A stretch of 64,000 bases of DNA from Candidatus Peregrinibacteria bacterium. GTDB lineage: Bacteria > Patescibacteriota > Gracilibacteria > UM-FILTER-43-11. The DNA lies in assembly GCA_016932505.1 (NCBI GenBank), contig JAFGCT010000028.1, positions 2,404 to 66,403 of the forward strand, written 5' to 3'. Under the pieces are notes generated by a model. The model saw only the letters and a list, made by a program, of their open reading frames with translations, had not been told where the DNA came from and did not search any database. Positions within the stretch are counted from its first letter, which is position 1; every line of letters starts with the position of its first letter. This document shows positions 1-64,000 of the stretch, in pieces. A program made the position numbers and the translations under genes.

Positions 1-1
1 T

Positions 2-1984
2 AAGAAACAACTTGATACTATAGAAAGCGATACAAATAATCGCCTCGCAGAGCTAAAAGCTACAATTGATAAAAAGAAGGATGTAGTAGCAAAATCTACT
101 GAGATCAGCCCAGAAAATTCTGAGGAAACTTCTGAAAAATTAAACCAATTAGAAAAGCCTGCAATTAAAAAGAGATTTAAGGAATATGTAGATTCCCAAA
201 ACGATTATTACCTCAATGAAAGTGTACAAGAAGCAAAAATTCAAAATCTTAGTTTTCATACAAGACGTAAGATAATGAGGCAATATAGAAAAAGTGCTGG
301 TAAGTTCCGTGAAGGAATGGAAAGAAAGGTAATGGCAAGACTTGATTTTCATCTTAGCAGAAAAGGAACAACCAAAGATACAATTCAGAAATACCGTGAC
401 TTAGTAGGATTGGAATACAAACACTTTGCTGGTTTAGATGGAAATAAGGGATTTATTGATATTAAAGACTTCCAGATTATGAGAAGTTATGCGAATCATA
501 AGTTCGATTTAACAGTATCTGTACAGAAAAATTCAAAGAAGCAAGATTATATGTATCTGGAATCGATGTACTTTATGAATTATGAAGTCTGGGAAGATTC
601 TGTTGAGAATGCTGAAATAATGATGACAAATGACTGCTATAACAGCGGTACTGAGGGATTATTCATTGCTAAAATCAACGAATACCGAGATAACTTAGGC
701 CAAAAAACAATATCTTCTTTCAAAGATGCAAAGAAAAGTTTTCATGAAATTATAAAATCCAAAATCGAAATGGGCCCAACCGCTGTATTTGATGTACTTA
801 CAGATATGAGAAATACGGTTAATGGTGACAGGGTTAAGCTTATGACAAAAGTTAAGCCAGAATCTCTTCAGTTAATGGTATTCCGTGAACGTGAATTTCT
901 ATTAAGCAGAAGGCTAACGCCAGAAACCGAACACGACAAACTCATTGTTGAGTTTATGAGTACGGGAAGAGAAGGTCGCTCAAATATTTTAAAAAACAAA
1001 AGAGCCGAGTTATTTAAAGCGATTAAGAATATAAAATATCATTATCCTAAATACATTAAGAATAATTTCAGGAATATTGCAAAAAAGCCTGGTAATTTAA
1101 GATACCAGCCGGATCTTTCTAAAAGCCCGACTAATGATGATAAGGCTGCACGAGTTCATGCGTTGTTAATGTTAGCTAGCGAGGCTGAAGGAATTGTAAA
1201 TAACTTCAGTACAACTGAAGAATTTAAAAGCCAGAACTTACAGGAACAACTAAAAAAGGTTGAGCAAGATAAAAATGCTCCGTTAATGGGACTAAAATTT
1301 CAAGATGCTTTAAAATCCAAAACTTCGCCATATATATCTGAGCTTTCCCGTGGAGGATTTAATGGACGTGACTTGGGTCTTAAGGCTTTAAAAGTACTTG
1401 GCGTTTTGGTTTTAGTAGCGAATGTTGCTAATTCCATTCAAGCAGCAGATGGTGGAGATATTTTTGAAACAACAGCTAGTGCGCTTGGCAATATTGCCAC
1501 AAACCCCGGTGTTTACGTAGGTGCTGCAGCATTTGGTGGTGCACATTTCGTAGAGATGAATCCAAAACATCTTGATTACCCTTTTGCCAGTGAACACGAC
1601 AAAATGGATATGGAGGCACATAGAAAGATGAAAGGAATAACAAAAGATGTGGGACCTGAAAATATGAAAACCTTTTTAAAGAGGGGTAATGCAATAGATA
1701 ATAATTCACCTCTTAGCAATGAATGGCTTGTTATGGATAAATTGAATCCAAGAAGAATTAAGAAACTTGTAGATAAGGCCAATAAAAAACCTCACCCTAA
1801 ATATGGTCCAATTATTTCCAATAAGGATATTGAACTTTCAATTCCTAAAGATGAGAGGCAAATTGTATTAGCTGGACTTAGTAATACTGCAGGTAATGCA
1901 CGTACAAGATTTCTTTTTTATCAAAAGTTTCTTTATGGCACAAAACCTAATATTCAACAGTTACGTGATGTTTGTACTGATTAA
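2..1984 (+). CDS. hypothetical protein, 5'-partial (frame open to window edge)
   Basis: Hand translation of the frame of ORF 275..1984 shows no stop back to nt 2 (KKQLDTIESDTNNRLAELK...). There is a hydrophobic Gly/Ala-rich stretch near the C-terminus (GLKALKVLGVLVLVANVANS...GVYVGAAAFGGAHF). No family recognised. Confidence 0.65.
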   Translation, partial: KKQLDTIESDTNNRLAELKATIDKKKDVVAKSTEISPENSEETSEKLNQLEKPAIKKRFKEYVDSQNDYYLNESVQEAKIQNLSFHTRRKIMRQYRKSAGKFREGMERKVMARLDFHLSRKGTTKDTIQKYRDLVGLEYKHFAGLDGNKGFIDIKDFQIMRSYANHKFDLTVSVQKNSKKQDYMYLESMYFMNYEVWEDSVENAEIMMTNDCYNSGTEGLFIAKINEYRDNLGQKTISSFKDAKKSFHEIIKSKIEMGPTAVFDVLTDMRNTVNGDRVKLMTKVKPESLQLMVFREREFLLSRRLTPETEHDKLIVEFMSTGREGRSNILKNKRAELFKAIKNIKYHYPKYIKNNFRNIAKKPGNLRYQPDLSKSPTNDDKAARVHALLMLASEAEGIVNNFSTTEEFKSQNLQEQLKKVEQDKNAPLMGLKFQDALKSKTSPYISELSRGGFNGRDLGLKALKVLGVLVLVANVANSIQAADGGDIFETTASALGNIATNPGVYVGAAAFGGAHFVEMNPKHLDYPFASEHDKMDMEAHRKMKGITKDVGPENMKTFLKRGNAIDNNSPLSNEWLVMDKLNPRRIKKLVDKANKKPHPKYGPIISNKDIELSIPKDERQIVLAGLSNTAGNARTRFLFYQKFLYGTKPNIQQLRDVCTD

Positions 1985-1993
1985 CTAATTCAG

Positions 1994-2080
1994 GATTATT
2001 GAGATGATTAAGATTATTGAGATGATTAAGAATTACTTATAACGACACTCCCAATAATCGCAATAATCACAATAATCCCA
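1994..2080. repeat. inverted arrays of the 9-mer gattattgN (left arm 4 units, right arm 3 reverse-complement units)
   Basis: gattattgagatgattaa occurs twice in tandem (1994-2011, 2012-2029). cccaataatcgcaataatcacaataatccca (2050-2080) is the reverse-complement array. Confidence 0.85.
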
Positions 2081-2087
2081 CAAAATT

Positions 2088-2426
2088 ATGGCAATAGACA
2101 TTCCAAAACAATCAGGCGAAAATAAACAGAATGCTGAAAAAGCTAATTCTCAGGCTAATGTTCAAGCAAAATCCGGAGCACAAGAAACCGTAAGCAGTAA
2201 CGATGAATTCCAGAGAAGATGGATACAGCAACAGGAAGCTCAACGTGAGAATCAAAAAAGGCTTGCTCAGCAGGGGGCAATAAAGAATGCAAAAGACAGA
2301 CAATCTGCTCAGCGAACCTCCACTTCTGTACCAAAGAAAAAATTTATGAAGGGAATGGCAAAATATCTTATTCCTTCAATAGCAACAGGTAGTGGAATAG
2401 TCGGAATACTGTTTGGACTCAATTAA
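2088..2426 (+). CDS. small tail-anchored membrane protein, hypothetical
   Basis: ATG ORF with a polar Q/A/K-rich N-part and a single C-terminal hydrophobic helix (YLIPSIATGSGIVGILFGL). Confidence 0.55.
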   Translation: MAIDIPKQSGENKQNAEKANSQANVQAKSGAQETVSSNDEFQRRWIQQQEAQRENQKRLAQQGAIKNAKDRQSAQRTSTSVPKKKFMKGMAKYLIPSIATGSGIVGILFGLN

Positions 2427-2514
2427 TTTATTGATTCAAGATTCAAAACTCGAAGAACGAAGAAAATCATAAATCCTAATATCTAAATTCTAAAAATTTC
2501 AAAAATCAAAACCA

Positions 2515-4785
2515 ATGAAAACAATCTTCAAAAAACTCACAAAAGGAATAATAATCAGTTTACTGCTGATATTTACACTGAATCTGACTTCGTTTCAGAT
2601 AGGTGGAAATAGCCAAGAAAATAGAATACTTACTACAAGTGTGAACGCTGATGAGATTACAGATGCGGATTTAGGGATTGGAGCTGAAACAACTGATTCA
2701 AATGCCAATGTAGTAGACCAATACTTAGCCGAGCCTGCAGGAGATACTGGCACTACAACCAACGCTACAACCAGCACTGAAGGAACTGGAAGTGGAGGCG
2801 AACCTGATCTAAGTAATGCAACGCCAGCCGCTAATGCAGAAGCAGAGCAACCAGGAGAACCTTTTGATATTGAGGAATTTATGAAGAGTATTCAGAAGGG
2901 GGCGACTTATATTCACAGACTTTTTGCTCCTTTGGTGAATTTTTTCTCATTTAATATTGGTAATTTCCTAAGTAATGACCATATTTTTGGTGGAGCTATG
3001 GGGCTTATGCTGAAAAAAATATGGATAGTCAGCAGAAATCTCGTAAATATCGCTTTCGTACTGATCCTTCTTTTTCTTGCATTAAAAGAAATATTTTGGA
3101 TTAAGGAAGAAGGCGGAACGGACCTGAAGAAAAGTTTACTTACTTTTGTACTACTTTTAATTGCAGTGAATTTTTCGTGGCTTGTTACAAAAGTTGTTTT
3201 AGATGCGGCTAACATTGCCACAAATGTCGTGTTCGCAATTCCTATGGGTGTAAGTGGTGCGGGTGCGGAACTATTGCCGAAAGATTGTGATGTTCTGGAT
3301 TGTCAAAATGACGACAGTGCTGAGACTCAGGCAGAGTGTGGTGCTGCAGATAAATATGTATTAAAAGGTTCATGTTACCCTAGTAGTATTTTTGCTGCTA
3401 ACACGGGTGACTGGAAAAGCCCCGAATACCAATATCTAGAAAAAGATCAATGTACCGATTATGATAAGAAGTATCAAGGAAATCCGGACAGTGCATTTAA
3501 TCAGGATGGTAGTGTAAATCCGAATGCGAGCGCCGATAATAAAGAGCTTCAAAATAAATCAACTTTCTGCTGGGAAACAATGGATTTTGCGAAATATGAC
3601 CAAAATACTTCCGTTATATATCTAACATACGGCATGGCTAGAATCCAGAATATTACCGGAGCAACTTCCAGAAGCAATGCTCCCGTTCAGGTTTCTATTG
3701 CAATATTGTTTTCACTGATTATTCAGGCTGCCTATACAATTGCTTTAATGGCGTTATTTATTGCCCTTGTTATTCGTATGGCCGTACTCTGGATATTTGT
3801 AGCATTTTCGCCATTTATGGTACTTATGTTATTTACTGATGTACTTGGTTCACTCGCGGAAAAAGCCAAAGGAACAGCGGATTTCTCCGGTTTCCTTAAA
3901 TGGGCTTTTGTTCCAGTTAAGGTAGCAGCTGTATTTACCATTTCATTCCTTATGGTTTCCGCTGGACAATCTATGGGAAGTACTGATGTAACAAATATAA
4001 ATACCTTTTCAGCAAGTGGAGCTAATACTACATTTAAAATATTTAATGTCGGTTCGTTATTTATGAATATGGGTGGAATTGAACAATTTATATGGCTCCT
4101 TATTACTCTTGTGGTTCTTTGGATAGGGGTATTTGCAGTTCTTGGAGATATGCCGATTATTAAATCTGTTACCGATAAGATGAAAGAATACGGTACTTCA
4201 ACTGCCGGACTTATTGCAAAAGCTCCATACTGGGCACCTATTATGCCTATGGTAGACCCAAGTACCGGTAAATTTAAATTTGGTTCTTATGCTAAGGAAT
4301 ATTCCGGACTTGATTTAAGAAAGGTATTAACAGAAGCTAAAGAAAAGGCAACTGGTGATAATTTGAAGAGTAAGGCGGAAAAGGTGACTGAACCAGTGCA
4401 AAAAGAAATTAATGATTTAGTTAAGACTGGAAATACCGAAAAAGCTTATTCTAAATTCCTTGAATCTATCGGCGGAGACAAATATTCAGTAAATAAAGAA
4501 GGTATTGAAAAACTTACTAAATCAATGGATAAGCTTGATGCAGATACAAGACGTAAGTTAATTGCTTTCCATAAAGATCAAATGAAGGGTATTGAAACGA
4601 AGAAACCTTCCACCGCTGATGTTCAGGCAGATGAAGCAGCCAGAATAGCTGAACGCGATAAGCAAAGTGGTTCAACACCTACAACGCCATCAGGAGGAAC
4701 AACTTCATCAGGAGGAACAACTTCATCAGGAGGAACAACTTCTACTGCCCAGGAAAATCCACCAGCAGATAATACCGGACAATAG
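2515..4785 (+). CDS. polytopic membrane protein, possible VirB6/TrbL-like channel component
   Basis: N-terminal signal/TM segment and at least 6 long hydrophobic segments. Cys-rich extracytoplasmic loop. Low-complexity C-terminus. Lies next to a T4CP-like ATPase. The family assignment is an inference from topology and context only. Confidence 0.7.
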   Translation: MKTIFKKLTKGIIISLLLIFTLNLTSFQIGGNSQENRILTTSVNADEITDADLGIGAETTDSNANVVDQYLAEPAGDTGTTTNATTSTEGTGSGGEPDLSNATPAANAEAEQPGEPFDIEEFMKSIQKGATYIHRLFAPLVNFFSFNIGNFLSNDHIFGGAMGLMLKKIWIVSRNLVNIAFVLILLFLALKEIFWIKEEGGTDLKKSLLTFVLLLIAVNFSWLVTKVVLDAANIATNVVFAIPMGVSGAGAELLPKDCDVLDCQNDDSAETQAECGAADKYVLKGSCYPSSIFAANTGDWKSPEYQYLEKDQCTDYDKKYQGNPDSAFNQDGSVNPNASADNKELQNKSTFCWETMDFAKYDQNTSVIYLTYGMARIQNITGATSRSNAPVQVSIAILFSLIIQAAYTIALMALFIALVIRMAVLWIFVAFSPFMVLMLFTDVLGSLAEKAKGTADFSGFLKWAFVPVKVAAVFTISFLMVSAGQSMGSTDVTNINTFSASGANTTFKIFNVGSLFMNMGGIEQFIWLLITLVVLWIGVFAVLGDMPIIKSVTDKMKEYGTSTAGLIAKAPYWAPIMPMVDPSTGKFKFGSYAKEYSGLDLRKVLTEAKEKATGDNLKSKAEKVTEPVQKEINDLVKTGNTEKAYSKFLESIGGDKYSVNKEGIEKLTKSMDKLDADTRRKLIAFHKDQMKGIETKKPSTADVQADEAARIAERDKQSGSTPTTPSGGTTSSGGTTSSGGTTSTAQENPPADNTGQ
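4690..4743 (+). repeat. 18-nt tandem repeat x3 inside the CDS (encodes SGGTTS x3)
   Basis: tcaggaggaacaacttca at 4690, 4708 and 4726 (the last copy ends in t). Confidence 0.9.
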
Positions 4786-4811
4786 AAAAACAACAAATTA
4801 TTTAAACATTC

Positions 4812-4846
4812 GTAGGGGCGTCCCGCTTAGCGGGATCCCTACTTTT
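4812..4846 (+). terminator. intrinsic terminator after the 756-aa gene
   Basis: Nested hairpin gtaggg-gcg-tcccgc-tta-gcggga-t-ccctac followed by tttt. Confidence 0.7.
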
Positions 4847-4994
4847 GTCTGAACTGTGATTTATGCGATTTAAATGATTTTCTTATGATTAAAAACAATC
4901 CATAAACTTTATTTCATAGAGTTAGTAATATGAAATATTGATACGGATAAAAATCATTATCAATCAGTACAATCAAAAATATCACAGTTCAGAC
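4847..4994. repeat. 14-bp perfect inverted repeat bracketing a ~120-nt AT-rich spacer between convergent genes
   Basis: gtctgaactgtgat (4847-4860) pairs with atcacagttcagac (4981-4994). The right arm abuts or overlaps the stop codon of the 852-aa gene. Confidence 0.7.
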
Positions 4995-7552
4995 TATTCT
5001 GCTGGTGGTGTTGGAGCTGGTGTGCCAGAAGCATTTGCCAAGTTCTGAATTGTAGCGGCTCCTACTCGACGGAAGATCTCACGTTCCACAAATTCTTTCT
5101 CACGAGCAAATTTAAGTCGGGAAAGCTGTTTGAACGCTTCCGCAGCTTCTACGTCTCCTTTACTTGGATCGTAAACCGTTGTCATAGAAAAGGCACGAGA
5201 AGTGGCATTATCTATATTCAATTTTAAATATGCCTGGTAATTAGCAATATTTATTAAATCCTGCTCACTGAAAATCGGAGCAAATTCTTTTGCCATATAT
5301 TCTGCATCCTGCGCACCTATTTTAAAACACATCATAGAACCGACGTTTCCAAATACGGCGTCGCGGATTGTATTGTCCTCGTGACTTCCCTTCCCTCCTC
5401 CGCTCATCTTTGTTATCTGACTTATATATTGATGTGCAATGCAAAGGTCGAGGCGGTATTTACGGGCTTCGGATAATATTGAGGCAAATGAATCGGTTAC
5501 GAAGTTTTGGAACTCATCCACTGTTAGATAAAAATCTTTTCTTTCTTCTTCCGGTGTATCAACACGGCTCATTGCACCCATTTGCAATTTTGCTACCATT
5601 ATCATACCAAGTAATTGAGCGTTTAAATCGCCAAGTTTACCTTTGGAAAGGTTACAAAGAAGTATTCTTCCTTCATCCATAACTTTACGAAAATCAAAAC
5701 CGGATTTCGTTTGACCAATAATATTACGTATCTGGGCGTTTGTTACAAAAGGACCGAATTTGGCACTAAAATAAGGAATCATTTCCTGCTTTTCACGCGC
5801 ACCGGTACTCGCCATTTCCTTTTCCCAGAAAGATTTAACGACCGGATTCTTTACCTTATTTACTTTGTATCTCTGCCATGAATCATCTGTAAACAATCTA
5901 GGTAAATCGATTAGTGTTGCGCCTTCTTCGTCATCATCCATTAATGTTAAACAACCATTTCTAAAATAATGCTGTAAACGAGGCCCCATAATTTCTTCAC
6001 CGAACATCTTAATAAAGATAGCCAGCGCCTCCTGTGACATATATTCCTTTTCATCAGTTGTATAGGCTTCTAGAATATTCAGCCCCATAGGTCGCCCTAA
6101 ATCACCCGGATCAAACAAAATAACATCATCCGCTCTTTCACGCGGGATGTGCGGTATTATACCTTCAACCAAGTCTCCATGTGGGTCAATAAGACATAGT
6201 CCCTCTCCATTTTTCAAATCCTGTTTAAGCATCTGTTTTAGAACTGTAGATTTACCTGTACCGGATTTACCAATCATATAAAAATGCCTCCTTCTGTCGT
6301 CTCTTTTAATATGAACAGGCTTTGTTTCACCGCGGAAGACATTATTTCCAAGAAACATTCCTTCTGTAGGAAGATTATTTGGAGCGGCCGCGATTTTAAA
6401 TTCCTGCCATTTAATAACCGGTGATTTGTTGTATTTAATGTTCGGAAAGTGAAATATTGATGCAACCTCTTCGGAACAAAGAATCATCTTTCTTGGGTCT
6501 AAAATTCTTTTAAGCAAACCACGCTTAATATCACGCATTATAAATCCCTTAAGCAGTGCCGGGCGGGAGAAATATTTTGTTTTACAAAAACCATTGTTGT
6601 TTGGTGCATTAAATTGGGCGAAAGCATCCATTGTCTCCCCGACTATCTGCTTAGCTCTATACATACTTTTAGCAGAACCTACAATACGGATAACTGTTTC
6701 GAAACCAATCTTAATATTCTTGGTCTCCATCAGCTTAACCTGTTCATCCATCAAAGGTGTTGTACGGGTTGTTCCGGAATTATCCATATTCTCTGTAAAC
6801 TTTTCATTATCCGCACCTTGTACAAGAATTCTTATCCATGTTGCTATCCAGCCAAACAAATTTAATTTACTAAACAAACTTTTTGGTTTTTTGCCTAAAA
6901 ATAAATCCTGAGCAGCCTTTCTTCCTTTTTCCTGCCAGCCGTCTCCTAATGGTCTTAACATTACCTGAATAGCCGCGCCTTCATCCGGAGCTATTTTGGA
7001 TAATGTATTTGCAATATTATTGAATGGATCCGAACCCAGGAATTGATATGTTCTAATCGGAAACATCGATTCTTTATCCAGCTTAACGTACATACCGGTT
7101 GCCTTATATCCCTGACGGAAAATATTGTAATCTTCCACCTGTTCGACAAATACATCAGGGTAAAAAGCGGTAATTTGTTTTTCAAAGAGAGATTTTAAAT
7201 TACGTGGCATTACAATAAAGAACTGAAGCTCACCATTTAATACAACATATTCGCAAGAAAAGAAATCCTGACCTGTGATTTTTTTTACAAAGTCGCTTGA
7301 ATAAACAGAGTGAATAGCTTCAAATAAATGAGTCATTACATCGTTTACCTCCTTATGACTTTTCCCTGATGAATATTGTTCACTTTCACGTTCACGGTCC
7401 TCTTTTGAATCCCGAATAGGTACGGCAACTCTAAGAAAAACCATATTAAGGGATCTGTTTAAATTTTGTTTTTTGCGGATATTCAACATTATAAGGAATA
7501 ATATAACCGCAAGAAGTAAGGAAATTCCGAAGATTTGAAGAAGTAGAGTCAC
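4994..7552 (-). CDS. VirD4/TraG/TraD-like type IV coupling protein / FtsK-HerA superfamily P-loop ATPase
   Basis: N-terminal TM helix. Walker A GKSGTGKST and Walker B-like LTVDEFQNF. ARKYRLDLCIAHQYISQ resembles the TraG/TraD C-terminal motif. GTG start. Confidence 0.75.
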   Translation of the reverse strand: MTLLLQIFGISLLLAVILFLIMLNIRKKQNLNRSLNMVFLRVAVPIRDSKEDRERESEQYSSGKSHKEVNDVMTHLFEAIHSVYSSDFVKKITGQDFFSCEYVVLNGELQFFIVMPRNLKSLFEKQITAFYPDVFVEQVEDYNIFRQGYKATGMYVKLDKESMFPIRTYQFLGSDPFNNIANTLSKIAPDEGAAIQVMLRPLGDGWQEKGRKAAQDLFLGKKPKSLFSKLNLFGWIATWIRILVQGADNEKFTENMDNSGTTRTTPLMDEQVKLMETKNIKIGFETVIRIVGSAKSMYRAKQIVGETMDAFAQFNAPNNNGFCKTKYFSRPALLKGFIMRDIKRGLLKRILDPRKMILCSEEVASIFHFPNIKYNKSPVIKWQEFKIAAAPNNLPTEGMFLGNNVFRGETKPVHIKRDDRRRHFYMIGKSGTGKSTVLKQMLKQDLKNGEGLCLIDPHGDLVEGIIPHIPRERADDVILFDPGDLGRPMGLNILEAYTTDEKEYMSQEALAIFIKMFGEEIMGPRLQHYFRNGCLTLMDDDEEGATLIDLPRLFTDDSWQRYKVNKVKNPVVKSFWEKEMASTGAREKQEMIPYFSAKFGPFVTNAQIRNIIGQTKSGFDFRKVMDEGRILLCNLSKGKLGDLNAQLLGMIMVAKLQMGAMSRVDTPEEERKDFYLTVDEFQNFVTDSFASILSEARKYRLDLCIAHQYISQITKMSGGGKGSHEDNTIRDAVFGNVGSMMCFKIGAQDAEYMAKEFAPIFSEQDLINIANYQAYLKLNIDNATSRAFSMTTVYDPSKGDVEAAEAFKQLSRLKFAREKEFVEREIFRRVGAATIQNLANASGTPAPTPPAE

Positions 7553-7590
7553 TCGTTTATTTTTAATTCAAAAATAGTATAATTAAATAA

Positions 7591-7926
7591 ATGTCCAATG
7601 TCCAATGTCCAAATTTCAAATTAACTGATTATCAGACTAGGCTTCAAAGTCTGCTTTTAAAAATTCCCAAAGGAATGGTTTCAACATATAAGGAATTAGC
7701 TAAAGCAATGGATACCCGTGGCTATAGATTTATCGGACAATTGCTTAATAAAAACCAATACCCTGACAAATACCCCTGCTATAAAATAGTAAAATCAGAT
7801 CGAAGTTTAGGTGGATTTGCCTTTGGCGCCAAGGATAAAATTAGACGTCTGAAAAACGATGGAATATCTGTAAAAAATGGAAAAATCCAGGATTTTAAAA
7901 ATGTCTTGTTTAAATTTGTGCAATAA
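7591..7926 (+). CDS. MGMT-family (methylated-DNA-protein-cysteine methyltransferase DNA-binding domain) protein with variant active-site motif
   Basis: IPKGMVSTYKELA...YPCYKIVKSDRSLGGFAFG aligns with the canonical ...IPCHRVV...G.LGGY layout of PF01035-type domains. Confidence 0.75.
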   Translation: MSNVQCPNFKLTDYQTRLQSLLLKIPKGMVSTYKELAKAMDTRGYRFIGQLLNKNQYPDKYPCYKIVKSDRSLGGFAFGAKDKIRRLKNDGISVKNGKIQDFKNVLFKFVQ

Positions 7927-7961
7927 AAAACCCCACACCGTTTAACGGAATGGGGGTTTTT
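7925..7961. terminator. bidirectional intrinsic terminator between convergent genes
   Basis: aaaaaacccca...tgggggttttt: a hairpin flanked by an A-run and a T-run. Confidence 0.6.
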
Positions 7962-7980
7962 GATAATTTATAATTTTCTA

Positions 7981-8604
7981 TTACGCATAGCGTTTTCTCG
8001 CATCTAATACTGCATTTTTAGCAAACTCTCTTAGATTACTTTTTTCTTTCTTATTTAAATATTGTAATGTATCTGCATTAGAACCTTCTTTAACCAGTTG
8101 ATCCAGTGCCACAGCACTTAAATTACCACTCCTTGCCATTGCTTCGGCACGATCAGTGATTTCAGCCTTAATTAATTCTGTTTTAGCCTGGATAAATCCA
8201 TTTTCAAATGAGTCAACAATTGTCTTCAGTTGTCTATGTGTAAACTTTTTACCTTCGACTTTAACAAAATCAAAGATAACTTCATTTGTGTAGTTTCCTA
8301 ATTTTGTTCCACCTAATTTTGCTGCAGCTCTACCACCTGTTAGTGCTTTTTCTTTTATTCCAAGCTTAGCGAATTCTTTACCACTTAAGACTTTTTTAGG
8401 TTTAGCGACTTTATTATCAAAATCATCTAGCGCTAATTCTGCTTTTTGGGCAGTTTCTTTTGCCTGTTTAGCTACTTTACCTTCGATAGATTTTCCATCT
8501 GGGCTTTTCTTTGCTGATTCAGGCTGAGCGCTTGGTTTTTCGGCTGCAAAGATAAATCTTTTATTTAGAAGTAGATCTTCTTTGTAATTATTGAAGTAAA
8601 TCAT
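7981..8604 (-). CDS. hypothetical protein (207 aa)
   Basis: ATG ORF with native AT-rich codon usage. The N-terminus MIYFNNY...EKP resembles that of the 214-aa protein at 10093..10737. Confidence 0.6.
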   Translation of the reverse strand: MIYFNNYKEDLLLNKRFIFAAEKPSAQPESAKKSPDGKSIEGKVAKQAKETAQKAELALDDFDNKVAKPKKVLSGKEFAKLGIKEKALTGGRAAAKLGGTKLGNYTNEVIFDFVKVEGKKFTHRQLKTIVDSFENGFIQAKTELIKAEITDRAEAMARSGNLSAVALDQLVKEGSNADTLQYLNKKEKSNLREFAKNAVLDARKRYA

Positions 8605-8818
8605 AGTATTTTTGTTATTAATATTTATTGATCTATTAATTATATCATTTTTACCAAATTAAATCAAGTATTTTATAATGTTTAATTGTAAGTATTCATT
8701 AATATATTGACATTTAATGTTTTATATGATTTAATATATTCCATTTGGTTAATTTAAACGTCATAATCCTATGTGCGTTTATTCTCGCCAGATAAGATCA
8801 TTACAAGGAAGGTGTAAA

Positions 8819-9298
8819 ATGAAAAAGGTTTTAATGTGTCTGACAAGCGTTTTGTTTGTCACATCCGCCCTGGCGGCACTGCCGCCCCCCACCCCGAATG
8901 AGAAGCCCGCTGAAGAAAAGAAAATCTTCTCCGGATTTTTCATTGTTTCGGAGGACAAAAGTGAGTTCGAACTCATAGACGTCGAAACTCTGAATGCCAT
9001 CTACAACGGCAAAAAACCTCCGCCCGGAACCTGCCCACTGAACAAAGTCATCGGGGTGAACGAGGAGTATTCAACCGAATACTTCGGATCCCCCTACAAG
9101 ATGACTCTCTCGAAGAACGTCAACAGCCTGGTATTCACAGGAGTCCGTCCGGATGCGACTATTGTAATGAAGCCGCTTTATGTTGGCACCGATGTCTACA
9201 ATGGATGCAACTTCTCCGGCCGACTGATGGTCGCGGCTGACGAAGAGGATTTTATCGAGATCCTTCTCGACAGAGCCAATGTGGTCGAAGAAGAGTGA
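8819..9298 (+). CDS. secreted hypothetical protein with GC3-rich (foreign-looking) codon usage
   Basis: RBS aaggaaggtg lies upstream of the ATG at 8819. Signal peptide MKKVLMCLTSVLFVTSALAA. Hand GC counts are 32/60 (8881-8940) and 30/60 (9121-9180), against 17/60 in a sampled AT-rich stretch elsewhere in the window (62101-62160). Confidence 0.7.
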   Translation: MKKVLMCLTSVLFVTSALAALPPPTPNEKPAEEKKIFSGFFIVSEDKSEFELIDVETLNAIYNGKKPPPGTCPLNKVIGVNEEYSTEYFGSPYKMTLSKNVNSLVFTGVRPDATIVMKPLYVGTDVYNGCNFSGRLMVAADEEDFIEILLDRANVVEEE

Positions 9299-9324
9299 GC
9301 ATTCATTCCTGCCTTCCTTTTAAG

Positions 9325-9351
9325 CCCCTTATGATGCAATGTCATAAGGGG
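9325..9351 (+). terminator. 10-bp perfect hairpin downstream of the GC-rich gene (no clear U-tract)
   Basis: ccccttatga-tgcaatg-tcataagggg. Confidence 0.4.
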
Positions 9352-9421
9352 TCTTGAATATGTATTTTTAAAAAACTTAATACAATATTGCTAATATTCT
9401 ATTTCCTGCACACATATATGC

Positions 9422-9727
9422 TTATACACCGGTAAGTTCATCATCAAGATTAAAATCCTCATCTTCACTAATAGCATCCTCCTGTTCCAGAATCCTGATT
9501 GTTTCTGACATTTTATCTTTAACTACCTTATTAAATTCAGCCAATGTTTTTTCCAATACTTCATTTTGCTCCTCAATAATCCTGGTGCGGGACTCCTCAT
9601 CTCCTTCATCCAGTTTCGCAATTTTTGCCTGAGCTTCCGCTGTTACCTTTTTACAATAATTATCAAACGCCTGATGCGTCCTTGCAATATATTCTTTTGC
9701 CGATATTACCTGCGGAGATTGACTCAT
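9422..9727 (-). CDS. small acidic coiled-coil protein, tandem paralog A
   Basis: Collinear similarity to the adjacent 105-aa ORF: Y(I)xR..xAFxN(H/Y)C, EGD(E/V)E(S/G)R, KTLAE(F/L), and C-terminal (D/E)FNL(D/E)(D/E)EL..V. Confidence 0.65.
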   Translation of the reverse strand: MSQSPQVISAKEYIARTHQAFDNYCKKVTAEAQAKIAKLDEGDEESRTRIIEEQNEVLEKTLAEFNKVVKDKMSETIRILEQEDAISEDEDFNLDDELTGV

Positions 9728-9763
9728 TTTATTTAATTCGTTTATAAAATCTTTTTTTGTTAA

Positions 9764-10081
9764 TTAAACACTCGCCAGCTCTTCTTCTAAATTGAATTCT
9801 TTTTCACTTAGGGCTTTTTCTGATTCTTCCATTTTCTTACGAGTCTCTCTTGTTTTAGCATTAAGAACCGTCTTAAGTTCTGCAAGAGTCTTATCCAATT
9901 CTATTTTCTGGTCTTCCAAGATCTTTTTTCTTCCTTCAACGTCACCCTCTTCAGTTGCATCAATTTTCCTGATTGTTTCTTCGTGAATCAACTCACAATG
10001 CTTATTAAAAGCCTCATACACCCTATCTATATAATCATCTGCGCTAAGCTGAGTTGTATCGCCTTGTGTTTGGTCGGTCAT
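9764..10081 (-). CDS. small acidic coiled-coil protein, tandem paralog B
   Basis: See the paralog at 9422..9727. Confidence 0.65.
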   Translation of the reverse strand: MTDQTQGDTTQLSADDYIDRVYEAFNKHCELIHEETIRKIDATEEGDVEGRKKILEDQKIELDKTLAELKTVLNAKTRETRKKMEESEKALSEKEFNLEEELASV

Positions 10082-10092
10082 AATTTTATATA

Positions 10093-10737
10093 TTACCTTT
10101 TTGCATTTCTTGCTGCACGTTGTCCTTCTTCCTGGCTAAAGTCAAAAGAACGTTGAGCTTCAGCTTTAGACATATCAATACCGGCCTTTCTGGACGCTTC
10201 TCTAAATGCTGCCTCACCTTGAGTTGCCAATGCCATTTGCAAATTCATTGCAAGATTTTGGTAAGTATTTATTTGGCTCTTTGGCATTCTTGCACCATTT
10301 GAAGATAAAAATGCTTGTTCCTTACTGCTTAAAGGCTTACACGGAGCGGGATTTAGATAATATGGATAAGTAAAGTTTCCTAAATCAATCACACCACCAT
10401 CGGCGTTCGCTGTTTTTAGCATTTGTTTCTTCCATTCTTTTTCCAATTTTACTAAAAGCTTTTTAAGATGTTTATACGCAACTGCAGGATTATCAATATT
10501 TGATGCATCTACATTTAAATGTGTTTTTAAATTATCACTTTGCTCTTCAACTGTATTCATAATATTTTTGCCCCAATCCTCATACAAATTCTTTCTAGCT
10601 TTATATTCAGCCATTTTTACTATTGTGTCTTCTGGTAACGGTGGCTTTTCTGAACTTGATTCGGGAACTTTCTCGACTCTTACAAGTCTATTTTCTAGAC
10701 CAACGTTGTAATTAAAATAATGATTAAATGTAAACAT
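10093..10737 (-). CDS. hypothetical protein (214 aa)
   Basis: ATG ORF, first gene of a three-gene minus-strand unit. N-terminus MFTFNHY...EKVP. Confidence 0.6.
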   Translation of the reverse strand: MFTFNHYFNYNVGLENRLVRVEKVPESSSEKPPLPEDTIVKMAEYKARKNLYEDWGKNIMNTVEEQSDNLKTHLNVDASNIDNPAVAYKHLKKLLVKLEKEWKKQMLKTANADGGVIDLGNFTYPYYLNPAPCKPLSSKEQAFLSSNGARMPKSQINTYQNLAMNLQMALATQGEAAFREASRKAGIDMSKAEAQRSFDFSQEEGQRAARNAKR

Positions 10738-10840
10738 GATGTTTTATTTTGTTAGTATTTATCATATTATTATAACAAATTTCTCTATAAAAATCAATCA
10801 TTATTTCTTATTTAACTAAAGTTTGGTACATATATTACTA

Positions 10841-10868
10841 TTGACATTTATGTGATATATGTTATACT
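10841..10868 (+). promoter_or_regulatory. sigma70-like promoter candidate
   Basis: ttgaca (10841-10846), a 16-nt spacer, then tatact (10863-10868). Confidence 0.45.
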
Positions 10869-10890
10869 CACACCCATATTTATGTTTTTT

Positions 10891-11568
10891 ATGTCTGAAA
10901 ATCTCATAAATCAAAGGCATGATATTACAACCGAGTCCTATGAAACTTGTGGTGTAATAAGTAAGGAACAAGCATTTTTAAGACGAATATGCATGTTGCT
11001 ATTTATAGGAAGCGTAACCTTACTTCCAGGTAATTCCCAAAGCTTGCCAATTAGTAGCCTTGAAAGCAATACAGATAGATCAGCTATGGTAGAACACGAA
11101 ATAATATCCAAAAGATTAAAGAAGCTAATTAAAATGACATGGAAAGCAATTCAGGAAAAATTGAGTAAAATGTCAAAGAATGATGCTCTTGAAATGCTAG
11201 AGACACTTTCAATTTTTAATGATGATATAGCTGAATTACTAGGAACTGATATTGATGCTAAAATAAGCAATAAAAACACATTAAATAATCAGGAAAAGAC
11301 ACTGCTCCTTAGATTGGCCAACCGATATGAGGCATCTTCAAACGGTAAGCTCTCAGCAATTCTATCAAAAAATGAGAAACCTACAGAAGAGGAATCAACT
11401 TGGCTAAAAAGCTTTTATAAAGAATTATGCCAGTCGATTATGAACAATGCTACTAAATATAGTAGTGCTCAGTCCTTCCTTCATAGTAAACAGTTTGTAC
11501 CGAATGATAATGCTGATATAGAGAAGGCAATTTCTGATTTCGGAAAATATATTGGAACCTTGAAATAA
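10891..11568 (+). CDS. hypothetical membrane-anchored protein (start uncertain: 10882 or 10891)
   Basis: The tracked GTG start at 10852 lies inside the promoter candidate, so a downstream ATG is more likely. One hydrophobic segment (ICMLLFIGSVTLL). Confidence 0.55.
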   Translation: MSENLINQRHDITTESYETCGVISKEQAFLRRICMLLFIGSVTLLPGNSQSLPISSLESNTDRSAMVEHEIISKRLKKLIKMTWKAIQEKLSKMSKNDALEMLETLSIFNDDIAELLGTDIDAKISNKNTLNNQEKTLLLRLANRYEASSNGKLSAILSKNEKPTEEESTWLKSFYKELCQSIMNNATKYSSAQSFLHSKQFVPNDNADIEKAISDFGKYIGTLK

Positions 11569-11575
11569 AACCACT

Positions 11576-11616
11576 AAAAAACCCTTACCAAAAGGGGGTG
11601 GAAGGCAAGGGTTTTT
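11576..11616 (+). terminator. intrinsic terminator
   Basis: cccttacc...ggcaaggg stem (one mismatch) followed by ttttt. Confidence 0.55.
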
Positions 11617-11700
11617 ATCCGTAAATCTAGAATGGTTTAATAATATAACATTGTATTTTTATGATGTCAAATTTATTTCCAATTAACCACCTATCGACTT

Positions 11701-11762
11701 AGTCAATTGGAAGTCAATTGGAAATATGATATCGTTATTTCGTTATTTCGTTATTTCGTTAT
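11701..11762. repeat. tandem 11-mer agtcaattgga x2 followed by 8-mer cgttattt x3.7
   Basis: Read directly from the sequence. The 11-mer recurs in reverse complement at 62288-62340. Confidence 0.85.
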
Positions 11763-11771
11763 AAATTATAA

Positions 11772-12599
11772 ATGATTGGTATATTCGATTCAGGTTTTGG
11801 CGGGCTTACAGTAATGAAGGAATACTTAAAAAAGTATCCTGAGTTTGATTATATGTATTTAGGAGATCAGGCAAATATGCCTTATGGAAGTCATTCTAAA
11901 GAAAGGTTGAACAAATTAGTTGTTCAGAATGTTGATTTTTTGGTTAATAAAGGATGTAAACTCATTATTATTGCCTGTAACACCGCTTCAGCGGATGCAC
12001 TTAGGCATGTTCAGAATATATATAAAGGTAATCCTACTATACTTGGCGTTTTGGTTCCTGCGGTAGAGAATTCCTTAAAAGAAACAAGGTTTGGTAATAT
12101 TGGTGTTATTGGTACTCGCGGAACAATCAATAGCAATGCCTATAAACGAGAAATTGAGAAATATGAAAATGACTTATATAAACCCACTGACAAACGGGCT
12201 AGAGAATCTGTAAAACTATATCAGCAAGCTTGTCCGCTATTAGTGCCCTTAGTAGAAGAGGGATTAATTAAAGCAACGGTAACCCGAATGATTTTAAAGA
12301 ACTACCTTAGACCGCTTAAAAACGCTCACATAGATACTTTAATACTTGGATGTACTCACTATCCCCTACTTCAAAAAGAAATTACTAGAATAATGGGTAA
12401 AAACTGCAAGATTATTTCTTCAGCACAGGCGGCTACTTATGCCATAGGCAGTTACTTTGAAAATCACCCAGATGTTCTGAATTTAATTACAAGGAATGGA
12501 AAACGCACCTATTATACAACAGACTGCCCAGAGAGATTTGCAGATTTAGGAAAAAGGTTTTTAGGTGAAGTGATTGTAGGTGAAAAGGTGGAGATTTGA
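11772..12599 (+). CDS. murI: glutamate racemase
   Basis: IGIFDSGFGGLTV, IIACNTASA and LGCTHYP motifs, with both catalytic Cys contexts. Confidence 0.9.
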   Translation: MIGIFDSGFGGLTVMKEYLKKYPEFDYMYLGDQANMPYGSHSKERLNKLVVQNVDFLVNKGCKLIIIACNTASADALRHVQNIYKGNPTILGVLVPAVENSLKETRFGNIGVIGTRGTINSNAYKREIEKYENDLYKPTDKRARESVKLYQQACPLLVPLVEEGLIKATVTRMILKNYLRPLKNAHIDTLILGCTHYPLLQKEITRIMGKNCKIISSAQAATYAIGSYFENHPDVLNLITRNGKRTYYTTDCPERFADLGKRFLGEVIVGEKVEI

Positions 12600-12716
12600 G
12601 ATTTGTGATTTGTGATTTGTGATTTGAGACCTGCCTGCCGGTAGGCAAGGTTTGTGATTTGAGATTTGAGATTTGAGACCTGCCTGCCGGTAGGCAAGGT
12701 TTGTGATTTGAGATTT
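12593..12716. repeat. heptamer gatttg(t/a) array containing a 49-bp direct duplication, each copy carrying a GC-rich hairpin core
   Basis: gatttga/gatttgt units start at 12593. gagacctgcctgccggtaggcaaggtttgtgatttgagattt is present at 12626-12667 and 12675-12716. The cores cctgcctgccggtaggcaagg are at 12630-12650 and 12679-12699. Confidence 0.9.
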
Positions 12717-12741
12717 GTCATTTATAAAATAAATCAGTTTT

Positions 12742-12776
12742 AAAAAAACCCTTCGATATACATCGAAGGGTTTTTT
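12742..12776. terminator. bidirectional intrinsic terminator between murI and the SLH gene
   Basis: aaaaaaa-cccttcgat-atac-atcgaaggg-tttttt. Confidence 0.8.
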
Positions 12777-12789
12777 AGTTTGTTTGGTT

Positions 12790-14232
12790 TTATTTCATAC
12801 CAAGGATTTTAACTACTATTTTCGCAACTTCTGCGCGAGTAATCCGTTTTCCAGGTCCGAATGTGCCATCTGGGTAGCCTGCAACAATGTCATATGTCTG
12901 TGCATAGCCAACGTATCTAGCAAACCATGCGTTCTCATCTACATCAGGGAAGTTAGGAATTGAGTCATCTGAACCTAAGCCAGCTGATAATAAAAGAATC
13001 TTTAAGGCTTCAGCACGGTTAACTTTTCCATTTGGACTAAATACATTATTTTCATATCCTTTAATAATTCCTTTTTCTTTAGCTGCAATTATATAAGGAG
13101 CATACCAAGATGAAGTAGATACATCCGCAAAAGGAGAATAAGTTGCAATAGGATCTATAGAAATTCCAAATGCTTTTGTAGCGATTTTTGTAAGTTCAGC
13201 TCTTGTAATTTCATCGTTTGGAGCAAATACACCTTCTGATTTACCGCTTACAATACCTAGTTCATAAATCTGTTTAATATAAGCCTCTGCCCAGTGACCT
13301 GCAATATCATCAAAGCCCATAATTGTCTTAACTGCTTTTTCTACCGGACTCTCAGTCTTTTTACTATTATCCATCCACCATGTACCGCTACCAGAGCTTC
13401 CTCCTGAAGGAGTAACAGCAGTAGTAGTTGTAGTGGTTCCACCACCAGAAGTATAAGCAGCAAATGAAGAAGCTGCACAAGTATAGATTACCAACTGACC
13501 ACCACTAGCAGTAGCGGAAGTAGCCATAGGACTTGCTACACCATTTGTACAACTGGCAGCAGGACTTGTTGAAAGACTGCTTGTTGAGAAACCTTCACCG
13601 TAATGTTTTACAGTTATATAAATTGAAGTGCCATCTGGTACACCTGGGACAGGGATTGTAATCTGAACTGGGATATTGAATAACAATTTATAACCGATAG
13701 AACCAAAATCTAATGAAGCAAGTAATGTATTACTTCCTAGCTGTGAAGATAGAATTGTACCAACCCCTGCTCCAATTGCTGAAGCGTTAAATGTTCCTCC
13801 TCCACTTTTTGTAATCTGTAAACCAGAAGGAAGTACAATAGTAGCACCACCTGAGCTAAATGCAACAGTACTCGTCATAGTAGCTGATGTTGCAGCGGTA
13901 GGAGCACCTACTATAGTTGCCTCACCTGAACCAATGCTTGTAACAGTAGTTGGATTGCTATAATTGTAATACCCTTTAGCGTTTGAAGTTGGACTATAAT
14001 TATAAGCATAACCATAACCCCAACCCCAACCTGCAGAACCATAACCATAACCATAAAGGAATGACCCTGGACTAGCTGCGCTACTGTATGGATCCGGTGA
14101 AGTAGCACGCCAAAATGCGGCAAAAGTGCCTGGAGACAGCATAGTAAAGACAAGTGCAAACATTGTAATGGTTGCAAATACTTTTCCAAGTGCCTTTTCG
14201 CTTTTGAAAAAGTCTTTAAATAACTTAGACAT
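12790..14232 (-). CDS. SLH-domain cell-surface protein (three C-terminal SLH repeats)
   Basis: N-terminal signal/TM segment. Gly/Tyr/Trp low-complexity stretch (GYGYGSAGWGWGYGYAYNY). Thr-run linker (GGGTTTTTTAV). Three SLH-like repeats (FDDIAGHWAEAYI..., FADVSTSSWYAPYI..., FPDVDENAWFARYV...TRAE). Confidence 0.85.
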   Translation of the reverse strand: MSKLFKDFFKSEKALGKVFATITMFALVFTMLSPGTFAAFWRATSPDPYSSAASPGSFLYGYGYGSAGWGWGYGYAYNYSPTSNAKGYYNYSNPTTVTSIGSGEATIVGAPTAATSATMTSTVAFSSGGATIVLPSGLQITKSGGGTFNASAIGAGVGTILSSQLGSNTLLASLDFGSIGYKLLFNIPVQITIPVPGVPDGTSIYITVKHYGEGFSTSSLSTSPAASCTNGVASPMATSATASGGQLVIYTCAASSFAAYTSGGGTTTTTTAVTPSGGSSGSGTWWMDNSKKTESPVEKAVKTIMGFDDIAGHWAEAYIKQIYELGIVSGKSEGVFAPNDEITRAELTKIATKAFGISIDPIATYSPFADVSTSSWYAPYIIAAKEKGIIKGYENNVFSPNGKVNRAEALKILLLSAGLGSDDSIPNFPDVDENAWFARYVGYAQTYDIVAGYPDGTFGPGKRITRAEVAKIVVKILGMK

Positions 14233-14358
14233 ATTGTGATGGGGTTAATTTTTTTATTTAAGTATTTATACTCTTAAGTATTTTAGCTAATTTATGGCTA
14301 AAACTCAAAAAAAATCTATTTACTAATTGCAAAATAGTTTCCTAACTCTATTTTTATT

Positions 14359-15888
14359 TTATAGTGGCTTATAAACTGGCTTAGATTGGCTTTTTTTGTT
14401 GAATAGAATTTGTGCCATAACCGCACGATTAATTGGCTGCTTTAAATCAATGGAATTAATTGAATCAATATACCCATTTTCATAAGCATAAATTATATAA
14501 TTTTCTTCAAGCGAAGGCCATCCGCTAAAAGCACCTAAGGCATTTATCAAAAATTCTTTTGTAGACTCCTGAGTTGGGATAATATAAATATTTTTTAACC
14601 CTAAATAATAAGCAGCTTTAAATAAAATATAATTTTCACTATTTCTTGGAATGTACCTAAAATAGATGTCTTTGTCATTTTCAAAATTATTTAGATTTAC
14701 ACCAAAATATGAAAATAAAATTGATACTACTTCTTCATTGCTTAAAATTTTATCAGGGAAAATATAATTATCTTCAGCAAGTAAAACACCACTTTTTTGT
14801 AAATAGCTCATTGCCGGAAAAGCCCAGTGTTCGGAGGGCAGATCTTCATAAGAAGCCATTTCTACTTCCTCTTGTATGTTATTTGTATTTCCATCTAAAT
14901 ATAAATAACCGTAATACGATACTATGAATATTCCTATCACAATTCCATAACGGAAAAGGTTTTTTAGATAACTGTTTAAAAATGCCTTACTTGACCTTCC
15001 TACTGCAACCAGACCGACTTTTCTATATATTAAGTCTTTATATACTACCCATAATGAACCCACTCCTATGAATATGGAAATAAGATAATCAGATATTATA
15101 ATTACCGGCTTTGCCAGGAGCAACATTCCGATAATGTAAGTAGGTATAAATACGTAAAGAAAAGTTTTCAGGAATGAGCCAGCCTTACCTGACAACCTTA
15201 AAAACCCTTTATACTCCCCTGCTGTATAAAAATTTATTAGTAAAAGTCCAAGGCTTATAATATAAAGAGTTATTGAGTCCTGAGCACTTACTCCTTTTAC
15301 AAAACCCATACTCGCACCGCTAATGGAAACAAAAGCGATTAGCACAATTATGGGGAAGAAGTAAATATTCAGAATATTTAAAAAATTGAAGTAATTATTT
15401 AAAAAAGATTTTTGCTTCTGCATTACTGGTTGTTTTGCCCAATCTTCCAGCTTTTTAATAGTCTCTGAATCTTTGTTTAAATCAAAAATATGTAATGTTA
15501 TATATGTTGTTGCAGAAATTCCTCCAATTATTTGTAAGATATGTTCAGAAATAATATTACTATTGTATAAAAAAATACATAGAAGGAATAATACCAGAAG
15601 AAAATATGACATAAGCCAATATAATGCTTTTACATTGTTTATCCTTTCTATAATTACCTCATCATACATGCTCTCATTATTTTCACTTAAAACATTTTCA
15701 CTTTTTGTATTAAATATATATTTACCCGTACCCCATATAAAAAGGAATATAAAAAATAAAATACATAAACCCAAAATTCCGCCAAAATGATAGGACAATA
15801 TAAGGAGGAATACACTAAATAATACTACGATATAATTATCGAAAAATGAGCAAGCCTTTTTGTATTGTTGAACAATATTTTTATTCAT
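14359..15888 (-). CDS. polytopic membrane protein with C-terminal SLH-like segment
   Basis: About 10 hydrophobic segments. YEDLPSEHWAFPAMSYLQKSGVL resembles an SLH repeat. Confidence 0.6.
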   Translation of the reverse strand: MNKNIVQQYKKACSFFDNYIVVLFSVFLLILSYHFGGILGLCILFFIFLFIWGTGKYIFNTKSENVLSENNESMYDEVIIERINNVKALYWLMSYFLLVLFLLCIFLYNSNIISEHILQIIGGISATTYITLHIFDLNKDSETIKKLEDWAKQPVMQKQKSFLNNYFNFLNILNIYFFPIIVLIAFVSISGASMGFVKGVSAQDSITLYIISLGLLLINFYTAGEYKGFLRLSGKAGSFLKTFLYVFIPTYIIGMLLLAKPVIIISDYLISIFIGVGSLWVVYKDLIYRKVGLVAVGRSSKAFLNSYLKNLFRYGIVIGIFIVSYYGYLYLDGNTNNIQEEVEMASYEDLPSEHWAFPAMSYLQKSGVLLAEDNYIFPDKILSNEEVVSILFSYFGVNLNNFENDKDIYFRYIPRNSENYILFKAAYYLGLKNIYIIPTQESTKEFLINALGAFSGWPSLEENYIIYAYENGYIDSINSIDLKQPINRAVMAQILFNKKSQSKPVYKPL

Positions 15889-16402
15889 TGATTTGCATCT
15901 TCTTTATGCGGTATTCTCTTATTTGTGCAAGTATTAATATTATAAGAAAAATGTATGCGTAATCCGCGATTGCCTTTGCCTGCATATCTTCTTTTAGTAT
16001 TAAAAAAATCAAACTATAACAAAGTAGCACTACTGCAAACAATGCAGATATACGACTATCGAGAACATAAATAAATGAAAAAAGAAAGTAAGCCCAGGGC
16101 AGAATTAATAACAAAGGAAGTTCCTTAAACCAAATAAAAAGTAATCCTACTATAATACCTATAATAAGAATAACAAATAATTTTGGTGCTTTATAATTTT
16201 TTAGCAGATAATCCACAAATACCTTCCTCTTAATTCTATTTATCACATAAGGGAGTAGTAAAAGAAGGATAAAAGAGAATAGATAAACCAATGAGTTATT
16301 ATAAAAATTTCCTCCGGCAAGAATGCCGACTACCGACTTAATCAAAAACACTACAACTGCAATACCTAAGATGATTTTTATAAAACTATTCATATTTAAC
16401 AA
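15881..16402 (-). CDS. small polytopic membrane protein
   Basis: Five hydrophobic segments. Overlaps the downstream gene by 8 nt, which is operon-style packing. Confidence 0.55.
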   Translation of the reverse strand: MLNMNSFIKIILGIAVVVFLIKSVVGILAGGNFYNNSLVYLFSFILLLLLPYVINRIKRKVFVDYLLKNYKAPKLFVILIIGIIVGLLFIWFKELPLLLILPWAYFLFSFIYVLDSRISALFAVVLLCYSLIFLILKEDMQAKAIADYAYIFLIILILAQIREYRIKKMQINE

Positions 16403-16608
16403 CGAGATGACGAGATGACGAAATTACGAAATTACGATACAACACCCTTTGGAAATTTACAATTTCTAATTACTAATTTCTAATTAAATCCCAATTAAAC
16501 AATTACTGAATTTCCAATGTATTAATTTGGCATTGGACATTGGTCATTCATTAGAAATTAGAAATTGTAAATTAGAAATTATTCTCCTATACTCTGTACC
16601 GCATAATT
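16403..16608. repeat. divergent intergenic region composed almost entirely of short tandem/inverted repeat families
   Basis: cgagatga x2 and cgaaatta x2. ttacaatttctaattactaatttctaatt versus attagaaattagaaattgtaaattagaaatt (inverted). ttggcattggacattggtcatt is the reverse complement of the tgtccaa family seen at 7595-7615. Confidence 0.85.
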
Positions 16609-18102
16609 ATGAACTTTTTAAAGAAAAACAGGTGGGCGATAATTCTTTTTACCCTGATTATATGGGGCGGCTTTTTAAGATTTGATTCTCTTGGTGAGCA
16701 GAGCTTATGGATGGATGAAGGATTTTCTGTTTCAACTGCAAATAGTATTCTTGAAAACGGTTATCCATTGATGGATTCAGGAAGCACATCGTGGAGAGCT
16801 TTTCCAGTACATTATATTATGGCTATTGGTCTATTTATAAACAATGATCCTCAAATAGGTGGTCGAGTATTTACAGCTCTTGCAGGCACATTACTAATAC
16901 TTATTTTTTACTTATTCAATTATCAGATATTTAGGTCGAGAAGGCAGGCTATTATTGCCACCGCCCTTATGACATTTATGACTTATGAGATTGGATGGAG
17001 CAGACAAGCCAGAATGTATGTGTTTCTACAATTATTTATTATTACTTCACTTTATTTTTACTATCGATTTTTGGAGCAAAAGAATAAAACATTCTTAATA
17101 TTAGCATTTATATTCAGTGTTTTGAGCGTATACACCCACCAAGCTGGTTATTTAGCTCCACTTATTATCCTTCTTACAACTTTGATTGATGTAAGTGAAT
17201 TTAAAGAATGGTGGAAGTGGATAAAGAATAATTATAAATTTTCTATTTTGTTTATTCTTTTATTTGGATTATTTGTATACTCATTATTTTTAATTAAATC
17301 AGATTCATCACTTTTAGTAATAAAAAAAGCCGCAAAAAAAAGTTTTGATACGAATTACACAGTTAGCTACTTAAAGTTTTTAATACTAGAACTTGGTCTT
17401 TTTTTACCTGTTGGAGTCATAGGTTTTTTTACATTGGCATGGAAGAAAAAATCGAAGTACATGCTTGCCTTAACTATCGGAGTAGCTTCTTACTTCTTAT
17501 TAATCAGTTTTAAAAATCCAGTGCTAAATTTTAGATATTTACTCCCAATACTACCTTTTATTTTTATTTATATTGCCTACGCCTTCAATCAACTATTTGA
17601 AAAATTTAAAAAGAACCGAATTAGTAGTTCTATCTTCCTTTCGCTTTTTATAATACTTATTTCTTTTTCTGGAAAATCTAATTTTTTACCTAATGCATAT
17701 AATCTTGGGATTAGTGCACCACAACCAGATTGGAAAGCGGGTTATGAATGGATAAAAAATGATGCAGGAGATAAGGAAATAATCACAATCTCCACATTCC
17801 CAATGTTTCATGATATATATTATGGAAAGAATATCGGAGAGAAGTTTTATCTACCTTATTCAGGAAACGGCATGCCCGGTTCGTTTAATGACGATTCAAA
17901 TTATTCTAATGCAGAAGTTATTAATAGCTTAGATGAGCTACTCTCAATAAATGGATATTTGATTTTAGATAACTATGGGCTTAGAATGCTCCGTGATGAA
18001 GATGTTAGAAATTATCTAGGACCACTAAATCCAACGGAAATAATTAAGGGAGACTTTGATTTAATGATATGGAAAATAAATAACTATGAGCTTTCTACCT
18101 AA
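16609..18102 (+). CDS. GT-C fold glycosyltransferase (ArnT/PMT, GT39/GT83-like)
   Basis: About 12 TM segments. LWMDEGFSVSTA in the first loop resembles the DE-containing first-loop motif of the ArnT/PMT_2 family. Confidence 0.65.
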   Translation: MNFLKKNRWAIILFTLIIWGGFLRFDSLGEQSLWMDEGFSVSTANSILENGYPLMDSGSTSWRAFPVHYIMAIGLFINNDPQIGGRVFTALAGTLLILIFYLFNYQIFRSRRQAIIATALMTFMTYEIGWSRQARMYVFLQLFIITSLYFYYRFLEQKNKTFLILAFIFSVLSVYTHQAGYLAPLIILLTTLIDVSEFKEWWKWIKNNYKFSILFILLFGLFVYSLFLIKSDSSLLVIKKAAKKSFDTNYTVSYLKFLILELGLFLPVGVIGFFTLAWKKKSKYMLALTIGVASYFLLISFKNPVLNFRYLLPILPFIFIYIAYAFNQLFEKFKKNRISSSIFLSLFIILISFSGKSNFLPNAYNLGISAPQPDWKAGYEWIKNDAGDKEIITISTFPMFHDIYYGKNIGEKFYLPYSGNGMPGSFNDDSNYSNAEVINSLDELLSINGYLILDNYGLRMLRDEDVRNYLGPLNPTEIIKGDFDLMIWKINNYELST

Positions 18103-19930
18103 AATTCTCTTCACACCAATGGTTATTATTCCGCTAATATTATTATGTTTGGCTGTTATTTTTTATGACAAAAAATCTATTAATAAAATATCCTTCGAAT
18201 TTGACGATGAAGAAAGTGAGGAAAAAATAAGGAATGATATATTCAAAGATAAATTCCCAACTTTAAATCGTTTATTTCTTATAGGTGGTATTTCTAGGTG
18301 GTTTTACAAACAAGGCTTATTGCACTCGGCTCTGCTTATAGTAATACTTTTTTGGAGCGGATTTCTAATCTTCCATAATCTTGGTGCAAACGATTTTTTT
18401 CACGATGAGCAATTCCATGTAAATGTAATTGAGAGCTTAAGGCATGGTGAGGGATTTAAATCATGGGATTTTGTTAATAGCGAAGCCTCTGTGCCATACA
18501 AAAGAGGCTATATAACTAGTTATATGGGGTATCTATCTTCAGAACTATTTGGATATAGTGAATTCAGTCTTAGACTTTTTGTTGCAATTGTAGGATTGTT
18601 AAATGTGCTTTTGATTTATATTGTATTCAAAAAATTTATAGGCAAATCCCCCGCCCTGCTTACCACAATGGGATTTAGCTTTAGTATTATCAGCATATTT
18701 TTAGCAAGATTTCTAAGACCGTATACTGTGTTTTTATTTTCTTATCTGATTGCTTTTTACCTTGTATATAAAATTGCAGATATTTTAATTAATAAATATA
18801 CATTTAAAAGAGCTTTATTTTATTTTCTGCTTTTTACCACATCTATTTCAATAATGTTTCAGGCTAGCCAGATAGGTAAGATTGTATTAATCCTTGTACC
18901 TTTATTTATATTTGTAGAGTTTGTTTTATATTATAAGAAAATTGTTAGTTTTATTAGAAGCAAAAGTAGACAATCAATCCTATTTTCGATATTTGTATTT
19001 TTATTACTAGTTTTTGTATTCCTATATTCTATAAACTTCCCACTGGTAATGAAACAAATCAGGGATTTTATATTGTATAACAATCTAGACGGCAAAAACC
19101 AAATTTACTTTTATTATTTATTTGAAAAATATGTTAAGTCTCCCAATATAATGTATATTTCATTCTTTTTGGGGTGCATTATTTGCTTTTATAATGGTTT
19201 AATAAAAAAGAATATTAAGTATTTGCTTCTCTTGATATACACGGTTATTCCTCTTATTTTTATGGTGTATATACTCGATAGATATGAGGATTTTAGATAT
19301 ATTTACTACTTAATACCTTTTGTTAATGCAATAGCAATGCTAGCTTTGTATTATTTTATGAAGGCATTATTTGTTTTATTCCGTTTACCTTCATCCAAAA
19401 GTTTTATTCTATCTGTTTCAGTAGCTTTTACACTAGTATTTATTTTTTATCCAGTGCTGCCTATTTCCTCAAATAACTCCTTTGCCCTGAAATCACCATC
19501 TGTTTGGTCAGGTGCTGATGGAAAAAGTAATTTGCACAGAAGGGCTGTTGTACCTGAATATAAAAAAACTTATACTCACCTCGATTCTATTCAAAAACCC
19601 GGAGATATTGTAATAGTAGCTGAAGGCCAATTTTATCTAAAACCCCTTGAAGGTGTTGATTATTACAAAATTTCTATGCGTAATAATTCGCGTTTGTTAA
19701 ATGATATTAATAATCATCCTATTGATTTTTTTAATCTAACAAATGAGATCAAAGATAAAACATTATATTTTTTAGGATTACATATGCATTTAGGAAATAG
19801 GGAAATGGCTGATTATTTACTTAATGAGTGTACAAATTTATCTGAATCACTCGGAGTTCTTAAATATAATTATAACGATTATTATCAAGATAGGTTTTAT
19901 TGGCCGAATTTATTTAAGTGCGAATTTTGA
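18086..19930 (+). CDS. second GT-C-like polytopic membrane glycosyltransferase
   Basis: Many TM segments. FFHDEQFHV loop motif. Overlaps the upstream GT-C gene by 17 nt. Confidence 0.55.
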   Translation: MSFLPKILFTPMVIIPLILLCLAVIFYDKKSINKISFEFDDEESEEKIRNDIFKDKFPTLNRLFLIGGISRWFYKQGLLHSALLIVILFWSGFLIFHNLGANDFFHDEQFHVNVIESLRHGEGFKSWDFVNSEASVPYKRGYITSYMGYLSSELFGYSEFSLRLFVAIVGLLNVLLIYIVFKKFIGKSPALLTTMGFSFSIISIFLARFLRPYTVFLFSYLIAFYLVYKIADILINKYTFKRALFYFLLFTTSISIMFQASQIGKIVLILVPLFIFVEFVLYYKKIVSFIRSKSRQSILFSIFVFLLLVFVFLYSINFPLVMKQIRDFILYNNLDGKNQIYFYYLFEKYVKSPNIMYISFFLGCIICFYNGLIKKNIKYLLLLIYTVIPLIFMVYILDRYEDFRYIYYLIPFVNAIAMLALYYFMKALFVLFRLPSSKSFILSVSVAFTLVFIFYPVLPISSNNSFALKSPSVWSGADGKSNLHRRAVVPEYKKTYTHLDSIQKPGDIVIVAEGQFYLKPLEGVDYYKISMRNNSRLLNDINNHPIDFFNLTNEIKDKTLYFLGLHMHLGNREMADYLLNECTNLSESLGVLKYNYNDYYQDRFYWPNLFKCEF

Positions 19931-19944
19931 TTTAAAATTTTAAA

Positions 19945-21210
19945 ATGTTAAAAAAAATCAAGAAGGAATTTAAACAAAGTAGTAATTTTCTGACTTTTAT
20001 GGGTATAAAGTCGGCTGGCTTAGTTATACTAGCATTAATACCTATGATTTTGGCAGGAGTTTTAGGTCCACAGAGTTTTGGCTCTTATTCACTTTGTATG
20101 ATGATTGTTTTTTTCTTTTCAACTCTTCTTATAAGATCACCCCAGTCACCTTTTATTGTTTATGGTGCAAAGGAATACAACAAGACGGGAAAAATTAACT
20201 TGGCTTTTTCAGGCAGGCTCATTCTTTTTGCTTTGGGCGTTCTGATTTTTTTTATTGTTTCTTTTTTATGTTCTGATTTAATACTAAAATTTACATCAAT
20301 AAACAAAGTTCAATTCTGGTTTTTACTTTCGGCATTTTTTGGACTCAGTTTTCAGATATTAATTCATAATATTTTTTTTATTTTAGATAAAAGAAAAACT
20401 GCTGTTGGATATAATTTACTAACCAGCACTGTATCGGCTATTATTATTTTATTTCTTTATAGATATTTAACACTTAAGCTTGAATATGTTTTTTTAATAT
20501 GGCTTGTTGCACCAGTTATTTCTGGAATTTTTATGATAAGGAATATCGATTTTAAAAAACTCATTCCCTTTGAACTAGATAAAGCACTATTGAATAAAAT
20601 GCTTAACTACACCAAGTGGGTAATGATTGGCGGTACGGCAGTGTATTTTGTAAATTGGGGTGACAATCTTGTCTTAAGATATTTCACTTCAATAAGTGAA
20701 ATTGGTGTATATAATTTGGGTTATTCAATATTCAAAGGAATAAGTACTCTTTCCGGTGCTGTTACGATGTATTTTTTCACCTCTGTTGCCAGAGCAATAG
20801 ACAATCCTAAAAAAATCAAAATATACCTATATAATAGAAGGCCAAGAATTATTGCTTTTTCAATTATATGTATTTCCGCATTATTTATTTCTCTCCCCTA
20901 TATATTCAATTTTATTTACGGAGAAGAATATATGGGGTCATCTCTAACAGCTCAAGTCTTATTACTTGCTTCGTTGTTTGCAATTTATTGGAGTATGTAC
21001 GGTCCGATTTTTAGCTCATTAGAAAGATACAGATTTATTCAGATAAGCCATATATTCTTTGTTCTTCTTAATTTGAGCTTAGATGTGGTATTTGTTAAAC
21101 ATTATGGATACATTGGAGCAGCTATAGCAACGACAATAAGTTATGCAGTAATGGGTGTTATATATGAGTTTTATTTTAGAAAGTACTGCAAAGCCCAGCT
21201 TTCTGCATAA
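19945..21210 (+). CDS. polysaccharide/oligosaccharide flippase (Wzx-like, MOP superfamily)
   Basis: 421 aa with at least 10 hydrophobic segments, in a glycan-locus context. Confidence 0.55.
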   Translation: MLKKIKKEFKQSSNFLTFMGIKSAGLVILALIPMILAGVLGPQSFGSYSLCMMIVFFFSTLLIRSPQSPFIVYGAKEYNKTGKINLAFSGRLILFALGVLIFFIVSFLCSDLILKFTSINKVQFWFLLSAFFGLSFQILIHNIFFILDKRKTAVGYNLLTSTVSAIIILFLYRYLTLKLEYVFLIWLVAPVISGIFMIRNIDFKKLIPFELDKALLNKMLNYTKWVMIGGTAVYFVNWGDNLVLRYFTSISEIGVYNLGYSIFKGISTLSGAVTMYFFTSVARAIDNPKKIKIYLYNRRPRIIAFSIICISALFISLPYIFNFIYGEEYMGSSLTAQVLLLASLFAIYWSMYGPIFSSLERYRFIQISHIFFVLLNLSLDVVFVKHYGYIGAAIATTISYAVMGVIYEFYFRKYCKAQLSA

Positions 21211-21219
21211 AGCATAATT

Positions 21220-22065
21220 TTATTTCCATCTGGATAAGTCCCTATCGATTAACTTCTCAAGCCTCTCAATGTCTTCTCTGAATATTTTTTTGAAGCCTTT
21301 TCTTGTCTCAGGATTCATTTCAGGATACTTATATGGAACCGTTGTTAATTTCAATAACAACTTTTTTAAACCAATTTTTTTTAAAAATTTAATTAAAAAA
21401 TTTAATCTCAAATCAATAAGTGTCTTTGATAAGAAACGTAATATTTCTATAAAAGATCTATATCTTATTTTTTTTGATGTATTTGACTTCCCTTTTATTA
21501 GGGAATGCGCAATATCAGAATCAACATTTAAAAAATCAAGCAATTCTTTTAATACATTTTTTGGACTGCTTTTAATGTCTTCCAACAGAATAATATGTAT
21601 TTTATCTCCCGAAAAATATCTTAAATAATTCTTTATATAAGTGTAATACATCCCAGATCTTATAAAGCATCCTTCTTTTAATAAATTTTCAAATGTGTCA
21701 TTAGGTTTATATGAATAATATTCTCTAGCCATCCAATATTCAGAGTATGCCCTATCAACCGGATTCCTTAAGCATATTATAATTTTTACTTCAGGAAAAA
21801 ATTTTTTTATCAATCTAGGCGCATCACTGTCATAAAGGTATTTTGTAGAAAATTCACCTTTTATCTGACCTTTTTTGCAATGAATAAAATGTTTTTTATA
21901 CCAAGAAAGCTTCTTCTCTTTATTTTCGTCAAAATACCGTACCTCTTTTGGTTCAGACATACATATGTCAGGATGTTTATCCAGGCAATCAGTTATCCAT
22001 GTAGTAGCAGCCTTAGGCACACCTACACCAATAAAATCCACTTTAAAATCATTCTTACCAGTCAT
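21220..22065 (-). CDS. sulfotransferase family protein
   Basis: 5'-PSB-like GVPKAATTWI and 3'-PB-like RNPVDRAYSEY motifs. Confidence 0.75.
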   Translation of the reverse strand: MTGKNDFKVDFIGVGVPKAATTWITDCLDKHPDICMSEPKEVRYFDENKEKKLSWYKKHFIHCKKGQIKGEFSTKYLYDSDAPRLIKKFFPEVKIIICLRNPVDRAYSEYWMAREYYSYKPNDTFENLLKEGCFIRSGMYYTYIKNYLRYFSGDKIHIILLEDIKSSPKNVLKELLDFLNVDSDIAHSLIKGKSNTSKKIRYRSFIEILRFLSKTLIDLRLNFLIKFLKKIGLKKLLLKLTTVPYKYPEMNPETRKGFKKIFREDIERLEKLIDRDLSRWK

Positions 22066-22067
22066 AA

Positions 22068-22880
22068 TTATTGTTTATGTTTTCTTAGCTTGCGAACCTT
22101 ATTATATAGCATACAATAATAACAAGTTCTAGATATATGCCACGACAAGAACCCTCCTATATCTAGAAATCTAAATCTAAAAATATCAAATAAAATATCT
22201 TTTATAGGAAAGAGTAATAAGGTTATTGGATACTTAAATCTTAAACGAACCCACCTTAATTTATATTCTGGTAATTTATTATAAGTTCGTATTTCATCGG
22301 TTTTTTTAAGAAAAAGCTTTGCGTGAATATCCACCCACTTTTTATGTTTCGATTTAAGTGTCGAAAAAGAAAAATTATTATAGTCAGGCCTATGCCCTAG
22401 CATGTAATCCGTTTCTTTTGTTTTACCAAGTGGTACAAAATTTATATGAGGCATTTCCATAAAACTGATTTTGTTTTTTCTGAACAAAGCTTTTTTTATA
22501 GGCCATTTTGATGTTAAGTACCTTTTACCATTCCACAAAGGCCAGATAAATGAATAACAGTCATATTCTTCTGTTTTTACCATTTCCCTTAAATTGTCTC
22601 TGATTCCTTCAGAAAGGTATTCATCAGCATCTATTTTAAAAATCCAATCTCCTGTGCACTTATTTATGGCGTCTATGTAGTGGTAATCAGATAATCCTTT
22701 TCTTGAACCAACAATTATTTTATCTGTGTATTTCTTTGCAATTTCCAAAGACTCATCCTTGCAAGGACCATCGTGGATTATAATAATTTCATCAACACAG
22801 TCTTTCAAGGACTCAAGGCATCTTTTTATCATCTTTTCCTCATTGTATATTATCAGCATTACGCTAATTGTATTTCTCAT
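22068..22880 (-). CDS. glycosyltransferase family 2 (tandem paralog 1)
   Basis: ISVMLIIYNEE...IIIIHDGPCKD...KIDADEYL. Confidence 0.8.
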   Translation of the reverse strand: MRNTISVMLIIYNEEKMIKRCLESLKDCVDEIIIIHDGPCKDESLEIAKKYTDKIIVGSRKGLSDYHYIDAINKCTGDWIFKIDADEYLSEGIRDNLREMVKTEEYDCYSFIWPLWNGKRYLTSKWPIKKALFRKNKISFMEMPHINFVPLGKTKETDYMLGHRPDYNNFSFSTLKSKHKKWVDIHAKLFLKKTDEIRTYNKLPEYKLRWVRLRFKYPITLLLFPIKDILFDIFRFRFLDIGGFLSWHISRTCYYCMLYNKVRKLRKHKQ

Positions 22881-22886
22881 TCTTTT

Positions 22887-23684
22887 TTATTTGTTTAAAT
22901 GACGTAGTTTTATAAACAAGTGAATACTATAATAAATTTTATATTTGTGATATGCGAAGAAACCTCTAATATCTATAAATTTGAATTTTATCAAATCCAA
23001 GAGAAGGCTTTTAACTGAAAAAAGGACTAATATAATGGGATATTTTTTTCTGATATTGACTGATTTAATTTTAAACTCAGGTGGATTGTTGTATACGCGT
23101 ATTTTACTCTTCATCAAGCTATTTGCGTGTAAATCTATCCACTTTTTATGTTTTTCACTGAAAATACCTATAGAATAATTATTATATTCTGGCTGATGAT
23201 GCAATATGCAATCAGTTGCTTTGATTTTTCCTTTTGATTGAAAGTTCATATGAGGAAGCTCAATAAAGCTGAAAGTGTTTTTTCTGAATAATGCATCTTT
23301 TCTTGGCCACTTCTTTGTTATGTATTTTTCCCCATCCCAAATCGGCCAAATAAATGAATAACAGTCATATATTTCTGAATCAGTCATTATTCTAATGTTT
23401 TCTCTGATTTCTTCTGAAAGATATTCATCGGCATCAATTTTTAGTATCCAGTCACCATTGCACTCATTAAGCCCTTCTATATAATGATAGTCTGCCATGT
23501 ATTTTCTTTCTAATACGAAAATTTTATCGGTATATTCCCTTGCTATCTCAAGTGTTCTATCTGTACATGGTCCATCGTGAATTATTATAATTTCATCCAC
23601 AACATCCTTTAGTGATTCCAAACACCTTCGTATAAGATTTTCTTCATTGTATATAGGCACAAGTGCACTAATTCTTTGTTTCAT
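22887..23684 (-). CDS. glycosyltransferase family 2 (tandem paralog 2)
   Basis: ISALVPIYNEE...IIIIHDGPCTD...KIDADEYL, collinear with the neighbouring gene. Confidence 0.8.
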   Translation of the reverse strand: MKQRISALVPIYNEENLIRRCLESLKDVVDEIIIIHDGPCTDRTLEIAREYTDKIFVLERKYMADYHYIEGLNECNGDWILKIDADEYLSEEIRENIRIMTDSEIYDCYSFIWPIWDGEKYITKKWPRKDALFRKNTFSFIELPHMNFQSKGKIKATDCILHHQPEYNNYSIGIFSEKHKKWIDLHANSLMKSKIRVYNNPPEFKIKSVNIRKKYPIILVLFSVKSLLLDLIKFKFIDIRGFFAYHKYKIYYSIHLFIKLRHLNK

Positions 23685-24771
23685 TAACCATATTAATTAT
23701 ATTTTCCGCTGTCTTTTCCCAACTAAATCTTTTTAAATTCTCATACCCCTTCTTAATAAGATTATCCGAATAAGCTTTATCCTGAAGAATCTTAAGCATT
23801 TTACTAGAAATATCTGTCACTGAATACGGATTTACTATCCCTGCGCCTTCTCCTGCTACCTCTGGACAACTGGTAACATTTGAAGTAAGTACAGGACACC
23901 CGCAAGCTTGTGCCTCCAAAATTGGCAAACCAAACCCTTCGTATAATGATGGATAAACAAATAAATCAGATGATGAGTACATCGCAATAAGTTCATCTTC
24001 CTTTATATGCCCAATCAGTACCACACGACCGATTAAATTTTTATCAATGTAATCCATAATATTTTCATTCCCCCAACTCCTACCCCCCGTTATATAGAAT
24101 TTATGTGGAATTTTATCTTTTATCTCATTAAACCCCTTTAGAGCACGCAGTAAGTTCTTTCTTGGATTGATAGTGCCGCAATAAAAAATATAAGGTGTTT
24201 GTACTTCAAGTTTTTTTAGTAAATTTGGATTAATTGTCTTTTTAAAACTGCCTTCCACACCTTCATATATTACCTTTATTTTTGATTCCGATATCTTTAA
24301 TATTCTGTGAATGTCATTTTTTGTACTCTCTGAAACTGCCAATACCTTTTTTGCTATTTTGCATGATATCTTCATCAGACTTTTCATATATATAGAATCC
24401 CAAAATCTGTAAGCATTTAGTTTTTTTTCAAAATGAGCTAGATCATGGATAATATTTATTTTTTTTGCTGAATTGAAGATAAAAGAAAATGGAATAATGT
24501 TCTTAGGAAATAATAGATAATCCAAATTATACCTTTTGGCTTCCATCGGATACTTGATATAATCCCAGATCAATTTACTTTTGCCTTTTATATATATTTT
24601 TTTTGCGTAGCCAAATTTATCTTTTAATCGCTTATCGTTATAAAAAATATAAAAATCAAAATCTTTTGAATGTTTTTCAAATTCTTTCAGTAAACTAAAA
24701 ATAAACCGGGTTACCCCGCCTTTTGTAAGCCCTCTTAGGCCAATACCTATTTTTAACTTATTTTTTTTCAA
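23668..24771 (-). CDS. glycosyltransferase family 4 (GT-B, group 1)
   Basis: FVYPSLYEGFGLPILEAQACGCPVLTSN. Confidence 0.85.
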   Translation of the reverse strand: MKKNKLKIGIGLRGLTKGGVTRFIFSLLKEFEKHSKDFDFYIFYNDKRLKDKFGYAKKIYIKGKSKLIWDYIKYPMEAKRYNLDYLLFPKNIIPFSFIFNSAKKINIIHDLAHFEKKLNAYRFWDSIYMKSLMKISCKIAKKVLAVSESTKNDIHRILKISESKIKVIYEGVEGSFKKTINPNLLKKLEVQTPYIFYCGTINPRKNLLRALKGFNEIKDKIPHKFYITGGRSWGNENIMDYIDKNLIGRVVLIGHIKEDELIAMYSSSDLFVYPSLYEGFGLPILEAQACGCPVLTSNVTSCPEVAGEGAGIVNPYSVTDISSKMLKILQDKAYSDNLIKKGYENLKRFSWEKTAENIINMVNETKN

Positions 24772-25384
24772 GTAAAAATAAACAATGATATTTATCTAAT
24801 TTAGGCCTAAATTCTTCCAATATTTTAAAATGCCTTTTTATTTTTTTTCTAACGACTTTTGCAGGATGATTTTTACGCCCCATTTCCCAATAATGTTCTC
24901 CTGCAAATTCTATTTTCTTCAATGGAAAAGGCCACTGAAAGAAAAAATAGATGCTTTTAATTATTGGGAAATGAATAATTATTTCACAATAAATAGATGG
25001 ATAAGGAATTGAAATCAATATATGTTTTTTTGAAACTCTATTCAATTCTTTTAATGCTTTATCTAGGTCTTCCCATGGTAAATGCTCAAGTATTTCACAT
25101 GCCATAACAACATCATATGATTCGTCTTTAAATGGTAACTGTCTTATGTCCGCAACATAATCCGGCTCAAGATTTTTATCAAAATCACATGTATCTGTTT
25201 TTATACCAGTCTGTTTTAGATAATTGGAGACGGTTTTATTCCCAATTCCAATCTCAAGAACATTTTTCGGCTTTAATTTTCTTACAAAATCAATCTGGTA
25301 ATAATAAGATATAAACCTTTCAAGATAATCATAGTTTTCATAGTAATGCCCTTTTGGAACCTGAATTTTGAATTTATTATTCAA
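24758..25384 (-). CDS. class I SAM-dependent methyltransferase
   Basis: Motif I VLEIGIGNKTV and YDVVMACEILEHL. Confidence 0.75.
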   Translation of the reverse strand: MNNKFKIQVPKGHYYENYDYLERFISYYYQIDFVRKLKPKNVLEIGIGNKTVSNYLKQTGIKTDTCDFDKNLEPDYVADIRQLPFKDESYDVVMACEILEHLPWEDLDKALKELNRVSKKHILISIPYPSIYCEIIIHFPIIKSIYFFFQWPFPLKKIEFAGEHYWEMGRKNHPAKVVRKKIKRHFKILEEFRPKLDKYHCLFLLEKK

Positions 25385-25394
25385 TTTTTTGTAG

Positions 25395-26564
25395 TTATGA
25401 AATAGCTTTTAATAACTCTAGACTATTTTTTTTGATGTCATGTGTTTCCCTTACATAATTATAAGCGTTTTCGGACATCTCTTCATATAATTTATTGTCT
25501 TTAATTAGCTCTCTAAGATATTCACCTAATAGCTCTTCTTTATTATAGCAACAAAAACCACATTTCTTATCTTTTAATATATTGCCGTAATCCAGCGTAT
25601 AAGAAATTATTGGCAATTTATGAGCCATCGCCTCCAATACTGTCATAGGCCAGTCGCCTTCTTTTAATGAAGTAATACAAAAAACCTTGGAATTTCTTAA
25701 ATATTCATAAACTTCCTCATTTGATACAAAATCACAGAAATCTAGATTAGATATCTGTTCAGCTTCATTTTTTATTTTCTCAAAACTACTATTTCCGGCA
25801 TTACTTGTGCATACCATTGCAAAATTTAGACTTGGATTGCCTTTTGCCATTTCTAAAAATATTTCTCCTTTTTTCCACACTTCACATCTGCCAACCCAAA
25901 TTGCATCCCATTTTTTCTTTATTGTAGAATGTTGTATACTTTGAAAATCAATACCTTTTTTAACAATAACTAATTTGTTTTTAGGTAAATATGTTTTTAG
26001 GTTATGATATTGATTTATGTTTTGACATACAACTAATTGAAAGTATTTACTTGTAATTTTAAAAATAAGCTTAGAAATTTGATACCTAATATCAGCCTTT
26101 TTAAATAAACAAGCCTTAGCGACTCTTATAAAAATTTCAGTGCCAAGTCTATTGAGATTCTCTGCCTCATCGTCATGAGCAAGCATAAAAATGAATTTCT
26201 TCTTTTTAAGCCTGCAATATAAGGTAATAAAAAAAGATAATGAAGATAATATACCTATCCCCCTTGTAATATATGCATCTGCATCAATTTTTTTAATTAC
26301 ACTAAAAAGAATAAGATTTTTTTTAATAAAACCAGTGTTCACTCTGTATGCCTTCCATACATTTACTAAATCATATTTCTCAACTTTATTTTGTCCGTGA
26401 TCATATACCACGAAATGTACATCTAAATCTTTTTTTTTAGCTAATATCTTAGCTAATAAGCTGAGTTGTACTTCCGCACCACCAAATGGAAATTTATTTT
26501 TTTTATTAAATAGTGGATAAGCCCCTGGTAATATAAAACAAATTTTCAAATTATTTTTTTTCAA
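25395..26564 (-). CDS. GT-B glycosyltransferase (GT4-like)
   Basis: C-terminal FCITSLKEGDWPMTVLEAMAHKLPIISY resembles the E(x7)E region. Confidence 0.6.
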   Translation of the reverse strand: MKKNNLKICFILPGAYPLFNKKNKFPFGGAEVQLSLLAKILAKKKDLDVHFVVYDHGQNKVEKYDLVNVWKAYRVNTGFIKKNLILFSVIKKIDADAYITRGIGILSSLSFFITLYCRLKKKKFIFMLAHDDEAENLNRLGTEIFIRVAKACLFKKADIRYQISKLIFKITSKYFQLVVCQNINQYHNLKTYLPKNKLVIVKKGIDFQSIQHSTIKKKWDAIWVGRCEVWKKGEIFLEMAKGNPSLNFAMVCTSNAGNSSFEKIKNEAEQISNLDFCDFVSNEEVYEYLRNSKVFCITSLKEGDWPMTVLEAMAHKLPIISYTLDYGNILKDKKCGFCCYNKEELLGEYLRELIKDNKLYEEMSENAYNYVRETHDIKKNSLELLKAIS

Positions 26565-26638
26565 AATATTCTGAAATCATAATATCAAAGGAGCTACTTA
26601 GTACAAGCAATTAAAATATTATTTTTACCTAAAGCCCC

Positions 26639-26667
26639 TTGAATTCATAAAATAAAAAATATATGAT
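26639..26667 (+). promoter_or_regulatory. sigma70-like promoter candidate
   Basis: ttgaat, a 17-nt spacer, then tatgat, about 30 nt upstream of the ATG at 26697. Confidence 0.4.
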
Positions 26668-26696
26668 TATTGTACATTTATAAAGAATAATAAAGC

Positions 26697-27614
26697 ATGA
26701 CAATTAATAAAATATTAGTAACTGGTAGTAGTGGTACTATTGGTACTCATTTATGCAATAATCTATTAAGAAAAGGTTATGATGTTGTTGGAGTAGACTG
26801 GAAACCAAATGAATGGAGTAAGGAAGTTGACAGGCTTACAATCAACATTGATTTAAGGAATAAAGACGATGTTTTAAGTAAATTACCCAAGGATGTTGAT
26901 TTAGTGATTCATTTTGCTGCAAATCCGAGAGTATATAATTCTGTTGTTGACCCATCTATTGCTCGAGATAATTTTGAAACCCTATTCAATACCCTTGAAT
27001 ATGCACGGCAGAATAATGTTAAAAGATTTATGTTCTCTTCATCTAGAGAAGCCTATGGCAATTCAGATAAAATTATTCATAATGAGGATGAAGCTTATGT
27101 AAAAAACGCCGAGAGCCCTTATACTGCGACAAAAATTGCTGGAGAAGCCATTGTTCATTCGTATCAGCAATGTTACAATATGGACTTTGTTATTTTTAGA
27201 TTTTCAAATGTATATGGAATGTATGACGGTAGCGATAGATTGATTCCGCTTTTTATTAAACAATGCAAAGAGGGTGAAGATATGACTGTATTCGGCGATG
27301 AAAAACTATTGGACTTTACTTATATTGATGACACTGTAAACGGAGTAATGCTTTCTATTGAAAAATTCAATGAAGTAAAGAATGAAGTATTTAATATATC
27401 CTGTGGCAAAGGTTCAACAATTCTGGAAGTAGCTGAAATGACTAAAAAATTAATGAATTCAAATAATAATATTATTCTTAAAGAGAACAGAACTGGTGAA
27501 GTGGTTAAATTTATTGCTGACATAACTAAAGCAAAAGAGAAATTGGGCTACAACCCGCAAACTAGTATTGAGGATGGTTTAAAAAAATCCATCGAATGGT
27601 ATAGTTTATCTTAA
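26697..27614 (+). CDS. NAD-dependent epimerase/dehydratase (extended SDR), tandem paralog 1
   Basis: VTGSSGTIGTHL, SSSREAYG, YTATK. Confidence 0.85.
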   Translation: MTINKILVTGSSGTIGTHLCNNLLRKGYDVVGVDWKPNEWSKEVDRLTINIDLRNKDDVLSKLPKDVDLVIHFAANPRVYNSVVDPSIARDNFETLFNTLEYARQNNVKRFMFSSSREAYGNSDKIIHNEDEAYVKNAESPYTATKIAGEAIVHSYQQCYNMDFVIFRFSNVYGMYDGSDRLIPLFIKQCKEGEDMTVFGDEKLLDFTYIDDTVNGVMLSIEKFNEVKNEVFNISCGKGSTILEVAEMTKKLMNSNNNIILKENRTGEVVKFIADITKAKEKLGYNPQTSIEDGLKKSIEWYSLS

Positions 27615-27617
27615 TTG

Positions 27618-28535
27618 ATGTATATAAAAAAAATATTAGTAACAGGTAGTAGTGGTACCATAGGAACACGTTTGTGCGAAATTCTTTTGCAAAAAGGATA
27701 TACGGTAATTGGTACGGATATTAAGCCTAATAAATGGTATAAGGGAGTAGATGCAATAACGACAATTGTTGATTTAATGAACAAGAGTGAAACACTGAAT
27801 AATCTTCCTGGGGATATTGATATGGTTATTCACCTTGCTGCAATTGCCAGAGCTGTTGATTTAAGCAAAAATCAGTCAATCGCAAATAATAATGTATTAA
27901 CCACATCAAATATTCTTGAATATGCAAAACTCAATAATATAAATAAGTTTATATTTGCATCATCAAGAGAGGTCTATGGAGGTTTTAATAAATCAATTGA
28001 AAGTGAGAACGAATTATCTACCACAAGTCGTGATAACCCTTATGCTTCATCTAAAATTGATGGTGAATTGCTTGTTAAAGATTTTCAAAAAAATTGTGGT
28101 ATAGATTATGTAATACTACGATTTTCAAATACATATGGAATGTATGATACTACTGACAGGTTAATCCCCCGTTTCATAGAACTATGTAAGGAATGTAAGG
28201 ATTTACCTGTTTTTGGTCAGGACAAAATACTGGATTTTACATATATTGACGATATTATCAACGGAATAATTCTAAGTATTGAAAAATTTGATTCAGTAAA
28301 AAATGATACCTTTAATCTATCAAGCGGAAAAGGCTGTTCAATTTTCCATGTAGCTGAAATTATTAAATCTAATTTTAATTCTGACAATCAAATTGTAATC
28401 GAAGAAAACAAAAGAGGAGATGTACTCAAATTTGTTGCAGATATAACAAAGGCAAAAGAAAATCTAGGATACACCCCCCAAACTTCAATTGAAAACGGCA
28501 TAAAAAAAGCTATTGAGTGGTATAAGAAAATTTAA
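27618..28535 (+). CDS. NAD-dependent epimerase/dehydratase (extended SDR), tandem paralog 2
   Basis: VTGSSGTIGTRL, ASSREVYG, YASSK. The ATG at 27618 lies 3 nt after the upstream stop. Confidence 0.85.
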   Translation: MYIKKILVTGSSGTIGTRLCEILLQKGYTVIGTDIKPNKWYKGVDAITTIVDLMNKSETLNNLPGDIDMVIHLAAIARAVDLSKNQSIANNNVLTTSNILEYAKLNNINKFIFASSREVYGGFNKSIESENELSTTSRDNPYASSKIDGELLVKDFQKNCGIDYVILRFSNTYGMYDTTDRLIPRFIELCKECKDLPVFGQDKILDFTYIDDIINGIILSIEKFDSVKNDTFNLSSGKGCSIFHVAEIIKSNFNSDNQIVIEENKRGDVLKFVADITKAKENLGYTPQTSIENGIKKAIEWYKKI

Positions 28536-28623
28536 TCCAATCAACCTAGTTAAACTGCACAGTCTTTCTCAACTCGATTTAAATAACTTTAAATAAGATT
28601 TTTATTATTGGACATCACAATAA

Positions 28624-29259
28624 TTAAAAGTCATATTTAAATAATTCAATATCTTTTTTATAATATTTATCTACTAGCTTCTTAGCTTCCTGAGAATATA
28701 AATTTTTATATTCGGAATGTATTGTTTTGTTCATATGTGGTAAATTCTTAGCTTTAATGCCAATTATTTTACAAATTCTATTAAAATCATTCTGCAAATT
28801 TTCAAATCTGCCAACAAAATCTACTAATAAACTACCATCTTCTGAATATGCGAATGGATGCTGGTAATACCCCTCGTTATCGTCTGACTGATCAAAGATT
28901 TTCAACATATACCAAATCGCATCCACGTGGACATCCTCAAACTTAAGTGTTTTGTTAATTAAGTATTTATAATTATAACAAAATTGTGAATATACCCAAT
29001 CCCAAGGATTTCTAACAAATGTAAATTTAAAATACTCATCCCATATTTCCTTATCTACATACTTTTTTACAAAAGAGGGTCTTACATGCTTTAAATGATA
29101 TGGTTTACTATTTTGTTTTCTTAATAGCTCCAATTCCTTTTCAATATTTTCCACAATAAACTTATCGTCATGATATTTTTTTAGTATTTTTTCAATTGAA
29201 GTAGTACCTGTTTTACCACATGCAAAGAAAATAAATTTTTTTTTGTGAGATATAATCAT
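28624..29259 (-). CDS. sulfotransferase family 2-like protein
   Basis: KKFIFFACGKTGTTSI N-terminal PAPS-binding-like loop. Size and context fit. ATG at 29259 preferred over the TTG at 29268. Confidence 0.65.
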   Translation of the reverse strand: MIISHKKKFIFFACGKTGTTSIEKILKKYHDDKFIVENIEKELELLRKQNSKPYHLKHVRPSFVKKYVDKEIWDEYFKFTFVRNPWDWVYSQFCYNYKYLINKTLKFEDVHVDAIWYMLKIFDQSDDNEGYYQHPFAYSEDGSLLVDFVGRFENLQNDFNRICKIIGIKAKNLPHMNKTIHSEYKNLYSQEAKKLVDKYYKKDIELFKYDF

Positions 29260-29275
29260 AGTAAGCAATTTATTA

Positions 29276-29800
29276 TTATAAAAACTTCAAATACTCCTTA
29301 ATAACAACCCTCCAATACAACTTACTTTCCAGCCCTTCCCTCAATTTTTTCTGCATTAATTCTAATCGATTAGGGTTTTGAATTAAATCAATAATTTTTT
29401 CTTTCAGATCTAGAGCGTCCGCAGGTTTTACTAATACCCCTGCATCACCTATAGCCTCTGGGTAACCGGATATATTATATATTAGTTGTAATCACTGAAC
29501 AACCCGCACTCATGGCTTCCAGAAGAGCTACGCTAGCATTTTCTTTAAGTGAAGGAAGTACATATATAGAAACTGATTCTAAAAGCTCTTAATATTCGAG
29601 TGATTTATTATCTAACCAACCGTGTAACACGACTTTTGTTTTCGAATTTTTCTGAAGATATTTTAATTTTTCCATCATTGGACCATTACCACAAATATGT
29701 ATTTCATATCCAATTTCCTTATCCATACATGCACTGATGAGATACTGAAAAACAACTAATACTTTTCCTAATACTTGTTTAACTGGTTTTTTAAGAGCCT
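29276..29800 (-). pseudogene. decayed, N-terminally truncated GT4 glycosyltransferase
   Basis: Hand translation gives ...HICGNGPMMEKLKYLQKNSKTKVVLHGWLDNKSLEY*ELLESVSIYVLPSLKENASVALLEAMSAGCSVITTNI*. A frameshift in the atataatatat run then leads to SGYPEAIGDAGVLVKPADALDLKEKIIDLIQNPNRLELMQKKL...KFL*. No N-terminal Rossmann half is present. Confidence 0.75.
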
Positions 29801-29822
29801 CTTAATCTTTTTTATCATATTC

Positions 29823-30626
29823 TTATTTAATTGCCGACCAAAATATATTTATGGGTCTTTTTATATAGTACAAAATCATAAGTAATAAATATACAAGAAT
29901 TCCTGAATAATTATTTATATTTTTATTTGGTGTATACTTCCTTTGTATTTTTCCCAACAGAGTCCATGAAGGTAAATATGTTTTTTTATTTATTCCTTTT
30001 TTTAGAATTATTTCATTCCATAAATGAAGAGTTTCGGAAGATCTAGGAATAGAGCCGTTCTTAATTAATTTTATTGTTTCCCAATGTTTTACTGGATAAT
30101 AGACTTCTGAAGGAAGTATATATTTTTCTAATTCTAGTTTTTTTATTGTTTTTGTTAAAAGTGTAGGTCCCGTCTCACCCCAATAATTCTGATGAGTAAC
30201 ACCTTTCGATTTATTATAAAGCTCCAGCATAAGCTTACTTTTTGGCTCCGCGTAAATTACCGCATTTCCTACAACCCCTCGCCCTTGGCTTCCAAACATA
30301 TATTTACCTCTAATTATTAATTCTTTTAAGCAAATCACATCCATATCTACCCAGAATCCCCCTTTTTCATAAAGCAGTTTATATCTAAATAGATTCGCAA
30401 ATGCAGTATATGTCTTTTTTCCTAGATTGTTTCTGAATATATCTCTCTTTTGAATAATTTGGCTGGCATCTTTTTTTATAGTCCTATCCGGTACGTTTAA
30501 ATCGGCACTATACACATACAAATGAAATTCATACCCATTTTGGATAAATGAATTAATACACATCTCTTCAAATAATGAAAGTTTCTCCCCTATCCACAAT
30601 GATTGTACGATTTTTGTGTTATTCAT
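29823..30626 (-). CDS. GT32-like glycosyltransferase (DXD sugar-binding region)
   Basis: IVQSLWIGEKLS...FANLFRYKLLYEKGGFWVDMDVICL. Confidence 0.7.
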   Translation of the reverse strand: MNNTKIVQSLWIGEKLSLFEEMCINSFIQNGYEFHLYVYSADLNVPDRTIKKDASQIIQKRDIFRNNLGKKTYTAFANLFRYKLLYEKGGFWVDMDVICLKELIIRGKYMFGSQGRGVVGNAVIYAEPKSKLMLELYNKSKGVTHQNYWGETGPTLLTKTIKKLELEKYILPSEVYYPVKHWETIKLIKNGSIPRSSETLHLWNEIILKKGINKKTYLPSWTLLGKIQRKYTPNKNINNYSGILVYLLLMILYYIKRPINIFWSAIK

Positions 30627-30628
30627 AT

Positions 30629-30829
30629 TCACTTCTTTGCGTATATTATAAAACCACAAGGATTATTTGTTTTTTCACTGGTTATACGTGCAATTATTGG
30701 ATTAAAAATATTAAAAATCATCTTTAATATTCCATTACTTGTTACAAAAATGTGCCATATAGACTGAAGTGTATTTCCATGATGGTATATCTCAGTTTTT
30801 TTCTCATATACATTTATTTTTTCTGTCAT
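30629..30829 (-). CDS. small hypothetical ORF (66 aa)
   Basis: Tightly packed between two glycosyltransferase genes (2-3 nt gaps). No recognisable motif. Confidence 0.3.
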   Translation of the reverse strand: MTEKINVYEKKTEIYHHGNTLQSIWHIFVTSNGILKMIFNIFNPIIARITSEKTNNPCGFIIYAKK

Positions 30830-30832
30830 CTA

Positions 30833-31939
30833 TTAATATAATTTTAAATACTTTTCTGCAACAACAGACCATTTCATCTGTTCTGCTGTTTTAAGATTTG
30901 ATTGTCCTATTTGCTGACATAATTCAGGACTATTTTTAAGCTTATTTAAAACTTCAAAAATCGATTCTGAATCCTGCTTCCTAATTATCATATCATTATC
31001 CAGTAGTTCTTTCATTCCTCCTGTATCTGTTGTTACAACAGGTATTCCTGATGCCATTGCCTCTAAACATGAATTACTCATACCTTCATACAAAGAAGGA
31101 AGAACAAATACATCGCTACTTCTGTATGACTTGGGGATTTCTTCTTTTGAAACAGCTCCCAAAAATTCAATTGACTTATCAACACCTAGATCTTTTGCCA
31201 GGTTTTTAAGTTCTATTTCCCTATTTCCTCCTCCGACAATTGTAAGAACGCAGTCATTTGTACTATTAAGTTTTGCAAAAGCCTTTATCAAAAAACTAAT
31301 CCCTTTTCGGGAAGTTAAACGACTAACACATAAAATAGTAAATTTATCTCTTTTAGAACTTGGAACATTTTGAAAAGTATCAACATCAACACCATTATGA
31401 ATAATATCAATTTTCTGGTTAGGATGAGATTTTAGTGCAAGTGCTTTTAATTCTTCAGAATTAGCGATAACTGCCTTTGCTTTTTTCCAGATTTTGCCGC
31501 TCAGCCTTTTAAAAATAAGCCTATCAAGAAGAGTATATCTTTCATTAAAAAACGGCACATCGCTTCCTCGTAGGCTTACAATGTAAGGAAGTCCGAGCTT
31601 CATTGCAATATAACCACAGGGTATTCCAAAAAAAGCATGCACTATATTGTAACTTTTCAGCTTCATTAGTTTTTTAGCGTGTCTATATGCCTTCCAGCTG
31701 TATAACAGAAGATCTTTTATTGACTGAGAGTGCATTTTTTCATTCTTTCCTATATCCAGATAATAGATTTTTATGTTATCTGCAAATTTCTCTTCTTTAT
31801 ATTCCCCAGTTGATGATGTAATTAAATCAATTTCAATATCTTTTTTCTTTGAAAATTCTTTTAACAAAAAATATGTAGCATTAGCAGCTCCACCTCCAAG
31901 CGGAGGAAATTCGTAATTTAGCAGTAAGACTTTTTTCAT
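30833..31939 (-). CDS. glycosyltransferase family 4
   Basis: FVLPSLYEGMSNSCLEAMASGIPVVTTDTGG. Confidence 0.85.
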   Translation of the reverse strand: MKKVLLLNYEFPPLGGGAANATYFLLKEFSKKKDIEIDLITSSTGEYKEEKFADNIKIYYLDIGKNEKMHSQSIKDLLLYSWKAYRHAKKLMKLKSYNIVHAFFGIPCGYIAMKLGLPYIVSLRGSDVPFFNERYTLLDRLIFKRLSGKIWKKAKAVIANSEELKALALKSHPNQKIDIIHNGVDVDTFQNVPSSKRDKFTILCVSRLTSRKGISFLIKAFAKLNSTNDCVLTIVGGGNREIELKNLAKDLGVDKSIEFLGAVSKEEIPKSYRSSDVFVLPSLYEGMSNSCLEAMASGIPVVTTDTGGMKELLDNDMIIRKQDSESIFEVLNKLKNSPELCQQIGQSNLKTAEQMKWSVVAEKYLKLY

Positions 31940-32779
31940 CTACTTATTTAATATTATTTTCAGTTCACCAATATCAATGTCCTTCTTATTATTATACTTT
32001 TCATTCAATTTAATATTTTTAAGACTGTATTTAACTGTTTTTTCTGATGAGGTTTTAATACCGCTATTTCTGAAAGCTTCTTTAAAATCATCATAACGCC
32101 ATCTGTTTGTATAGGAGGCACCTTCTTTTGTTAGATATTTATCCCATGTGCTATCGGAGTATTTGTAGAACAAAAAAGGATTATTGAAATTAAAATGGTC
32201 GCGCATATCGATACTATGATACATATGACCGCCTTCTTTAAGTATTTCCGACATTTTCCTGATGTTCTCTTCAATCGATTTAATATGCTCAAGAACACTT
32301 ATGGAATATATAAAATCAACTTGCAGGTTTTTTACCTCTGTTAAATCCTGACTTATAAATTCAATATATCCAGGCTTCAGCTTAAAACCCTCGAAAAAGA
32401 AGAAATCTGCCCCACTGTTTTTTTCTCTAATAAATCTGATTTCATCTTCTGCGTACTTCTTTTGCTTAGCAGTTTTTAGACTCCTTGGAAATTTATCAAC
32501 TAGTATAACTTTTTTTGCTCCAAGCAGAAGAAAGTTATAGGCATTAATGTTTGAATTTCCAGGACCAAGTTCCAATACCACTTTTCCCATTAAGTCGATG
32601 TTATTTTCCTTTAACACCTCATTCATTTCCTGAAACTTTCTATCGAGCTTATTATAATCACTTGAATACAGCTTCCAGAACATCAGTTTTCTTAATAATC
32701 CTGCTCTGCAGTATATAAAACGGATAGGCGCATCCAACAAATTATACAGAAATGAAATGTATTTATTATTAATCCTCAC
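31940..32779 (-). CDS. class I SAM-dependent methyltransferase
   Basis: VVLELGPGNSN and FIYSISVLEHI. GTG start, so the start position is uncertain. Confidence 0.7.
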   Translation of the reverse strand: MRINNKYISFLYNLLDAPIRFIYCRAGLLRKLMFWKLYSSDYNKLDRKFQEMNEVLKENNIDLMGKVVLELGPGNSNINAYNFLLLGAKKVILVDKFPRSLKTAKQKKYAEDEIRFIREKNSGADFFFFEGFKLKPGYIEFISQDLTEVKNLQVDFIYSISVLEHIKSIEENIRKMSEILKEGGHMYHSIDMRDHFNFNNPFLFYKYSDSTWDKYLTKEGASYTNRWRYDDFKEAFRNSGIKTSSEKTVKYSLKNIKLNEKYNNKKDIDIGELKIILNK

Positions 32780-32976
32780 AATTAAACAAAAAATTATGTG
32801 TTTATTACTTCTTTATTTTTGATATTTTCAACAAGTTTAATATTATTTTCTGAATTGATAACTTTGTTAAATACTGATTAACATACAAGTACTTTACCAC
32901 TTTTTGTTCAATTTTTTTAATTGTATTTTCAATTCAAAAAATTCAATACCAGTATTTTAGTTCTATACCTGTAATC

Positions 32977-34821
32977 TTAATAATTGTTGCAATCTCTTTT
33001 TGAGATATAATCATTTTCAATCAGATAATCCATTACCTTTTGCAATGATTCATCTTTCGTTTCTTCATGTGTTTTTAGCTCTATATTCGGATTAATCGGC
33101 GGTTCGTAAGGGTCGGAAATGCCTGTAAATTCCTTAATTTCTCCATTTCTGGCTCGTTTATATAAACCTTTTACATCCCGTTTTTCACAAACTTCCAATG
33201 ATGTATTTACATAAATTTCTATAAAATTCTCCGTTTCGGATTTTAGCCTATCCCTTTGCTCACGATATGGGGAAATAAATGACCCAATGGTTATTATTCC
33301 ATGTTTGGATAGTGTTTTAGCCAAAAAACCAGCACGTTCAATATTTTTATAACGGTCATCTTTGGAAAACCCAAGATCTTTACATATAGACCCCCTTAAA
33401 ACATCGCCATCAAGCTTTTCACATTTAATATCATTCTTTTTAAATAAATCATATAATTTATCCGCAATAGTGCTTTTTCCAGATCCAGATAAACCAGTAA
33501 ACCATAATACGGCACCTTTTTTTGATCTCAGACTTGAATTCTTTATGTCGGCATCTGATGTTTTCTTTTTATCAACAATAATACCAGCACCTATTGTATT
33601 ATTTGTGAATTCATCAATTATAATAAAACTGCCTGTACTTCGATTCTGTGAGTAATTATCTATTGATAATAGTTCTGAAGTTTTTACATTAACCCTGCCT
33701 ATCTCATTAAAACCAAGCGTATCGGCACCTTCTCTGTGCAAGCTGTCAATGTCCATTCTATAACTTACATTATTTATGTAACATCGAGTTGATTTAGTTG
33801 TATGTTTAATTATATAGCTTCTGTCTTTTTCAAGAGGCTCATCTGAAAACCAGGAAATCATGGCTTCAAAATCGTTTGTAACTTCCGTTCTGTTGTTTTC
33901 TCTTACAATCATATCCCCGCGACTAACATCCACTTCATCCTCTAAAGAAATAACAACGGACTCTGGATTGAACGCATAATCGCATTCTTTTTGATTTTTG
34001 ATAATTGTTTTAATTGTAGTTTTTTGCCCAGACGGCAAAATTATTACCTTTTCACCTTTTTTAATTATCCCACCTTCAACTGTGCCTGCATAACCTCTAA
34101 AATCCTGATTCGGACGAATAACATACTGAACTGGGAAACGAAAATCTATTAAGTTTCTATCTATAGATACCTGCAAATTTTCTAAATATCCAAGAGTTGT
34201 ATCTCCCGTATACCAATTCATGTTCTTACTCCTCTCCACAACATTATCACCCTTAAGAGCAGAGACGGGTATGAATTGAAGATCTTTTAAATTTAGCTTC
34301 GCCGCATACTCACTGCATTCCTCTTTTATCTTATTGTAAACATTCTGATCGTAATCAACTGAATCCATTTTATTAACAATAATTACAACATGGGGTATTT
34401 CGAGCAATGTTGCTATAAACAAATGTCTTTTGGTTTGAGTTAAAAGCCCCTTTCTTGCATCTATCAGAATCATTGCCAAATTTGCATTAGATGCGCCTGT
34501 TACCATGTTTTTTGTATATTGCTCGTGACCTGGCACATCCATAACTATAAAGCGTCTTTTCGGTGTAGAAAAATATCTGTAAGCAACATCAATAGTAATC
34601 CCCTGTTCTCTTTCGGATGTAAGTCCATCTAAAAGTAATGCCAAATCTGCCTCATCACCCCCCTTCTTATTGGCTTTTTCAATTGCAGAAAATTGGTCTT
34701 CATATATTGCATTGCAACCAAATAAAATCTGACCAATCAGAGTTGATTTGCCATCATCAACACTGCCGGCTGTAGCCATTCTAAGAAGATCTGTGCTTTT
34801 ACTTATTGTAATTGTATTCAT
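32977..34821 (-). CDS. cysNC: bifunctional sulfate adenylyltransferase subunit 1 / adenylylsulfate (APS) kinase
   Basis: GTPase G1 GSVDDGKST and DVPGHEQY. C-terminal APS-kinase P-loop FTGLSGSGKSTIA. Confidence 0.9.
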   Translation of the reverse strand: MNTITISKSTDLLRMATAGSVDDGKSTLIGQILFGCNAIYEDQFSAIEKANKKGGDEADLALLLDGLTSEREQGITIDVAYRYFSTPKRRFIVMDVPGHEQYTKNMVTGASNANLAMILIDARKGLLTQTKRHLFIATLLEIPHVVIIVNKMDSVDYDQNVYNKIKEECSEYAAKLNLKDLQFIPVSALKGDNVVERSKNMNWYTGDTTLGYLENLQVSIDRNLIDFRFPVQYVIRPNQDFRGYAGTVEGGIIKKGEKVIILPSGQKTTIKTIIKNQKECDYAFNPESVVISLEDEVDVSRGDMIVRENNRTEVTNDFEAMISWFSDEPLEKDRSYIIKHTTKSTRCYINNVSYRMDIDSLHREGADTLGFNEIGRVNVKTSELLSIDNYSQNRSTGSFIIIDEFTNNTIGAGIIVDKKKTSDADIKNSSLRSKKGAVLWFTGLSGSGKSTIADKLYDLFKKNDIKCEKLDGDVLRGSICKDLGFSKDDRYKNIERAGFLAKTLSKHGIITIGSFISPYREQRDRLKSETENFIEIYVNTSLEVCEKRDVKGLYKRARNGEIKEFTGISDPYEPPINPNIELKTHEETKDESLQKVMDYLIENDYISKRDCNNY

Positions 34822-34824
34822 ATT

Positions 34825-35730
34825 TTAAAAGTAACCTTCTTTTTTCTTCTCTTCCATAGATGCTTCCGAGCCTTGATCGATAGCCCTTGTTTGCCTTTCT
34901 GACTTTTTAGCCAATAAAACTTCACTGATAATATCATCAAGACAAACTGCATTAGATGGAATAGCTCCTGTTGATGGTGAACAACCAAGTGTTCTGTATC
35001 TGCACATAATCTTTTCAACCTGATCCTCTTTTTTTGGCTGTGTAAACCTATCAATTCTTAAATAAACACCGTTCCTCTTAACTACATCACGTTCCTTTGC
35101 ATAATAAAGTGGCACTATCTCGATATTTTCACGCTGTATATACATCCAAATGTCTGCTTCTGTCCAATTGGAAAGAGGAAAAACACGCATAGTATGCCCC
35201 TCCGATAATCTTGTATTATAAAGATGCCACAACTCAGGACGTTGGTTTTTTGGATCCCAAACGGAAGTTTCATTTCTTACGGAAAATATTCTTTCTTTTG
35301 CACGGGATTTTTCTTCGTCTCTTCTTGCGCCCCCAAAGGCTGAATCAAAACCATGCATCTTAATTGCTTCCAACAATGGCTTTGTTTTTTTAAGGTAAAT
35401 GTAGTTATCTGTATGTGATTCTTCCGGACCTAATGACAATGCTCTTTGTTCTGTGTTTTTATGCACGATTAATTTTGCTCCGATTTTATTTGTGTAATAA
35501 TCGCGAAATTCAATCATTTCATCAAACTTAAACCCTGTATCGATATGAAGCAATGGGAAAGGAATTTTCCCCGGATAAAATGCTTTTTCTGCTAATTTCA
35601 ACATTACTGATGAATCTTTTCCGACAGAATAAAGAAAAACTGGATTCTTAAATGTAGCTGCGGCTTCACGAAAAATATGGATACTCTCCGCCTCAAGTTG
35701 TGATAAGTGATCTAAATTATATTTATTCAT
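34825..35730 (-). CDS. cysD: sulfate adenylyltransferase subunit 2
   Basis: LSQLEAESIHIFRE...YSVGKDSSVML...GGARRDEEKSRAKERIFS. Confidence 0.9.
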   Translation of the reverse strand: MNKYNLDHLSQLEAESIHIFREAAATFKNPVFLYSVGKDSSVMLKLAEKAFYPGKIPFPLLHIDTGFKFDEMIEFRDYYTNKIGAKLIVHKNTEQRALSLGPEESHTDNYIYLKKTKPLLEAIKMHGFDSAFGGARRDEEKSRAKERIFSVRNETSVWDPKNQRPELWHLYNTRLSEGHTMRVFPLSNWTEADIWMYIQRENIEIVPLYYAKERDVVKRNGVYLRIDRFTQPKKEDQVEKIMCRYRTLGCSPSTGAIPSNAVCLDDIISEVLLAKKSERQTRAIDQGSEASMEEKKKEGYF

Positions 35731-35733
35731 AAC

Positions 35734-36516
35734 CTACTCGGAAAATTCATTTATTACAGTAGAATGTAGTATACCATTTGTAGCCACAAGCCCAAATGGG
35801 TTTTTTATGTTTTCCTGATTATAAATAATCACTTCACCATGAATACCCGTAACTATACCCCCAGCCTCCTCTACTATAATCTGAGGTGCACAGCAATCCC
35901 ATTGCCCAAAGCGATTTGTTGGATTAAAGAACAAGTCAGCCTTTCCTTCTGCTACAAGACCCATCTTCACACCATTACTTCCACATTTAACCATTTCACC
36001 GATGTTCAGATGCCTTGCTACATCTTCAATTGCACGGCTTAAATGATTACGACTAACAATTAGCTTTGATTTTGTAATATCAGATTCGTCGGACACATGT
36101 ATTTTTTTTGGTTCGCTATCTCCCACCTGAACAAATGAACCTTTTCCTTTTTCGGCAAAATAGAGCTTATCCTGTACTGGTAAATATACCAACCCAAGAA
36201 TAGCATGACCCTTTTCTGACAACCCTATCATAATGCAGAATTCATCGGTTTTATCCAAAAAATCCTGTGTACCATCCAGCGAATCAACTATCCATACTTT
36301 TTCGGAGCGCATACGGCTTAAATCATCTTGTGATTCTTCGGAAAGAATCGGAAAACCAAAGGATTTTAAGCCTTCAATAATTATTTTATCGGAAAGAATA
36401 TCGGCTTCTGTAACAGGAGATTTATCTTCTTTTTTAAAGACTTCATAATCTTTATTATAAAGACTGAGTATCTCTTTCCCGGCCTTCTTGATTAGTGGAA
36501 TGACTTGAGTGAGCAT
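35734..36516 (-). CDS. cysQ: 3'(2'),5'-bisphosphate nucleotidase (inositol monophosphatase family)
   Basis: LSEES..., WIVDSLDGTQDF and GSNGVKMGLVAEGKADLF motifs. Adjacent to cysD and cysNC. Confidence 0.8.
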   Translation of the reverse strand: MLTQVIPLIKKAGKEILSLYNKDYEVFKKEDKSPVTEADILSDKIIIEGLKSFGFPILSEESQDDLSRMRSEKVWIVDSLDGTQDFLDKTDEFCIMIGLSEKGHAILGLVYLPVQDKLYFAEKGKGSFVQVGDSEPKKIHVSDESDITKSKLIVSRNHLSRAIEDVARHLNIGEMVKCGSNGVKMGLVAEGKADLFFNPTNRFGQWDCCAPQIIVEEAGGIVTGIHGEVIIYNQENIKNPFGLVATNGILHSTVINEFSE

Positions 36517-37537
36517 GGGTTTCTTTTGATGGGCTAATTGATGGGCTTATTGATGGACTTATTGATGTTACTTTCAATTGCCCTTCAATTGCCCTTCCAT
36601 CAGCCCCTCCATTAGTTATTACCTCCTTAATAATATAAACTTTATCTTTAGAACTGTTATAATAAGTTTTACTAATCATATCCGCAAGAATTCCCCCTAT
36701 GAACATAGCGAAACCTGCAAAGAACAAGAACATGGTAAGAACTGTAAAAGAGGTGTCAGATAAATCTATTTTACCAAAAATTTTCAAATACAAAGCCCAC
36801 ATTCCACTTGCCACACCTATAAACATCATTAGTATTCCTGCTGTACCAAGTAAATGAAGTGGACGATTTGCGAATTTTTTCCAAAACCAAACAGAAATCA
36901 TATCCAAAAAACCTTTTATTATACGGCTTGCGTTATATTTTGTCTTTCCATGAATTCTTGGATGATGAGTTACTTCTAACTCACCTGTTTTAAAACCTTT
37001 CATCTTTAAAATCGCAACAATAAAGCGATGCATTTCTCCAAATAAATCCACGGTATCAAAACATTCACGTCGATATGCTTTTAATGTACATCCTGAGTCA
37101 TGAATATCATCTTTTATAAGAATATCTCTTAAAAACTTAGCACGCTTTGAAACAAATCGTTTTAAAAAGGGGTCCTTTCTATCTTTTCTCCAACCTGAAA
37201 CTACGTCTAAATCATCCGCTTTCATTTTTACAAGTAGACGAGGGATGTCAGATGGGTCGTTCTGAAGATCTCCATCCATTGTTACGATAATCTTACCGAC
37301 GGATGCTTTAATTCCGGCATCCATTGCAGCTGTTTGACCGCAGTTTTTTCTAAAGCGAATTATTTTAACTGGATTTAATGTCTTTAATTGTTCAAGAGTT
37401 CCATCGTCCGAACCATCATCCACAAAAATAATCTCAAATGGCCTGTTGAACTGTTTACATACATCTAAAATACGCCTGTGAAGCTCTGCCACATTATCTT
37501 TTTCGTTGTAAACTGGGATTACTATTGAAAGATCCAT
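36455..37537 (-). CDS. polyprenyl-phosphate glycosyltransferase (GT2, GtrB/ArnC/DPM1-like) with repeat-encoded C-terminal extension
   Basis: LSIVIPVYNEKDNV...IIFVDDGSDDGT...DGDLQNDP, then two C-terminal TM helices. The last ~47 codons run through a 12-mer repeat array and overlap the cysQ start by 62 nt. Confidence 0.8.
   Translation of the reverse strand: MDLSIVIPVYNEKDNVAELHRRILDVCKQFNRPFEIIFVDDGSDDGTLEQLKTLNPVKIIRFRKNCGQTAAMDAGIKASVGKIIVTMDGDLQNDPSDIPRLLVKMKADDLDVVSGWRKDRKDPFLKRFVSKRAKFLRDILIKDDIHDSGCTLKAYRRECFDTVDLFGEMHRFIVAILKMKGFKTGELEVTHHPRIHGKTKYNASRIIKGFLDMISVWFWKKFANRPLHLLGTAGILMMFIGVASGMWALYLKIFGKIDLSDTSFTVLTMFLFFAGFAMFIGGILADMISKTYYNSSKDKVYIIKEVITNGGADGRAIEGQLKVTSISPSISPSISPSKETHAHSSHSTNQEGRERDTQSL
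36517..36612. repeat. 11-12-mer arrays (ttgatgggctaa-type x4, tcaattgccct x2) lying inside the GT2 ORF tail
   Basis: Read directly from the sequence. Translated on the minus strand they give SISPSISPSISPS. Confidence 0.85.
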
Positions 37538-37589
37538 TTTGTAATAATTAGCGGAATATAGATTACAATGAAATTGAGTGAAAAGCAAA

Positions 37590-37755
37590 TACTAGGTGGG
37601 ATTTCTCGACTCACTCCGTTCACTCGAAATGACGATGCCTTCCTGGGTGGGAAGTAGGATTTTGCTACGCAAAATCCGACTTCCCCATAAAAGGAAACAC
37701 GTCATTCCGACCAAAGCGAAGGAATGAACACATTTTTTACTCTTGTACAATTTTT
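37590..37755. repeat. cluster of GC-richer palindromic units downstream of metK
   Basis: gggaagt-a-ggattttgc-tac-gcaaaatcc-g-acttccc forms 16 bp of stem. cattcc-gaccaaagcgaa-ggaatg is a second hairpin. The ctcgactcactccgttcactcgaaatgac unit is also present. Confidence 0.65.
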
Positions 37756-38907
37756 TTACTCAATCTCTGCCTTTATTTCATCTACTTTATCCACCTGCTC
37801 CCATGGGAATTCATTTCTTCCAAAGTGTCCATAACATGCAGTTTGTTTATAGATAGGACGTTTTAAATTTAATGTTTTTATAATTCCTGCCGGAGTCATA
37901 TCAAATACCTTTTTAACTACTTCTTCAATTTTTTCATCGCTTACCTTGCCTGTGTCAAATGTTGTAATATGTACGGAAACAGGCTCAGGATAACCGATTG
38001 CGTAAGCGAGCTGAATTTCACATTTATCTGCAAGACCTGCTGAAACAACATTTTTGGCTATGTATCTAGCCATATATGCCCCACTTCTATCCTGCTTGTT
38101 AGGGACTTTACCGCTAAATGCTCCACCACCATGACGCCCCATTCCCCCGTATGTATCGACAATTATTTTTCGGCCAGTCATACCAGTATCCCCCTGAGGT
38201 CCACCAACAACAAACTTACCTGTTTCGTTAATTAAAAACTTAGTTGATTCACGAAGTAAATCTCCGCAGACAGGTTTTATTACATTCTCGATTATATCAG
38301 AGCGTAGCTGATTATATTCAACATCTGGGTCATGCTGTGCGGCAATTACAACTGCTTCTACTCCGATTGGTTTTCCATTCTCATATTCCACAGTAACCTG
38401 ACTTTTGCCATCTGGTCGAAGATAGTTAAGAGTTCCGTTTTTACGGACTTCAGCGAGTCTTTTTGCAAGTTTATGAGCAAGGGTAATTGGAAGTGGCATT
38501 AATTCTTCAGTCTCGTTGCAAGCATACCCCATCATAATACCCTGATCCCCTGCCCCCTGTGCTTTGTGCGTCCCCTCTTCTTCTTTTTCACCCATTGCAA
38601 TATCTGCAGACTGCTCATGGATTGCGTTAAGAACACTGCAGCTTTTGTAATCTATTCCGTAATCGGCATTATTATAACCGATTTCTTTCAAGGTATCGCG
38701 CACGATCTGCTGAACATCCACATACGTTGTGGTTGTAATCTCTCCTCCAACAACAACCAATCCAGTTGTTGTATAACATTCACAACAACAAGCTCCATTT
38801 GGATCTTTTTCTAAAACTGCATCAAGTACTGCGTCACTAATCTGATCGCAGATTTTGTCAGGATGACCCTCTGATACGGACTCAGAAGTGAAAAAATATT
38901 TAGACAT
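37756..38907 (-). CDS. metK: S-adenosylmethionine synthetase
   Basis: [25 protein letters not shown]...[12 protein letters not shown]...GGGAFSGK. The start is set at the M that precedes the conserved N-terminus. Confidence 0.95.
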
Positions 38908-38920
38908 TATAAATTGAGTT

Positions 38921-39056
38921 AAAAAATAGACTTCATAATGAGAAGTCAGTGACTTTCTCATCTTATCCTAGTTGGCGCACCTTTTCCGATTGTCATATCG
39001 GAATGGTTGCGGGACAGGTCATGGAGCTAAGCCTCTATCTGTCACTCTTGATGAAT
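38921..39056 (-). promoter_or_regulatory. SAM riboswitch candidate (SAM-I clan, SAM-I/IV- or SAM-IV-like) with terminator expression platform
   Basis: The minus strand reads ttcATCAAGAGtgacag...ctgtccCGCAACCattccgat-atgaca-atcggaaaaGGTGCgCCAActaggataaga. This is followed by gacttc-tcattat-gaagtc-tatttttt, which ends 13 nt before the metK ATG. Confidence 0.6.
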
Positions 39057-39100
39057 GATGTTTTCGTAGTTAGTTTACTATTATTTTTTGAAAAAGCAAT

Positions 39101-39322
39101 TTAATTTTGGATTATCTCTACCCCTTGTAGCCTCATTCTACACATTACATCTTCCATATCTTGTTTTGGAATTCGCTTAATATTAATCACATCCGAGCCT
39201 GGGACATTTACAATTGATATACAATTAGCCCATCTTGCTAATGTAACTGCAATCAAGTCACGATAAAGAGCAGGATATTCACCTTCTGGAGTTTGAACTC
39301 TTAATGAATTAATACTTCCCAT
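39101..39322 (-). CDS. small hypothetical protein, paralog of the upstream ORF (start at 39322 or 39370)
   Basis: From the internal ATG the protein starts MGS... and ends ...GVEIIQN, with INIKRIP. This mirrors MGS..., IEIKRVP and ...GGTIIEN in the neighbour. Confidence 0.5.
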   Translation of the reverse strand: MGSINSLRVQTPEGEYPALYRDLIAVTLARWANCISIVNVPGSDVINIKRIPKQDMEDVMCRMRLQGVEIIQN

Positions 39323-39344
39323 ACCAAAACAAATAAAAAATAAT

Positions 39345-39584
39345 TTAATTTTCAATAATTGTTCCGCCATTCTTTATTATCAATTCTTTAACCCCAAGCA
39401 CCTCACATAATGGCACTCTTTTAATTTCAATAAGCCTGCATAAGCCTTCAGCCTGCTCACTTGAGTCAGGTTCAATAAACTCAACGCCATCTGGTAGGTG
39501 TGGAACGATTAAATCACCGAATATTCTGCCGTGCATACCTTCGGCACCTTCAGCTTTGATAGTAGTAAACTCTTCTGAACCCAT
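39345..39584 (-). CDS. small hypothetical protein (79 aa)
   Basis: ATG ORF located between ahcY and metK. No family recognised. Confidence 0.55.
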   Translation of the reverse strand: MGSEEFTTIKAEGAEGMHGRIFGDLIVPHLPDGVEFIEPDSSEQAEGLCRLIEIKRVPLCEVLGVKELIIKNGGTIIEN

Positions 39585-39635
39585 AACTATTATTTAATAA
39601 GTAAGGGCTTATTGTTTCACTTTATCTGGATAAAA

Positions 39636-40916
39636 TCAATATCTGTAATGATCCGGTTTAAAAGGACCTTTAATAGAAACACCGATATACTTTGCTTGTT
39701 TTGGAGTTAATGTATCCAAAACAACTCCAATTTTTTCCAAGTGTAAACGTGCAACTTCTTCGTCAAGATTTTTAGGAAGCATATAAACGCCTGCGGGATA
39801 TTGACCGAATTTTGTATACAGTTCTATTTGAGCGAGAACCTGATTAGTGAATGAATTGGACATCACAAAACTTGGATGACCAGTTGCACAACCAAGATTA
39901 ACAAGACGACCTTCAGCAAGGAGGATTATCTCATTTTTCCCAATTAAATATTTATCAACCTGAGGCTTAATGTTAGTCTTTTTATATTTTTTAAGCGACG
40001 CAACATCAATTTCGCTATCAAAGTGTCCAATGTTACAAACAATTGCCTGATCAGGCATTTTAGTAAGATGACTAGCATTAATTACGTGATAATTTCCTGT
40101 AGCGGTAACAAATATATTTCCAATTTTACATGCGTCATCCATTTTCATAACCTGATATCCTTCCATTGCTGCCTGAAGTGCGTTAATAGGGTCTATTTCT
40201 GTTATAATAACGCGTGCTCCCATTCCACTCATGGAACGTGCACAACCTTTTCCAACATCGCCATAACCAGCTACTACTACCACCTTACCTGCAACCATTA
40301 CATCGGTCGCACGTTTGATTCCATCAGCTAGAGATTCACGGCAGCCATACAGATTATCAAATTTGGACTTGGTTACTGAATCGTTAACATTAATACAAGG
40401 GGTAACAAGCGTCCCCTCTTTCATCATTTCATAAAGGCGATGAACTCCTGTAGTTGTTTCTTCTGTAATTCCTTTTAAGTCTTTTAGAAGTTTTGGATGT
40501 TTTTTGTAAAGAACAAGTGTTAAGTCACCACCATCATCCAAAACCATATTCGGGCCCTTTCCACCTTTAAACTTAAGAGTCTGCTCCACGCACCACCAAT
40601 ACTCTTTTTCAGTCTCACCCTTCCATGCAAATACAGGAATTCCTTTTTTGGCGATTGCAGAAGCGGCATGGTCTTGGGTTGAAAATATATTACAACTGGA
40701 CCATCGCACCTCAGCACCAAGTTCGATTAGTGTTTCTATTAAAACAGCAGTTTGGATTGTCATATGAATACAACCCGCAATACGCGCTCCTTTAAGCGGT
40801 TTTGATTTTCCATATTTTTTACGCACGGACATCAATCCTGGCATTTCTTTTTCTGCAATTATAATTTCCTTACGGCCGAATTCGGCAAGCTTGATGTCTT
40901 TTACTTTGTAATCCAT
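39636..40916 (-). CDS. ahcY: adenosylhomocysteinase (SAH hydrolase)
   Basis: Full-length 426 aa with an NAD-binding [10 protein letters not shown] motif and the family-typical ...[11 protein letters not shown].... Confidence 0.95.
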
Positions 40917-40926
40917 ATTAAATTAT

Positions 40927-40989
40927 CGTTATGCGTTATGCGTTATGCGTTATGCGAAGTGCGCAGAACGCAAATCGCAAAGCGAAATA
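40927..40989. repeat. nine consecutive heptamers phase-locked on a leading CG
   Basis: cgttatg x4, then cgaagtg, cgcagaa, cgcaaat, cgcaaag, cgaaata. Confidence 0.85.
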
Positions 40990-40991
40990 AA

Positions 40992-41930
40992 TTATATCTT
41001 TTTAAGGAATTTTTGAAAGTCAGTTTTCACTATTCTATGATTCTGAGTACCTGCCCTGGATACCGCTTTTGACGCAATCCATGCGCCTATATTGGCGGAC
41101 TGTTCGATTGAATATCCGTTTACGATTCCATACATCAACCCAGAACGATATGCATCACCACAACCTGTTGGGTCAACAACGTTTTTAGTTTTGACTATCG
41201 GGACATCAACAACGGTAGCACCTCCACTTTTCCATATTTTTGAACCACTTTCACCGTATGTAATTATTAAATAATCAACATTAGAAAGTGCTTCAGGCAG
41301 CCCAAATCCTGTTTTTTCCTGAATCATATCCCACTCGTAATCATTACAGATTAAAATATAAGCATTTTTGATGAATGCTTTCATGTCTTTTGCAGAAAAA
41401 CCAGGAATCGCTTGGCCTGGATCTGCGATAAATTTGATTCCGTTTTTTCGGCATTCATCTGCATATTGAAGCATTGCACCTATATCGTTTGGAGCGATTA
41501 TTGCTAAATCACTTTGCGATGTGAGTTGTGCGATGTGCGAAATTTTAGTCTTACTCGCCTCACTCATAGCCCCCATATAGAATGAAGTGATTTGGTTATC
41601 ATCCATATCTGTCATTATTGTAGCATGAGCAGTGAGTTTGGTTTTGGACTTATAAAGATAATCACAATCAATTTTGTGCTTTTTTAAATGTTTTATATAA
41701 TCTCTAGCATCATCACCAATCGAACCTAAAAGAATTGGTTTTTCACCCATTAAGGCTAAGCTGTAAGCAATATTTCCCCCAGTTCCACCATAATTTATGG
41801 TCATTTTTTCAACAGTAAAAGCAACATTCAACTTGTGAACTTTTTCTGGCAAAATATGATTTGCAAAACGGTCATGAAAAACTGATATGCGGTCTATTGC
41901 TATCGAGCCTGTGACTAATAAATTTTTCAT
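40992..41930 (-). CDS. PfkB-family carbohydrate/nucleoside kinase (adenosine kinase suggested by context)
   Basis: The GGTGGN region and DPTGCGDAYRSG are the PfkB signatures. The gene lies upstream of ahcY. Confidence 0.8.
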   Translation of the reverse strand: MKNLLVTGSIAIDRISVFHDRFANHILPEKVHKLNVAFTVEKMTINYGGTGGNIAYSLALMGEKPILLGSIGDDARDYIKHLKKHKIDCDYLYKSKTKLTAHATIMTDMDDNQITSFYMGAMSEASKTKISHIAQLTSQSDLAIIAPNDIGAMLQYADECRKNGIKFIADPGQAIPGFSAKDMKAFIKNAYILICNDYEWDMIQEKTGFGLPEALSNVDYLIITYGESGSKIWKSGGATVVDVPIVKTKNVVDPTGCGDAYRSGLMYGIVNGYSIEQSANIGAWIASKAVSRAGTQNHRIVKTDFQKFLKKI

Positions 41931-41936
41931 AATTTT

Positions 41937-42028
41937 CGTATTGGGGATCGTATTGGGGATCGTATTGGGGATCGTATTGGGGTTAAGTCATTCCATTCGA
42001 GCGCCCATTCGAGCACCCATTCGATTTT
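41937..42028. repeat. two 12-mer arrays: cgtattggggat x3.8 and cattcgagc(g/a)cc x2-3
   Basis: Read directly from the sequence. The array runs up to the stop codon of the downstream epimerase gene. Confidence 0.9.
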
Positions 42029-42982
42029 CTATTCGACAGTATTTAAGTACCACTCCACGAACTTCTTCATTCCCTCTTCTGTTGTTACAGAAGGTTTATA
42101 ACCAAGTAGCTTTTCGGCCTTAGAAATATCTGCGTAAGTTATATCGACATCACCCGGTTGCATAGGAAGCTGTTCTATAATAGCTTTTTTTCCGAGTAGC
42201 TTTTCAATTAAGGCAATAAAATCGTTGAGTGAAGTTGTTTCACTATTCCCAAGATTTATAACTTCAAATGATAAGTTTTTTTCTAGTGAAGAAATTATCC
42301 CCTGAACAATATCGTCGACATATGTGTAATCACGCTCAGATGTTCCGTCACCATATTTAGGTAAAGGTTCGCCCTTATAAATTAAGTCTGTAAATTTATA
42401 TGGTGCCATGTCCGGGCGACCGCTAGGCCCGTAAACTGTAAAAAATCTCAAACATGTAATGGGAATATTATTTAAATGGTGATATGTATAACAAAGATTT
42501 TCACCAGCCTTTTTGGTAGCTGCGTAAAGAGAGATAGGTTCTTCAACAATATCGGTTTCAGAAAATGGAGTCTTACTTTGATTACCATAAACGGATGAAG
42601 ATGATGCGAATACAAAATTCTCAATTCCATGTTGCTTTGAAAGCTCAAGCAAATTTATAGTTCCACCAAGATTTACTTTTTCATAAAGAAGAGGATTTTT
42701 TATTCCATCGCGTACACTGGCACGTGCGGCTAAATGTATTATTTTATGCGGTTTTTCTTGAACAAATATTTTGTTCATAGCTTCAAAATCACAGATGTCT
42801 TCACGATACAATTTAAACCTTTCATTATCCAAAAAAGGTAGAAGATTTCTTTCTTTAATAGCCGTATCATAAAAATCATTGAGAATATCGATACAAACAA
42901 CATCGTAATCGGTACTATCTAGCAGGTATTTTATTACGTTTGACCCGATGAATCCGGCACCGCCGGTTACAAGGATTTTCAT
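42029..42982 (-). CDS. UDP-glucuronate 4-epimerase-like NAD-dependent epimerase
   Basis: VTGGAGFIGSN, YAATKKAGE, RFFTVYGPSGRPDMAPYKF. Overlaps ugd by 4 nt. Confidence 0.8.
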   Translation of the reverse strand: MKILVTGGAGFIGSNVIKYLLDSTDYDVVCIDILNDFYDTAIKERNLLPFLDNERFKLYREDICDFEAMNKIFVQEKPHKIIHLAARASVRDGIKNPLLYEKVNLGGTINLLELSKQHGIENFVFASSSSVYGNQSKTPFSETDIVEEPISLYAATKKAGENLCYTYHHLNNIPITCLRFFTVYGPSGRPDMAPYKFTDLIYKGEPLPKYGDGTSERDYTYVDDIVQGIISSLEKNLSFEVINLGNSETTSLNDFIALIEKLLGKKAIIEQLPMQPGDVDITYADISKAEKLLGYKPSVTTEEGMKKFVEWYLNTVE

Positions 42983-44370
42983 TTTTTAATTCTTATTACT
43001 TCCTCAACAGCTGGCTTATTAATTTTTACTTTTATATTGGAGCTGCTTTCAACTCTTTTTACAGCCCTTCCGATTCCAACATAATTGAAACCTGCTGAAA
43101 TCGCCTCTTCCGGCTCAAATATATTTCTTCCATCAAAAAGGTAATTACCCCTCATTACTCTATTCAGCTCATTTAAATCAACTGTACGGAATTCATCCCA
43201 TTCGGTTAATACAAGTAATGCGTCAGCATCTTTCGCTGCATCCATTGCATTTTTTGTATAAACAAGATTAACATTTGCAAAACTACCTTTAGCAACTTTC
43301 ATAGATACTGGATCAAATGCTTTAACCTTGGCACCTTCTGCCTGCATACGCTTAACAATTCTAATAGATGGAGCATCGCGCATATCATCAGTCCGAGGTT
43401 TGAAAGCAAGCCCCCAAACTGCAATCGTCTTTCCTTCCAGATTCGGAATATGACTATGAAGTTTTTCAAAAATTCGCTCTTTCTGGCGATCATTAACATC
43501 CACCACTGCCTGAAGAATTTTAAAATCAAAACTAAATTCCTTTCCTTTTTGAATTAAAGCGCGAACGTCTTTTGGAAAGCAACTACCACCGTATCCTATG
43601 CCTGCATGCAAAAATCTTGAACCTATTCTTTTATCAAGTCCGATTCCTCTTGCAACCTGAGTTACATCTGCACCAGTTTTTTCACAAAAGTTTGCGATTT
43701 CATTAATGAAACTTATTTTTGTCGCCAAAAAACTATTAGCCGCGTATTTAATCATTTCCGCAGTTTTAATATTTGTATTTACAACAGGACTGCCAGTACG
43801 AGTTATTGGACGATATAATTTTATCATAAACTCCTCGGCTCTTTTGGATTCTGTTCCTACTACTATACGATCTGGGTTTAATGTGTCTTTAATTGCCGCT
43901 CCTTCACGCAAGAACTCAGGATTACTGACAATATCAAACTCCGCATTTACCCCCCTCCTATCAACCTCGTTCTGGATTATTTTTTTACATATTTCCCCTG
44001 TACCAACCGGTACCGTAGATTTGTTTACGAATATTTTATAACCATTAGTAGATTCACCAAATGATTTTGCAACAGCCTTAACCGCGCTTAAATCCGCTTT
44101 GTGGTCTTTATCCGGAGGAGTACCTACCGCACTGAAAATTATATCCCCAAATTCAATCCCTTTTTGAATATTAGTTGTAAATTTAAGACGAGATTTATTC
44201 TTTTTAATCAAATCCTCCAATCCTGGTTCATAAATTGGAACTTCTCCATTGTTGAGTTGCGCTATTTTCTTATCGCAAATATCAATTCCCATTACTTCGT
44301 ATCCCATCTCTGCGAAACAAACCGCAGAAACCAACCCAACATATCCTGTGCCAATTACTGTAATATGCAT
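42979..44370 (-). CDS. ugd: UDP-glucose 6-dehydrogenase
   Basis: VIGTGYVGLV and the catalytic GGSCFPKD motif. Confidence 0.9.
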   Translation of the reverse strand: MHITVIGTGYVGLVSAVCFAEMGYEVMGIDICDKKIAQLNNGEVPIYEPGLEDLIKKNKSRLKFTTNIQKGIEFGDIIFSAVGTPPDKDHKADLSAVKAVAKSFGESTNGYKIFVNKSTVPVGTGEICKKIIQNEVDRRGVNAEFDIVSNPEFLREGAAIKDTLNPDRIVVGTESKRAEEFMIKLYRPITRTGSPVVNTNIKTAEMIKYAANSFLATKISFINEIANFCEKTGADVTQVARGIGLDKRIGSRFLHAGIGYGGSCFPKDVRALIQKGKEFSFDFKILQAVVDVNDRQKERIFEKLHSHIPNLEGKTIAVWGLAFKPRTDDMRDAPSIRIVKRMQAEGAKVKAFDPVSMKVAKGSFANVNLVYTKNAMDAAKDADALLVLTEWDEFRTVDLNELNRVMRGNYLFDGRNIFEPEEAISAGFNYVGIGRAVKRVESSSNIKVKINKPAVEEVIRIKK

Positions 44371-44467
44371 AACTAAAAAATTTAAGTGCCTGTATATTAA
44401 AGCAAATATAACCTTTTATTTCAAATAGAAATTGAGGATTAAAGATAAAGATTGAAAATAATAAATT

Positions 44468-45709
44468 CTACTCTTTCATTTCCATAATCTTCACAACAAT
44501 TTTTGCAACTTCGGCACGGGTGATATTTTTTTCTGGTCCGAATGTGCCATCTGGGTAGCCAGCAACAATTTTGTTGTTATAAGCAAAAGCAACATATTTG
44601 GAATACCATGCCGATGATGGAACATCTGTAAATTCATCTACCGATCCCATTAATACATCAAAACCAGCGGCTTCGATTAAAATCTTCATTGCTGCAGCAC
44701 GATTAATGTATTCATTAGGTCCGAATCCCCCACTTGGATAACCACTTACAATTCCCTCATTTTTTGCCTCTTCCACGTAAGGTGCAAACCATGAGTTTTT
44801 TGGCACATCAGAGAAAGGATGTTCTTTTACAGTTGCGTTTACGGAATATCCAAATGCCAGTAATGCGATTTTAGTAAGTTCGGCACGCGTTATATATTTG
44901 TTTGGCTCAAATGTTGTTTCGGTTTTTCCACTAACTACTTCATCATCGTAAAGAGTCTGAATATAACCTTCAGCCCAATGCCCCTTTGTGTCTTCAAAAA
45001 ACATCTGAGATGAGGTAACAAGCTCTGGCTCTTCTTCAATTACCGGCTCAGGTAAATCTACCACCTGACGTATCACTGCCTGTACAGAAGACCCCTCGCC
45101 TCCACTTTCATATTCTGCTGAAATATTAAAGCGATTAGTTTTATTCTGTTCAAGCTGAACTGTAACCTGAAACAAGCCTGTAGCACTGGATGCATGCGTA
45201 CTGCCTACAACATCCCCCTGAGTATTCCTTACATATATATTAGTGTCAGGCTCCGCGTTTCCGGATAATATATACTGAGCTGTATCAACAGTTTCAGGAA
45301 TTGGTTTTAAAGTAGGGGCATCCGGTACATTTTTTTCCCCCTGACTAACACTGCTACCACTTTCATTACTAATAGCCTGCTCCTCGTTAATTGTAATTAA
45401 AATTGAACTACTTGTTACACCATCTTTTTCAGCGGTAATAGAAAACACATTTTCAGTATTCTGCGCTAGTCCTACGTCAAAATGTATAATGCCATCTTCT
45501 TCATCACCAACGCCATCGGTAATAGGTGCAAGAAAACTCGGACCACCTAAAACGGAAACAGTAGCTCCGGGTTCTGTATGTATAGTAAGCGTGTATATAT
45601 CGGCATCAACACTGGAAGGCACGGAATTTACAGTTGGCGCACTTATAGCAAAAACGCTAACAGGAAAAATCAATGCGAATAAAATTGCGAAGAATAATTT
45701 AGTTTTCAT
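44468..45709 (-). CDS. SLH-domain cell-surface protein (paralogous C-terminus to 12790..14232)
   Basis: Signal peptide and three SLH-like repeats. It shares a 34-nt stretch with the other SLH gene, identical except at one position (ggtccgaatgtgccatctgggtagcc[a/t]gcaacaat). Confidence 0.85.
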   Translation of the reverse strand: MKTKLFFAILFALIFPVSVFAISAPTVNSVPSSVDADIYTLTIHTEPGATVSVLGGPSFLAPITDGVGDEEDGIIHFDVGLAQNTENVFSITAEKDGVTSSSILITINEEQAISNESGSSVSQGEKNVPDAPTLKPIPETVDTAQYILSGNAEPDTNIYVRNTQGDVVGSTHASSATGLFQVTVQLEQNKTNRFNISAEYESGGEGSSVQAVIRQVVDLPEPVIEEEPELVTSSQMFFEDTKGHWAEGYIQTLYDDEVVSGKTETTFEPNKYITRAELTKIALLAFGYSVNATVKEHPFSDVPKNSWFAPYVEEAKNEGIVSGYPSGGFGPNEYINRAAAMKILIEAAGFDVLMGSVDEFTDVPSSAWYSKYVAFAYNNKIVAGYPDGTFGPEKNITRAEVAKIVVKIMEMKE

Positions 45710-45823
45710 GATGTGTTTTTTTATTTTATGTGATTATTCTACTACAAAAAATTTTATATTACAAAATTACAAAATTAATTTGTGATTGGTTTTATTGTAG
45801 TATTAACAATCATCATATAAAAT

Positions 45824-45858
45824 AATCTTGTAATAACTAATCTTGTAATCTTGTAATA
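45824..45858. repeat. aatcttgtaat 11-mer units (x2.7) directly upstream of trmD
   Basis: The same unit, or its reverse complement attacaagatt, occurs at 59946-59956, 61055-61100 and 61216-61257. Confidence 0.85.
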
Positions 45859-46509
45859 ATGCAATTCCACATTCTCACCATCTTCCCCGAAATGTTTAAA
45901 GGCTTCCTAAACGAATCCATATTAAAGAAAGCTCAGGGCAAAGGTGTTGTTGATATTCAGATTCACGATATTCGCGAATATTCAAAGGACAAGCATAAAA
46001 AAACTGATGACACTCCTTATGGTGGTGGTGCGGGCATGGTGTTTACACCTCAACCGCTTTTCGACTGTATTGAGGACGTGAAGAAAATGGCGACAAAGGC
46101 TCCAGTGATATATTTAACTCCAGGAGGAAGGCGCTTAACGCAAGCTGGCGTAGAGCACTTGAACAAAAAATTTACTCAACTGATTCTTTTATGCGGACAC
46201 TATGAAGGAATAGACCAGAGAGTTATTGATGAATTGGTGGACATGGAAATTTCTATCGGCGATTACGTTTTAAGCGGTGGTGAAATACCGGCGATGGTTT
46301 TAGTGGATGCAGTTAGTAGACTTGTACCGGGTGCGCTTGGAAATGATGAATCCCATATGGAAGAATCATTCACTAAAAAGCTTGGACGCAAAAAAGAATA
46401 TCCTCATTACACAAAACCTGCCGACTTTAGAGGCTTTAAGGTGCCGGATGTTTTAATGGGTGGTAATCATGCGGAGATTGAAAGGTGGAGGAAGAATCAT
46501 TTGAGATGA
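45859..46509 (+). CDS. trmD: tRNA (guanine37-N1)-methyltransferase
   Basis: FHILTIFPEMF, PYGGGAGMV, LLCGHYEGIDQRV, SIGDYVLSGGE. Confidence 0.95.
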   Translation: MQFHILTIFPEMFKGFLNESILKKAQGKGVVDIQIHDIREYSKDKHKKTDDTPYGGGAGMVFTPQPLFDCIEDVKKMATKAPVIYLTPGGRRLTQAGVEHLNKKFTQLILLCGHYEGIDQRVIDELVDMEISIGDYVLSGGEIPAMVLVDAVSRLVPGALGNDESHMEESFTKKLGRKKEYPHYTKPADFRGFKVPDVLMGGNHAEIERWRKNHLR

Positions 46510-46573
46510 TTTAATTTGTGATTTAAAATTTGAGATTTGAGAATGAAATCAAAATTAAAAAATCACAAATCAC
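46508..46573. repeat. gatttg-family heptamers with inverted aaatcac arm
   Basis: tttgtgattt...tttgagatttgag ... aaatcacaaatcac. Confidence 0.75.
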
Positions 46574-46594
46574 TTTTGTATAAATAATTTACTC

Positions 46595-46864
46595 GTGAAC
46601 ACATTTTTTGAACAACTTAAATCGCAGTTAAAAGAAAAAAACCCACTTTACATTAAGGTAAAGGTAATTTCAAAATCACCCAAAACAGAGATAGTGGATA
46701 TAATGGAAGACGGTACTTATAAGATTAGAATTAGTGCTCAGCCAGTTCGTGGCCAGGCAAACGTAGAATTACTTAAATTTCTTAAAAAGATCACAGGTGC
46801 AAGTGATACTCAGATAGTCAGTGGCGGGAGAGATAAGATTAAGCTTGTTAGGATTACCGCATAA
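46595..46864 (+). CDS. DUF167 (YggU-like) protein
   Basis: RISAQPVRGQANVELLKFLKK...GGRDKIKLVRI. GTG start. Confidence 0.7.
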   Translation: MNTFFEQLKSQLKEKNPLYIKVKVISKSPKTEIVDIMEDGTYKIRISAQPVRGQANVELLKFLKKITGASDTQIVSGGRDKIKLVRITA

Positions 46865-46932
46865 TTAATCCTTTATTCCTAGCCTATATTATGGTATAAT
46901 AAAGAGATTATTTAACGGTTTTAGAAATTTCC

Positions 46933-48126
46933 ATGAGGGCAAAATCCACTAAAAACACAGGTGAAGATAAAAATGAAAAAAAGGAAGTTACCGTAGAAAA
47001 TGCCGAGGGAGAAAAGGAACAAATTACTGTAGAGAAGAAAGAAGTATCCGAATCTCCATTATTAAAAGATCAGATTAAAGGTGGTGACACCGCTCAACCC
47101 GATCAGATTGTAGTTACTAAGGACACTTCTTTTTTTGACAAACTTGCTTGGCTTAAGCTTTCTATTGAAGAAAAAGCATTGATTACGGAAAACATTCTTT
47201 TGGATATTAAAAACTCAGCACTATATTGGTCTCAGCTTGTTATTTCAATAATAATCGCCACGTTTGGATTACTTCAGAATTCTGTTGCTGTGATAATTGG
47301 AGCGATGCTTATTGCCCCGCTTTTAAATCCGATTAAAGGACTTGCTTTTGGCATTACAACCGGACAACACAATTACTTTTGGAAAGCTGCAAGAATGCTG
47401 ATTCTAAGTGTTATAGTTGCAATTTTTACCGCATCTTTCTTTTCATATATAGTACCTTTAAAAATTGAAACTACTGAAATTCTAGCCAGAACAGCTCCGA
47501 ATCTTTTAGACTTATTAATAGCAATTGCATCGGGAACCATTGCGATATTGTCTCTTTACTTTAAAAAGCTATCTGAGAATTTAAGTGGAGTAGCGATGGC
47601 TGCGGCAATTCTACCTCCGCTTGCAGTGGTAGGAATTGAATTATCACTTGGAAATATGTTGCTTGCGGGAAGCAGTTTCTTCCTTTTTGCGACAAACCTT
47701 TTCGCCATTCTGGCTGTCGGTGTTGTAATATTCCTTTTTTATGGATTTTTCCCAAGTCAGAAAGATACAAAACAAAGAAGCATACGTATTACAGCTGTTC
47801 TTTTCCTTTTTCTTATCTCAATTTCATTCCCTTTATATTCTTCTCTTACAAAAATTGGTGAAAAGATATCGCTGGAAAAACAAGCTAATACTATTGTCGG
47901 AAGATTATTGGATATGAAACTCGTAGGAGCTAATATTAATAAGTTACAATTAAATAGCTTTGATGATAACGTTGCAGATTTTACCGGTAGTATAAAAGTG
48001 CCTGAAGGTATAAGCTTTGATCGCAGAATTCAGGACGAAATTAGTAAAAATCTTTCTCTAACTTTTAATAGGAAAATACTTTTGGAATTTGATGTAACAC
48101 CAATAGTTAAGATTGAATCTCAATAA
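46933..48126 (+). CDS. DUF389-like hydrophobic membrane protein
   Basis: GAMLIAPLLNPIKGLAFG motif and multiple TM segments. Confidence 0.65.
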   Translation: MRAKSTKNTGEDKNEKKEVTVENAEGEKEQITVEKKEVSESPLLKDQIKGGDTAQPDQIVVTKDTSFFDKLAWLKLSIEEKALITENILLDIKNSALYWSQLVISIIIATFGLLQNSVAVIIGAMLIAPLLNPIKGLAFGITTGQHNYFWKAARMLILSVIVAIFTASFFSYIVPLKIETTEILARTAPNLLDLLIAIASGTIAILSLYFKKLSENLSGVAMAAAILPPLAVVGIELSLGNMLLAGSSFFLFATNLFAILAVGVVIFLFYGFFPSQKDTKQRSIRITAVLFLFLISISFPLYSSLTKIGEKISLEKQANTIVGRLLDMKLVGANINKLQLNSFDDNVADFTGSIKVPEGISFDRRIQDEISKNLSLTFNRKILLEFDVTPIVKIESQ

Positions 48127-48384
48127 ATCCGCCCAAGACTATTGGTAATTAGATTTGAGGATTCCTTACCTTTTGTTAAAAAAATATTAATATTAATTTG
48201 ACTTAAATTGATTTATTTGACAATATAACAATTACTTAAAGTTGCATTCTTTGTTTAAAACAAGGAATCAGCCATAATATATGGTCCTTCAAATTATTTC
48301 TAATCTTAACTCTACCTGAAAATCATTTTAGGAGAGTTTTTTAGATGACCTAGCGGTATTACCGCTAAACAAGGAGAAAATGAG

Positions 48385-48798
48385 ATGACAACAGGCGAAC
48401 TACCCGTGGTGGGTGTAGTAAAACTACATCGGAATGTTATTGCCAATCATTTTGGTGACGAAACGAAGTACACTCGTGTACTTATGTCCCAAGAGGCATT
48501 CGCTGGGCTCGTAAAGAGCAACTTTCCCAATTCCACTACTGCGGGGGAAATTCCCGGAACAACATTTGTTACTAAAGTTCCGACAGTAAACATTATGACG
48601 CCGATTGGCTTTGAGAACTCTCGGGAGCAACCGAATGAAGTAAAGGTTGTAACGCGAATCACGGGCAAAAAGGAATCCAACCCGGTTACGTTGCAAATAA
48701 TTTCCGTAGAGGCATCTGGACCCACAATCAAGCGTCCGCGACGCCAAATCAAACCTGCTCTTACAATAGTCATAGACCCCCCGCACAAAAACTACTAA
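48385..48798 (+). CDS. hypothetical protein in a GC-enriched segment (coding status uncertain)
   Basis: RBS aaggag lies 8 nt before the ATG. The region is open in three overlapping frames on both strands. Hand GC count is 29/60 for 48601-48660. Confidence 0.45.
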   Translation: MTTGELPVVGVVKLHRNVIANHFGDETKYTRVLMSQEAFAGLVKSNFPNSTTAGEIPGTTFVTKVPTVNIMTPIGFENSREQPNEVKVVTRITGKKESNPVTLQIISVEASGPTIKRPRRQIKPALTIVIDPPHKNY

Positions 48799-48829
48799 TC
48801 CCCCTCCTTGTCCCCGAAGGACACCCCCC

Positions 48830-48856
48830 GAAGGTCGCGCACCGTGCGCGACCTTC
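48830..48856. repeat. GC-rich 12-bp-stem palindrome, related to the one at 61143-61182
   Basis: gaaggtcgcgca-ccg-tgcgcgaccttc, preceded by a duplicated ccccgaagg. Confidence 0.7.
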
Positions 48857-48935
48857 ACAATCCCCAAATTCACATCTTGCGGTTGCCAATTAAATTAGGT
48901 AGACTTGTTTTACTAATGTATAAAACAAAACAGCA

Positions 48936-50225
48936 ATGATTGATTTGAAAGATTTACGTGAGAACAGAGCGCTTTACGAAGCCGGTTTCAAAAAGAAGCA
49001 AGTTAATATCGATATTGATAAGCTTTTGGATATTGATCAGAAATACCGTGAAAAACTTCAGGCAGTTGAAGCGATGCGTGGGGAAAAAAATGAAGTTTCA
49101 AAAGCAATTCCGAATCTTGCTAACGAACAAAAGAAGTCAAAGATTGAGGAAATGAAAAAGCTTGGAGAAGAGCTTGATAAAGCCGAGGATGAACTGAACA
49201 CAATTTTTGTTCAACTTAGAGAGTTAGCAGTTCAGGCACCTAACCCCCCACATGAAAGTGTACCGGAAGGCAAGAGTGATGAAGAGAATGTTCCCGTAAG
49301 AACCGTAGGAGAAATTCCTAAGTTTGATTTTAAACCAAAAGACCATATAGAACTTGGAAAACTGCTAGATATAATTGATACTGAGACAGCTGCAAAAACA
49401 AGCGGTGCCCGTTTTTATTATCTTAAAAATGAATTGGTTCTTATTGAATTTGCTCTGATTAACTGGCTACTCGCAAAATATACAGCAAAGGGATTTACTC
49501 CTGTAACTGTACCAATGTTGGTTAAGGAAGAAATGATGTACGCTACCGGATTCTTCCCTGCAGATAGAAATGAAATATATACCGTTAACCCTACAACTGA
49601 GGAAAATAGTGAGGGTGATGATTTGTTTTTAGTTGGAACTTCCGAAGTCCCACTTTCTGGACTTCATATGTTTAAGGCAGTTAATGCTGAGGATTTACCT
49701 AAACGATATGTTGGTTTTTCCAGCTGTTTTCGCCGTGAAGCAGGAAGCTACGGTAAAGACACAAAGGGAATTTTACGAGTTCATCAATTTGATAAGCTGG
49801 AAATGTTCTCATTCTGTCATCCTGAAAAAAGCTGGGAGGAGCATGAACTACTTGTAAGCATTGAAGAAGAGATACTAACCGAACTCGGTCTTCCTTATCA
49901 GGTTGTAAATATTTGCGGAGGAGATTTGGGAGCACCCGCAGCAAAGAAATTTGATTGTGAAGTATGGATTCCTACTCAGGAAAATTACAGAGAACTTACA
50001 TCATGTTCAAACTGCACTGATTTTCAGGCAAGACGCGGAGGAATTCGATATAAAGATGAGGAAGGAACAAAACTTATGCATACATTAAATGGTACTGCTA
50101 TGGCGAGCACACGGACATTGATTGCAATTCTTGAAAACTACCAGCAAGCGGATGGAAGCGTAAAGATTCCAGAAGTGTTACATCCTTATTTACCAGGAAT
50201 TACAGTTATCAAACCAAAAACCTAA
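48936..50225 (+). CDS. serS: seryl-tRNA synthetase
   Basis: N-terminal coiled-coil arm and class II motifs (FRREAGS..., GLPYQVVNICGGDLG, LNGTAMA). Confidence 0.95.
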   Translation: MIDLKDLRENRALYEAGFKKKQVNIDIDKLLDIDQKYREKLQAVEAMRGEKNEVSKAIPNLANEQKKSKIEEMKKLGEELDKAEDELNTIFVQLRELAVQAPNPPHESVPEGKSDEENVPVRTVGEIPKFDFKPKDHIELGKLLDIIDTETAAKTSGARFYYLKNELVLIEFALINWLLAKYTAKGFTPVTVPMLVKEEMMYATGFFPADRNEIYTVNPTTEENSEGDDLFLVGTSEVPLSGLHMFKAVNAEDLPKRYVGFSSCFRREAGSYGKDTKGILRVHQFDKLEMFSFCHPEKSWEEHELLVSIEEEILTELGLPYQVVNICGGDLGAPAAKKFDCEVWIPTQENYRELTSCSNCTDFQARRGGIRYKDEEGTKLMHTLNGTAMASTRTLIAILENYQQADGSVKIPEVLHPYLPGITVIKPKT

Positions 50226-50317
50226 TTGTGTTGATTGTTGTTTGTAGATCGTTTTTTGAACTATACTTGGCAAACAACTAACAACAAAGAGCTAACAACA
50301 ATTTTAATCAAATTTTT
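50226..50317. repeat. inverted ttgttg / caacaa heptamer-type arrays
   Basis: ttgtgttgattgttgtttgtag ... caaacaactaacaacaaagagctaacaaca. Confidence 0.75.
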
Positions 50318-52189
50318 ATGCAAGACCCAAACCAACACCCACCTCAACACCCAAAATTCAAACCACCAAAAAGGAATAATAGTTTTATGTATGTCCTTAT
50401 TTTCGCTTTGATTCTTACAATTATTTATTACGCGACTGGGCCAAAAAATGTTAATGAAGATACGGCTCTTACCGAAATTCCGATTAGTCAATTGGTTCAG
50501 GAATACAGAGACGGACAGTATTCAGCTATTGAGGTTAAAAATAGTAAAATATACGCGACTAATAATGAGCAAAAAGAATTTTTAGCTTATCGTCCGGAAG
50601 GAGAAAGTATTAAAGACCTTGGACTAAATGAGCAGGGCAACCCAACACCCATTACAATTATAAGCACAGAGGCAAGCGCCTTTTGGCTTAATGTTCTTTC
50701 AAGCTGGTTACCTATAATTCTATTTATTGCGCTTATTATTTTTATGGCTAAACAGCTTGGAAAAGGGGCGAACAGCGCATTTTCATTTGGCAAATCTCAA
50801 GCAAAAGTCTATTCAAAAAATGGAAAACACAAAACAACTTTTAAAGATGTTGCAGGAATGGAAGAGTCTAAAGATGATTTAGTTGAAGTTGTGGACTTTT
50901 TAAAACACCCTAAAAAATACACTAAGATTGGAGCTAAAATTCCTCGAGGAGTATTACTCGTTGGAGCTCCTGGAACAGGTAAAACATTACTTGCTCGAGC
51001 TGTTGCCGGTGAGGCAGGTGTCCCCTTCTTCAGTATTTCCGGTTCTGAATTTGTGGAAATGTTTGTCGGTGTAGGTGCTAGTCGTGTAAGAGATTTATTC
51101 CAAAAGGCAAAGAAAAATGCGCCATGCATAATCTTTATAGATGAAATTGATGCGGTTGGTCGTCAGCGTGGTTTTGGAATGGGTGGCGGACACGACGAAA
51201 GAGAGCAGACGTTGAATCAGATCCTTACAGAAATGGATGGTTTTGAGAATGAAACAAATGTAATTGTAATGGCTGCAACCAATAGGCCAGATGTACTGGA
51301 TGCCGCTTTAATGCGACCAGGACGTTTTGACAGACGTGTAATTATTGATATGCCCAATCTTGTCGACCGTGAGGCAATTCTAAAAGTTCACGCACGTAAC
51401 AAACCACTAGATAAAAGTGTAGATTTAAAGAGTGTAGCTAAACAGACACCTGGGTTTTCCGGTGCAGATATTGAAAATCTTATTAACGAAGCAGCTATTC
51501 TGGCTGCAAAAAATAATAGGAATAAAATAATGCATTCTGATTTGGAGGCTTCTATTGAAAAAGTCGGGCTTGGTCCTGAAAAGAAATCACGCAGACTTTC
51601 CGATGAAGAAAAGAAAATCACCGCTTATCATGAGGTCGGTCACGCACTTGTGGGTAAATTACTACCTGGTTGTGACCCCGTACACAAGGTTTCTATTATC
51701 AGTAGAGGCATGGCTCTTGGTGTTACTTGGTTTTTACCGGAAGAAGATAAGCATCTAAAATCAGTTTCTAAATTCAAAGATGAATTATGCTCATTACTTG
51801 GAGGTTATATGTCCGAAAAACTTACCTTTGGTGAAGTAACCACAGGAGCGAGTAGCGACTTACAACGTGCAACCGAGATTGCAAGAAGCATGGTGATGGA
51901 TTATGGAATGAGTGAAGACCTTGGACCTGTAATTTTTGGTCAAAAATCAATGGCCAGATTCTTAGGTGCAGACCTTGGCTCAAAACCAAATTATAGTGAG
52001 GAAGTAGCAGCAAAAATTGATAATGCTGTTTCCAAAATTCTTACTGATGCTCAGGAAAAAACTGAAAACCTTCTTATTAAAAATAAAGCGCTTCTTAAAG
52101 AGATTGCGGAATCACTACTTAAGAAAGAGGTTTTGGATAAAAAAGAGTTTGATAGTTTTTTTCCTAAAGAAAAGACGAAGAAGAAATAA
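50318..52189 (+). CDS. ftsH: ATP-dependent zinc metalloprotease FtsH
   Basis: [16 protein letters not shown], the SRH region and the HEVGHAL zinc site. The N-terminus ([18 protein letters not shown]) is encoded by a cacc/caa-type repetitive stretch. Confidence 0.95.
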
Positions 52190-52229
52190 TTTGTGATTTG
52201 TGATTTGTGATTTGTGATTTGTGATTTGT
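52188..52229. repeat. pure direct heptamer array: aatttgt + gatttgt x5
   Basis: Read directly from the sequence. It starts at the ftsH stop codon. Confidence 0.95.
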
Positions 52230-52252
52230 AAATTTTGGTTTAATATAACTAT

Positions 52253-52690
52253 ATGAAAACAATTTTCAAAAACAAAACAGAGGAAAATGTTATATCTCTT
52301 GCTATTGGCAATGAGTTAGAGGAAAAACAAATAGGAGAAGCTCCTGCGGGCTTTGGTCAACTTCCTATTGATGTGCTTGAAAATGATAAAGAGATTTTAG
52401 TTATTGCACCTTTGGCAGGCGTGGATTTAGATAATGCGGAAGTTATTATTAATAATGACGTACTAACAATCCGAGGAAGACGCGAGGTGGATGAGGATCT
52501 TTTTGGATTCAAAAGAAAGGATTATTTTGTGCAAGAATGTTATTGGGGTGAATTTTCGCGTTCAATTATTCTTCCGCCTAATGCAGATTCTTCCAAAATA
52601 GAGGCTACTCAAAAAGACCATATCCTTTATATTAAAATACCGAAAAAAGTCGAGTTTCAGATGAGAATTGTTAAGATTAAATCTAAATAG
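52253..52690 (+). CDS. Hsp20/alpha-crystallin family small heat-shock protein
   Basis: PIDVLENDKEILVIAPLAGVDLDNAEVIINNDVLTIRGRR...LYIKIPK. Confidence 0.85.
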   Translation: MKTIFKNKTEENVISLAIGNELEEKQIGEAPAGFGQLPIDVLENDKEILVIAPLAGVDLDNAEVIINNDVLTIRGRREVDEDLFGFKRKDYFVQECYWGEFSRSIILPPNADSSKIEATQKDHILYIKIPKKVEFQMRIVKIKSK

Positions 52691-52775
52691 GTAAGCAAAT
52701 TGATGAGCAAATTGATGAGCATATTGTACAATCGGCTCCTCAATCGGCTCTACAATCGGCTCTACAATATGAATC
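52691..52775. repeat. two 12-mer arrays: gcaaattgatga x2 and caatcggctc(t/c)(a/t) x3
   Basis: Read directly from the sequence. Confidence 0.85.
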
Positions 52776-53579
52776 ATGATAAAAAAAGCAATATTACCAG
52801 TAGCGGGAATCGGTACCCGATTTTTACCAGCAACAAAAGTTGTTCCAAAAGAACTACTTCCTATTGTCGATAAGCCTGTAATTCAATATTTGGTAGAAGA
52901 AGCTGTAAGTAGCGGAATTGAGGAAATAATCTTTGTTATTTCTAAAGATAAAGAACTAATAAGAGACTATTTTTCTCCAAATCCTGAACTTGAAGAAACA
53001 CTTCGAATAAAAGGGAAATCCGATGCCTTACAAAAAGTGGCAGAGCTTCATAAGATGGCAAAATTTTCTTATGTTTATCAAAACGAACCACTTGGAGACG
53101 GAGACGCAATATTAAAAGCAAAAGAACTTATAGGAAACGAACCTTTTATGGTGCTTTTTGGTGATGATATTATAAAAGGTGACGTACCTGCTTCTAAGCA
53201 ATTAATTCAGAACTATACTGGCGGAGTAATTATTGCTGTTGAGGAAGTTGATAAAAAATATGCCCCATTATACGGAATAATCGACCCCGGTGTTCAAAAT
53301 GGAAATCTTTTTGAAGTAAAGACCCTTGTGGAAAAACCGAGTCCTGAAGAAGCACCAAGTAATTTAGGAATAATTGGAAAATTCATCTGTCCGCCTGAAA
53401 TTTTTGAAGCTATAGAAAACTCCCCATCCGGCAAAGATGGTGAGCTTAGATTGGTAGATGGCATATTATCACTTTCACAATCACAAAAAATCTGGGCACT
53501 AAAAATGGAAGGTCAACGTTTTGATACAGGTAAACCTGATGGTTTGGTTAGTGCAAATAATGCTTATTTAAATGCCTAA
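52776..53579 (+). CDS. galU: UTP-glucose-1-phosphate uridylyltransferase
   Basis: AILPVAGIGTRFLPATKVVPKELLPIVDKP. Confidence 0.9.
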   Translation: MIKKAILPVAGIGTRFLPATKVVPKELLPIVDKPVIQYLVEEAVSSGIEEIIFVISKDKELIRDYFSPNPELEETLRIKGKSDALQKVAELHKMAKFSYVYQNEPLGDGDAILKAKELIGNEPFMVLFGDDIIKGDVPASKQLIQNYTGGVIIAVEEVDKKYAPLYGIIDPGVQNGNLFEVKTLVEKPSPEEAPSNLGIIGKFICPPEIFEAIENSPSGKDGELRLVDGILSLSQSQKIWALKMEGQRFDTGKPDGLVSANNAYLNA

Positions 53580-53640
53580 AAACTTATATGCTGCGTACTG
53601 TGGAAAGTAGTTTAGAAATTTTTATATTTCCAAAAAAATA

Positions 53641-53669
53641 TTGAAAAATCCCATAAAATACTGTAAAAT
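53641..53669 (+). promoter_or_regulatory. sigma70-like promoter candidate
   Basis: ttgaaa, a 17-nt spacer, then taaaat, about 27 nt upstream of the ATG at 53696. Confidence 0.45.
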
Positions 53670-53695
53670 AGGATAACATTAATTAATGTAAATTT

Positions 53696-54319
53696 ATGAC
53701 AAGTAATAAAAGAGATGATGAACAAGAGCTCGATCACGATATAGAAGAAGCTCTTAGTCATATTGAAGAATTAAAACTTAGCGGTAGCCATCAAGAGTCT
53801 ATTAAAGAGGCAGAAAAATTGTTATGCGATAACCCTAATTGCGTTCATGCACTAGAAGAAATTGCTGATAATTATGTAAGCTTGGATCAATTCGATAGGG
53901 CGGAAAAAGCTTGTGAGAGAGCTTTAAAATTAAATGAAAAAAGTTACACAGCTAAATATATTCTTGGGTTTATTTCTTCTCAAAAGCAGAACTGGCCAAA
54001 GGCTATTAGTTATTTAAAATCTTCAAACGATTTACATTCCAATAATCCTGAGATTTTAAGATGTTTAGGTTGGGCGATGTTTAATAACAGAAAAAGAACT
54101 CAAGGTATTGTGATTCTTGAAAGAGCATTAAATCTGGACCCAGATAATAGCCTTACACTTTGTGACCTTGGAATTTGCTATTTGCAGACAAAAAATTTCG
54201 ACAAATCCGTTGAGCTTTTAAAACATGCAATGGATATTGATCCAGATAACAATAGAGTAAAAGAATGTTTGAATGCCGCTAAAGGTTTTAAGGAAAGATA
54301 TTTGAAGATGAATAAATAA
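53696..54319 (+). CDS. TPR-repeat protein
   Basis: Repeated A..Y...G / A...ERAL.L.P.N patterns (for example ALEEIADNYVSLDQFDRAEKACERALKLNE). Confidence 0.7.
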   Translation: MTSNKRDDEQELDHDIEEALSHIEELKLSGSHQESIKEAEKLLCDNPNCVHALEEIADNYVSLDQFDRAEKACERALKLNEKSYTAKYILGFISSQKQNWPKAISYLKSSNDLHSNNPEILRCLGWAMFNNRKRTQGIVILERALNLDPDNSLTLCDLGICYLQTKNFDKSVELLKHAMDIDPDNNRVKECLNAAKGFKERYLKMNK

Positions 54320-54422
54320 AATTTGAAATTTGTGAATTGAGATTTGTGATTCTTTTTTGTTTATTGTATTTTTGTCATGTCCTATAAATAAATTCACAAA
54401 TCAAAAATCACAAATCAAAAAT
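54320..54422. repeat. inverted gatttgt-family arms
   Basis: aatttgaaatttgtgaattgagatttgtgattc (54320-54352) versus aaattcacaaatcaaaaatcacaaatcaaaaat (54389-54422). Confidence 0.85.
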
Positions 54423-54426
54423 AGTA

Positions 54427-54810
54427 ATGGGTTTTGGAACATTCGATGGTCTGCATCCAGGTCATATGTATTATTTAAGACAGCTTGATGCATTGGGTGA
54501 TGAGCTAATTGTTTTAATTGCGAGAGACAGAAATGTTAAAAAGACAAAAGGCAAACTACCGCAACACAATGAGAAAGAACGGTTGAGCGCAGTAAAAGAC
54601 CTTAAATTTGTTAACCGAGTTCTTATCGGGCATTCATCCGATTATTATCACTGGATACGCAAAATTCGTCCCGATATTATTGGTCTGGGATATGATCAAA
54701 TGACGAATTTGGATGGCCTTAAGAAAACTTTTCCTGATATTGAAATTGTAAGACTGGATCCGTATGAACCGGAAAAGTATAAATCTAGCTTATTGAGGGA
54801 TAAGGAATAG
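54427..54810 (+). CDS. cytidylyl/adenylyltransferase-family protein (RibL/FAD-synthase-like)
   Basis: GTFDGLHPGHMYYL, the (H/T)xGH nucleotidyltransferase motif. The N-terminus looks short by one beta-strand if the ATG at 54427 is the start. Confidence 0.7.
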   Translation: MGFGTFDGLHPGHMYYLRQLDALGDELIVLIARDRNVKKTKGKLPQHNEKERLSAVKDLKFVNRVLIGHSSDYYHWIRKIRPDIIGLGYDQMTNLDGLKKTFPDIEIVRLDPYEPEKYKSSLLRDKE

Positions 54811-54930
54811 CGCAGTAGAAACGCTTCGCAGTACATTTTTATATATGTATGAATATTTTTTAAAATTTACTCCTTTTTCTTGTATCTAATAATCCGTTCT
54901 GCTAAACTATACGCAGTAAAACAAAAATAA

Positions 54931-55899
54931 ATGCTTAGGGGAAAATTAAAAAAACAAATGACTTGGTTCATGCGCGTGCTTACAAATGCATGGCAGAGTT
55001 TAATGCGCAATAAAATCCTTTCTATTGCGACTATTCTGATAATATCTCTGATGCTTTTTATTTTTAATCTTATTCTGGCTCTAAGCTATGCTACTGAGTC
55101 TGTTATTACGAATGTCGGCGAAAAACTGGATATAAGTGTTGAAATCAATCCGGGAGTCGAAAATTATACAATTCAGACCTTTACTGATACACTCCGTAAA
55201 AATCCTGATATTAAAGAGGTTGTTTATGTAAGCAAAGATGAAGCATTAGGGCGATTCGGGTCCAAATATCCTAACGTTATTTCTTTTCTGGACTATCATA
55301 AACTTCAAAACCCCCTACCAGATATTGTTAGAATTGTTAGCACTGATGTGGAGAATAATAATCTGATTATTTCATATCTAGAGAGACCTGAGTTTGAAAG
55401 AATAGTAAATCAGCAAAAGTTAAAACTTAATCTAGAACAAAAGAGTCGTAATGAAAAAATCTTAAATATTACAAGCTTTATTAAAAAAACAGGTATTTGG
55501 ATGAATGTTATTTTTGCGCTCGTTACAATTCTGATAATTTTCAACAGCATAAATATAAATATCCATACTCATAAGAATGAAATTAGAATTATGAAACTGG
55601 TAGGTGCAACTCAGACTTTTATTCGTGCAGGGTTTATTTTTGAAGGAATAATTATTGCTGTAGTAGCGCTTTTGATAAGTGTTGGCTTTTCCAAATTAAT
55701 ATTAGGCTACCTGGCAACCAGTCTTGTTGGAATTATAAGTAACGAGAATCTGCTTGCAGGTATGAACGCTATACTTCTGCACTTTCAGGATAGGTTCTGG
55801 TTTACACTCAGCTGGCAATTACTCGCTGCGATAGGCGCAGGAATAATTAGTAGTTATTTGGCTATTGAGCTTTATCTACGTAAAAAACGTACATTTTAA
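54931..55899 (+). CDS. ftsX: FtsX-like permease (cell-division ABC transporter permease family)
   Basis: N-terminal TM helix. Extracellular domain with VVYVSKDEALGRF. Three C-terminal TM helices with KLVGAT. Confidence 0.8.
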   Translation: MLRGKLKKQMTWFMRVLTNAWQSLMRNKILSIATILIISLMLFIFNLILALSYATESVITNVGEKLDISVEINPGVENYTIQTFTDTLRKNPDIKEVVYVSKDEALGRFGSKYPNVISFLDYHKLQNPLPDIVRIVSTDVENNNLIISYLERPEFERIVNQQKLKLNLEQKSRNEKILNITSFIKKTGIWMNVIFALVTILIIFNSININIHTHKNEIRIMKLVGATQTFIRAGFIFEGIIIAVVALLISVGFSKLILGYLATSLVGIISNENLLAGMNAILLHFQDRFWFTLSWQLLAAIGAGIISSYLAIELYLRKKRTF

Positions 55900-55902
55900 G
55901 AT

Positions 55903-55995
55903 GGGATTATTAGAATTATTGAGATTATTGGGATGATTGAGATGTTTATAGCATTTCCCAATAATCATAATAATCCTAATAATCTCAATAATCAC
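55903..55995. repeat. inverted arrays of the gattattgN 9-mer (same family as 1994-2080)
   Basis: gggattattagaattattgagattattgggatgattgagatg ... cccaataatcataataatcctaataatctcaataatcac. Confidence 0.9.
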
Positions 55996-56005
55996 AACAA
56001 AATAA

Positions 56006-56752
56006 ATGAACAAAAATATAAAAACAGAAGGAATAATTCTTAGACGCATTAACCTAAATGATGCGGATCAAATTGTAACTGTACTTACAAAAGATATGGG
56101 TAAAATTGCGTGTATGGCAAAAGGTAGTAGGAGGACAAAAAGTAAATTCTGTGGAAGACTGGAAATGTTTTATCAGGTTAAAGTCGCTGCTTTTCAGGGT
56201 AGAAACTTGGGCTACTTGGATGAAGCTGAACCGATTATTCATAGAAAATTTCACGATGCATGTCTACGCTCAAAAAGCATTCTTTTCTATATTGCAGAAC
56301 TAACAAACAGGCTTATTCAGGATGAACAGCAGATTGATGGTGTTTATGAATTAATGCTTAATGCACTGGATCAAATTGAAAAGAACAATGAAAAAAGTGA
56401 TTTGGTTTTATATGCCTATACAATTAAATTACTTGGAATGCTTGGGTTTATGGCACCGTGGGATAGGTGCGCAAGAAGTAACGTATCACTTAATCTTTCC
56501 GAACCATTATTTTTAAGCCTTCATGATGGAAGCGTAATTCGAAGCGGTTATAATACTTCAATAGACCCACGCCTAACTCCCCCACTTATTAAATGGGTAA
56601 ACTATATGCAAAAGGCAAATTTTTCAGATATTGTTAACGTTGCCCCTAACAAAGGTGAAAAAGTTCAGGTTTGGTTTTTGATAAAAACAATGCTGGAAAA
56701 TATTTTGAGTAGCCCAATTAAATCAGAGGAATTTTTGAGTATGGTGGGGTAA
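56006..56752 (+). CDS. recO: DNA repair protein RecO
   Basis: EGIILRRINLNDADQIVTVLTKDMGKIACMAKGSRRTKSKF (N-terminal OB-fold region). Confidence 0.8.
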   Translation: MNKNIKTEGIILRRINLNDADQIVTVLTKDMGKIACMAKGSRRTKSKFCGRLEMFYQVKVAAFQGRNLGYLDEAEPIIHRKFHDACLRSKSILFYIAELTNRLIQDEQQIDGVYELMLNALDQIEKNNEKSDLVLYAYTIKLLGMLGFMAPWDRCARSNVSLNLSEPLFLSLHDGSVIRSGYNTSIDPRLTPPLIKWVNYMQKANFSDIVNVAPNKGEKVQVWFLIKTMLENILSSPIKSEEFLSMVG

Positions 56753-56816
56753 TATTTAGCATTTATCATTTAACATTTGATATAGCTTATAACATTTAAT
56801 TTTTAATTTCTATTTT

Positions 56817-57122
56817 ATGCAATTTGGATATATGGGGGCTGGATTTATGCCTCAAAGACTTTTCTGCCTAATCTTCTTACTTGGTGTTATTCTTTTCTTG
56901 GTATGGGCAATCCGTACTCTTAAAAAGGATGAACTAAAAAAATGGGTTATAGGCTTACTTTTAGTAGGATTACTTGGAATGATTGGCAGCTCACTTCTTA
57001 TGCACAAAGGGAATTATTTTAAAGATGGTAAAGGCCTTACGGAAGGAAAATTTCTTAGATATGGTGGATTTGGCGGATGCGAAATGTTTGAGGAAATTAC
57101 CGAAGCTACTGAAGCAGAGTAA
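56817..57122 (+). CDS. small two-TM membrane protein, hypothetical
   Basis: Two hydrophobic helices and an acidic C-terminus. Confidence 0.5.
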   Translation: MQFGYMGAGFMPQRLFCLIFLLGVILFLVWAIRTLKKDELKKWVIGLLLVGLLGMIGSSLLMHKGNYFKDGKGLTEGKFLRYGGFGGCEMFEEITEATEAE

Positions 57123-57167
57123 TTTTCTTAAAAGCTGATAATATAATGTTTTATTTTAAAAACAATC

Positions 57168-57195
57168 TTGCAAAAAGATTGTGGTTTGATAAAAT
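57168..57195 (+). promoter_or_regulatory. sigma70-like promoter candidate for tRNA-Gly
   Basis: ttgcaa, a 16-nt spacer, then taaaat, ending 13 nt before the tRNA 5' end. Confidence 0.45.
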
Positions 57196-57208
57196 TCCAT
57201 AGCACCTT

Positions 57209-57285
57209 GCGGGTGTAGCTCAGTTGATTAGAGCGCTGCCTTGCCATGGCAGAGGTCGAGGGTTTGAGTCCCTTCACCCGCTCCA
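57209..57285 (+). tRNA. tRNA-Gly (anticodon GCC), CCA encoded
   Basis: Hand-folded cloverleaf: acceptor gcgggtg/cacccgc, D stem gctc/gagc, anticodon stem ctgcc/ggcag with loop ttGCCat, T stem gaggg/ccctt, discriminator t, then cca. Confidence 0.9.
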
Positions 57286-57330
57286 GAAAAATTAAATTAC
57301 AAATATTTAATATTCGTAATTTTTTTAGTT

Positions 57331-57912
57331 TTAATTTTTACACCTCTTTCCTGCTTTCTTATAGTTGGCTTTTCTTTTATGGCTATATTTTTCTTCGCAT
57401 AGACACTTTGATATAAGTGCTCTACCTACATCAATGCCATTTGGCAAATGAACGTATGCTAATTTTCTTCCATATTTATCGTTATGGAAAGGACCTTGCA
57501 GTGTAATTCGTCCTTCTCCAAGCATTTGTCTAATTTCACGCTTGGCATTATTACCCTCTCTAATTTCATCTGCAGTTCTTGGACCTCCATTTTTAGTCTT
57601 CTTTTTACTATGTGCTGTTTCTGGGCAATCAATACCCTGAATTCGCACACGCATAGTCTTGCTATTATGTTTTTTTCCTAGTCTAACATCAATAGTATCT
57701 CCATCTACTACACATTGAACTTGAGCTTTATCTCCATCATCTATAAAAGGCCCCTCTGCTGGTTTTGCCTTTCCTCCACAATAAGGTAGCAACCCCCCTG
57801 CATCGGCTTCATTTGCCGGATAACTTGAAGTGGCAATCCCAAGAACTGCTAAAATTGCTAATCTCTGATATGGATTAAGAGAATTAGGTGATGAATTTGG
57901 AGTATTTTTCAT
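57331..57912 (-). CDS. secreted thermonuclease (SNase-like) family protein
   Basis: Signal-like N-terminus. VVDGDTIDVRL...VRIQGIDCPE...YGRKLAYVHL. Confidence 0.8.
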   Translation of the reverse strand: MKNTPNSSPNSLNPYQRLAILAVLGIATSSYPANEADAGGLLPYCGGKAKPAEGPFIDDGDKAQVQCVVDGDTIDVRLGKKHNSKTMRVRIQGIDCPETAHSKKKTKNGGPRTADEIREGNNAKREIRQMLGEGRITLQGPFHNDKYGRKLAYVHLPNGIDVGRALISKCLCEEKYSHKRKANYKKAGKRCKN

Positions 57913-57969
57913 GGATATTAATTAAGTTTGGTTTATAATTAAACCAAATATAATTAGTTTTGTCAATGC

Positions 57970-58296
57970 CTACTGAGGAACCCTACTTAATTCGCAAATC
58001 AAATCATAATTATCATCTGGTGCGATGCGATTAAAAGACTTATGACCGCACTTTTGGCATAAATTAATAACACGTGTCCCCTTCTTTTTATTTACTTCAA
58101 CACCTATTGGAGCCATAAGCCCCTTACATTCATTTGCCCTGTCACCAGGAACATCTAAATCTACGTGAAGACTATACAGGCAAAAAGGGCAATGATTACG
58201 ACAACTTCCACCAGTATGCTTACCGACTTTTTTATTGCAATGTTTACAGATGAAGCCTTTGTTATTGGCAATCATGTTCTTTCGTATGTTTACCAT
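57970..58296 (-). CDS. RNHCP domain protein
   Basis: FICKHCNKKV...GGSCRNHCPFCLYSLHVD...GDRANEC. Confidence 0.7.
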   Translation of the reverse strand: MVNIRKNMIANNKGFICKHCNKKVGKHTGGSCRNHCPFCLYSLHVDLDVPGDRANECKGLMAPIGVEVNKKKGTRVINLCQKCGHKSFNRIAPDDNYDLICELSRVPQ

Positions 58297-58322
58297 ATAT
58301 TAATTATGGGTTACAAATTGAG

Positions 58323-59942
58323 TTAGTTCCACATTTTATCTAAATATTCAGATACACAACGATGGGTATTGAAGTAAGCACCCAGTGTAATGGCTTTTTT
58401 CATGTGATGTACCCATTCGGTTGGGTTATTGTAGTATATATCGATTATTTCACCAAGCTTTTTATATAGCTCATCTGCGTCAATTTCATCATGACCTGAT
58501 TCATCCGTACCAAATGTCCATCCGCTTTCTGGCTCTTTTTCAGCCGCTTCAATCCACCAACCATCTGCGATAGATAAGTTAATTCCTCCGTTCATAGCCG
58601 CTTTCATACCACTTGTACCACTAGCCTCATACGGAGGCTCAGGATTATTTAGCCAAACATCACTTCCTGCAATAAGCATCGCAGCTGTATCTAGATTCCT
58701 ATCCGGCATCACGGCAAGACGAACCTGACCACGCAGTTCTTTTTCCAATTTTCTAAGATCATTCATTATATTATTGCAGAATTCATCATTCGGACTGCAG
58801 TGACCTGAATATATAATTTGAAGTTTTTTGTATCCGATTTCCCTCAGACGGATTAAATCACGGAATAAAAGAAGTGGGCGTTTGTATGGCACAAAACGAC
58901 GGGAAAATGTAACCGTTAAAGTATCTTTATCGAAATAATCATCTTCATGCAGGCTATTTTTTGGATATGGAAAGTATGCGGTATTTTTATTTATATAATC
59001 TATTAATACCTGTTTATTCGCATTATGAGCCTTTTTCACTTCCTTTTCTGGTAAATCCATCGCCTTGGCAAACTGGTAGGGGTCTTCCTTCCAGCCTTTT
59101 AAGTTTTTATCGAATAGTTTTATCATTTCACCTTGAACCCATGTTCTGTGATGAACGCCATTTGTAATACCAATAAATTCATGTTCGGGGAACATCTTTT
59201 TACATACTTCCATGTGTTTCTGAGATACACCATTTGCTTTTCCGCTCATATTTAGAGCAAGTTTTGTCATGTTTAGATTTTTCTCTCCGCCAAGTTTTTT
59301 TGTATGCCATGGGAGTTTATCGGAAAGTATTTGATTTGCAAGGCTATACTCAAAATGGTCGTGACCAGCAGCGATTGGTGTATGCGTTGTAAATCTGCAC
59401 GACTTCTTTACTTCGCTATCAATAAAATCAGTTTCTTTGTATCTTTCCAAAGTAAGAAAAGCAGAATGCCCTTCGTTCATATGATAGTAATCAATATCAT
59501 TATAACCAAGTGCCCTAAGCATTCTTAAGCCTGCATAGCCCAAAACCGCCTCCTGTGCAAGGCGTGTATAGGCATGCCCTGGGTACAAGTTTTTAGTTAT
59601 ATCCCTGTCCCAACGTTCATTTTCCGGAAAATTGGTCGTTAAAAAATAGACAGGTACATTACCTTTTAGCCCCTTTATTTCATATTTCCATGCACCGACC
59701 TTAACCTTTCTATCTTCTATTGTGATTCCGACTGTTTCTTTTACTTTTTCAAAATATTTGGATATATCAAAAGCATGATCTGGACTATCACTTTGATGAT
59801 AAATAATTGACATTCCAACTGCCGGAATACCCATATCCGCACAAGACCTCATCATATCCGTTGCCAGTACGCCAAGTCCCCCCGCAAAATTAGGGATTTC
59901 AGGCAAGAGTGCGAATTCCATTGAGAAGTAGGCGACTTTCAT
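58323..59942 (-). CDS. glgP: alpha-glucan phosphorylase (GT35 family)
   Basis: FSMEF...GGLGVLA and the PLP-lysine context YEASGTSGMKAAMNG. Confidence 0.9.
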   Translation of the reverse strand: MKVAYFSMEFALLPEIPNFAGGLGVLATDMMRSCADMGIPAVGMSIIYHQSDSPDHAFDISKYFEKVKETVGITIEDRKVKVGAWKYEIKGLKGNVPVYFLTTNFPENERWDRDITKNLYPGHAYTRLAQEAVLGYAGLRMLRALGYNDIDYYHMNEGHSAFLTLERYKETDFIDSEVKKSCRFTTHTPIAAGHDHFEYSLANQILSDKLPWHTKKLGGEKNLNMTKLALNMSGKANGVSQKHMEVCKKMFPEHEFIGITNGVHHRTWVQGEMIKLFDKNLKGWKEDPYQFAKAMDLPEKEVKKAHNANKQVLIDYINKNTAYFPYPKNSLHEDDYFDKDTLTVTFSRRFVPYKRPLLLFRDLIRLREIGYKKLQIIYSGHCSPNDEFCNNIMNDLRKLEKELRGQVRLAVMPDRNLDTAAMLIAGSDVWLNNPEPPYEASGTSGMKAAMNGGINLSIADGWWIEAAEKEPESGWTFGTDESGHDEIDADELYKKLGEIIDIYYNNPTEWVHHMKKAITLGAYFNTHRCVSEYLDKMWN

Positions 59943-59956
59943 TATTTATTACAAGA

Positions 59957-61051
59957 TTAGACATTAAATTTAAAATGCATAATATCCCCATCTTTAACAA
60001 CATATTCCTTACCCTCCATACGCATTTTCCCTTTTTCTTTGGCTGCAACTTCACTTCCACAATCTACAAAATCCTGATAACTAATTGTTTCCGCTTTTAT
60101 AAAACCTCTTTCGAAATCCGTATGAATAACACCTGCGGCCTCGGGAGCTTTTGCGCCTATACGAACTGTCCATGCTCGGTTTTCCTGCTCACCAGCAGTA
60201 AAGTAAGTTTGCAGACCAAGTAAGCGGTAGGCGGATTTTATTACTGCATTTAATCCACTTTCTTTTAAACCTAATTCTTTCAGATATTCTTTTGCTTCTT
60301 CGTCTGAAAATGAGACCAAATCCTCTTCTACTTTAGCAGAAATAGGCAATATTTCTTCAAAATTACCTAAATTAAGGTCTTTTTTTACCTTTTCTGCATC
60401 AAAATCAGCTAATTGGCTTTCTTTTAGGTTTGCAATATATAAAAACGGCTTATTTGTAAGCAAAAACAATGATTTTACAAATTTTTTCTCCTCATCTGTG
60501 AATTCCATGTTAATCACGAGTTTTTCGGCTTCCAGAGCCTCTTTTAACCGACTTAACGTACTAGTATTCTTTATAAGCTCTTTGTCACCGCTTTTGGCCT
60601 TTTTCTCGGTCTCAGAGAGCTTCCTTGAAACAGTATCCAAATCTGCCAATATTAACTCCAAATGAATAACGTCCATATCAAGTTTTGGGTTTATTCCACC
60701 ATGAACATGAATAACATCCGGATCTTCAAAAAAGCGAATTACCTGAGCGATTGCATGACATTCACGTATATTTGCGAGGAATTTATTACCAAGCCCCTCC
60801 CCTTCTGATGCGCCTTTTACAAGCCCTGCAATATCTACGAACTCAACAACGGCTGGGATAGTTTTTTTTGGCTTAACAAGCTCTTCCAGCTTCTTTAGGC
60901 GTTCATCTGGAACCTCTACAATACCCACATTAGGATCTATTGTACAGAATGGGTAGTTTTCCGCTTGAGCGCCTTTTGTACGTGTTAAAGCGTTAAAAAG
61001 TGTTGATTTTCCTACGTTTGGCAGACCGACGATACCGATTTTTAGGGACAT
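59957..61051 (-). CDS. ychF: redox-regulated ATPase YchF (Obg-like)
   Basis: [19 protein letters not shown]...TIDPNVG... and the C-terminal TGS-like region. Confidence 0.95.
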
Positions 61052-61262
61052 AAATTATTACAAGATTAATTATTACAAGATTAGTTATTACAAGATTATT
61101 TTATATTATGATTGGTGATACTACAATTGAAACCGATTATTTCCTTCCGAAGGCGCGGTGCCGGCACCGCGCCTTCGGAAGGTTTGTTTATTTGATGTAT
61201 AACCAATCACAAATAAATCTTGTAATCTACTAATAAGCGAAGTGTTAATCTTGTAATAATCC
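61052..61262. repeat. composite element: attacaagatt x3 arm, a central perfect 40-nt GC-rich palindrome, and an inverted aatcttgtaat x2 arm
   Basis: Left arm 61055-61100. Palindrome ccttccgaaggcgcggtgccggcaccgcgccttcggaagg at 61143-61182. Right-arm units at 61216-61226 and 61247-61257; the latter encodes the last codons and stop of aroD. Confidence 0.9.
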
Positions 61263-61952
61263 CCAAGCCTCTTTCAACTCCCCCACTGTTAATTGACCCG
61301 GTGCGGATGATTTGGATTTGGATATTGGCGCAAACATAATTGTACCACCAAGGGTAGGAGTAAGAATTCTGGAAAGGGCGCCTTTTTTACCCATAGCAAT
61401 GATTATATGCGGGATTTTTTCGGCTTGTAGATGCTTTGCCAATGAAATTGCCTGAATAGTATCTGCGTAAGTTTTTGCCATAACCGAAATCTTGACGATA
61501 CACGCCCCGGCGCGCAGGTCTGCGCCCTTTTTCTTCATTTCTTTAGCTTTTTTTAAAAGGACGGATAGTGAAGGTGTTTTTTTGAAGTTATGATATGAAA
61601 GAATGATTTTTGATTTTTGATTTGTGAATTGTGATTTTAAATCAGAAATCCCAAATCTCAAATCACAAATGTCCAAAGGTAAATCTATATATTCGGCTCC
61701 GTTCTTAGATGATTCAGTAAGTAATTTTAAGACTTCTTTATCACTTCCTTTAAAGCATCCCATTTCGTTAGGTTTTTTACATACACAAATTACCGGTAAG
61801 GGCTTGTTTTTAAGCAATTCAGCTATATCCAAATCCTTAATATAATCCAGCCAGATTTCCGCCATGTCGGCATGTTTTTTTGCCAAGACCATAGCCTTTT
61901 TTGCCTCTTTCATTGTTTTTGCCTGAATTGGAATACATAATTTAATTTTCAT
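61245..61952 (-). CDS. aroD: type I 3-dehydroquinate dehydratase
   Basis: LCIPI..., AEIWLDYI, ILSYHNFKKTP, KISVMAK (Schiff-base Lys context), IIAMGKKGALSRIL, SAPGQL. Confidence 0.85.
   Translation of the reverse strand: MKIKLCIPIQAKTMKEAKKAMVLAKKHADMAEIWLDYIKDLDIAELLKNKPLPVICVCKKPNEMGCFKGSDKEVLKLLTESSKNGAEYIDLPLDICDLRFGISDLKSQFTNQKSKIILSYHNFKKTPSLSVLLKKAKEMKKKGADLRAGACIVKISVMAKTYADTIQAISLAKHLQAEKIPHIIIAMGKKGALSRILTPTLGGTIMFAPISKSKSSAPGQLTVGELKEAWGLLQD
61606..61672. repeat. intragenic inverted heptamer array (gatttgt family) inside aroD
   Basis: gattttt gattttt gatttgt gaattgt gatttta | aatc agaaatc ccaaatc tcaaatc acaaatg. It is translated in frame as ...ICDLRFGISDLKSQFTNQKSK.... Confidence 0.85.
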
Positions 61953-62042
61953 TTATCATTTTTCAATTATCATTTAATGAGAACAATATTAATATTAAAT
62001 GTTAAATGACAATTATTAAATGACAAATGTGTTTTTATTCAC

Positions 62043-62071
62043 TTGACAAAATACCGATTATACGATACAAT
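62043..62071 (+). promoter_or_regulatory. near-consensus sigma70-like promoter
   Basis: ttgaca (62043-62048), a 17-nt spacer, then tacaat (62066-62071). Confidence 0.55.
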
Positions 62072-62287
62072 TCACATCCAAACATCACGTTTGGGTGCCT
62101 GTTATTTGGGCACTATTGATCATTTAAAACATTGGAAGTAAGGGAAATCTTTACAATATTCCGCTTAAGTAAGCCTGTTCTGATTTTTTACCTATGGTAA
62201 GAAAAACCGGAAACGGGCGCTTGTGAATATATAAATACTTCCCTACGCAATTACTAAGTTGATTGGCAATACCAAGTAAAATACCCC

Positions 62288-62340
62288 CCATTGACTTCCA
62301 ATTGACTTCCGTAGACCTAGTCAATAGGACGTCAATCGGA
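62288..62340. repeat. inverted arrays of the attgacttcc / gtcaat unit (reverse complement of the 11701-11722 family)
   Basis: ccattgacttccaattgacttcc-gtagacc-tagtcaataggacgtcaatcgg. Confidence 0.85.
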
Positions 62341-62451
62341 AATTTATAGGGAAAAAAGTATCTTATTTAGTATTGCCATCAACAAATAAACAAACCTGCT
62401 TGCGTGCAAGTGGGAACTGACCCGGAAACGGGAAAGGAAAGGAATTTAGTC

Positions 62452-63390
62452 ATGAAAAAATGTAACAACAAAACAGGAGGAGGAGCCATGTTTACGAAAC
62501 TCTCAACCGCGGTCTTTTTGGCCGCAATGTTCTTCGCGTTCAGCAACTCTGCCAGCGCCGCCTACTGCGACCGCTACGAAGGAGGCGAGGCAGACAAATG
62601 CGGTAGCGGAATGTCGCAAGCCAAAGCCCTCCCGGGCTACGGCGCTATGACCTCAGCCACAGCCAAAGCCCCCTGCGAAGCGGCGAGAGCCAACGCGCTG
62701 GACCAATGTACCATGAAAGCCGGCGGGTCTGATGCCTTTATTGGCGGCTGCAAGAAAACCGTCAAAGCCTACAAGTGCCCCGATGGCGGACCTGTTACAG
62801 TTTCCGCAGTCTGTGGAAACGGGAAGTGCGAAAAGGGCGAGACCAAGAAGAATTGCCCGAAAGACTGCGGTTCGACACCTCCCCCAGTGGTGAGGAAGGG
62901 CAAAAAGTGCGGAAACGGGGTATGTGACGCAAGCGAGGATTTCGCCACCTGCCCGGAGGACTGCCACTGCGGTGACGGCACGTGCGACCCCACGATCGAC
63001 GAAACGTTCTGCACCTGTGCAGACGACTGCAAAGATTGTCCCGAAGGCTGTGAGGGGGCCGAGCCCCCGCCGTGCAGCGACTGCATGGAAGAAGCATTGA
63101 AGAAGTTCTGGGAAGAACACGTTCAGTGCCAGGACAGCACGAGTACCTATCATACGGTTCTCAAGACCATGGGATGCGAGGGCTTCTTCAAAGCCAACAA
63201 GCTGACTTTCTACTCACCCCCGAAAGTCGATATGGAAGCCATCGCCAAAGCAAGTGCCGGCAACGGCTCCATCCCCAGATGGTTCGTCATCTTCGTCACA
63301 GTCGCTCTTTCCCTCAGCTTCCTCTGCCTGCTCATCCTCGTCTTCCGTAAAAAGAAGAACCCGAACACCACCGGCGGTAGCAACCGGTAG
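62452..63390 (+). CDS. GC-rich gene: secreted Cys-rich repeat protein with C-terminal TM anchor (start 62452 or 62488)
   Basis: RBS-like aaggaaagga / ggaggagg upstream of the two ATGs. Signal peptide FTKLSTAVFLAAMFFAFSNSASA. Three CG(N/D)GxC...C(P)xDC modules. C-terminal WFVIFVTVALSLSFLCLLILVF-RKKK. Hand GC count is 37/60 (62521-62580) against 17/60 (62101-62160). Confidence 0.7.
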   Translation: MKKCNNKTGGGAMFTKLSTAVFLAAMFFAFSNSASAAYCDRYEGGEADKCGSGMSQAKALPGYGAMTSATAKAPCEAARANALDQCTMKAGGSDAFIGGCKKTVKAYKCPDGGPVTVSAVCGNGKCEKGETKKNCPKDCGSTPPPVVRKGKKCGNGVCDASEDFATCPEDCHCGDGTCDPTIDETFCTCADDCKDCPEGCEGAEPPPCSDCMEEALKKFWEEHVQCQDSTSTYHTVLKTMGCEGFFKANKLTFYSPPKVDMEAIAKASAGNGSIPRWFVIFVTVALSLSFLCLLILVFRKKKNPNTTGGSNR

Positions 63391-63482
63391 TAATTGCGTT
63401 TCCGCGCTTTAAACGCGGATACGTTCAATGTTCTAATGTTAACGTGGGGCAAGGCCAAGTGCCTTCGCCCCCTCTAACCCCT

Positions 63483-63521
63483 CAGGGATCATCGCTTTAC
63501 GCTTTGGTCCCTGTTTTTTTT
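63483..63521 (+). terminator. intrinsic terminator after the GC-rich gene
   Basis: caggga...tccctg stem followed by 8 T. Confidence 0.7.
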
Positions 63522-63530
63522 GTCTGGATT

Positions 63531-63692
63531 GCGATTAACGATTAACGATTTACGATTTACGTTGTACGGGGGGGGTTGTGATGGGTGGATTGGAATTACA
63601 TCAAATACACATTTATCAGTAGAGACGCGATTAATCGTGTCTCTACGGTATTAAATCGTTAATCGTACAACGTTAATCGTAAATCGTATAAC
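63531..63692. repeat. composite element: CG-anchored heptamer arm, a central hairpin, and an inverted arm
   Basis: gcgattaacgattaacgatttacgatttacgttgtacg (63531-63568). gtagagac-gcgattaatcgt-gtctctac (63619-63646). attaaatcgttaatcgtacaacgttaatcgtaaatcgtataac (63651-63692). Confidence 0.9.
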
Positions 63693-63725
63693 AAAAAACC
63701 CCTCACATTCCTGCAGGGGGTTTTT
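63693..63725. terminator. bidirectional intrinsic terminator
   Basis: aaaaaacccct...agggggttttt. Confidence 0.6.
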
Positions 63726-63750
63726 ATCTAAATATTAAACTTACTTTCTA

Positions 63751-64000
63751 CTATTCATATTCGTTGCCATCTAGCAAACTTGCAAAAAAGCCTTTCTTTT
63801 TTTGGGGCGCAGATGGCGCTTGTGAAGCACCAGAACCTCTTAATTGTGCTAATAATTCATCAATTGTTTTTGACTGAGTTGCATTTTGAAGCTCAAGTTC
63901 TCTTACTCTATCCATATTTTCCACAGCAAGCTTTTTCTGCTCTGCTTTTGTAGATTCTAATTGTTCAATTTTACGCTCAAGTGCCACTTTTTCGTTTTCC
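63751..64000 (-). CDS. coiled-coil protein, 5'-partial (frame open to window edge)
   Basis: The frame of ORF 63751..63987 stays open to nt 63999 (…ENEKVALERKIEQLE…). Heptad-like charged sequence. Confidence 0.55.
   Translation of the reverse strand, partial: ENEKVALERKIEQLESTKAEQKKLAVENMDRVRELELQNATQSKTIDELLAQLRGSGASQAPSAPQKKKGFFASLLDGNEYE

Follow-up and report, generated by a model that had tools for sequence, protein, structure and literature searches.

Tandem arrays in the spacers of the window

The source of the window, a 64-kb stretch of DNA, is a low-GC, Peregrinibacteria-like member of the CPR bacteria. TRF run over its whole length returned 92 rows, almost all at gene boundaries. Arrays of period 6–24 covered 17.9% of the intergenic bases (1283/7170) as against 1.6% of the coding bases (933/56830), an enrichment of about tenfold. 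One hundred dinucleotide-preserving shuffles of the spacers gave 132 ± 55 covered bases (~1.8%; maximum 293), so the spacer arrays reported in the first-pass annotation are real and their content lies far above shuffled sequence. A TRF array was present in 24 of the 41 spacers that measured 35 nt or more, roughly every second gap between genes, and 17 had an array content of at least 25%; the earlier figure of at least 20 spacers therefore depends on the threshold. Since an independent Logan contig is identical to the window over 8.9 kb and comparable arrays are present in finished isolate sequences, the arrays are not an assembly artefact. Individual arrays include the following (strand '.' throughout; z values from RNAfold):

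1994..2079, inverted 9-mer arrays, GATTATTGA/GATGATTAA x4.2 facing CAATAATCN x3 (TRF; z -6.0), filling the spacer between 275..1984 and 2088..2426
11701..11762, direct arrays AGTCAATTGGA x2.1 and TCGTTATT x3.9, 10 nt short of the ATG at 11772
12591..12723, GATTTGW heptads with two interleaved GC hairpins CCTGCCTGCCGGTAGGCAAGG (49-nt unit x2.5; z -10.4), upstream of the canonical terminator 12743-12776
16403..16437, octamers CGAGATGA/CGAAATTA, adjoining the start of 15881..16402 (-); family shared with the arms flanking the IVP gene of L286
16454..16580, inverted heptads AATTTCT ... ATTAGAA, in a spacer between divergent genes
36526..36597, 12-mer TTGATGGGCTTA x3.5 and 11-mer TTCAATTGCCC x2.3, between two minus-strand genes; read through by the upstream ORF
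40923..40984, CGTTATG x5 facing CGCAAAK; related TTGCG-type units in the orthologous spacer of L286
41936..42024, two direct 12-mer arrays, TCGTATTGGGGA x3.9 and CCATTCGAGCAC x2.7, leaving 5 nt to the ATG of 40992..41930 (-)
45758..45857, ATTACAAA(ATT) and TAATCTTG(TAAT) arrays facing each other, the latter (right arm) adjoining the trmD ATG
46514..46573, ATTTGAG x4.1 facing AAATCAC units
50226..50301, left arm of TTGTKGW type facing AACAACT x3.9
52189..52229, perfect direct array ATTTGTG x5.9, beginning at the FtsH stop codon
52694..52768, 12-mers AGCAAATTGATG x2.8 and ACAATCGGCTCC x3.4, partly complementary (z -4.6)
54323..54422, inverted heptads ATTTGTG ... AAAATCA, in the TPR/CTP_transf spacer
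55905..55997, inverted 9-mers GATTATTGA x4.3 ... AATAATCAT x3.9, between FtsX and RecO (z -7.1); unit variants mirrored from arm to arm
56750..56809, direct heptads TAACATT x4.1 and TTTAATT x2.1
61053..61240, AATTATTACAAGATT x3.1 facing AATCTTGTAAT (z -8.7), with a perfect 18-bp GC hairpin inside (61143-61182), adjoining the ychF start codon
61604..61685, heptad hairpin TGATTTT x5 / AAATCAC x4.6, in frame within the aroD coding sequence
61953..62029, inverted heptads ATTTATC/ATCATTT ... AATGTTA/AAATGAC
62290..62340, inverted 11-mers ATTGACTTCCA x1.9 ... GTCAATAGGAC x1.9, same family as at 11701
63532..63688, inverted heptads CGATTAA/CGATTTA x4.3 ... TAAATCG x5.3 (z -7.7) surrounding the hairpin 63621-63644, followed by the canonical terminator 63693-63725

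About 12 spacers carry a left array that faces its own reverse complement: eight passed a strict test requiring two consecutive reverse-complement units, and four more (at 1985, 40917, 50226 and 52691) were inverted by eye and by folding. Three inverted elements sit in divergent spacers, and about one-third to one-half of the array spacers hold direct arrays only. The description of the arrays as mostly inverted is accurate for the strongly repetitive spacers (about 70%) but not for array spacers as a whole (about half). RNAfold gave z < -2 for 21/39 spacers, in agreement with the earlier view that many can fold into long imperfect hairpins. The array hairpins at 1985, 52691, 55900, 61052 and 63391 scored -6.0, -4.6, -7.1, -8.7 and -7.7, much more stable than shuffled sequence, and array hairpins reach nearly from stop codon to start codon across the spacers. 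The GC-rich perfect hairpins described at the centre of several spacers are indeed present, at 61143-61182, 63621-63644 and 12630-12650/12679-12699.

Unit families recur at distant loci, as had been noted: the GATTATTGN family at 1994 and 55905, ATTTGTG at 12591, 46514, 52189, 54323 and 61604, ATTACAAGATT at 45758 and 61053, and AGTCAATTGGA at 11701 and 62290. At least 10 unrelated families of 7–12 nt units occur within the 64 kb, and 17/36 arrays contain a GATT/AATC core (expected 4.0 ± 1.9). The arm on the start-codon side almost always ends 0–28 nt before the start and is G-poor (0–14% G); a Shine-Dalgarno sequence is absent at many starts in the window. The majority of arrays lie between co-directional genes, and the adjoining genes have housekeeping functions (FtsH, HSP20, FtsX, RecO, SerRS). 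Canonical A-tract/GC-stem/T-tract terminators are separate from the arrays and lie downstream of them (12743-12776, 63693-63725), which indicates that the arrays are transcribed. Promoter-like consensus sites in the window were no commoner than in shuffles. An RNA-level strand signature was sought in 57 co-directional spacers and none emerged: sense and antisense folds were the more stable in 28 and 29 cases (p = 0.85), with equal frequencies of G-U pairs.

Orthologous spacers and known heptamer repeats

In relatives of the window, the same spacers hold hairpin arrays, often built from other units. The TPR/CTP_transf spacer forms a hairpin with complementary arms in the window and in L201, L202, L203 and L001, the units being ATTTGTG, GATTTCW, CATTTAW, GATTTGT-type and GACTATTAG, respectively. 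In L287, the same genes lie 2–15 nt apart and have no arrays. Because L287 keeps these genes without them, the array elements can be dispensed with, and their turnover among related genomes is fast. Some sequences are shared nonetheless across genomes. A ATTACAAGATT arm is kept upstream of trmD and ychF, and a 41-nt segment of the array 45758..45857 is 100% identical to positions 4968-5008 of L202, a non-orthologous site, in genomes whose genes are ~85% identical.

The window arrays belong to a widespread class of intergenic heptamer (GATTNNN-type) arrays, described earlier in Xanthomonas, Nostoc, Calothrix and Beggiatoaceae, of which they are a dense, AT-rich variant. In Xanthomonas, such repeats include convergent inverted pairs (PMC4692102). 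The same GATTNNN heptads occur in Acidobacteriota and Planctomycetota of 60–70% GC, where they are compositional outliers. CRISPR and REP were rejected as identities, there being neither unique spacers nor a fixed consensus and the arms being degenerate arrays; the first-pass annotation had rightly set aside REP/BIME, BOX, Correia and CRISPR repeats. Classical MITEs were rejected as well. Membership in the published heptamer class was absent from that annotation, as was the link to 23S_rRNA_IVP genes.

IVP genes and the polarity of the arrays

23S_rRNA_IVP (PF05635) genes are small and are known elsewhere as part of ribosomal RNA insertions. In two relatives of the window, an IVP gene lies inside an array hairpin: the PF05635 gene of L202 is enclosed by arms ATTACAAGATT.../...AATCTTGTAAT, and that of L286 lies between inverted ACGAAATG octamers. 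L201 has a hairpin of the L202 type with identical boundaries (CTTATTAC...GTAATAAG) but an unrelated 110-nt loop. We then considered 74 IVP genes from many phyla, picked without regard to repeats and mainly of one subfamily (pattern ...TSVGANY). Tandem arrays, mostly of GATTNNN heptads, lay within 220 nt of the gene in 69/74, upstream in 63 and downstream in 40, and the flanks were reverse-complementary at z > 4 in 42/74. Stringent array density was 1.65 per kb beside IVP genes, 0.34 in the window and 0.058 at generic loci. The IVP gene was co-oriented with the upstream gene in 67/75 cases and started a median of 63 nt past the stop codon of that gene; finished cyanobacterial plasmids showed the same IVP-array anatomy. 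These results point to the array hairpins and the IVP-flanking arrays being one widespread kind of hairpin element.

The polarity of the elements is fixed, with a G+T-rich arm first and an A+C-rich arm second. Of 64 upstream arrays, 61 were G+T-rich, and of 41 downstream arrays, 37 were A+C-rich. Among 108 (ATTTGTG)n loci, the reverse-complement partner lay downstream in 24 and upstream in 4.

Possible origin and role of the elements

Our preferred reading, a tentative one with somewhat less than an even chance of being right, is that the self-folding intergenic elements are 'empty' IVS-like hairpin cassettes, grown by slippage and template switching and tolerated in operons. Each element would consist of two short, mutually reverse-complementary tandem arrays occupying the stop-to-start gap within a transcription unit. 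Such cassettes would be selfish or nearly neutral insertions, whose arms may lengthen through replication slippage and whose complementarity may be maintained through inverted duplication or through template switches inside the hairpin. Once transcribed, the stem would place the start codon of the downstream gene close to the stop codon of the upstream one. It would probably be cleaved by RNase III, a double-strand RNase, as happens in bona fide IVS stems; insertion would therefore not break operon expression. A precedent is the selfish IVS of Coxiella, which has a 28-bp terminal stem, within which RNase III cleaves, and an S23p (IVP) ORF in the loop (PMC4990558). Against the cassette reading, direct-only arrays are unexplained by a pure hairpin model, and in divergent spacers neither transcript need carry both arms. 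Also counted against it are the absence of an IVP gene from the window, the lack of an RNA-level signature, and the failure to find a transposase, a target-site duplication or any mobility mechanism for the array elements. Neither the fixed polarity nor the recurrent GATT core is predicted by hairpin formation alone; both suggest some sequence-specific constraint.

A second reading is RNA binding. The arrays would be multimeric mRNA sites, ~7 nt each, at which an OB-fold protein that binds single strands, such as a cold-shock protein or ribosomal protein S1, sets downstream translation, and the complementary arm would switch the leader between hidden and exposed states. We regard this as unlikely, though the likeliest of the alternatives. 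In its favour, heptads predominate, one G-poor arm nearly always stands just before the start codon, many starts in the window have no Shine-Dalgarno sequence, and polarity is constant relative to any transcript. In MacGregor 2015, TAACTGA heptads stood a few nt before start codons, and binding by CSP, S1 or CsrA was proposed (PMC4679880). However, units of 8, 9, 11 and 12 nt coexist with the heptads, the better CSP-type ligand would be the G+T-rich arm, which is far from the start codon; the same operon without elements in L287 implies that they are not required for expression.

It is likewise unlikely that the arrays are nothing more than tandem and inverted duplications that accumulate by mutation, in AT-rich spacers prone to slippage, in a bacterium with a small genome and poor repair, and that they have no element identity or function. 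Fast unit turnover, the complete lack of arrays in one relative, direct-only arrays and the lack of a strand-specific signature would fit, as would the suggestion that heptamer repeats might mirror a polymerase footprint (PMC4692102). This explanation sits poorly with GATTNNN heptads in GC-rich Acidobacteriota and Planctomycetota, with the fixed polarity (24 vs 4) and the excess of GATT cores, with the identical 41-nt segment and the conserved ATTACAAGATT arm, and with the tight tie of the arrays to one gene family (IVP).

Recognition as double-stranded DNA, by a ribbon-helix-helix protein resembling omega from plasmid pSM19035 or by a nucleoid or partition protein, appears improbable. Omega binds at least two WATCACW heptads, direct or converging (PMC9499535), and (ATTTGTG)n equals (AATCACA)n, which matches that heptad. 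A convergent-polarity bias would be expected of an orientation-sensitive DNA binder, and the lack of RNA strand bias is consistent with a DNA-level role. Yet the protein-binding role raised in the first-pass annotation fails for any single sequence-specific protein, which could not read at least 10 unrelated unit families. The arrays also lie mostly within operons, stop-to-start, rather than at promoters, there is no excess of promoter-like sites, and a Pfam scan of 10 small and 18 larger ORFs, a part of the ORFs present, yielded no ribbon-helix-helix gene.

A role as intrinsic terminators or insulators, also suggested earlier, is very improbable: long spacer hairpins do form, and a T-rich tail comes after the GC hairpin 61143-61182 on the + strand, but array stems are AT-rich and have no U-tracts, canonical terminators are distinct, most arrays separate co-directional, probably co-transcribed genes that in L287 lie almost adjacent, and terminator-like sites were near shuffle level (21 vs 15.2 ± 4.6; 12 vs 10.4 ± 3.5). 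Slippage-prone contingency (phase-variation) tracts, which perfect arrays such as ATTTGTG x5.9 and the variation in array length and sequence among relatives might suggest, are the least plausible of the proposed roles, because the arrays lie stop-to-start between housekeeping genes, outside coding frames and core promoter spacing, and their inverted pairing and IVP link are foreign to contingency loci; Rehm et al. concluded likewise for the heptamer repeats of Xanthomonas.

Tandem arrays in the intergenic spacers of the window

The arrays are real: Tandem Repeats Finder (TRF) returned 92 rows for the window, nearly all of them at gene boundaries. With the window divided into intergenic and coding DNA by a hand-curated gene list, arrays of period 6–24 make up 17.9% of intergenic but only 1.6% of coding bases, and the enrichment stands out against shuffled spacers, with 1283 covered intergenic bases observed compared to 132 ± 55 in 100 dinucleotide-preserving spacer shuffles. 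The first-pass annotation had counted at least 20 spacers built from 7–12 nt tandem units, mostly in inverted arrangement. Both parts of this claim are slightly generous. Array spacers number 17–24 depending on the threshold (24 of 41 carry an array; 17 of 41 are at least one-quarter array), and about half to 70% are inverted: a facing reverse-complement array was found in eight spacers by a strict test and in four more by eye and folding. The central GC-rich hairpins and the recurring unit families are as that annotation described them. RNAfold energies lay more than 2 s.d. below those of shuffles in 21 of 39 spacers, with array hairpins reaching z = −6 to −9, and a GATT/AATC core was present in 17 of 36 arrays (4 ± 2 expected). 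Stringent arrays number 22 in 64 kb, or 0.34 per kb compared to 0.058 per kb in generic loci, and the density of elements in the window is about one per 3 kb.

A typical element starts 0–10 nt past a stop codon and ends 0–28 nt ahead of the next start codon, so that the hairpin covers the entire spacer. Thirteen array spacers lie between co-directional, two between convergent and three between divergent genes. Variant units are mirrored across the two arms, for example at 55905–55997 and at 7919–8008 of L001, a contig from a relative. The arm following the stop codon is G+T-rich (mean 0.62 in window spacers), while A+C predominates and G is scarce in the 35 nt ahead of the start codon (mean G+T 0.40); 11 of 13 window spacers show this order. 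Since an inverted repeat reads identically on both strands, this polarity belongs to the element itself, whichever way transcription runs.

The suggestion that the arrays act as terminators does not hold, as their stems are AT-rich and lack a T-tract, and canonical terminators are separate from them:

Canonical terminators in the window
7927–7961
11576–11616
12743–12776
63693–63725

Each of the two convergent spacers has an A-tract/stem/T-tract terminator downstream of its arrays (12743–12776 and 63693–63725), which places them inside transcripts and argues that they are not themselves terminators. Consensus scans of the window spacers for promoter-like and terminator-like sites gave no enrichment over shuffles. 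A contingency (phase-variation) role, also proposed from the sequence, was rejected.

At 61604–61685, an in-frame heptad hairpin (GATTTGT GATTTGA GATTTGG GATTTCT GATTTAA / AATCACA ATTCACA AATCAAA AATCAAA) lies inside the type I dehydroquinase gene (aroD) and encodes ...DICDLRFGISDLKSQFTNQKSKII... in the protein. The heptad segment is also found in the orthologue on L202, a relative's contig. In solved AroD structures, the region it aligns with is variable but otherwise ordinary, and the segment is only about three residues longer, so that array-like sequence seems to have overwritten aroD coding DNA. The glycosyltransferase ORF 36455..37588 (minus strand) runs through arrays of 12-mers and 11-mers (…SISPSISPSISPS…) and shares 60 nt with the next gene (36455–36600); these arrays probably either lengthen the called ORF artificially or give the protein a repeat tail. 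For the annotation of CPR genomes, this means that gene callers can mistake array spacers for extensions of an ORF and that arrays can sit within coding sequence.

Other features of the spacers were noted separately. At 62043–62403, the best sigma-70-like promoter of the window, TTGACA-17-TACAAT, is followed by a more G+C-rich leader of about 330 nt, in which Rfam found no match, and then by ORF 62404..63390, which has no Pfam match. A similar TTGACA promoter and leader (…ccaaacatNatgtttgggcg…) precede unannotated genes in L202 and in L286, another relative's contig. On the minus strand at 11582–11670, a strong promoter-like site with an extended −10 (11670–11642) is followed about 50 nt downstream by a terminator-like hairpin (11596–11582), an arrangement that could produce a small antisense RNA to the spacer. 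A GC hairpin, CCTGCCTGCCGG(N)AGGCAGG, occurs at 12630–12650 and 12679–12699 and also in unrelated CPR and Bacteroidota genomes (loci L018, L061, L071, L093, L095, L128 and L194); its 12-mer is found 13 times in about 3 Mb of fetched loci, compared to about 0.4 expected by a uniform-composition estimate. A T-run often follows this hairpin and tandem arrays sometimes adjoin it, and it may be a shared terminator-like or mobile hairpin. A small palindrome, TCCCGCTWAGCGGGA, is repeated in spacers of the lineage (window 4820–4836; around 817 in the related contig L201; around 506, 3467, 4093 and 8026 in L202) and, apart from the tandem arrays, makes up a second repeat family, of REP-like kind.

Array turnover in relatives and occurrence in other phyla

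The FtsH protein of the window is 77% identical to that of a metagenome-assembled genome labelled Candidatus Peregrinibacteria, with other Patescibacteria as next-best matches, and its FtsX relatives are labelled Peregrinibacteria or Patescibacteria. The host is thus a low-GC CPR bacterium, and these FtsH and FtsX matches refute the cyanobacterial origin that the heptamers might suggest. The DNA itself was matched in only one Logan assembly (run SRR13394437), whose contig is identical over 8.9 kb, and no closer strain, that is, none above 90% identity, was present in the protein collection. Relatives' contigs were chosen by FtsX proteins 58–87% identical to that of the window. In four of them (L201, L202, L203 and L286; 38–42% GC), arrays are at least as abundant as in the window, and stringent array density reaches 0.57–1.04 per kb in L201–L203 compared to 0.058 in unrelated loci.

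The orthologous spacer between the TPR and CTP_transf genes carries a hairpin in five genomes. The unit differs in each of them and the arms are complementary in all.

Repeat units of the TPR–CTP_transf spacer
Window: ATTTGTG
L201: GATTTCW
L202: CATTTAW
L203: GATTTGT/GAATTCT
L001: the 9-mer GACTATTAG

Elsewhere the unit is kept: both the window and L286 have an ATTTGTG array after FtsH and a ATTACAAGATT arm upstream of trmD. Moreover, 41 nt of the ATTACAAGATT arm at 45819–45859 of the window are 100% identical to a non-orthologous spacer of L202, while genes are only about 85% identical, which argues that at least one family was copied between sites or is constrained in sequence. In L287, a relative's contig of 44% GC, the same gene string is present with spacers of 2–15 nt and no arrays; the elements are thus dispensable. 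The comparison thus shows gain or expansion of the elements in particular lineages, with both arms evolving in concert.

In a collection of species-representative genomes, exact (ATTTGTG)x3 occurs at more than 119 places, compared to a chance expectation of fewer than one match by our own estimate with uniform base composition. Hosts among the matches listed include Acidobacteriota, Bacteroidota, Planctomycetota, Desulfobacterota, cyanobacteria and CPR bacteria. A reverse-complement array within 250 nt was found downstream in 24 of 108 usable loci and upstream in only four, again among the matches listed. Pattern matches for units in multiples of three are not informative. The nonamer array (GATTATTGN)x3 gave 47 matches in contigs of the collection, many of which, judged by eye from their sequence context, resemble coding PNN-type repeats, while the others resemble direct intergenic arrays. 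A reverse-complement partner or an IVP gene (described below) was found near none of the 47. The 9-mer hairpins therefore appear lineage-specific, and hairpins of 9–12-nt units seem to be a local elaboration.

Association of arrays with IVP genes

In L202, inverted ATTACAAGATT arrays enclose a gene for a 126-aa protein of PF05635 (23S_rRNA_IVP; TIGR02436 'four helix bundle protein'), the IVP family known from insertions in ribosomal RNA. The same hairpin, likewise bounded by CTTATTAC...GTAATAAG, is found in L201, where it directly adjoins the ychF stop and the RNHCP start; an unrelated 110 nt occupies the loop, and neither blastn nor tblastn detected a remnant of the IVP gene there. Another IVP gene lies between inverted ACGAAATG octamers in L286. 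The window itself has no IVP gene by Pfam searches of small ORFs, a local HMM or tblastn.

Loci chosen only for their ATTTGTG arrays contained seven IVP genes, in six loci, near a tandem array, most of them within about 200 nt of an ATTTGTG run. For the reverse comparison, 80 IVP genes were taken from the genome collection regardless of repeats, 74 of them with both flanks; this sample was drawn with one subfamily, as the all-subfamily profile was too divergent for scanning. A tandem array lay within 220 nt of the IVP gene in 69 of the 74 (63 upstream, 40 downstream), and the flanks were reverse-complementary at z > 4 in 42. Stringent array density was 1.65 per kb beside IVP genes, compared to 0.20 elsewhere in the same loci and 0.058 in generic loci. 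These arrays are mostly heptads, namely GATTGCG, GAATGCG, GATTTAC, GATTTCG, GATTTTG and GATTTGT, and they are G+T-rich upstream in 61 of 64 cases and A+C-rich downstream in 37 of 41.

The cassette has a regular order: host stop codon, heptads, 20–40 nt, IVP ORF, reverse-complement heptads, next host gene. In 67 of 75 cases, the IVP gene and the gene upstream of it point the same way; the median distance from that gene's stop codon to the IVP start is 63 nt, so that hardly any space remains for a separate promoter. Array arms like those of the window lineage enclose IVP-family genes across at least 10 phyla. The same layout is found on the finished plasmids of Gloeocapsa PCC 7428 (L284, NC_019759) and Planktothrix PCC 7805 (L285), inside defence operons. 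There, the array-flanked IVP genes are placed between DUF1156 and Swt1-HEPN and between DISARM drmD and BREX pglX. We found no description of the association between arrays and IVP genes in the literature searched.

Known repeat classes and the nature of the elements

Intergenic heptamer repeats, on record since 1990, are over-represented in the genomes of many bacteria; we know of no established function or origin for them. The elements of the window belong to the class of intergenic long simple-sequence (heptamer-type) arrays (Mrazek 2007; Rehm 2015). This class has tandem units of 5–11 nt; like its members, the window elements are repeated beyond chance, show a non-coding bias, abut stop and start codons and form frequent convergent inverted pairs, and relatives carry such elements at the corresponding spacers, with length and sequence varying. 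In Xanthomonas, GGGAATC repeats occupy 186 sites, 89–93% of them intergenic, mostly between co-directional ORFs and near a gene end, with 70–75 convergent inverted pairs per genome; Xcc and Xac share the spacers that hold them but differ in repeat length and sequence, and the repeats are transcribed, with no function found (PMC4692102). Read on the other strand or in rotation, the GGGAATC of Xanthomonas and the GGGGATT of Nostoc, one form of GGGGA(T/C)T, are GATTCCC and GATTGGG, and both heptads therefore fall in the GATTNNN family. Compared to these repeats, the window units are AT-rich, have no G-quadruplex capacity and mix lengths of 7, 8, 9, 11 and 12 nt. The host also differs, being a CPR bacterium of about 35% GC, and the window, where a streamlined genome carries roughly one element every 3 kb, is an extreme case. 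No link to IVP genes is reported in the Xanthomonas and Nostoc description (PMC4692102). The kind of element is thus already known, and the window holds an AT-rich, multi-period variant in a new host phylum. Our analysis adds that the architecture persists while the unit sequence turns over, that the polarity is fixed, and that the arrays are associated with IVP genes across phyla.

This last association suggests a common nature resembling that of the intervening sequences (IVSs) of rRNA. [quoted passage not shown] Arrays and IVP gene share the stem-ORF-stem layout of IVSs, and the flanks in the window are likewise complementary, with a stem of about 20–40 bp. However, IVSs lie inside rRNA helices, whereas the window elements all lie between protein-coding genes. 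An IVS may carry a PF05635 ORF; the window elements have none, while array hairpins of the relatives L202 and L286 contain one. RNase III cleavage has been shown for IVSs and would extend to the window elements by analogy. Given the same stem-(ORF)-stem layout, here between cistrons, the window hairpins are best read as 'empty' IVS-like elements.

Other known repeats also share features with the arrays. TAACTGA repeats of marine Beggiatoaceae, Cyanobacteria and Bacteroidetes (2–6, up to 43, copies, a few nt upstream of start codons) are patchy across phyla and thought to act post-transcriptionally (PMC4679880). They too are intergenic heptamer arrays, but of a single unit and almost always direct (one inverted in 170), whereas the window has many units and frequent inverted pairs. 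The omega (ribbon-helix-helix) protein of inc18 plasmids reads WATCACW 7-bp heptads in direct and inverted runs (PMC9499535), of which the ATTTGTG arrays, alone among the window families, are an exact match. Omega heptads are promoter operators and centromeres of Firmicutes plasmids with one reader protein; the window, in contrast, has many unit families, with arrays mostly inside operons. No omega-like or ribbon-helix-helix gene was recognised among the ORFs scanned in the 64-kb window.

Cyanobacterial STRR heptamers, reportedly described in Calothrix and Anabaena by Mazel et al. in 1990, have the units CCCCAGT, TTGGTCA and CAACAGT in heterocystous cyanobacteria. They resemble the window arrays in being tandem heptanucleotides dispersed in non-coding DNA, but inverted pairing is not known to define them, and the window units are different and their host Peregrinibacteria-like, so that the arrays are not STRR members. 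The Calothrix heptanucleotides are cited in the Xanthomonas study (PMC4692102). Array hairpins share tandem-built inverted arms and an optional gene with the Foldback (FB) transposons of Drosophila, in which long inverted arms of short tandem repeats vary in copy number and may hold an internal gene; FB elements, however, are eukaryotic, kilobase-scale and demonstrably mobile. REP/BIME/REPIN, BOX, Correia and MITE repeats are likewise short intergenic hairpins, often co-transcribed, but have a fixed 20–150-nt consensus in many near-identical copies, whereas the window elements are degenerate arrays, each built from a different unit. A RAYT gene accompanies REPINs, and the window has neither a shared consensus beyond its unit families nor a RAYT-type gene among the ORFs scanned. 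MITEs have terminal inverted repeats and target duplications; no target duplication or transposase was seen for the window elements, and the two most similar of them (1985 and 55900) align at 82% through their repeat units only, with different loops. The REP, MITE and CRISPR readings were rejected; in CRISPRs, 24–48-nt repeats alternate with unique spacers of similar size, whereas the window units are 7–12 nt and contiguous.

For the 'empty' IVS-like elements, we propose that arrays would grow by replication slippage and that the arms would be kept complementary by inverted duplication or template switching within the hairpin, a scheme that fits the concerted change of both arms, the mirroring of variant units between them and the existence of arrays that are direct only. 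In the transcript, the stem would bring the upstream stop and downstream start codons together, so that the insertion could be bypassed or excised with the operon still coupled. An RNA strand-bias test on 57 co-directional spacers was neutral (sense or antisense folding better in 28 vs 29, p = 0.85; G-U pairs equal); it does not support selection on the transcript, nor does it exclude such selection. Hairpin formation alone fails to predict the fixed polarity, the GATT core and the conserved ATTACAAGATT arm beside start codons, and these features point to a further partner that reads the sequence. This could be a single-stranded RNA binder with a heptad footprint, such as a cold-shock protein or S1 (MacGregor proposal), the IVP protein itself or, by analogy of WATCACW with ATTTGTG, an omega-type DNA binder (PMC9499535).

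More tentatively, and with the balance of probability against it, heptad-array hairpins might in general be the non-autonomous 'empty' form of a hitherto unrecognised pan-bacterial class of selfish cassettes whose full form carries a PF05635 (23S_rRNA_IVP/Avd-like) gene; these would be elements of one kind with rRNA IVSs, but placed between cistrons and dependent on read-through from the host operon. If so, the heptamer repeats of cyanobacteria, Xanthomonas, Beggiatoaceae, Bacteroidota, Acidobacteriota and CPR bacteria would have a common origin, and the IVP family would gain a biological context, possibly as an array-binding or array-maintaining protein. The IVP link opens the hypotheses of RNase III processing of the stem, binding of the IVP protein to arrays, and gain and loss of ORFs in the loops.

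Further observations concern the composition of the window, which has about 35% G+C and a high gene density under the standard bacterial code. Rfam searches at gathering and permissive thresholds found one tRNA and nothing else. A block at 14000–34000 with 28–31% G+C encodes PMT_2-type glycosyltransferases and sulfate activation (a CysN/CysC fusion); its spacers are very short and arrays are almost absent, and a hexamer array, ATAACC x8.7 at 14002–14056, lies within an SLH-domain gene. A perfect 18-nt tandem repeat, CATCAGGAGGAACAACTT x3.1 (4688–4742), lies within the C-terminal end of a 756-aa ORF (2515..4785) for which Pfam gave no match. The 852-aa protein encoded at 4994–7552 has TrwB/TraG-type coupling-protein and HerA motifs, which hint that this CPR genome encodes part of a type IV secretion or conjugation system. 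Two long 'spacers', 29269–29822 (554 nt) and 38962–39635 (674 nt), have no arrays and no ORF of at least 100 aa; the second contains two short ORFs (79 and 89 aa), neither with a Pfam match. Both may be pseudogenes or unannotated small genes.

Follow-up and report, generated by a model that had tools for sequence, protein, structure and literature searches.

A PAPS-supply unit and two sulfotransferases lie within a surface-glycan island of a Peregrinibacteria-like CPR bacterium and probably serve glycan sulfation

Enterobacteria assimilate sulfate with the genes cysD, cysN, cysC and cysQ. The locus studied here raises the question of what the same genes do in a tiny-genome CPR bacterium (Patescibacteria) that keeps its PAPS-making genes inside a surface-sugar island, together with two sulfotransferases. 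The answer matters because cysN/cysC-type genes of CPR bacteria are usually reported as "sulfate reduction" (PMC7906910, PMC10221324). Our analysis of a whole 64-kb stretch of DNA (the window) makes it quite likely that, in this Peregrinibacteria-like bacterium, PAPS is made so that a methylated, lipid-linked surface glycan can be sulfated in the cytoplasm, as judged from gene content and structure models. The sulfate-activation genes of this group would then probably serve cell-surface decoration rather than sulfur nutrition.

The envelope glycan island occupies 12.8-45.7 kb of the window, between two SLH-domain surface proteins (Table 1). The left one has three C-terminal SLH repeats and one N-terminal hydrophobic segment, the right one has Big_6 and three SLH repeats, and the two are 55% identical across the SLH region. 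A sequence-only reading had placed cysD, a fused cysN-cysC, cysQ, glycosyltransferases, methyltransferases and two sulfotransferases in one minus-strand run. Pfam and NCBIfam recovered each of these genes in its place on the minus strand, but the run is broken by a plus-strand SDR pair. The GT4, GT32 and GT2 enzymes it had listed are likewise present, though not singly, as three GT4, three GT2 and one GT32 genes lie between 21 and 38 kb, plus two methyltransferases.

Table 1. Features of the envelope glycan island (window coordinates)
Feature	Coordinates	Strand	Evidence
SLH-domain surface protein, left island border	12790..14232	-	Pfam SLH 155.7 bits
Two multi-pass membrane proteins, family unknown	14359..16402	-	hydropathy count
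Two GT-C type (PMT/PMT_2) membrane glycosyltransferases	16609..19930	+	Pfam
Wzx-type polysaccharide flippase	19945..21210	+	Polysacc_synt 48.3 bits; Polysacc_synt_3
ST1, soluble PAPS-dependent sulfotransferase	21220..22065	-	PF00685 Sulfotransfer_1 77.7 bits; PF13469 Sulfotransfer_3 48.9 bits
GT2	22068-22880	-	Pfam
GT2	22887-23684	-	Pfam
GT4	23668-24771	-	Pfam
SAM methyltransferase	24758-25384	-	Pfam
GT4	25395-26564	-	Pfam
Two tandem SDR nucleotide-sugar epimerase/dehydratase paralogues	26697..28535	+	Epimerase 176 and 159 bits
ST2, compact 211-aa soluble family 2 sulfotransferase	28624..29259	-	PF03567 Sulfotransfer_2 52.5 bits
GT32-type Gly_transf_sug glycosyltransferase	29823-30659 (or 29823-30626)	-	Pfam
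GT4	30833-31939	-	Pfam
Second SAM methyltransferase	31940-32779 (31940-32683 by gene call)	-	Pfam
CysN-CysC fusion (ATP sulfurylase GTPase subunit + APS kinase)	32977..34821	-	NF004035 812.6 bits, cutoff 715
CysD, ATP sulfurylase small subunit	34825..35730	-	NF003587 448.6 bits, cutoff 195; TIGR02039 443 bits, above cutoff
CysQ-like 3'(2'),5'-bisphosphate nucleotidase	35734..36516	-	Inositol_P 165 bits
GT2 polyprenyl-phosphate glycosyltransferase (ArnC/PgfS/GtrB-like)	36455-37537	-	Glycos_transf_2 117.7 bits
SAM-cycle module: MetK, AdoHcy hydrolase, PfkB kinase	37756..41930	-	Pfam
SDR epimerase/dehydratase + UDP-glucose 6-dehydrogenase (uronic-acid precursor supply)	42029..44370	-	Pfam
SLH-domain surface protein, right island border	44468..45709	-	SLH 154.6 bits, Big_6 36 bits

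The PAPS unit comprises cysD, the fused cysN-cysC and a cysQ-like phosphatase gene (32977-36516, minus strand), and its cysDNC copy is probably the only one in the genome. All CysNC motifs are intact (GSVDDGKST, DVPGH, NKMD, GLSGSGKS and DGD), and the named top homologues of the protein come nearly all from CPR bacteria. CysD retains the PP-loop SVGKDS. The CysQ-like protein has the DSLDGT and WDCCA motifs, and its best NCBIfam model (TIGR01331, 192 bits) falls below the cutoff of 228.8; among the 12 distinct CPR-labelled loci that span at least 15 kb, 8 have an orthologue next to cysD/cysNC. CysD and the CysN domain would convert sulfate, ATP and GTP to APS, which the fused CysC domain would phosphorylate to PAPS. 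The CysQ-like phosphatase would hydrolyse PAP, the sulfotransferase-inhibiting by-product.

The candidate consumers of this PAPS are ST1 and ST2. As had been proposed, they belong to two distinct families: HMM classification assigned ST1 to PF00685/PF13469 and ST2 to PF03567. The two are mutually unrelated, and both score above the curated Pfam cutoffs and keep PAPS-binding motifs. By its sequence and predicted fold, ST1 is of the heparan-sulfate 3-OST/NDST-like carbohydrate type. It matched 3rnl and HS 3-OSTs in a phmmer search against the PDB, and its AlphaFold2 model (pLDDT 92.2) matched PAPS-/PAP-bound carbohydrate sulfotransferases in Foldseek (E 6e-15 to 1e-10, TM ~0.7). Its motifs include GVPKAATTW and LRNPVDRAYS, and the invariant E41 aligns to the 'aEphffd' segment of 3-OST. 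ST2 covers model positions 3-252 of 252 in PF03567; in a 41-sequence alignment, R83-N84-P85-W86-D87 is invariant and K16, S21 and S91 are conserved in at least 90%. The fold match, strong for ST1, is weak for ST2 (pLDDT 95; best E 5.6e-3, TM 0.48), and all of its top 31 Foldseek matches are PAPS-dependent sulfotransferase-fold enzymes. Neither enzyme has a TM or signal segment by hydropathy, and these soluble, signal-less proteins would transfer the sulfate of PAPS in the cytoplasm.

In bacteria, the acceptors of Sulfotransfer_1/3 enzymes also include lipids (Mycobacterium), polyketides and peptides (RaxST). Since substrates are not readable from sequence and the ST2 fold match is generic, the sulfate might go to lipids, small metabolites or protein tyrosines instead of the island glycan. 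We consider this unlikely. The nearest solved relatives of ST1 are carbohydrate sulfotransferases, the PF03567 family consists largely of such enzymes, and both genes are interleaved with glycosyltransferase, methyltransferase, Wzx and nucleotide-sugar genes in an island that has no PKS/NRPS or lipid-synthesis genes. The likely substrate of ST1 and ST2 is a polyprenol-linked oligosaccharide.

Could the unit instead perform ordinary assimilatory activation, feeding a PAPS-reductase route to cysteine as in E. coli, with the glycan cluster as a chance neighbour? Its genes are those of enterobacterial assimilation, the CPR literature names them accordingly, and in one Magasanikbacteria locus a 222-aa second PAPS_reduct (cysH-like) gene lies directly upstream of cysD, with no sulfotransferase nearby. 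However, a Pfam scan of the larger ORFs of the 64-kb window (every ORF of at least 145 aa, except one antisense within another ORF) found no PAPS reductase, cysI/J, sir or cysK, in line with the sequence-only reading. A CysD-derived HMM, run on every stop-to-stop ORF that reached 100 aa, matched only cysD in the window. The PF01507 match was cysD itself, for which CysH models gave 67 bits, short of the cutoff of 154. Most of the related loci examined also have no cysH or sulfite reductase. Furthermore, amino-acid biosynthesis is reported as mostly absent from Peribacteria genomes (PMC4736985), and the PAPS genes are lodged among glycosyltransferases and sulfotransferases, a linkage conserved in several CPR lineages. 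Judged from these 64 kb of the genome and the related loci, an assimilatory use appears very unlikely.

The arrangement is more than chance: other, independent CPR loci carry the same combination, and CPR cysNC loci have it more often than non-CPR ones. A sulfotransferase lies within 10 kb of cysNC in 8/12 CPR-labelled versus 24/92 non-CPR loci (Fisher p = 0.007; only loci of at least 15 kb, with CPR labels taken from record titles, some of them unreliable), and 10/10 spot-checked HMM matches behind this count were confirmed by Pfam. The closest cysNC relative (68% identical) is accompanied by cysD, Inositol_P, Sulfotransfer_1, Sulfotransfer_3, GT2/GT4 and Wzm/Wzt. A widespread Peregrinibacteria locus combines cysD-cysNC with Inositol_P, Sulfotransfer_1 and Sulfotransfer_2, and a Magasanikbacteria MAG has seven sulfotransferases alongside cysQ-cysC-cysD, PMT_2 and Wzx. 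The order in a Patescibacteria single-cell genome (L255) is Epi-AhcY-PfkB...GT2-CysD-CysNC-CysQ-GT4-ST-GT4-...-MT-MT-GT4-ST2. The PAPS-plus-sulfotransferase core thus recurs across relatives. The earlier view of a sulfated and methylated envelope glycan as unusual for a reduced-genome bacterium holds for the literature searched, where the CPR arrangement is apparently unreported, but not for genomes, where it is common (the same 8/12 loci). The earlier proposal that PAPS acts as sulfuryl donor for glycan sulfation, not assimilation, is supported by each of its proposed tests that were run.

The rest of the island suggests how such a glycan may be assembled. The GT4, GT2 and GT32 enzymes would build the oligosaccharide from nucleotide sugars modified by the SDR enzymes and UDP-glucose 6-dehydrogenase (TIGR03026 471.7 bits, above cutoff; TuaD-like 564 bits), and the two SAM methyltransferases would O-methylate it. 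The tandem GT2 paralogues (22068-23684) are 57% identical to each other, as are the plus-strand SDR paralogues, for which no NCBIfam equivalog scored above cutoff. Wzx (~9 TM by hydropathy), whose 375-bit homologue adjoins sulfotransferases in locus L007, would flip the completed unit across the membrane. The polyprenyl-phosphate GT2 has two TM segments, with C-terminal TM helices, and its ArnC-like (164.9 bits) and PgfS-like (147.8 bits) scores are both below the equivalog cutoffs; homologues of 370-390 bits adjoin PAPS genes in L188/L255, L201 (Spirochaetaceae-labelled) and L007. This enzyme would provide the GT-C pair with lipid-linked sugar, and the pair would use polyprenyl-phosphate-linked sugars as donors outside the membrane, so that all three enzymes may attach sugars, or transfer them, on the outer side. 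The first GT-C gene (16609-18102) scores above cutoff for PMT (31.6 bits) and PMT_2 (30 bits), and the second (18086-19930) reaches 23.9 bits for PMT_2, below the cutoff of 26.1. In L006 and L007, too, PMT_2 genes have Wzx and sulfotransferases as neighbours. The search of the 64-kb window turned up neither an initiating phosphoglycosyltransferase nor a Wzy polymerase, and likewise no chain-length regulator, LCP ligase, O-oligosaccharyltransferase or sulfate transporter. The two multi-pass proteins (509 aa with at least 7 TM and 173 aa with ~6 TM, by hydropathy), which have no Pfam/NCBIfam match and no homologue in any fetched locus, are candidates for a polymerase, ligase or flippase accessory role. 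The most likely envelope destination is an S-layer/surface glycoprotein glycan or a wall-associated polymer.

The base composition of the island could point to a decaying or recently imported mosaic, in which the sulfotransferases no longer function in the present host. The GC content is 0.27-0.32 at 14.3-32.8 kb against a backbone of 0.36-0.42, and ST2 has the lowest value of the island genes (0.265), adjoins a gene-poor gap of 563 bp and has its nearest homologues in non-CPR contexts. ST2 was probably acquired horizontally. Nevertheless, every ORF is full length with intact motifs, surface-polysaccharide loci typically have low GC, and the PAPS genes are CPR-type sequences with backbone-like GC (0.34-0.37). 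The identical contig was also independently assembled from a sequencing run (Logan contig L001), and independent gene calls on it agree with the starts at 29259 and 37537. A non-functional mosaic is thus highly improbable. The assignment of the host follows from FtsH, which is 77% identical to that of a Peregrinibacteria MAG, and from the CysNC top homologues, nearly all of the named ones being CPR.

PAPS genes with sulfotransferases inside a surface-sugar island are known from other bacteria as well, and the proposed sulfation of the CPR glycan can be compared with several systems. Rhizobial NodP/NodQ are CysD/CysN-CysC paralogues that, with NodH or NoeE sulfotransferases, sulfate Nod factor, a decoration of a secreted/surface glycan used in partner interaction. 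There, as proposed for the CPR island, a dedicated CysD and fused CysN-CysC supply PAPS for a carbohydrate sulfotransferase. In contrast, rhizobia sulfate a lipo-chitooligosaccharide signal instead of an envelope glycan, and their system is plasmid-borne, duplicates housekeeping cysDN and lacks a setting of methyltransferase, Wzx or GT-C genes.

An experimentally characterised precedent is the CPS locus of Vibrio sp. KMM 8419, which carries second cysD/cysN/cysC copies and three sulfotransferases; its authors regard such a pairing of PAPS genes and sulfotransferases within a polysaccharide cluster as the hallmark of a pathway to sulfated polysaccharide (PMC11641403). Both clusters unite PAPS genes and several sulfotransferases with glycosyltransferases, an exporter and genes for nucleotide sugars. 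The Vibrio host is a free-living Gram-negative that also assimilates sulfate, so its cluster PAPS genes are second copies, whereas the CPR host has a reduced genome. Export is via a Kps ABC transporter in Vibrio and would be via Wzx and GT-C enzymes here; cysQ is unmentioned for the Vibrio cluster, whereas the CPR island includes cysQ and has cysN-cysC fused.

Halobacterium salinarum also uses two different sulfotransferases, Agl30 and Agl31, for the N-linked tetrasaccharide of its S-layer glycoprotein (PMC11980604). Each modifies a different sugar of a lipid-linked glycan bound for S-layer/surface glycoproteins, and uronic acid precursors are involved, as UGDH suggests for the CPR island. That system, however, is archaeal and dolichol-linked, with AglB and one membrane-bound sulfotransferase; the two CPR enzymes are both soluble, no oligosaccharyltransferase was recognised, and only position connects the island with the SLH proteins. 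Mycobacterium tuberculosis has a CysD-CysNC sulfate-activating complex with Stf sulfotransferases and CysQ (PMC4373884, PMC3141025). It shares the CysN-CysC fusion with the CPR island, and its CysQ PAP phosphatase supports envelope-glycolipid sulfation. The mycobacterial complex also feeds APS reductase for assimilation; the sulfotransferases are not similarly clustered with glycan-assembly genes, and the product is a trehalose sulfolipid. The cyanobacterial synechan (Xss) locus is likewise a Wzx/Wzy-type cluster with embedded sulfotransferases, making a sulfated extracellular glycan, and according to the discussion of that report (PMC13125312) its PAPS is drawn from the general sulfur metabolism of the cell. 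Xss has a polymerase, dedicated regulators and OPX/PCP components for export, and none of these was found in the CPR window.

For SAM/SAH, MetK, AhcY and the PfkB kinase, a candidate adenosine kinase, would play a role equivalent to that of the CysQ-like phosphatase, supplying both methyltransferases with their methyl donor and recycling it. Though co-located, this module is probably housekeeping. A SAM-riboswitch-like leader (38955-39057) scores 30.4 bits with RF00162, below the gathering score. An AhcY-PfkB pair adjoining the PAPS/sulfotransferase cassette is also conserved in the single-cell genome L255.

The minus-strand genes from position 37537 downward encode, according to the ORF listing and HMM scans, a polyprenyl-phosphate GT2, a CysQ-like phosphatase, CysD, a CysN-CysC fusion (CysNC), a SAM methyltransferase, a GT4, a GT32-type glycosyltransferase, and the sulfotransferase ST2 (211 aa). 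Two plus-strand SDR epimerase/dehydratase paralogues follow, and then, down to 21220, a GT4, a methyltransferase, a GT4, two tandem GT2 paralogues, and the second sulfotransferase, ST1 (281 aa). All the genes named by the sequence-only reading were thus recovered, and its coordinates agree with independent gene calls on the identical contig from run SRR13394437. The genes it had placed in a single minus-strand run are present, but the run is broken by the two plus-strand SDR genes. Similarly, the GT4, GT32, and GT2 families that it listed are there, but GT4 and GT2 have three genes apiece instead of one. These genes belong to a wider envelope island having an SLH-domain surface protein at each border (55% identical across the SLH region). 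The stretch upstream of ST1 encodes a flippase of the Wzx type, a pair of membrane glycosyltransferases of the PMT/PMT_2 (GT-C) group, and two multi-pass membrane proteins (hyp509 and hyp173). Past the polyprenyl-phosphate GT2, at higher coordinates, come the genes for MetK (with a SAM-I riboswitch-like leader), AdoHcy hydrolase, a kinase of the PfkB family, an SDR enzyme, and UDP-glucose 6-dehydrogenase. Promoter and terminator signals between 20.5 and 40.4 kb showed no excess over shuffles; therefore, operon boundaries could not be drawn. In a gene-poor gap beside ST2, a 45-aa ORF considered as a GT4 remnant was rejected, as its BLAST match to the island GT4s was not significant (E 2.8).

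Features of the envelope island and of the flanking regions
Feature	Position	Strand	Remark
Large orphan proteins and TrwB/HerA-like ATPase	275-7552		
Wider envelope island	12.8-45.7 kb		SLH-domain protein at each border
Candidate variable glycan region	14300-32800		low GC
hyp509 and hyp173	14359-16402	-	multi-pass membrane proteins
Wzx-type flippase	19945-21210		upstream of ST1
ST1	21220-22065	-	281 aa
GT2a and GT2b	22068-23684	-	tandem duplication, 57% identity
Two SDR epimerase/dehydratase genes	26697-28535	+	tandem duplication, 57% identity
ST2	28624-29259	-	211 aa
Long gene-poor gap beside ST2	29260-29822		ORFs of at most 45 aa only
Rejected 45-aa ORF	29589-29726		
cysNC	32977-34821	-	CysN-CysC fusion
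cysD	34825-35730	-	
CysQ-like gene	35734-36516	-	
metK, ahcY, and PfkB kinase gene	37756-41930	-	adjoin the methyltransferase-rich island
SAM-I riboswitch-like element	38955-39057	-	directly upstream of metK
Long gene-poor gap, ahcY to metK	38962-39635		two small ORFs (89 and 79 aa) and the riboswitch-like element
Cys-rich secreted protein	62404-63390	+	C-terminal membrane anchor

In the Candidate Phyla Radiation (CPR, Patescibacteria), cysN, cysC, and sat have been described as sulfate-reduction capacity (PMC7906910, PMC10221324). The PAPS genes of the window are well preserved: CysD scores 448.6 bits against NF003587 (cutoff 195) and has the PP-loop SVGKDS, and the CysN-CysC fusion scores 812.6 bits against NF004035 (cutoff 715), with its GTPase and APS-kinase motifs intact (GSVDDGKST, DVPGH, NKMD, GLSGSGKS, and DGD). 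It is unlikely that they serve assimilation, as both an APS/PAPS reductase (CysH) and a sulfite reductase are absent from the 64-kb window. CysD is the sole protein of the PAPS_reduct superfamily (PF01507) there, the CysH models fail (67 bits versus a cutoff of 154), and no scanned ORF matched the sulfite reductase families. The sequence-only reading, which had seen neither reductase in the window, therefore holds on this point. The phosphatase keeps the IMPase metal-binding motifs DSLDGT and WDCCA and falls under the CysQ equivalog cutoffs (192 bits versus 228.8 for TIGR01331; 142 versus 379 for PRK10931), so we refer to it as a CysQ-like IMPase-family phosphatase. Of the 12 distinct CPR-labelled loci that span 15 kb or more, 8 have an orthologue above 300 bits adjoining cysD/cysNC; L006, a locus with PMT_2 beside Wzx and sulfotransferases, has one too.

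The HMM classification proposed by the sequence-only reading placed both sulfotransferases in known families. ST1 lies above the cutoffs of PF00685 (77.7 bits; cutoff 22) and PF13469 (48.9 bits; cutoff 27) and carries GVPKAATTW as the 5'-phosphosulfate loop and LRNPVDRAYS as the 3'-phosphate motif. An alignment of 41 homologues shows no variation at G15, E41, R100, and P102 and almost none at T21, R105, and S108. In the match to heparan-sulfate (HS) 3-OST-3, E41 pairs with the Glu of the 'aEphffd' segment, which marks it as the putative catalytic base. Sequence matches in the PDB were the bacterial sulfotransferase 3rnl and heparan-sulfate 3-O- and N-sulfotransferases. Correspondingly, the AlphaFold2 model (pLDDT 92.2, pTM 0.88) is predicted to adopt the sulfotransferase fold, its best 21 Foldseek matches being 3rnl, HS 3-OST-1/3/5, and NDST1 (E 6e-15 to 9e-9, TM 0.64-0.72). 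ST1 is thus a predicted PAPS-dependent sulfotransferase of the Sulfotransfer_1/3 type.

ST2 scores 52.5 bits with PF03567 (cutoff 22) in a match that extends from position 3 to position 252 of the 252-position model, and it keeps the PAPS-binding motifs GKTGTTS and FVRNPWDW..S. All 41 aligned homologues share R83, N84, P85, W86, D87, and H58, and each of K16, S21, and S91 occurs in at least 90% of them. A phmmer search of the PDB gave no match, and Foldseek with the ST2 model (pLDDT 95) gave weak ones (best E 5.6e-3, TM 0.48; none at E <= 0.001), so the assignment draws on Pfam and the motifs; the best 31 matches, all weak, are PAPS-dependent sulfotransferase-fold enzymes. Neither ST1 nor ST2 has a signal or a TM segment, which fits action in the cytoplasm, the site of PAPS synthesis.

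The sequence-only reading had called the host a reduced-genome bacterium. This is fair wording in view of FtsH, which is 77% identical to that of a Candidatus Peregrinibacteria MAG with other Patescibacteria as the next matches; of CysN-CysC, whose named relatives at 53-60% identity are nearly all CPR (Peregrinibacteria, Magasanik-, Andersen-, Nomura-, and Falkowbacteria, and 'Patescibacteria group'); and of the content of the window, where numerous orphan proteins and a surface protein rich in Cys are typical of CPR. Base composition divides the island. Genes for glycosyltransferases, methyltransferases, sulfotransferases, Wzx, and GT-C enzymes at 14.3-32.8 kb have a GC of 0.27-0.32, with ST2 the lowest (0.265), whereas the PAPS genes, at 0.34-0.37, are close to the backbone value of 0.36-0.42. 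This difference suggests that a stable PAPS core adjoins a glycan region that is variable and in part imported. Furthermore, the nearest homologues of ST2 lie in non-CPR contexts, Bacteroidota-like in two of three; together with its very low GC, this suggests that ST2 was acquired horizontally into that variable region.

A partly imported cluster might be a non-functional mosaic, which we consider unlikely. When the island was compared across relatives, as the sequence-only reading had proposed, PAPS genes and sulfotransferases were again found linked at independent loci. The CysNC closest to that of the window (68% identity) is accompanied by CysD, an Inositol_P phosphatase, Sulfotransfer_1, Sulfotransfer_3, GT2/GT4, and a Wzm/Wzt exporter, and Peregrinibacteria CysNC (34 indexed blocks, 24 contigs read) by CysD, Inositol_P, Sulfotransfer_1, and Sulfotransfer_2. 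Seven sulfotransferases occur in a Magasanikbacteria MAG together with CysQ, CysC, CysD, PMT_2, and Wzx; in a Patescibacteria MAG, a pyruvyl transferase adjoins CysD-CysNC, a sulfotransferase, and TauE; and in one further locus a Sat-CysC fusion lies directly upstream of an ST1 homologue. Specifically, L255, a locus from a single-cell Patescibacteria genome and hence free of binning artefacts, reads Epi-AhcY-PfkB ... Epi-GT2-CysD-CysNC-CysQ-GT4-ST-GT4-AsnB-MT-MT-GT4-ST2-MT, which is near the window's own order.

To count this linkage, HMMs built from the ST1 and ST2 homologue alignments were iterated across all fetched loci (10 of 10 matches checked were confirmed by Pfam), and loci of at least 15 kb with a sulfotransferase within 10 kb of cysNC were scored. 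A generic cysNC alignment scan of genome contigs gave, among the matches listed (at least 600), non-CPR bacteria only, at 43-51% identity, and these were kept as the control set. The CPR-type CysNC clade was reached with the clade-specific segment DVPGHEQY / RNLIDFR[FL]P; the clade was rejected as CPR-specific, since Spirochaetes, Lentisphaerae, Planctomycetes, and others also fall inside it. A sulfotransferase was found in 8/12 CPR-labelled cysNC loci, 9/32 non-CPR loci of the same clade, and 15/60 generic controls. The linkage is therefore commoner in CPR-labelled loci than in all others (Fisher p = 0.007), a comparison of few loci in which taxon labels are record titles, some apparently unreliable, and sulfotransferase families beyond the two HMMs are missed.

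Two observations from these loci concern other enzymes. A Magasanikbacteria MAG (L254, 8388-9056, the same contig as L172) carries a 222-aa second PAPS_reduct-family (cysH-like) gene directly upstream of cysD-cysNC, within a NeuB/nonulosonic-acid sugar cluster and with no sulfotransferase nearby. This one exception may mean that some CPR put activated sulfate to another use, whether assimilatory or not. Polysaccharide pyruvyl transferases (CsaB-like) lie beside sulfotransferases in two related loci (L002, 5610-6668, and L007, 8188-9513), and in Firmicutes a CsaB-like enzyme makes the wall ligand of SLH domains. No pyruvyl transferase was found in the window, though two SLH proteins are present.

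PAPS-fed sulfation of a polyprenol-linked, methylated glycan is the best-supported mechanism for the island. CysD and CysN-CysC would produce PAPS; soluble glycosyltransferases would assemble an oligosaccharide on polyprenol from SDR/UGDH-modified nucleotide sugars; the two methyltransferases would methylate it, and ST1 and ST2 would sulfate two of its positions. The CysQ-like enzyme would remove PAP, and MetK/AhcY/PfkB would recycle the methyl donor. Wzx would then flip the unit to the other side of the membrane, where the polyprenyl-phosphate GT2 and the GT-C enzymes may work on the outer face. An acceptor other than a glycan, in an island so rich in glycosyltransferase genes, is unlikely. 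An SLH or S-layer glycoprotein is one candidate for the final carrier, as are a wall polymer and a capsule; the position of the SLH proteins is only suggestive of a tie to the island glycan.

Some components of such pathways were not matched in the window. An initiating phosphoglycosyltransferase and a polymerase/ligase, as looked for in a sulfated-polysaccharide cluster, were not found, the scanned ORFs having no Bac_transf, Glycos_transf_4, Wzy, LCP, or Wzy_C match. The multi-pass proteins hyp509 and hyp173, which belong to no Pfam or NCBIfam family and have no homologue among the fetched loci, could be candidates for an initiating-transferase, polymerase, or ligase role. The polyprenyl-phosphate GT2 (two TM segments) is ArnC-like at 165 bits and PgfS-like at 148 bits, both under the equivalog cutoffs; one PMT-family protein lies above the Pfam cutoff and the second below it. 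A search for a three-component extracytoplasmic glycosylation system identified no GtrA-type small flippase.

Systems of this kind have precedents. In rhizobia, Nod-factor sulfation is served by dedicated CysD/CysNC paralogues. The Halobacterium S-layer N-glycan is decorated by two sulfotransferases (PMC11980604). In Vibrio sp. KMM 8419, PAPS genes and sulfotransferases within a polysaccharide cluster are taken as the hallmark of sulfated polysaccharide synthesis (PMC11641403); the island is of the same kind, as it shows this hallmark together with a Wzx gene. The searched literature on CPR PAPS genes calls them sulfate-reduction genes or only mentions PAPS synthase, and we found in it no report tying them to sulfotransferases or sulfated glycans. 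Thus, the novelty lies in the lineage and in what it implies, the kind of system being known already. The annotation habit for CPR cysN/cysC/sat is corrected here: in the window and in most related loci, these genes are tied to sulfotransferases inside glycan clusters and therefore say little on sulfur cycling and more on the cell surface.

CPR bacteria live attached to the cells of their hosts, and envelope structures take a large share of their resources. It is conceivable, though we hold it rather doubtful, that surface-glycan sulfation is CPR-wide, such that most cysD/cysN/cysC/sat/cysQ genes surveyed as 'sulfate reduction or assimilation' are a dedicated PAPS supply for sulfated, methylated envelope glycans mediating episymbiont-host contact. 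Alternatively, the sulfated glycans could be an anionic wall ligand of SLH-anchored proteins, replacing pyruvylated wall polymers or acting beside them. A negatively charged, sulfated, methylated surface glycan is a testable candidate for attachment, phage evasion, or S-layer anchoring. Besides, the compact cassette (cysD-cysNC-cysQ and small soluble carbohydrate sulfotransferases) is a possible source of parts for engineered polysaccharide sulfation.

The genes for MetK, AdoHcy hydrolase, and the PfkB kinase (a possible adenosine kinase) adjoin the island, and the AhcY-PfkB pair also adjoins the PAPS/sulfotransferase cassette in L255 (803-3012). The arrangement suggests that each of the two group donors, SAM and PAPS, has a recycling module located nearby. 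The riboswitch-like element before metK scores 30.4 bits against RF00162, under the gathering score of 44.4; it retains the conserved cores AUCAAGAG, GCAACC, and AAGGUGC, with a P4 of reduced length (7 nt). The true start of metK is probably the second Met, at ~38907.

Outside the island, the secreted Cys-rich protein carries CGNGxC...CP.DC repeats, has no Pfam match, and resembles the cysteine-rich extracellular proteins reported for Peribacteria (PMC4736985). Its gene lies in a patch of GC 0.53-0.60 (genome ~0.36). A structured RNA in this patch (62.5-63.4 kb) was rejected, as Rfam and tandem-repeat searches were empty and the Cys-rich protein is encoded there. At the other end of the window, two orphan proteins of considerable size (569 and 756 aa), for which Pfam gave no match, stand beside an 852-aa TrwB/HerA-like ATPase, which resembles type IV secretion coupling proteins.

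Follow-up and report, generated by a model that had tools for sequence, protein, structure and literature searches.

The spacer between aroD and ychF described here is best explained as a member of a family of intergenic cassettes specific to its lineage, a set of separable modules arranged with nested dyad symmetry. A tentative reading, plausible but short of probable, is that of a promoter-plus-leader cassette, in which repeated 11-nt units would form an unstructured ribosome-loading leader independent of a Shine–Dalgarno (SD) sequence, and the arms and a central palindrome would fold read-through RNA.

The locus and its source

The window—the whole 64,000-nt stretch of DNA that was analysed—belongs to a contig from a sediment metagenome. 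Judged by sequence, the host is an uncultured Peregrinibacteria/Peribacteria-like bacterium; its YchF is 74–84% identical to proteins from MAGs labelled Peregrinibacteria, Peribacteria or Patescibacteria group. Positions 61052–61262 comprise the complete aroD–ychF spacer, bounded by the aroD stop at 61245 and the ychF ATG at 61051, and the last five aroD codons, with both genes on the minus strand (Table 1). The aroD product scores 129 bits against TIGR01093, slightly below the curated cutoff of 139. The N-termini encoded by ychF, the phosphorylase gene and trmD agree with their families, so that these starts are well supported. An Rfam search returned nothing at gathering scores and, at relaxed E-values, generic hairpin matches far under threshold. 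The metatranscriptomes of the source study contain thin contigs within ychF and the phosphorylase gene and none at trmD, and no transcript ends can be read from them.

Table 1. Coordinates of the features discussed, numbered from the first letter of the window
Feature	Position	Strand	Remarks
ychF	59957-61051	minus	TIGR00092, E = 7e-143
aroD, type I dehydroquinase-like	61245-61952	minus	TIGR01093 over residues 5-230
ATTACAAGATT, exact copies	59948, 61057, 61072, 61087	plus
AATCTTGTAAT, exact copies	45824, 45839, 45847, 61216, 61247	plus
Three AATCTTGTAAT units, 15-nt period	61057..61097	minus (sense)	end 5 nt ahead of ychF ATG 61051
Sense unit standing alone in the ychF/phosphorylase junction (14 nt)	59948..59958	minus	ends 5 nt before phosphorylase ATG 59942
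Two outward-pointing units	61216-61226, 61247-61257 (span 61216..61257)	plus	"orphan" arm towards aroD 3′ end
Last five aroD codons and stop, GLLQD*	61245..61262	minus	written by antisense unit
Inner AT-rich arm, ychF side	61106..61131		TGATTGG on plus strand; overlaps putative promoter
Inner AT-rich arm, aroD side	61187..61212		CCAATCA then CAAAT ("Q half")
Putative sigma-70-like ychF promoter	61098..61126	minus	TTGTAG (61126-61121), N17 with CCAATCA, TAAAAT (61103-61098)
Perfect GC-rich palindrome, 40 nt	61143..61182		20+20 nt, no loop; stem 75% GC
Related GC hairpin GAAGGTCGCGCACCGTGCGCGACCTTC	48830..48856		no units nearby
Paralogous trmD cassette, no palindrome	45758..45857	plus	S-layer-homology gene/trmD spacer

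Repeat units and nested symmetry

Nine exact AATCTTGTAAT/ATTACAAGATT 11-mers occur in the 64-kb window. With one mismatch allowed there are 19 matches against 4.7 ± 2.3 in shuffled sequences, and none of 100 shuffles reached 19. A sequence-only reading of this DNA had pointed to three units on one side and two on the other of a palindrome with a 20-bp stem without mismatch; this arrangement is real and lies far beyond chance. On the ychF coding strand the three units are followed by AATTT and then the ATG. The unit previously placed in the 14-nt gap between ychF and the phosphorylase gene is indeed there, at 59948–59958 rather than 59946–59956: its TAA is the ychF stop, followed by AAATA and the ATG of the alpha-glucan phosphorylase gene. 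The units reported directly before trmD were likewise found, at 45824–45857, stopping 1 nt short of the ATG at 45859.

The two units of the orphan arm are kept apart by CTACTAATA plus AGCGAAGTGTT. The spacer AGCGAAGCGTT also separates units in loci L025, L054 and L066, with the variant AGCGCAGCGTT in L073. The outermost arms (61054–61069 and 61245–61260) are 16 nt long and 100% complementary, and within them lies an inner pair, missing from the sequence-only reading, whose 26-nt arms are 77% complementary. The Q half of this inner pair is shared with two loci of the MAG JAUXDO (L081 and L128) and with window positions 45778–45790.

A putative promoter and leader for ychF

Directly upstream of the ychF and trmD arrays stand nearly identical 29-mers (TTGTAGTATCACCAATCATAATATAAAAT and TTGTAGTATTAACAATCATCATATAAAAT, respectively), both of the form TTGTAG-N17-TAAAAT, and at ychF this element would be the promoter. 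It matches 8 of 12 consensus positions, which left it under the threshold of the scan tool and uncalled. The trmD cassette runs from reverse variant units (45758–45777) through TTTGTGATTGG and the putative promoter (45795–45823) to the units and the ATG. Sequence homologous to the putative ychF/trmD promoter is present in the JAUXDO trmD spacer (L081), and the JAUXDO ychF spacer (L128), which lacks units, keeps TTGTAG-N18-TAAATA 7 nt from the ATG. A tRNA gene at 57209 carries TTGCAA-N16-TAAAAT, and clear TTGACA/TATAAT-type promoters exist elsewhere in the window.

Since the promoter is read upstream of the arrays, the units would be transcribed as leader, and for the left arm a role as ychF 5′ leader below its promoter is a better reading than a structural one. 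The dyad would thus enclose the putative promoter, placed between the palindrome and the units of the left arm, and ychF transcripts would carry three AAUCUUGUAAU units in a leader of about 40 nt that is A/U-rich, G-poor and unstructured, with 5 nt left to the AUG. Alone, the ychF leader is predicted to be essentially unfolded (−1.4 kcal/mol, z +2.0). More generally, unit-bearing initiation regions are less structured than the others at the same loci (−2.3 vs −4.6 kcal/mol, p < 0.001; z +0.83 vs −0.02), a comparison drawn from 21 unit leaders that are not mutually independent. Low leader structure is in part automatic for A/U-rich direct repeats.

Promoters of the Bacteroidota type combine a −33 TTTG with a −7 TAnnTTTG, the TTTG lying 19–21 nt upstream. 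Such a promoter was considered and rejected here: TAATCTTG resembles the −7 box, yet the available spacings are 7 or 15 nt, and the canonical TTGACA-N17-TATAAT-type promoters in the window also count against it.

The palindrome is a separable module

The GC palindrome is a dispersed module rather than a fixed part of the arms. The trmD spacer of the window has both arms and both boxes and lacks the palindrome, a further copy elsewhere has no units, and of the 17 spacers with inverted arms that were examined just 3 hold a GC hairpin between those arms; a single composite unit is therefore not supported. The "composite element" of the sequence-only reading thus stands as regards its parts and their symmetry and falls as regards indivisibility, its modules occurring separately. 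The palindrome may instead be an independent hairpin inserted at the dyad centre. Palindrome and arms also recur together in another genome, so that the lack of any such pairing elsewhere, which would have told against the sequence-only reading, is not what is observed: the JAUXDO trmD spacer (L081) combines units, the TGATTGG/CCAATCA boxes and a variant palindrome of the same design, CCGAAGGCGCGCAAGTGCTTGCGCGCCTTCGG. The 64 kb contain just three perfect GC-rich hairpins of 9 bp or more, and one of these, at 48830–48856, shares the GAAGG..CGCG design, as had been noticed.

The proposed census of palindromes yielded, outside the window, one exact copy of 32 nt (L207) and the L081 variant. The palindrome's 28-mer core has no copy in species-representative genomes, where the pattern of flank plus palindrome gave 63 matches, palindromic only in L081. 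A metagenome scan for the palindrome returned one contig, the JGI contig L207, on which the exact copy stands without units, in frame inside an IS200-like ORF (Y1_Tnp, Pfam E = 3.5e-9). The flank CGAT(T/A)TATT is kept beside the palindrome in three copies, that of L207 included. No Y1 homologue was found by tblastn within the 64-kb window. Among Logan unitigs the 40-mer (depth 187) and the unit run (depth 224) form separate nodes; estimating copy number from these depths was abandoned, as a relative sharing the array is present at about 130x in the same sample.

The aroD end and the long hairpin

The outer right unit had been said to encode the end of aroD, and the last five codons with the stop do lie inside it. 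In relatives, AroD ends in ...AWSLIKK* or ...AWSLIKQ*, where the window has ...AWGLLQD* at identical length; the unit thus overwrote the last codons and was not inserted. The claim that units recur as gene termini also held: three more unrelated ORFs in two other genomes receive LLQD* or LLQN* ends from an antisense unit, which makes four such ORFs in three genomes, and in several further cases units follow stop codons by 0–8 nt.

Minus-strand RNA that runs from the end of aroD into the start of ychF is predicted to form a single hairpin (−92.7 kcal/mol, z −11.3), in which two of the three leader units are paired, as are the final base of the ychF start codon and the codons that follow. The inverted units on the aroD side might thereby fold aroD read-through RNA into a long hairpin and leave only the promoter-initiated ychF mRNA open; the long duplex could plausibly be a site of RNase III cleavage or of termination. 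Like an intrinsic terminator, the locus has a strong GC hairpin, 62 nt past the aroD stop. It differs in that the T-rich tail UUUGUUUAUU lies on the plus strand, on which no gene stands upstream, whereas on the minus strand the hairpin is followed by AAAUAAUCGGUUUC, in agreement with the earlier remark that no U-tract follows there. A canonical aroD terminator was rejected on this absence of a U-tract from the aroD strand. The palindrome would most likely mark or stabilise the end of the aroD transcript without a canonical U-tract.

Placement and orientation in relatives

Species-representative genomes were scanned for two units 1–12 nt apart, and the counts given here are among the matches listed. 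These matches fall into two classes, one found in Bacteroidota, Ignavibacteriota and other phyla and consisting mostly of octamer repeats of the (AATCTTGT)n type, the other of Peregrinibacteria-like MAGs (JACRIE, JAUXDO, PFOK, JAHIYT, JAHJBZ and two labelled only "bacterium") with 15-nt-period arrays followed by an ATG. Among the matches listed, 24 of 57 unit clusters in Peregrinibacteria-like genomes lie in sense orientation within 15 nt of the ATG of a long ORF and two in antisense, against six sense and two antisense among 105 for the same 11-mer pair in other phyla; start-proximal, strand-specific placement is therefore lineage-specific. A single phenomenon spanning phyla was rejected, since elsewhere the 11-mers are mostly (AATCTTGT)n octamers without start-codon association. 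At Peregrinibacteria-like loci the gap from unit to ATG has its mode at 5–6 nt, with 1–4 and 9–14 nt also common, and units are spaced by 8, 15, 22–25 or 31 nt.

At no fewer than five (at least) junctions the first unit overlaps the stop of an upstream ORF on the same strand, this stop being the unit's TAA or a TGA that ends on the unit's first base; because of this overlap, the gap has no room for a separate promoter. The single unit at the ychF/phosphorylase junction may have the same loading role for its downstream cistron. The genes served, identified from their N-terminal translations, are mostly concerned with housekeeping and translation (aminoacyl-tRNA synthetases, rplU, nusA, clpP, trmD and ychF). 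Against reading the units as leader, about 11 clusters stand beside or across the 3′ end of a convergent gene, where there is no ATG for them to act on, and some hairpins have units in direct orientation on either side. A noncoding RNA following the units in L069 and L107 was considered and rejected, as the units there adjoin the 3′ end of a convergent ORF.

Antisense units lie 40–160 nt upstream in 17 of 26 start-proximal arrays. A shared layout—reverse units, ATTTGTGATTGG, a centre, CCAATCA-..-TATAAAAT, units, ATG—recurs in four places: the aroD–ychF and S-layer-homology gene–trmD spacers of the window, and the trmD and ychF–RNHCP spacers of JAUXDO. In JAUXDO (L128) the cassette is absent from the aroD–ychF spacer and present after ychF, the spacers being otherwise unalignable. 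Only two of eight close relatives with a readable ychF upstream region have the unit there; the ychF spacers of other species contain unrelated repeats (CGCAGTCCATT four times, GCAATTCTTAT or TTAGTCC) or none, and the exact unit sequence is thus not required for ychF expression. The window itself is rich in other tandem arrays of 7–15 nt right before ATGs, often accompanied by inverted arrays downstream of the previous stop codon, and several of their spacers are predicted to fold into long hairpins (55905–55994, z −7.1; 63500–63720, z −5.9; 12590–12800, z −7.6). What is conserved is the style of repeat and not most of the unit sequences, AATCTTGTAAT being unusual in that it is common to several species.

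Translation initiation with few Shine–Dalgarno motifs

SD-like motifs precede 4 of 56, 0 of 52, 1 of 45 and 1 of 50 predicted starts in the genomes sampled, and positions −13 to −1 are A-rich with 4–12% G. Candidatus Peribacter riflensis is classed among the SD-scarce bacteria and as being without CCUCC (PMC10783764), and bS21 is often missing in Peregrinibacteria (PMC9297842). The units are placed as an SD sequence would be, a short distance 5′ of starts (modally 5–6 nt) and with the strand bias given above for the matches listed. With GAACACUUCCUUA and GAACAUUCCCUUA, which are published Peregrinibacteria 16S tails rather than that of this genome's own 16S, the unit forms predicted duplexes of about −0.9 to −1.0 kcal/mol, weaker than those of shuffled leaders. 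A new SD/anti-SD pair was rejected, as regards the 16S 3′ tail, on the absence of such pairing and of a 16S with the anti-motif TTACAAGAT; in species-representative genomes, a 16S 3′ region followed by TTACAAGAT was found only in Falsibacillus and one Thermodesulfobacteriota MAG.

Position, strand bias, placement in junctions, the scarcity of SD motifs and low folding together favour a role at the level of translation, and the units may act as a ribosome-loading (standby) leader in this SD-poor lineage. A bolder version, regarded as unlikely, makes AAUCUUGUAAU a dedicated, strand-specific initiation signal that would replace the SD sequence in a Peregrinibacteria branch without a CCUCC anti-SD; it would be read by a ribosomal protein or by rRNA other than the 3′ tail, and in read-through transcripts it would be masked by the inverted copies with which upstream genes end.

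Relation to known systems

REP/BIME and REPIN-RAYT elements resemble the cassette in their short GC-rich extragenic palindromes and motifs in alternating orientation, in mosaics just past stop codons and in the hairpins formed in read-through RNA; the 32-nt exact palindrome copy on a contig encoding an IS200-like (Y1) protein recalls REPIN-RAYT in particular. In the 64 kb analysed the palindrome occurs once (plus one related hairpin), and in representative genomes only as one variant, and on L207 it lies within the Y1 ORF instead of flanking it. It differs from REP elements in having no GT[AG]G (GTAG/GTGG) head next to it; the A/T-rich direct tandem repeats that form the arms are absent from REP elements. 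Correia elements, which are MITEs of Neisseria whose promoters face outward and whose hairpins are cut by RNase III, are likewise of about 100–200 bp with terminal inverted repeats; they too adjoin the starts and ends of genes, are able to supply promoters and form a long hairpin when co-transcribed. The cassette differs from these in that it has no TA target duplication, its ends are variable 11-mer arrays, its interior is not conserved as one block and its overlap with aroD preserves protein length.

With SD-independent A/U-rich leaders (S1-dependent enhancers and those of Bacteroidota type) the cassette shares SD-poor, A-rich, G-poor, weakly folded initiation regions and the position of the unit at an SD-like distance from the AUG. 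While the known cases represent a compositional bias, the present one involves an exact 11-mer, in tandem and conserved across species. Cyanobacterial STRR heptamers and intergenic minisatellites are also mostly intergenic short tandem repeats with several unit families per genome; in contrast to these, the arrays described here are strand-oriented to gene boundaries, adjoin start and stop codons and form inverted pairs.

Alternative explanations

A non-autonomous mobile element, MITE-like or a mini-transposon, might have the arms as its termini, with outward arrays of 11-bp transposase sites and an outward promoter, tolerated up to gene edges as these genomes need no SD sequence. This is improbable but still deserves weight given the perfect terminal inverted repeats of 16 nt, the size of 207 bp, the outward-pointing arrays in 17 of 26 cases, the cassette's occurrence at non-orthologous sites in two genomes and its absence from the orthologous aroD–ychF spacer of the closest relative, the turnover in which orthologous loci are occupied although the 11-mer is exactly conserved between species, and the coincidence of arrays with assembly break points; the intrusion of arrays into ORFs would fit such an element or templated spread. 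Yet the flanks (..CATAA / CCCCA.. at ychF/aroD, ..TTTAT / ATG at trmD) show no target-site duplication, copies differ in unit number, spacing and internal sequence, aroD keeps its exact ancestral length, unit-free L128 has, at the same locus, a homologue of the putative ychF promoter that the element contains, and the DNA examined shows no transposase enclosed by inverted arrays. It is rather doubtful that a regulator of a housekeeping/translation gene set instead recognises the unit by its sequence, whether as a repressor or activator bound to DNA or as a protein bound to RNA. The nature of the genes served, the position of units at or just past the −10 element, as is typical of operators, and the presence of the exact 11-mer in at least five Peregrinibacteria/Patescibacteria group MAGs and two labelled only "bacterium" would agree with it, but the variable spacing of units offers no helical phasing, membership is not conserved (witness ychF, with a unit in two of eight readable close relatives) and many other genes have different tandem repeats in the same position.

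Leaderless genes do seem to exist, since TAnnnT hexamers are most frequent 6 nt ahead of the ATG, where 21 of 203 starts have one vs about 9 expected. As TGTAAT peaks at an equal distance, the units could be regarded as core promoters for short-leader or leaderless mRNAs, with TGTAAT, or TAATCT in T plus unit, as a −10 element about 6 nt before the ATG; the −10 element of L128 ychF does lie 7 nt from the ATG, and TTGTAA-N18-TGTAAT can be drawn in some arrays. This is quite unlikely, however, in view of the G that TGTAAT has at the essential −11 position, the clear TTGACA/TATAAT-type promoters in the same window, the commonness of unit–ATG distances of 1–4 and 9–14 nt, the lack of a −35 element for the unit that stands alone in the 14 nt between ychF and the phosphorylase gene and the better promoter that precedes the ychF and trmD arrays. 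Functionless minisatellites would arise by replication slippage, owe their symmetry to hairpin-templated (quasi-palindrome) correction and be limited in spread by coding selection. The many other 7–15-nt arrays of the window, often inverted pairs in the same positions, the unrelated repeats of orthologous spacers, the intrusion of arrays into ORFs and the overwriting of the aroD end at constant length, as templated conversion predicts, all suit such an origin; drift, though, leaves the exact conservation of the 11-mer across species unexplained, as it does the 24-to-2 orientation bias among the matches listed and the modal ATG gap of 5–6 nt, and this account is considered very unlikely.

Implications

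On the practical side, the arrays break assemblies and may mislead the calling of gene starts in such MAGs. If the cassettes are mobile or otherwise self-propagating, repeats of this kind would bring promoters and leaders to gene edges and rewrite protein C-termini (LLQD*) in compact genomes. For the choice of start codons in bacteria without SD/anti-SD pairing, uncultured Peregrinibacteria and CPR lineages included, an exact 11-mer that is shared across species, lies 5–6 nt from starts and sits in gene junctions provides a concrete, testable candidate signal.

Tandem arrays and repeat–hairpin composites

In many further spacers of the window, 7–15-nt tandem arrays of their own sequence lie directly 5′ of start codons, with AATAATCnn, TCGTTATT, CGCATAA, CCCCAATACGAT, ATTTGTG, CAATCGGCTCTA and TAACATT as repeats. 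These arrays are often accompanied by inverted partner arrays 3′ of the preceding stop, and several array families occupy more than one locus. Repeats are also combined with GC hairpins: between convergent genes, a 49-nt module, composed of (TTTGTGA/TTTGAGA)n and the hairpin CCTGCCTGCCGGTAGGCAAGG, is present in 2.5 copies and followed on its 3′ side by a canonical bidirectional terminator. A second composite, which folds with a z of −5.9, shares the design of the aroD–ychF spacer, with inverted CGATTAA arrays surrounding a GC hairpin, GTAGAGACGCGATTAATCGTGTCTCTAC; its unitig depth in the source metagenome is very high (mean up to 683).

Within the aroD reading frame itself, two arrays of the ATTTGTG family lie in inverted orientation to each other (TGATTTT ×5 and AAATCAC ×4.6; encoded peptide ...DICDLRFGISDLKSQFTNQKSKII...). 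Since the aroD family model aligns end to end despite these internal arrays, coding sequence can host repeat arrays. On the JGI contig L207, which bears a 32-nt exact copy of the aroD–ychF palindrome, this copy resides in frame within an IS200-like Y1_Tnp ORF, with the HUH region on one side and the C-terminal part on the other. The adjoining ORF, ribD-like when read by eye, contains CACAAAT repeats of a family also present in the window.

Coordinates of features (window positions unless stated otherwise)
Feature	Position
Start-codon-adjacent tandem arrays	1994-2077; 11732-11762; 16402-16581; 40923-40963; 41936-42024; 52189-52229; 52694-52768; 54323-54422; 55905-55994; 56750-56778; 61945-62030
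49-nt module repeats	12602-12723
Bidirectional terminator	~12745-12780
Second composite	63532-63688
Arrays in aroD	61604-61670
Palindrome copy and CACAAAT repeats	L207 720-749 and 1476-1514
Right-arm spacer UAAGCGAAGUGUU	61232-61246
GC-rich stretch	62001-64000
TTGACA-N17-TACAAT	62043
ORF in GC-rich stretch	62404-63390
tRNA gene with its upstream promoter	57168-57282

Unit arrays and related repeats

Contig ends often fall within arrays of the 11-mer unit attacaagatt, in Logan and MAG contigs alike (loci L116, L048, L090 and L029); the repeats therefore fragment this lineage's assemblies. Among the matches listed at non-Peregrinibacteria loci (L001–L115), octamer microsatellites of the form (nAATCTTn)n occur frequently between genes in Bacteroidota, Ignavibacteriota, Calditrichota and certain other MAGs, with no clear start-codon bias.

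The spacer UAAGCGAAGUGUU in the right, aroD-side arm is almost perfectly complementary to the Peribacter-type 16S 3′ tail GAACACUUCCUUA. The duplex contains one bulge and reaches −12.9 kcal/mol, as compared with −3.5 ± 1.7 for shuffles. Related AGCGAAGCGTT spacers recur between units of other MAGs, yet ~30 nt from the ATG, and the complementarity may be due to chance.

Promoter motifs

GC content rises to 47% in the GC-rich stretch, against ~35% in the rest of the window. An Rfam search of this stretch found no RNA family, and an NCBIfam search with its ORF gave no match. TTGACA-N17-TACAAT in the same stretch forms a strong promoter. Upstream of the tRNA gene, TTGCAA-N16-TAAAAT ends 13 nt 5′ of the mature 5′ end, providing a useful non-coding instance of the promoter type in the window.
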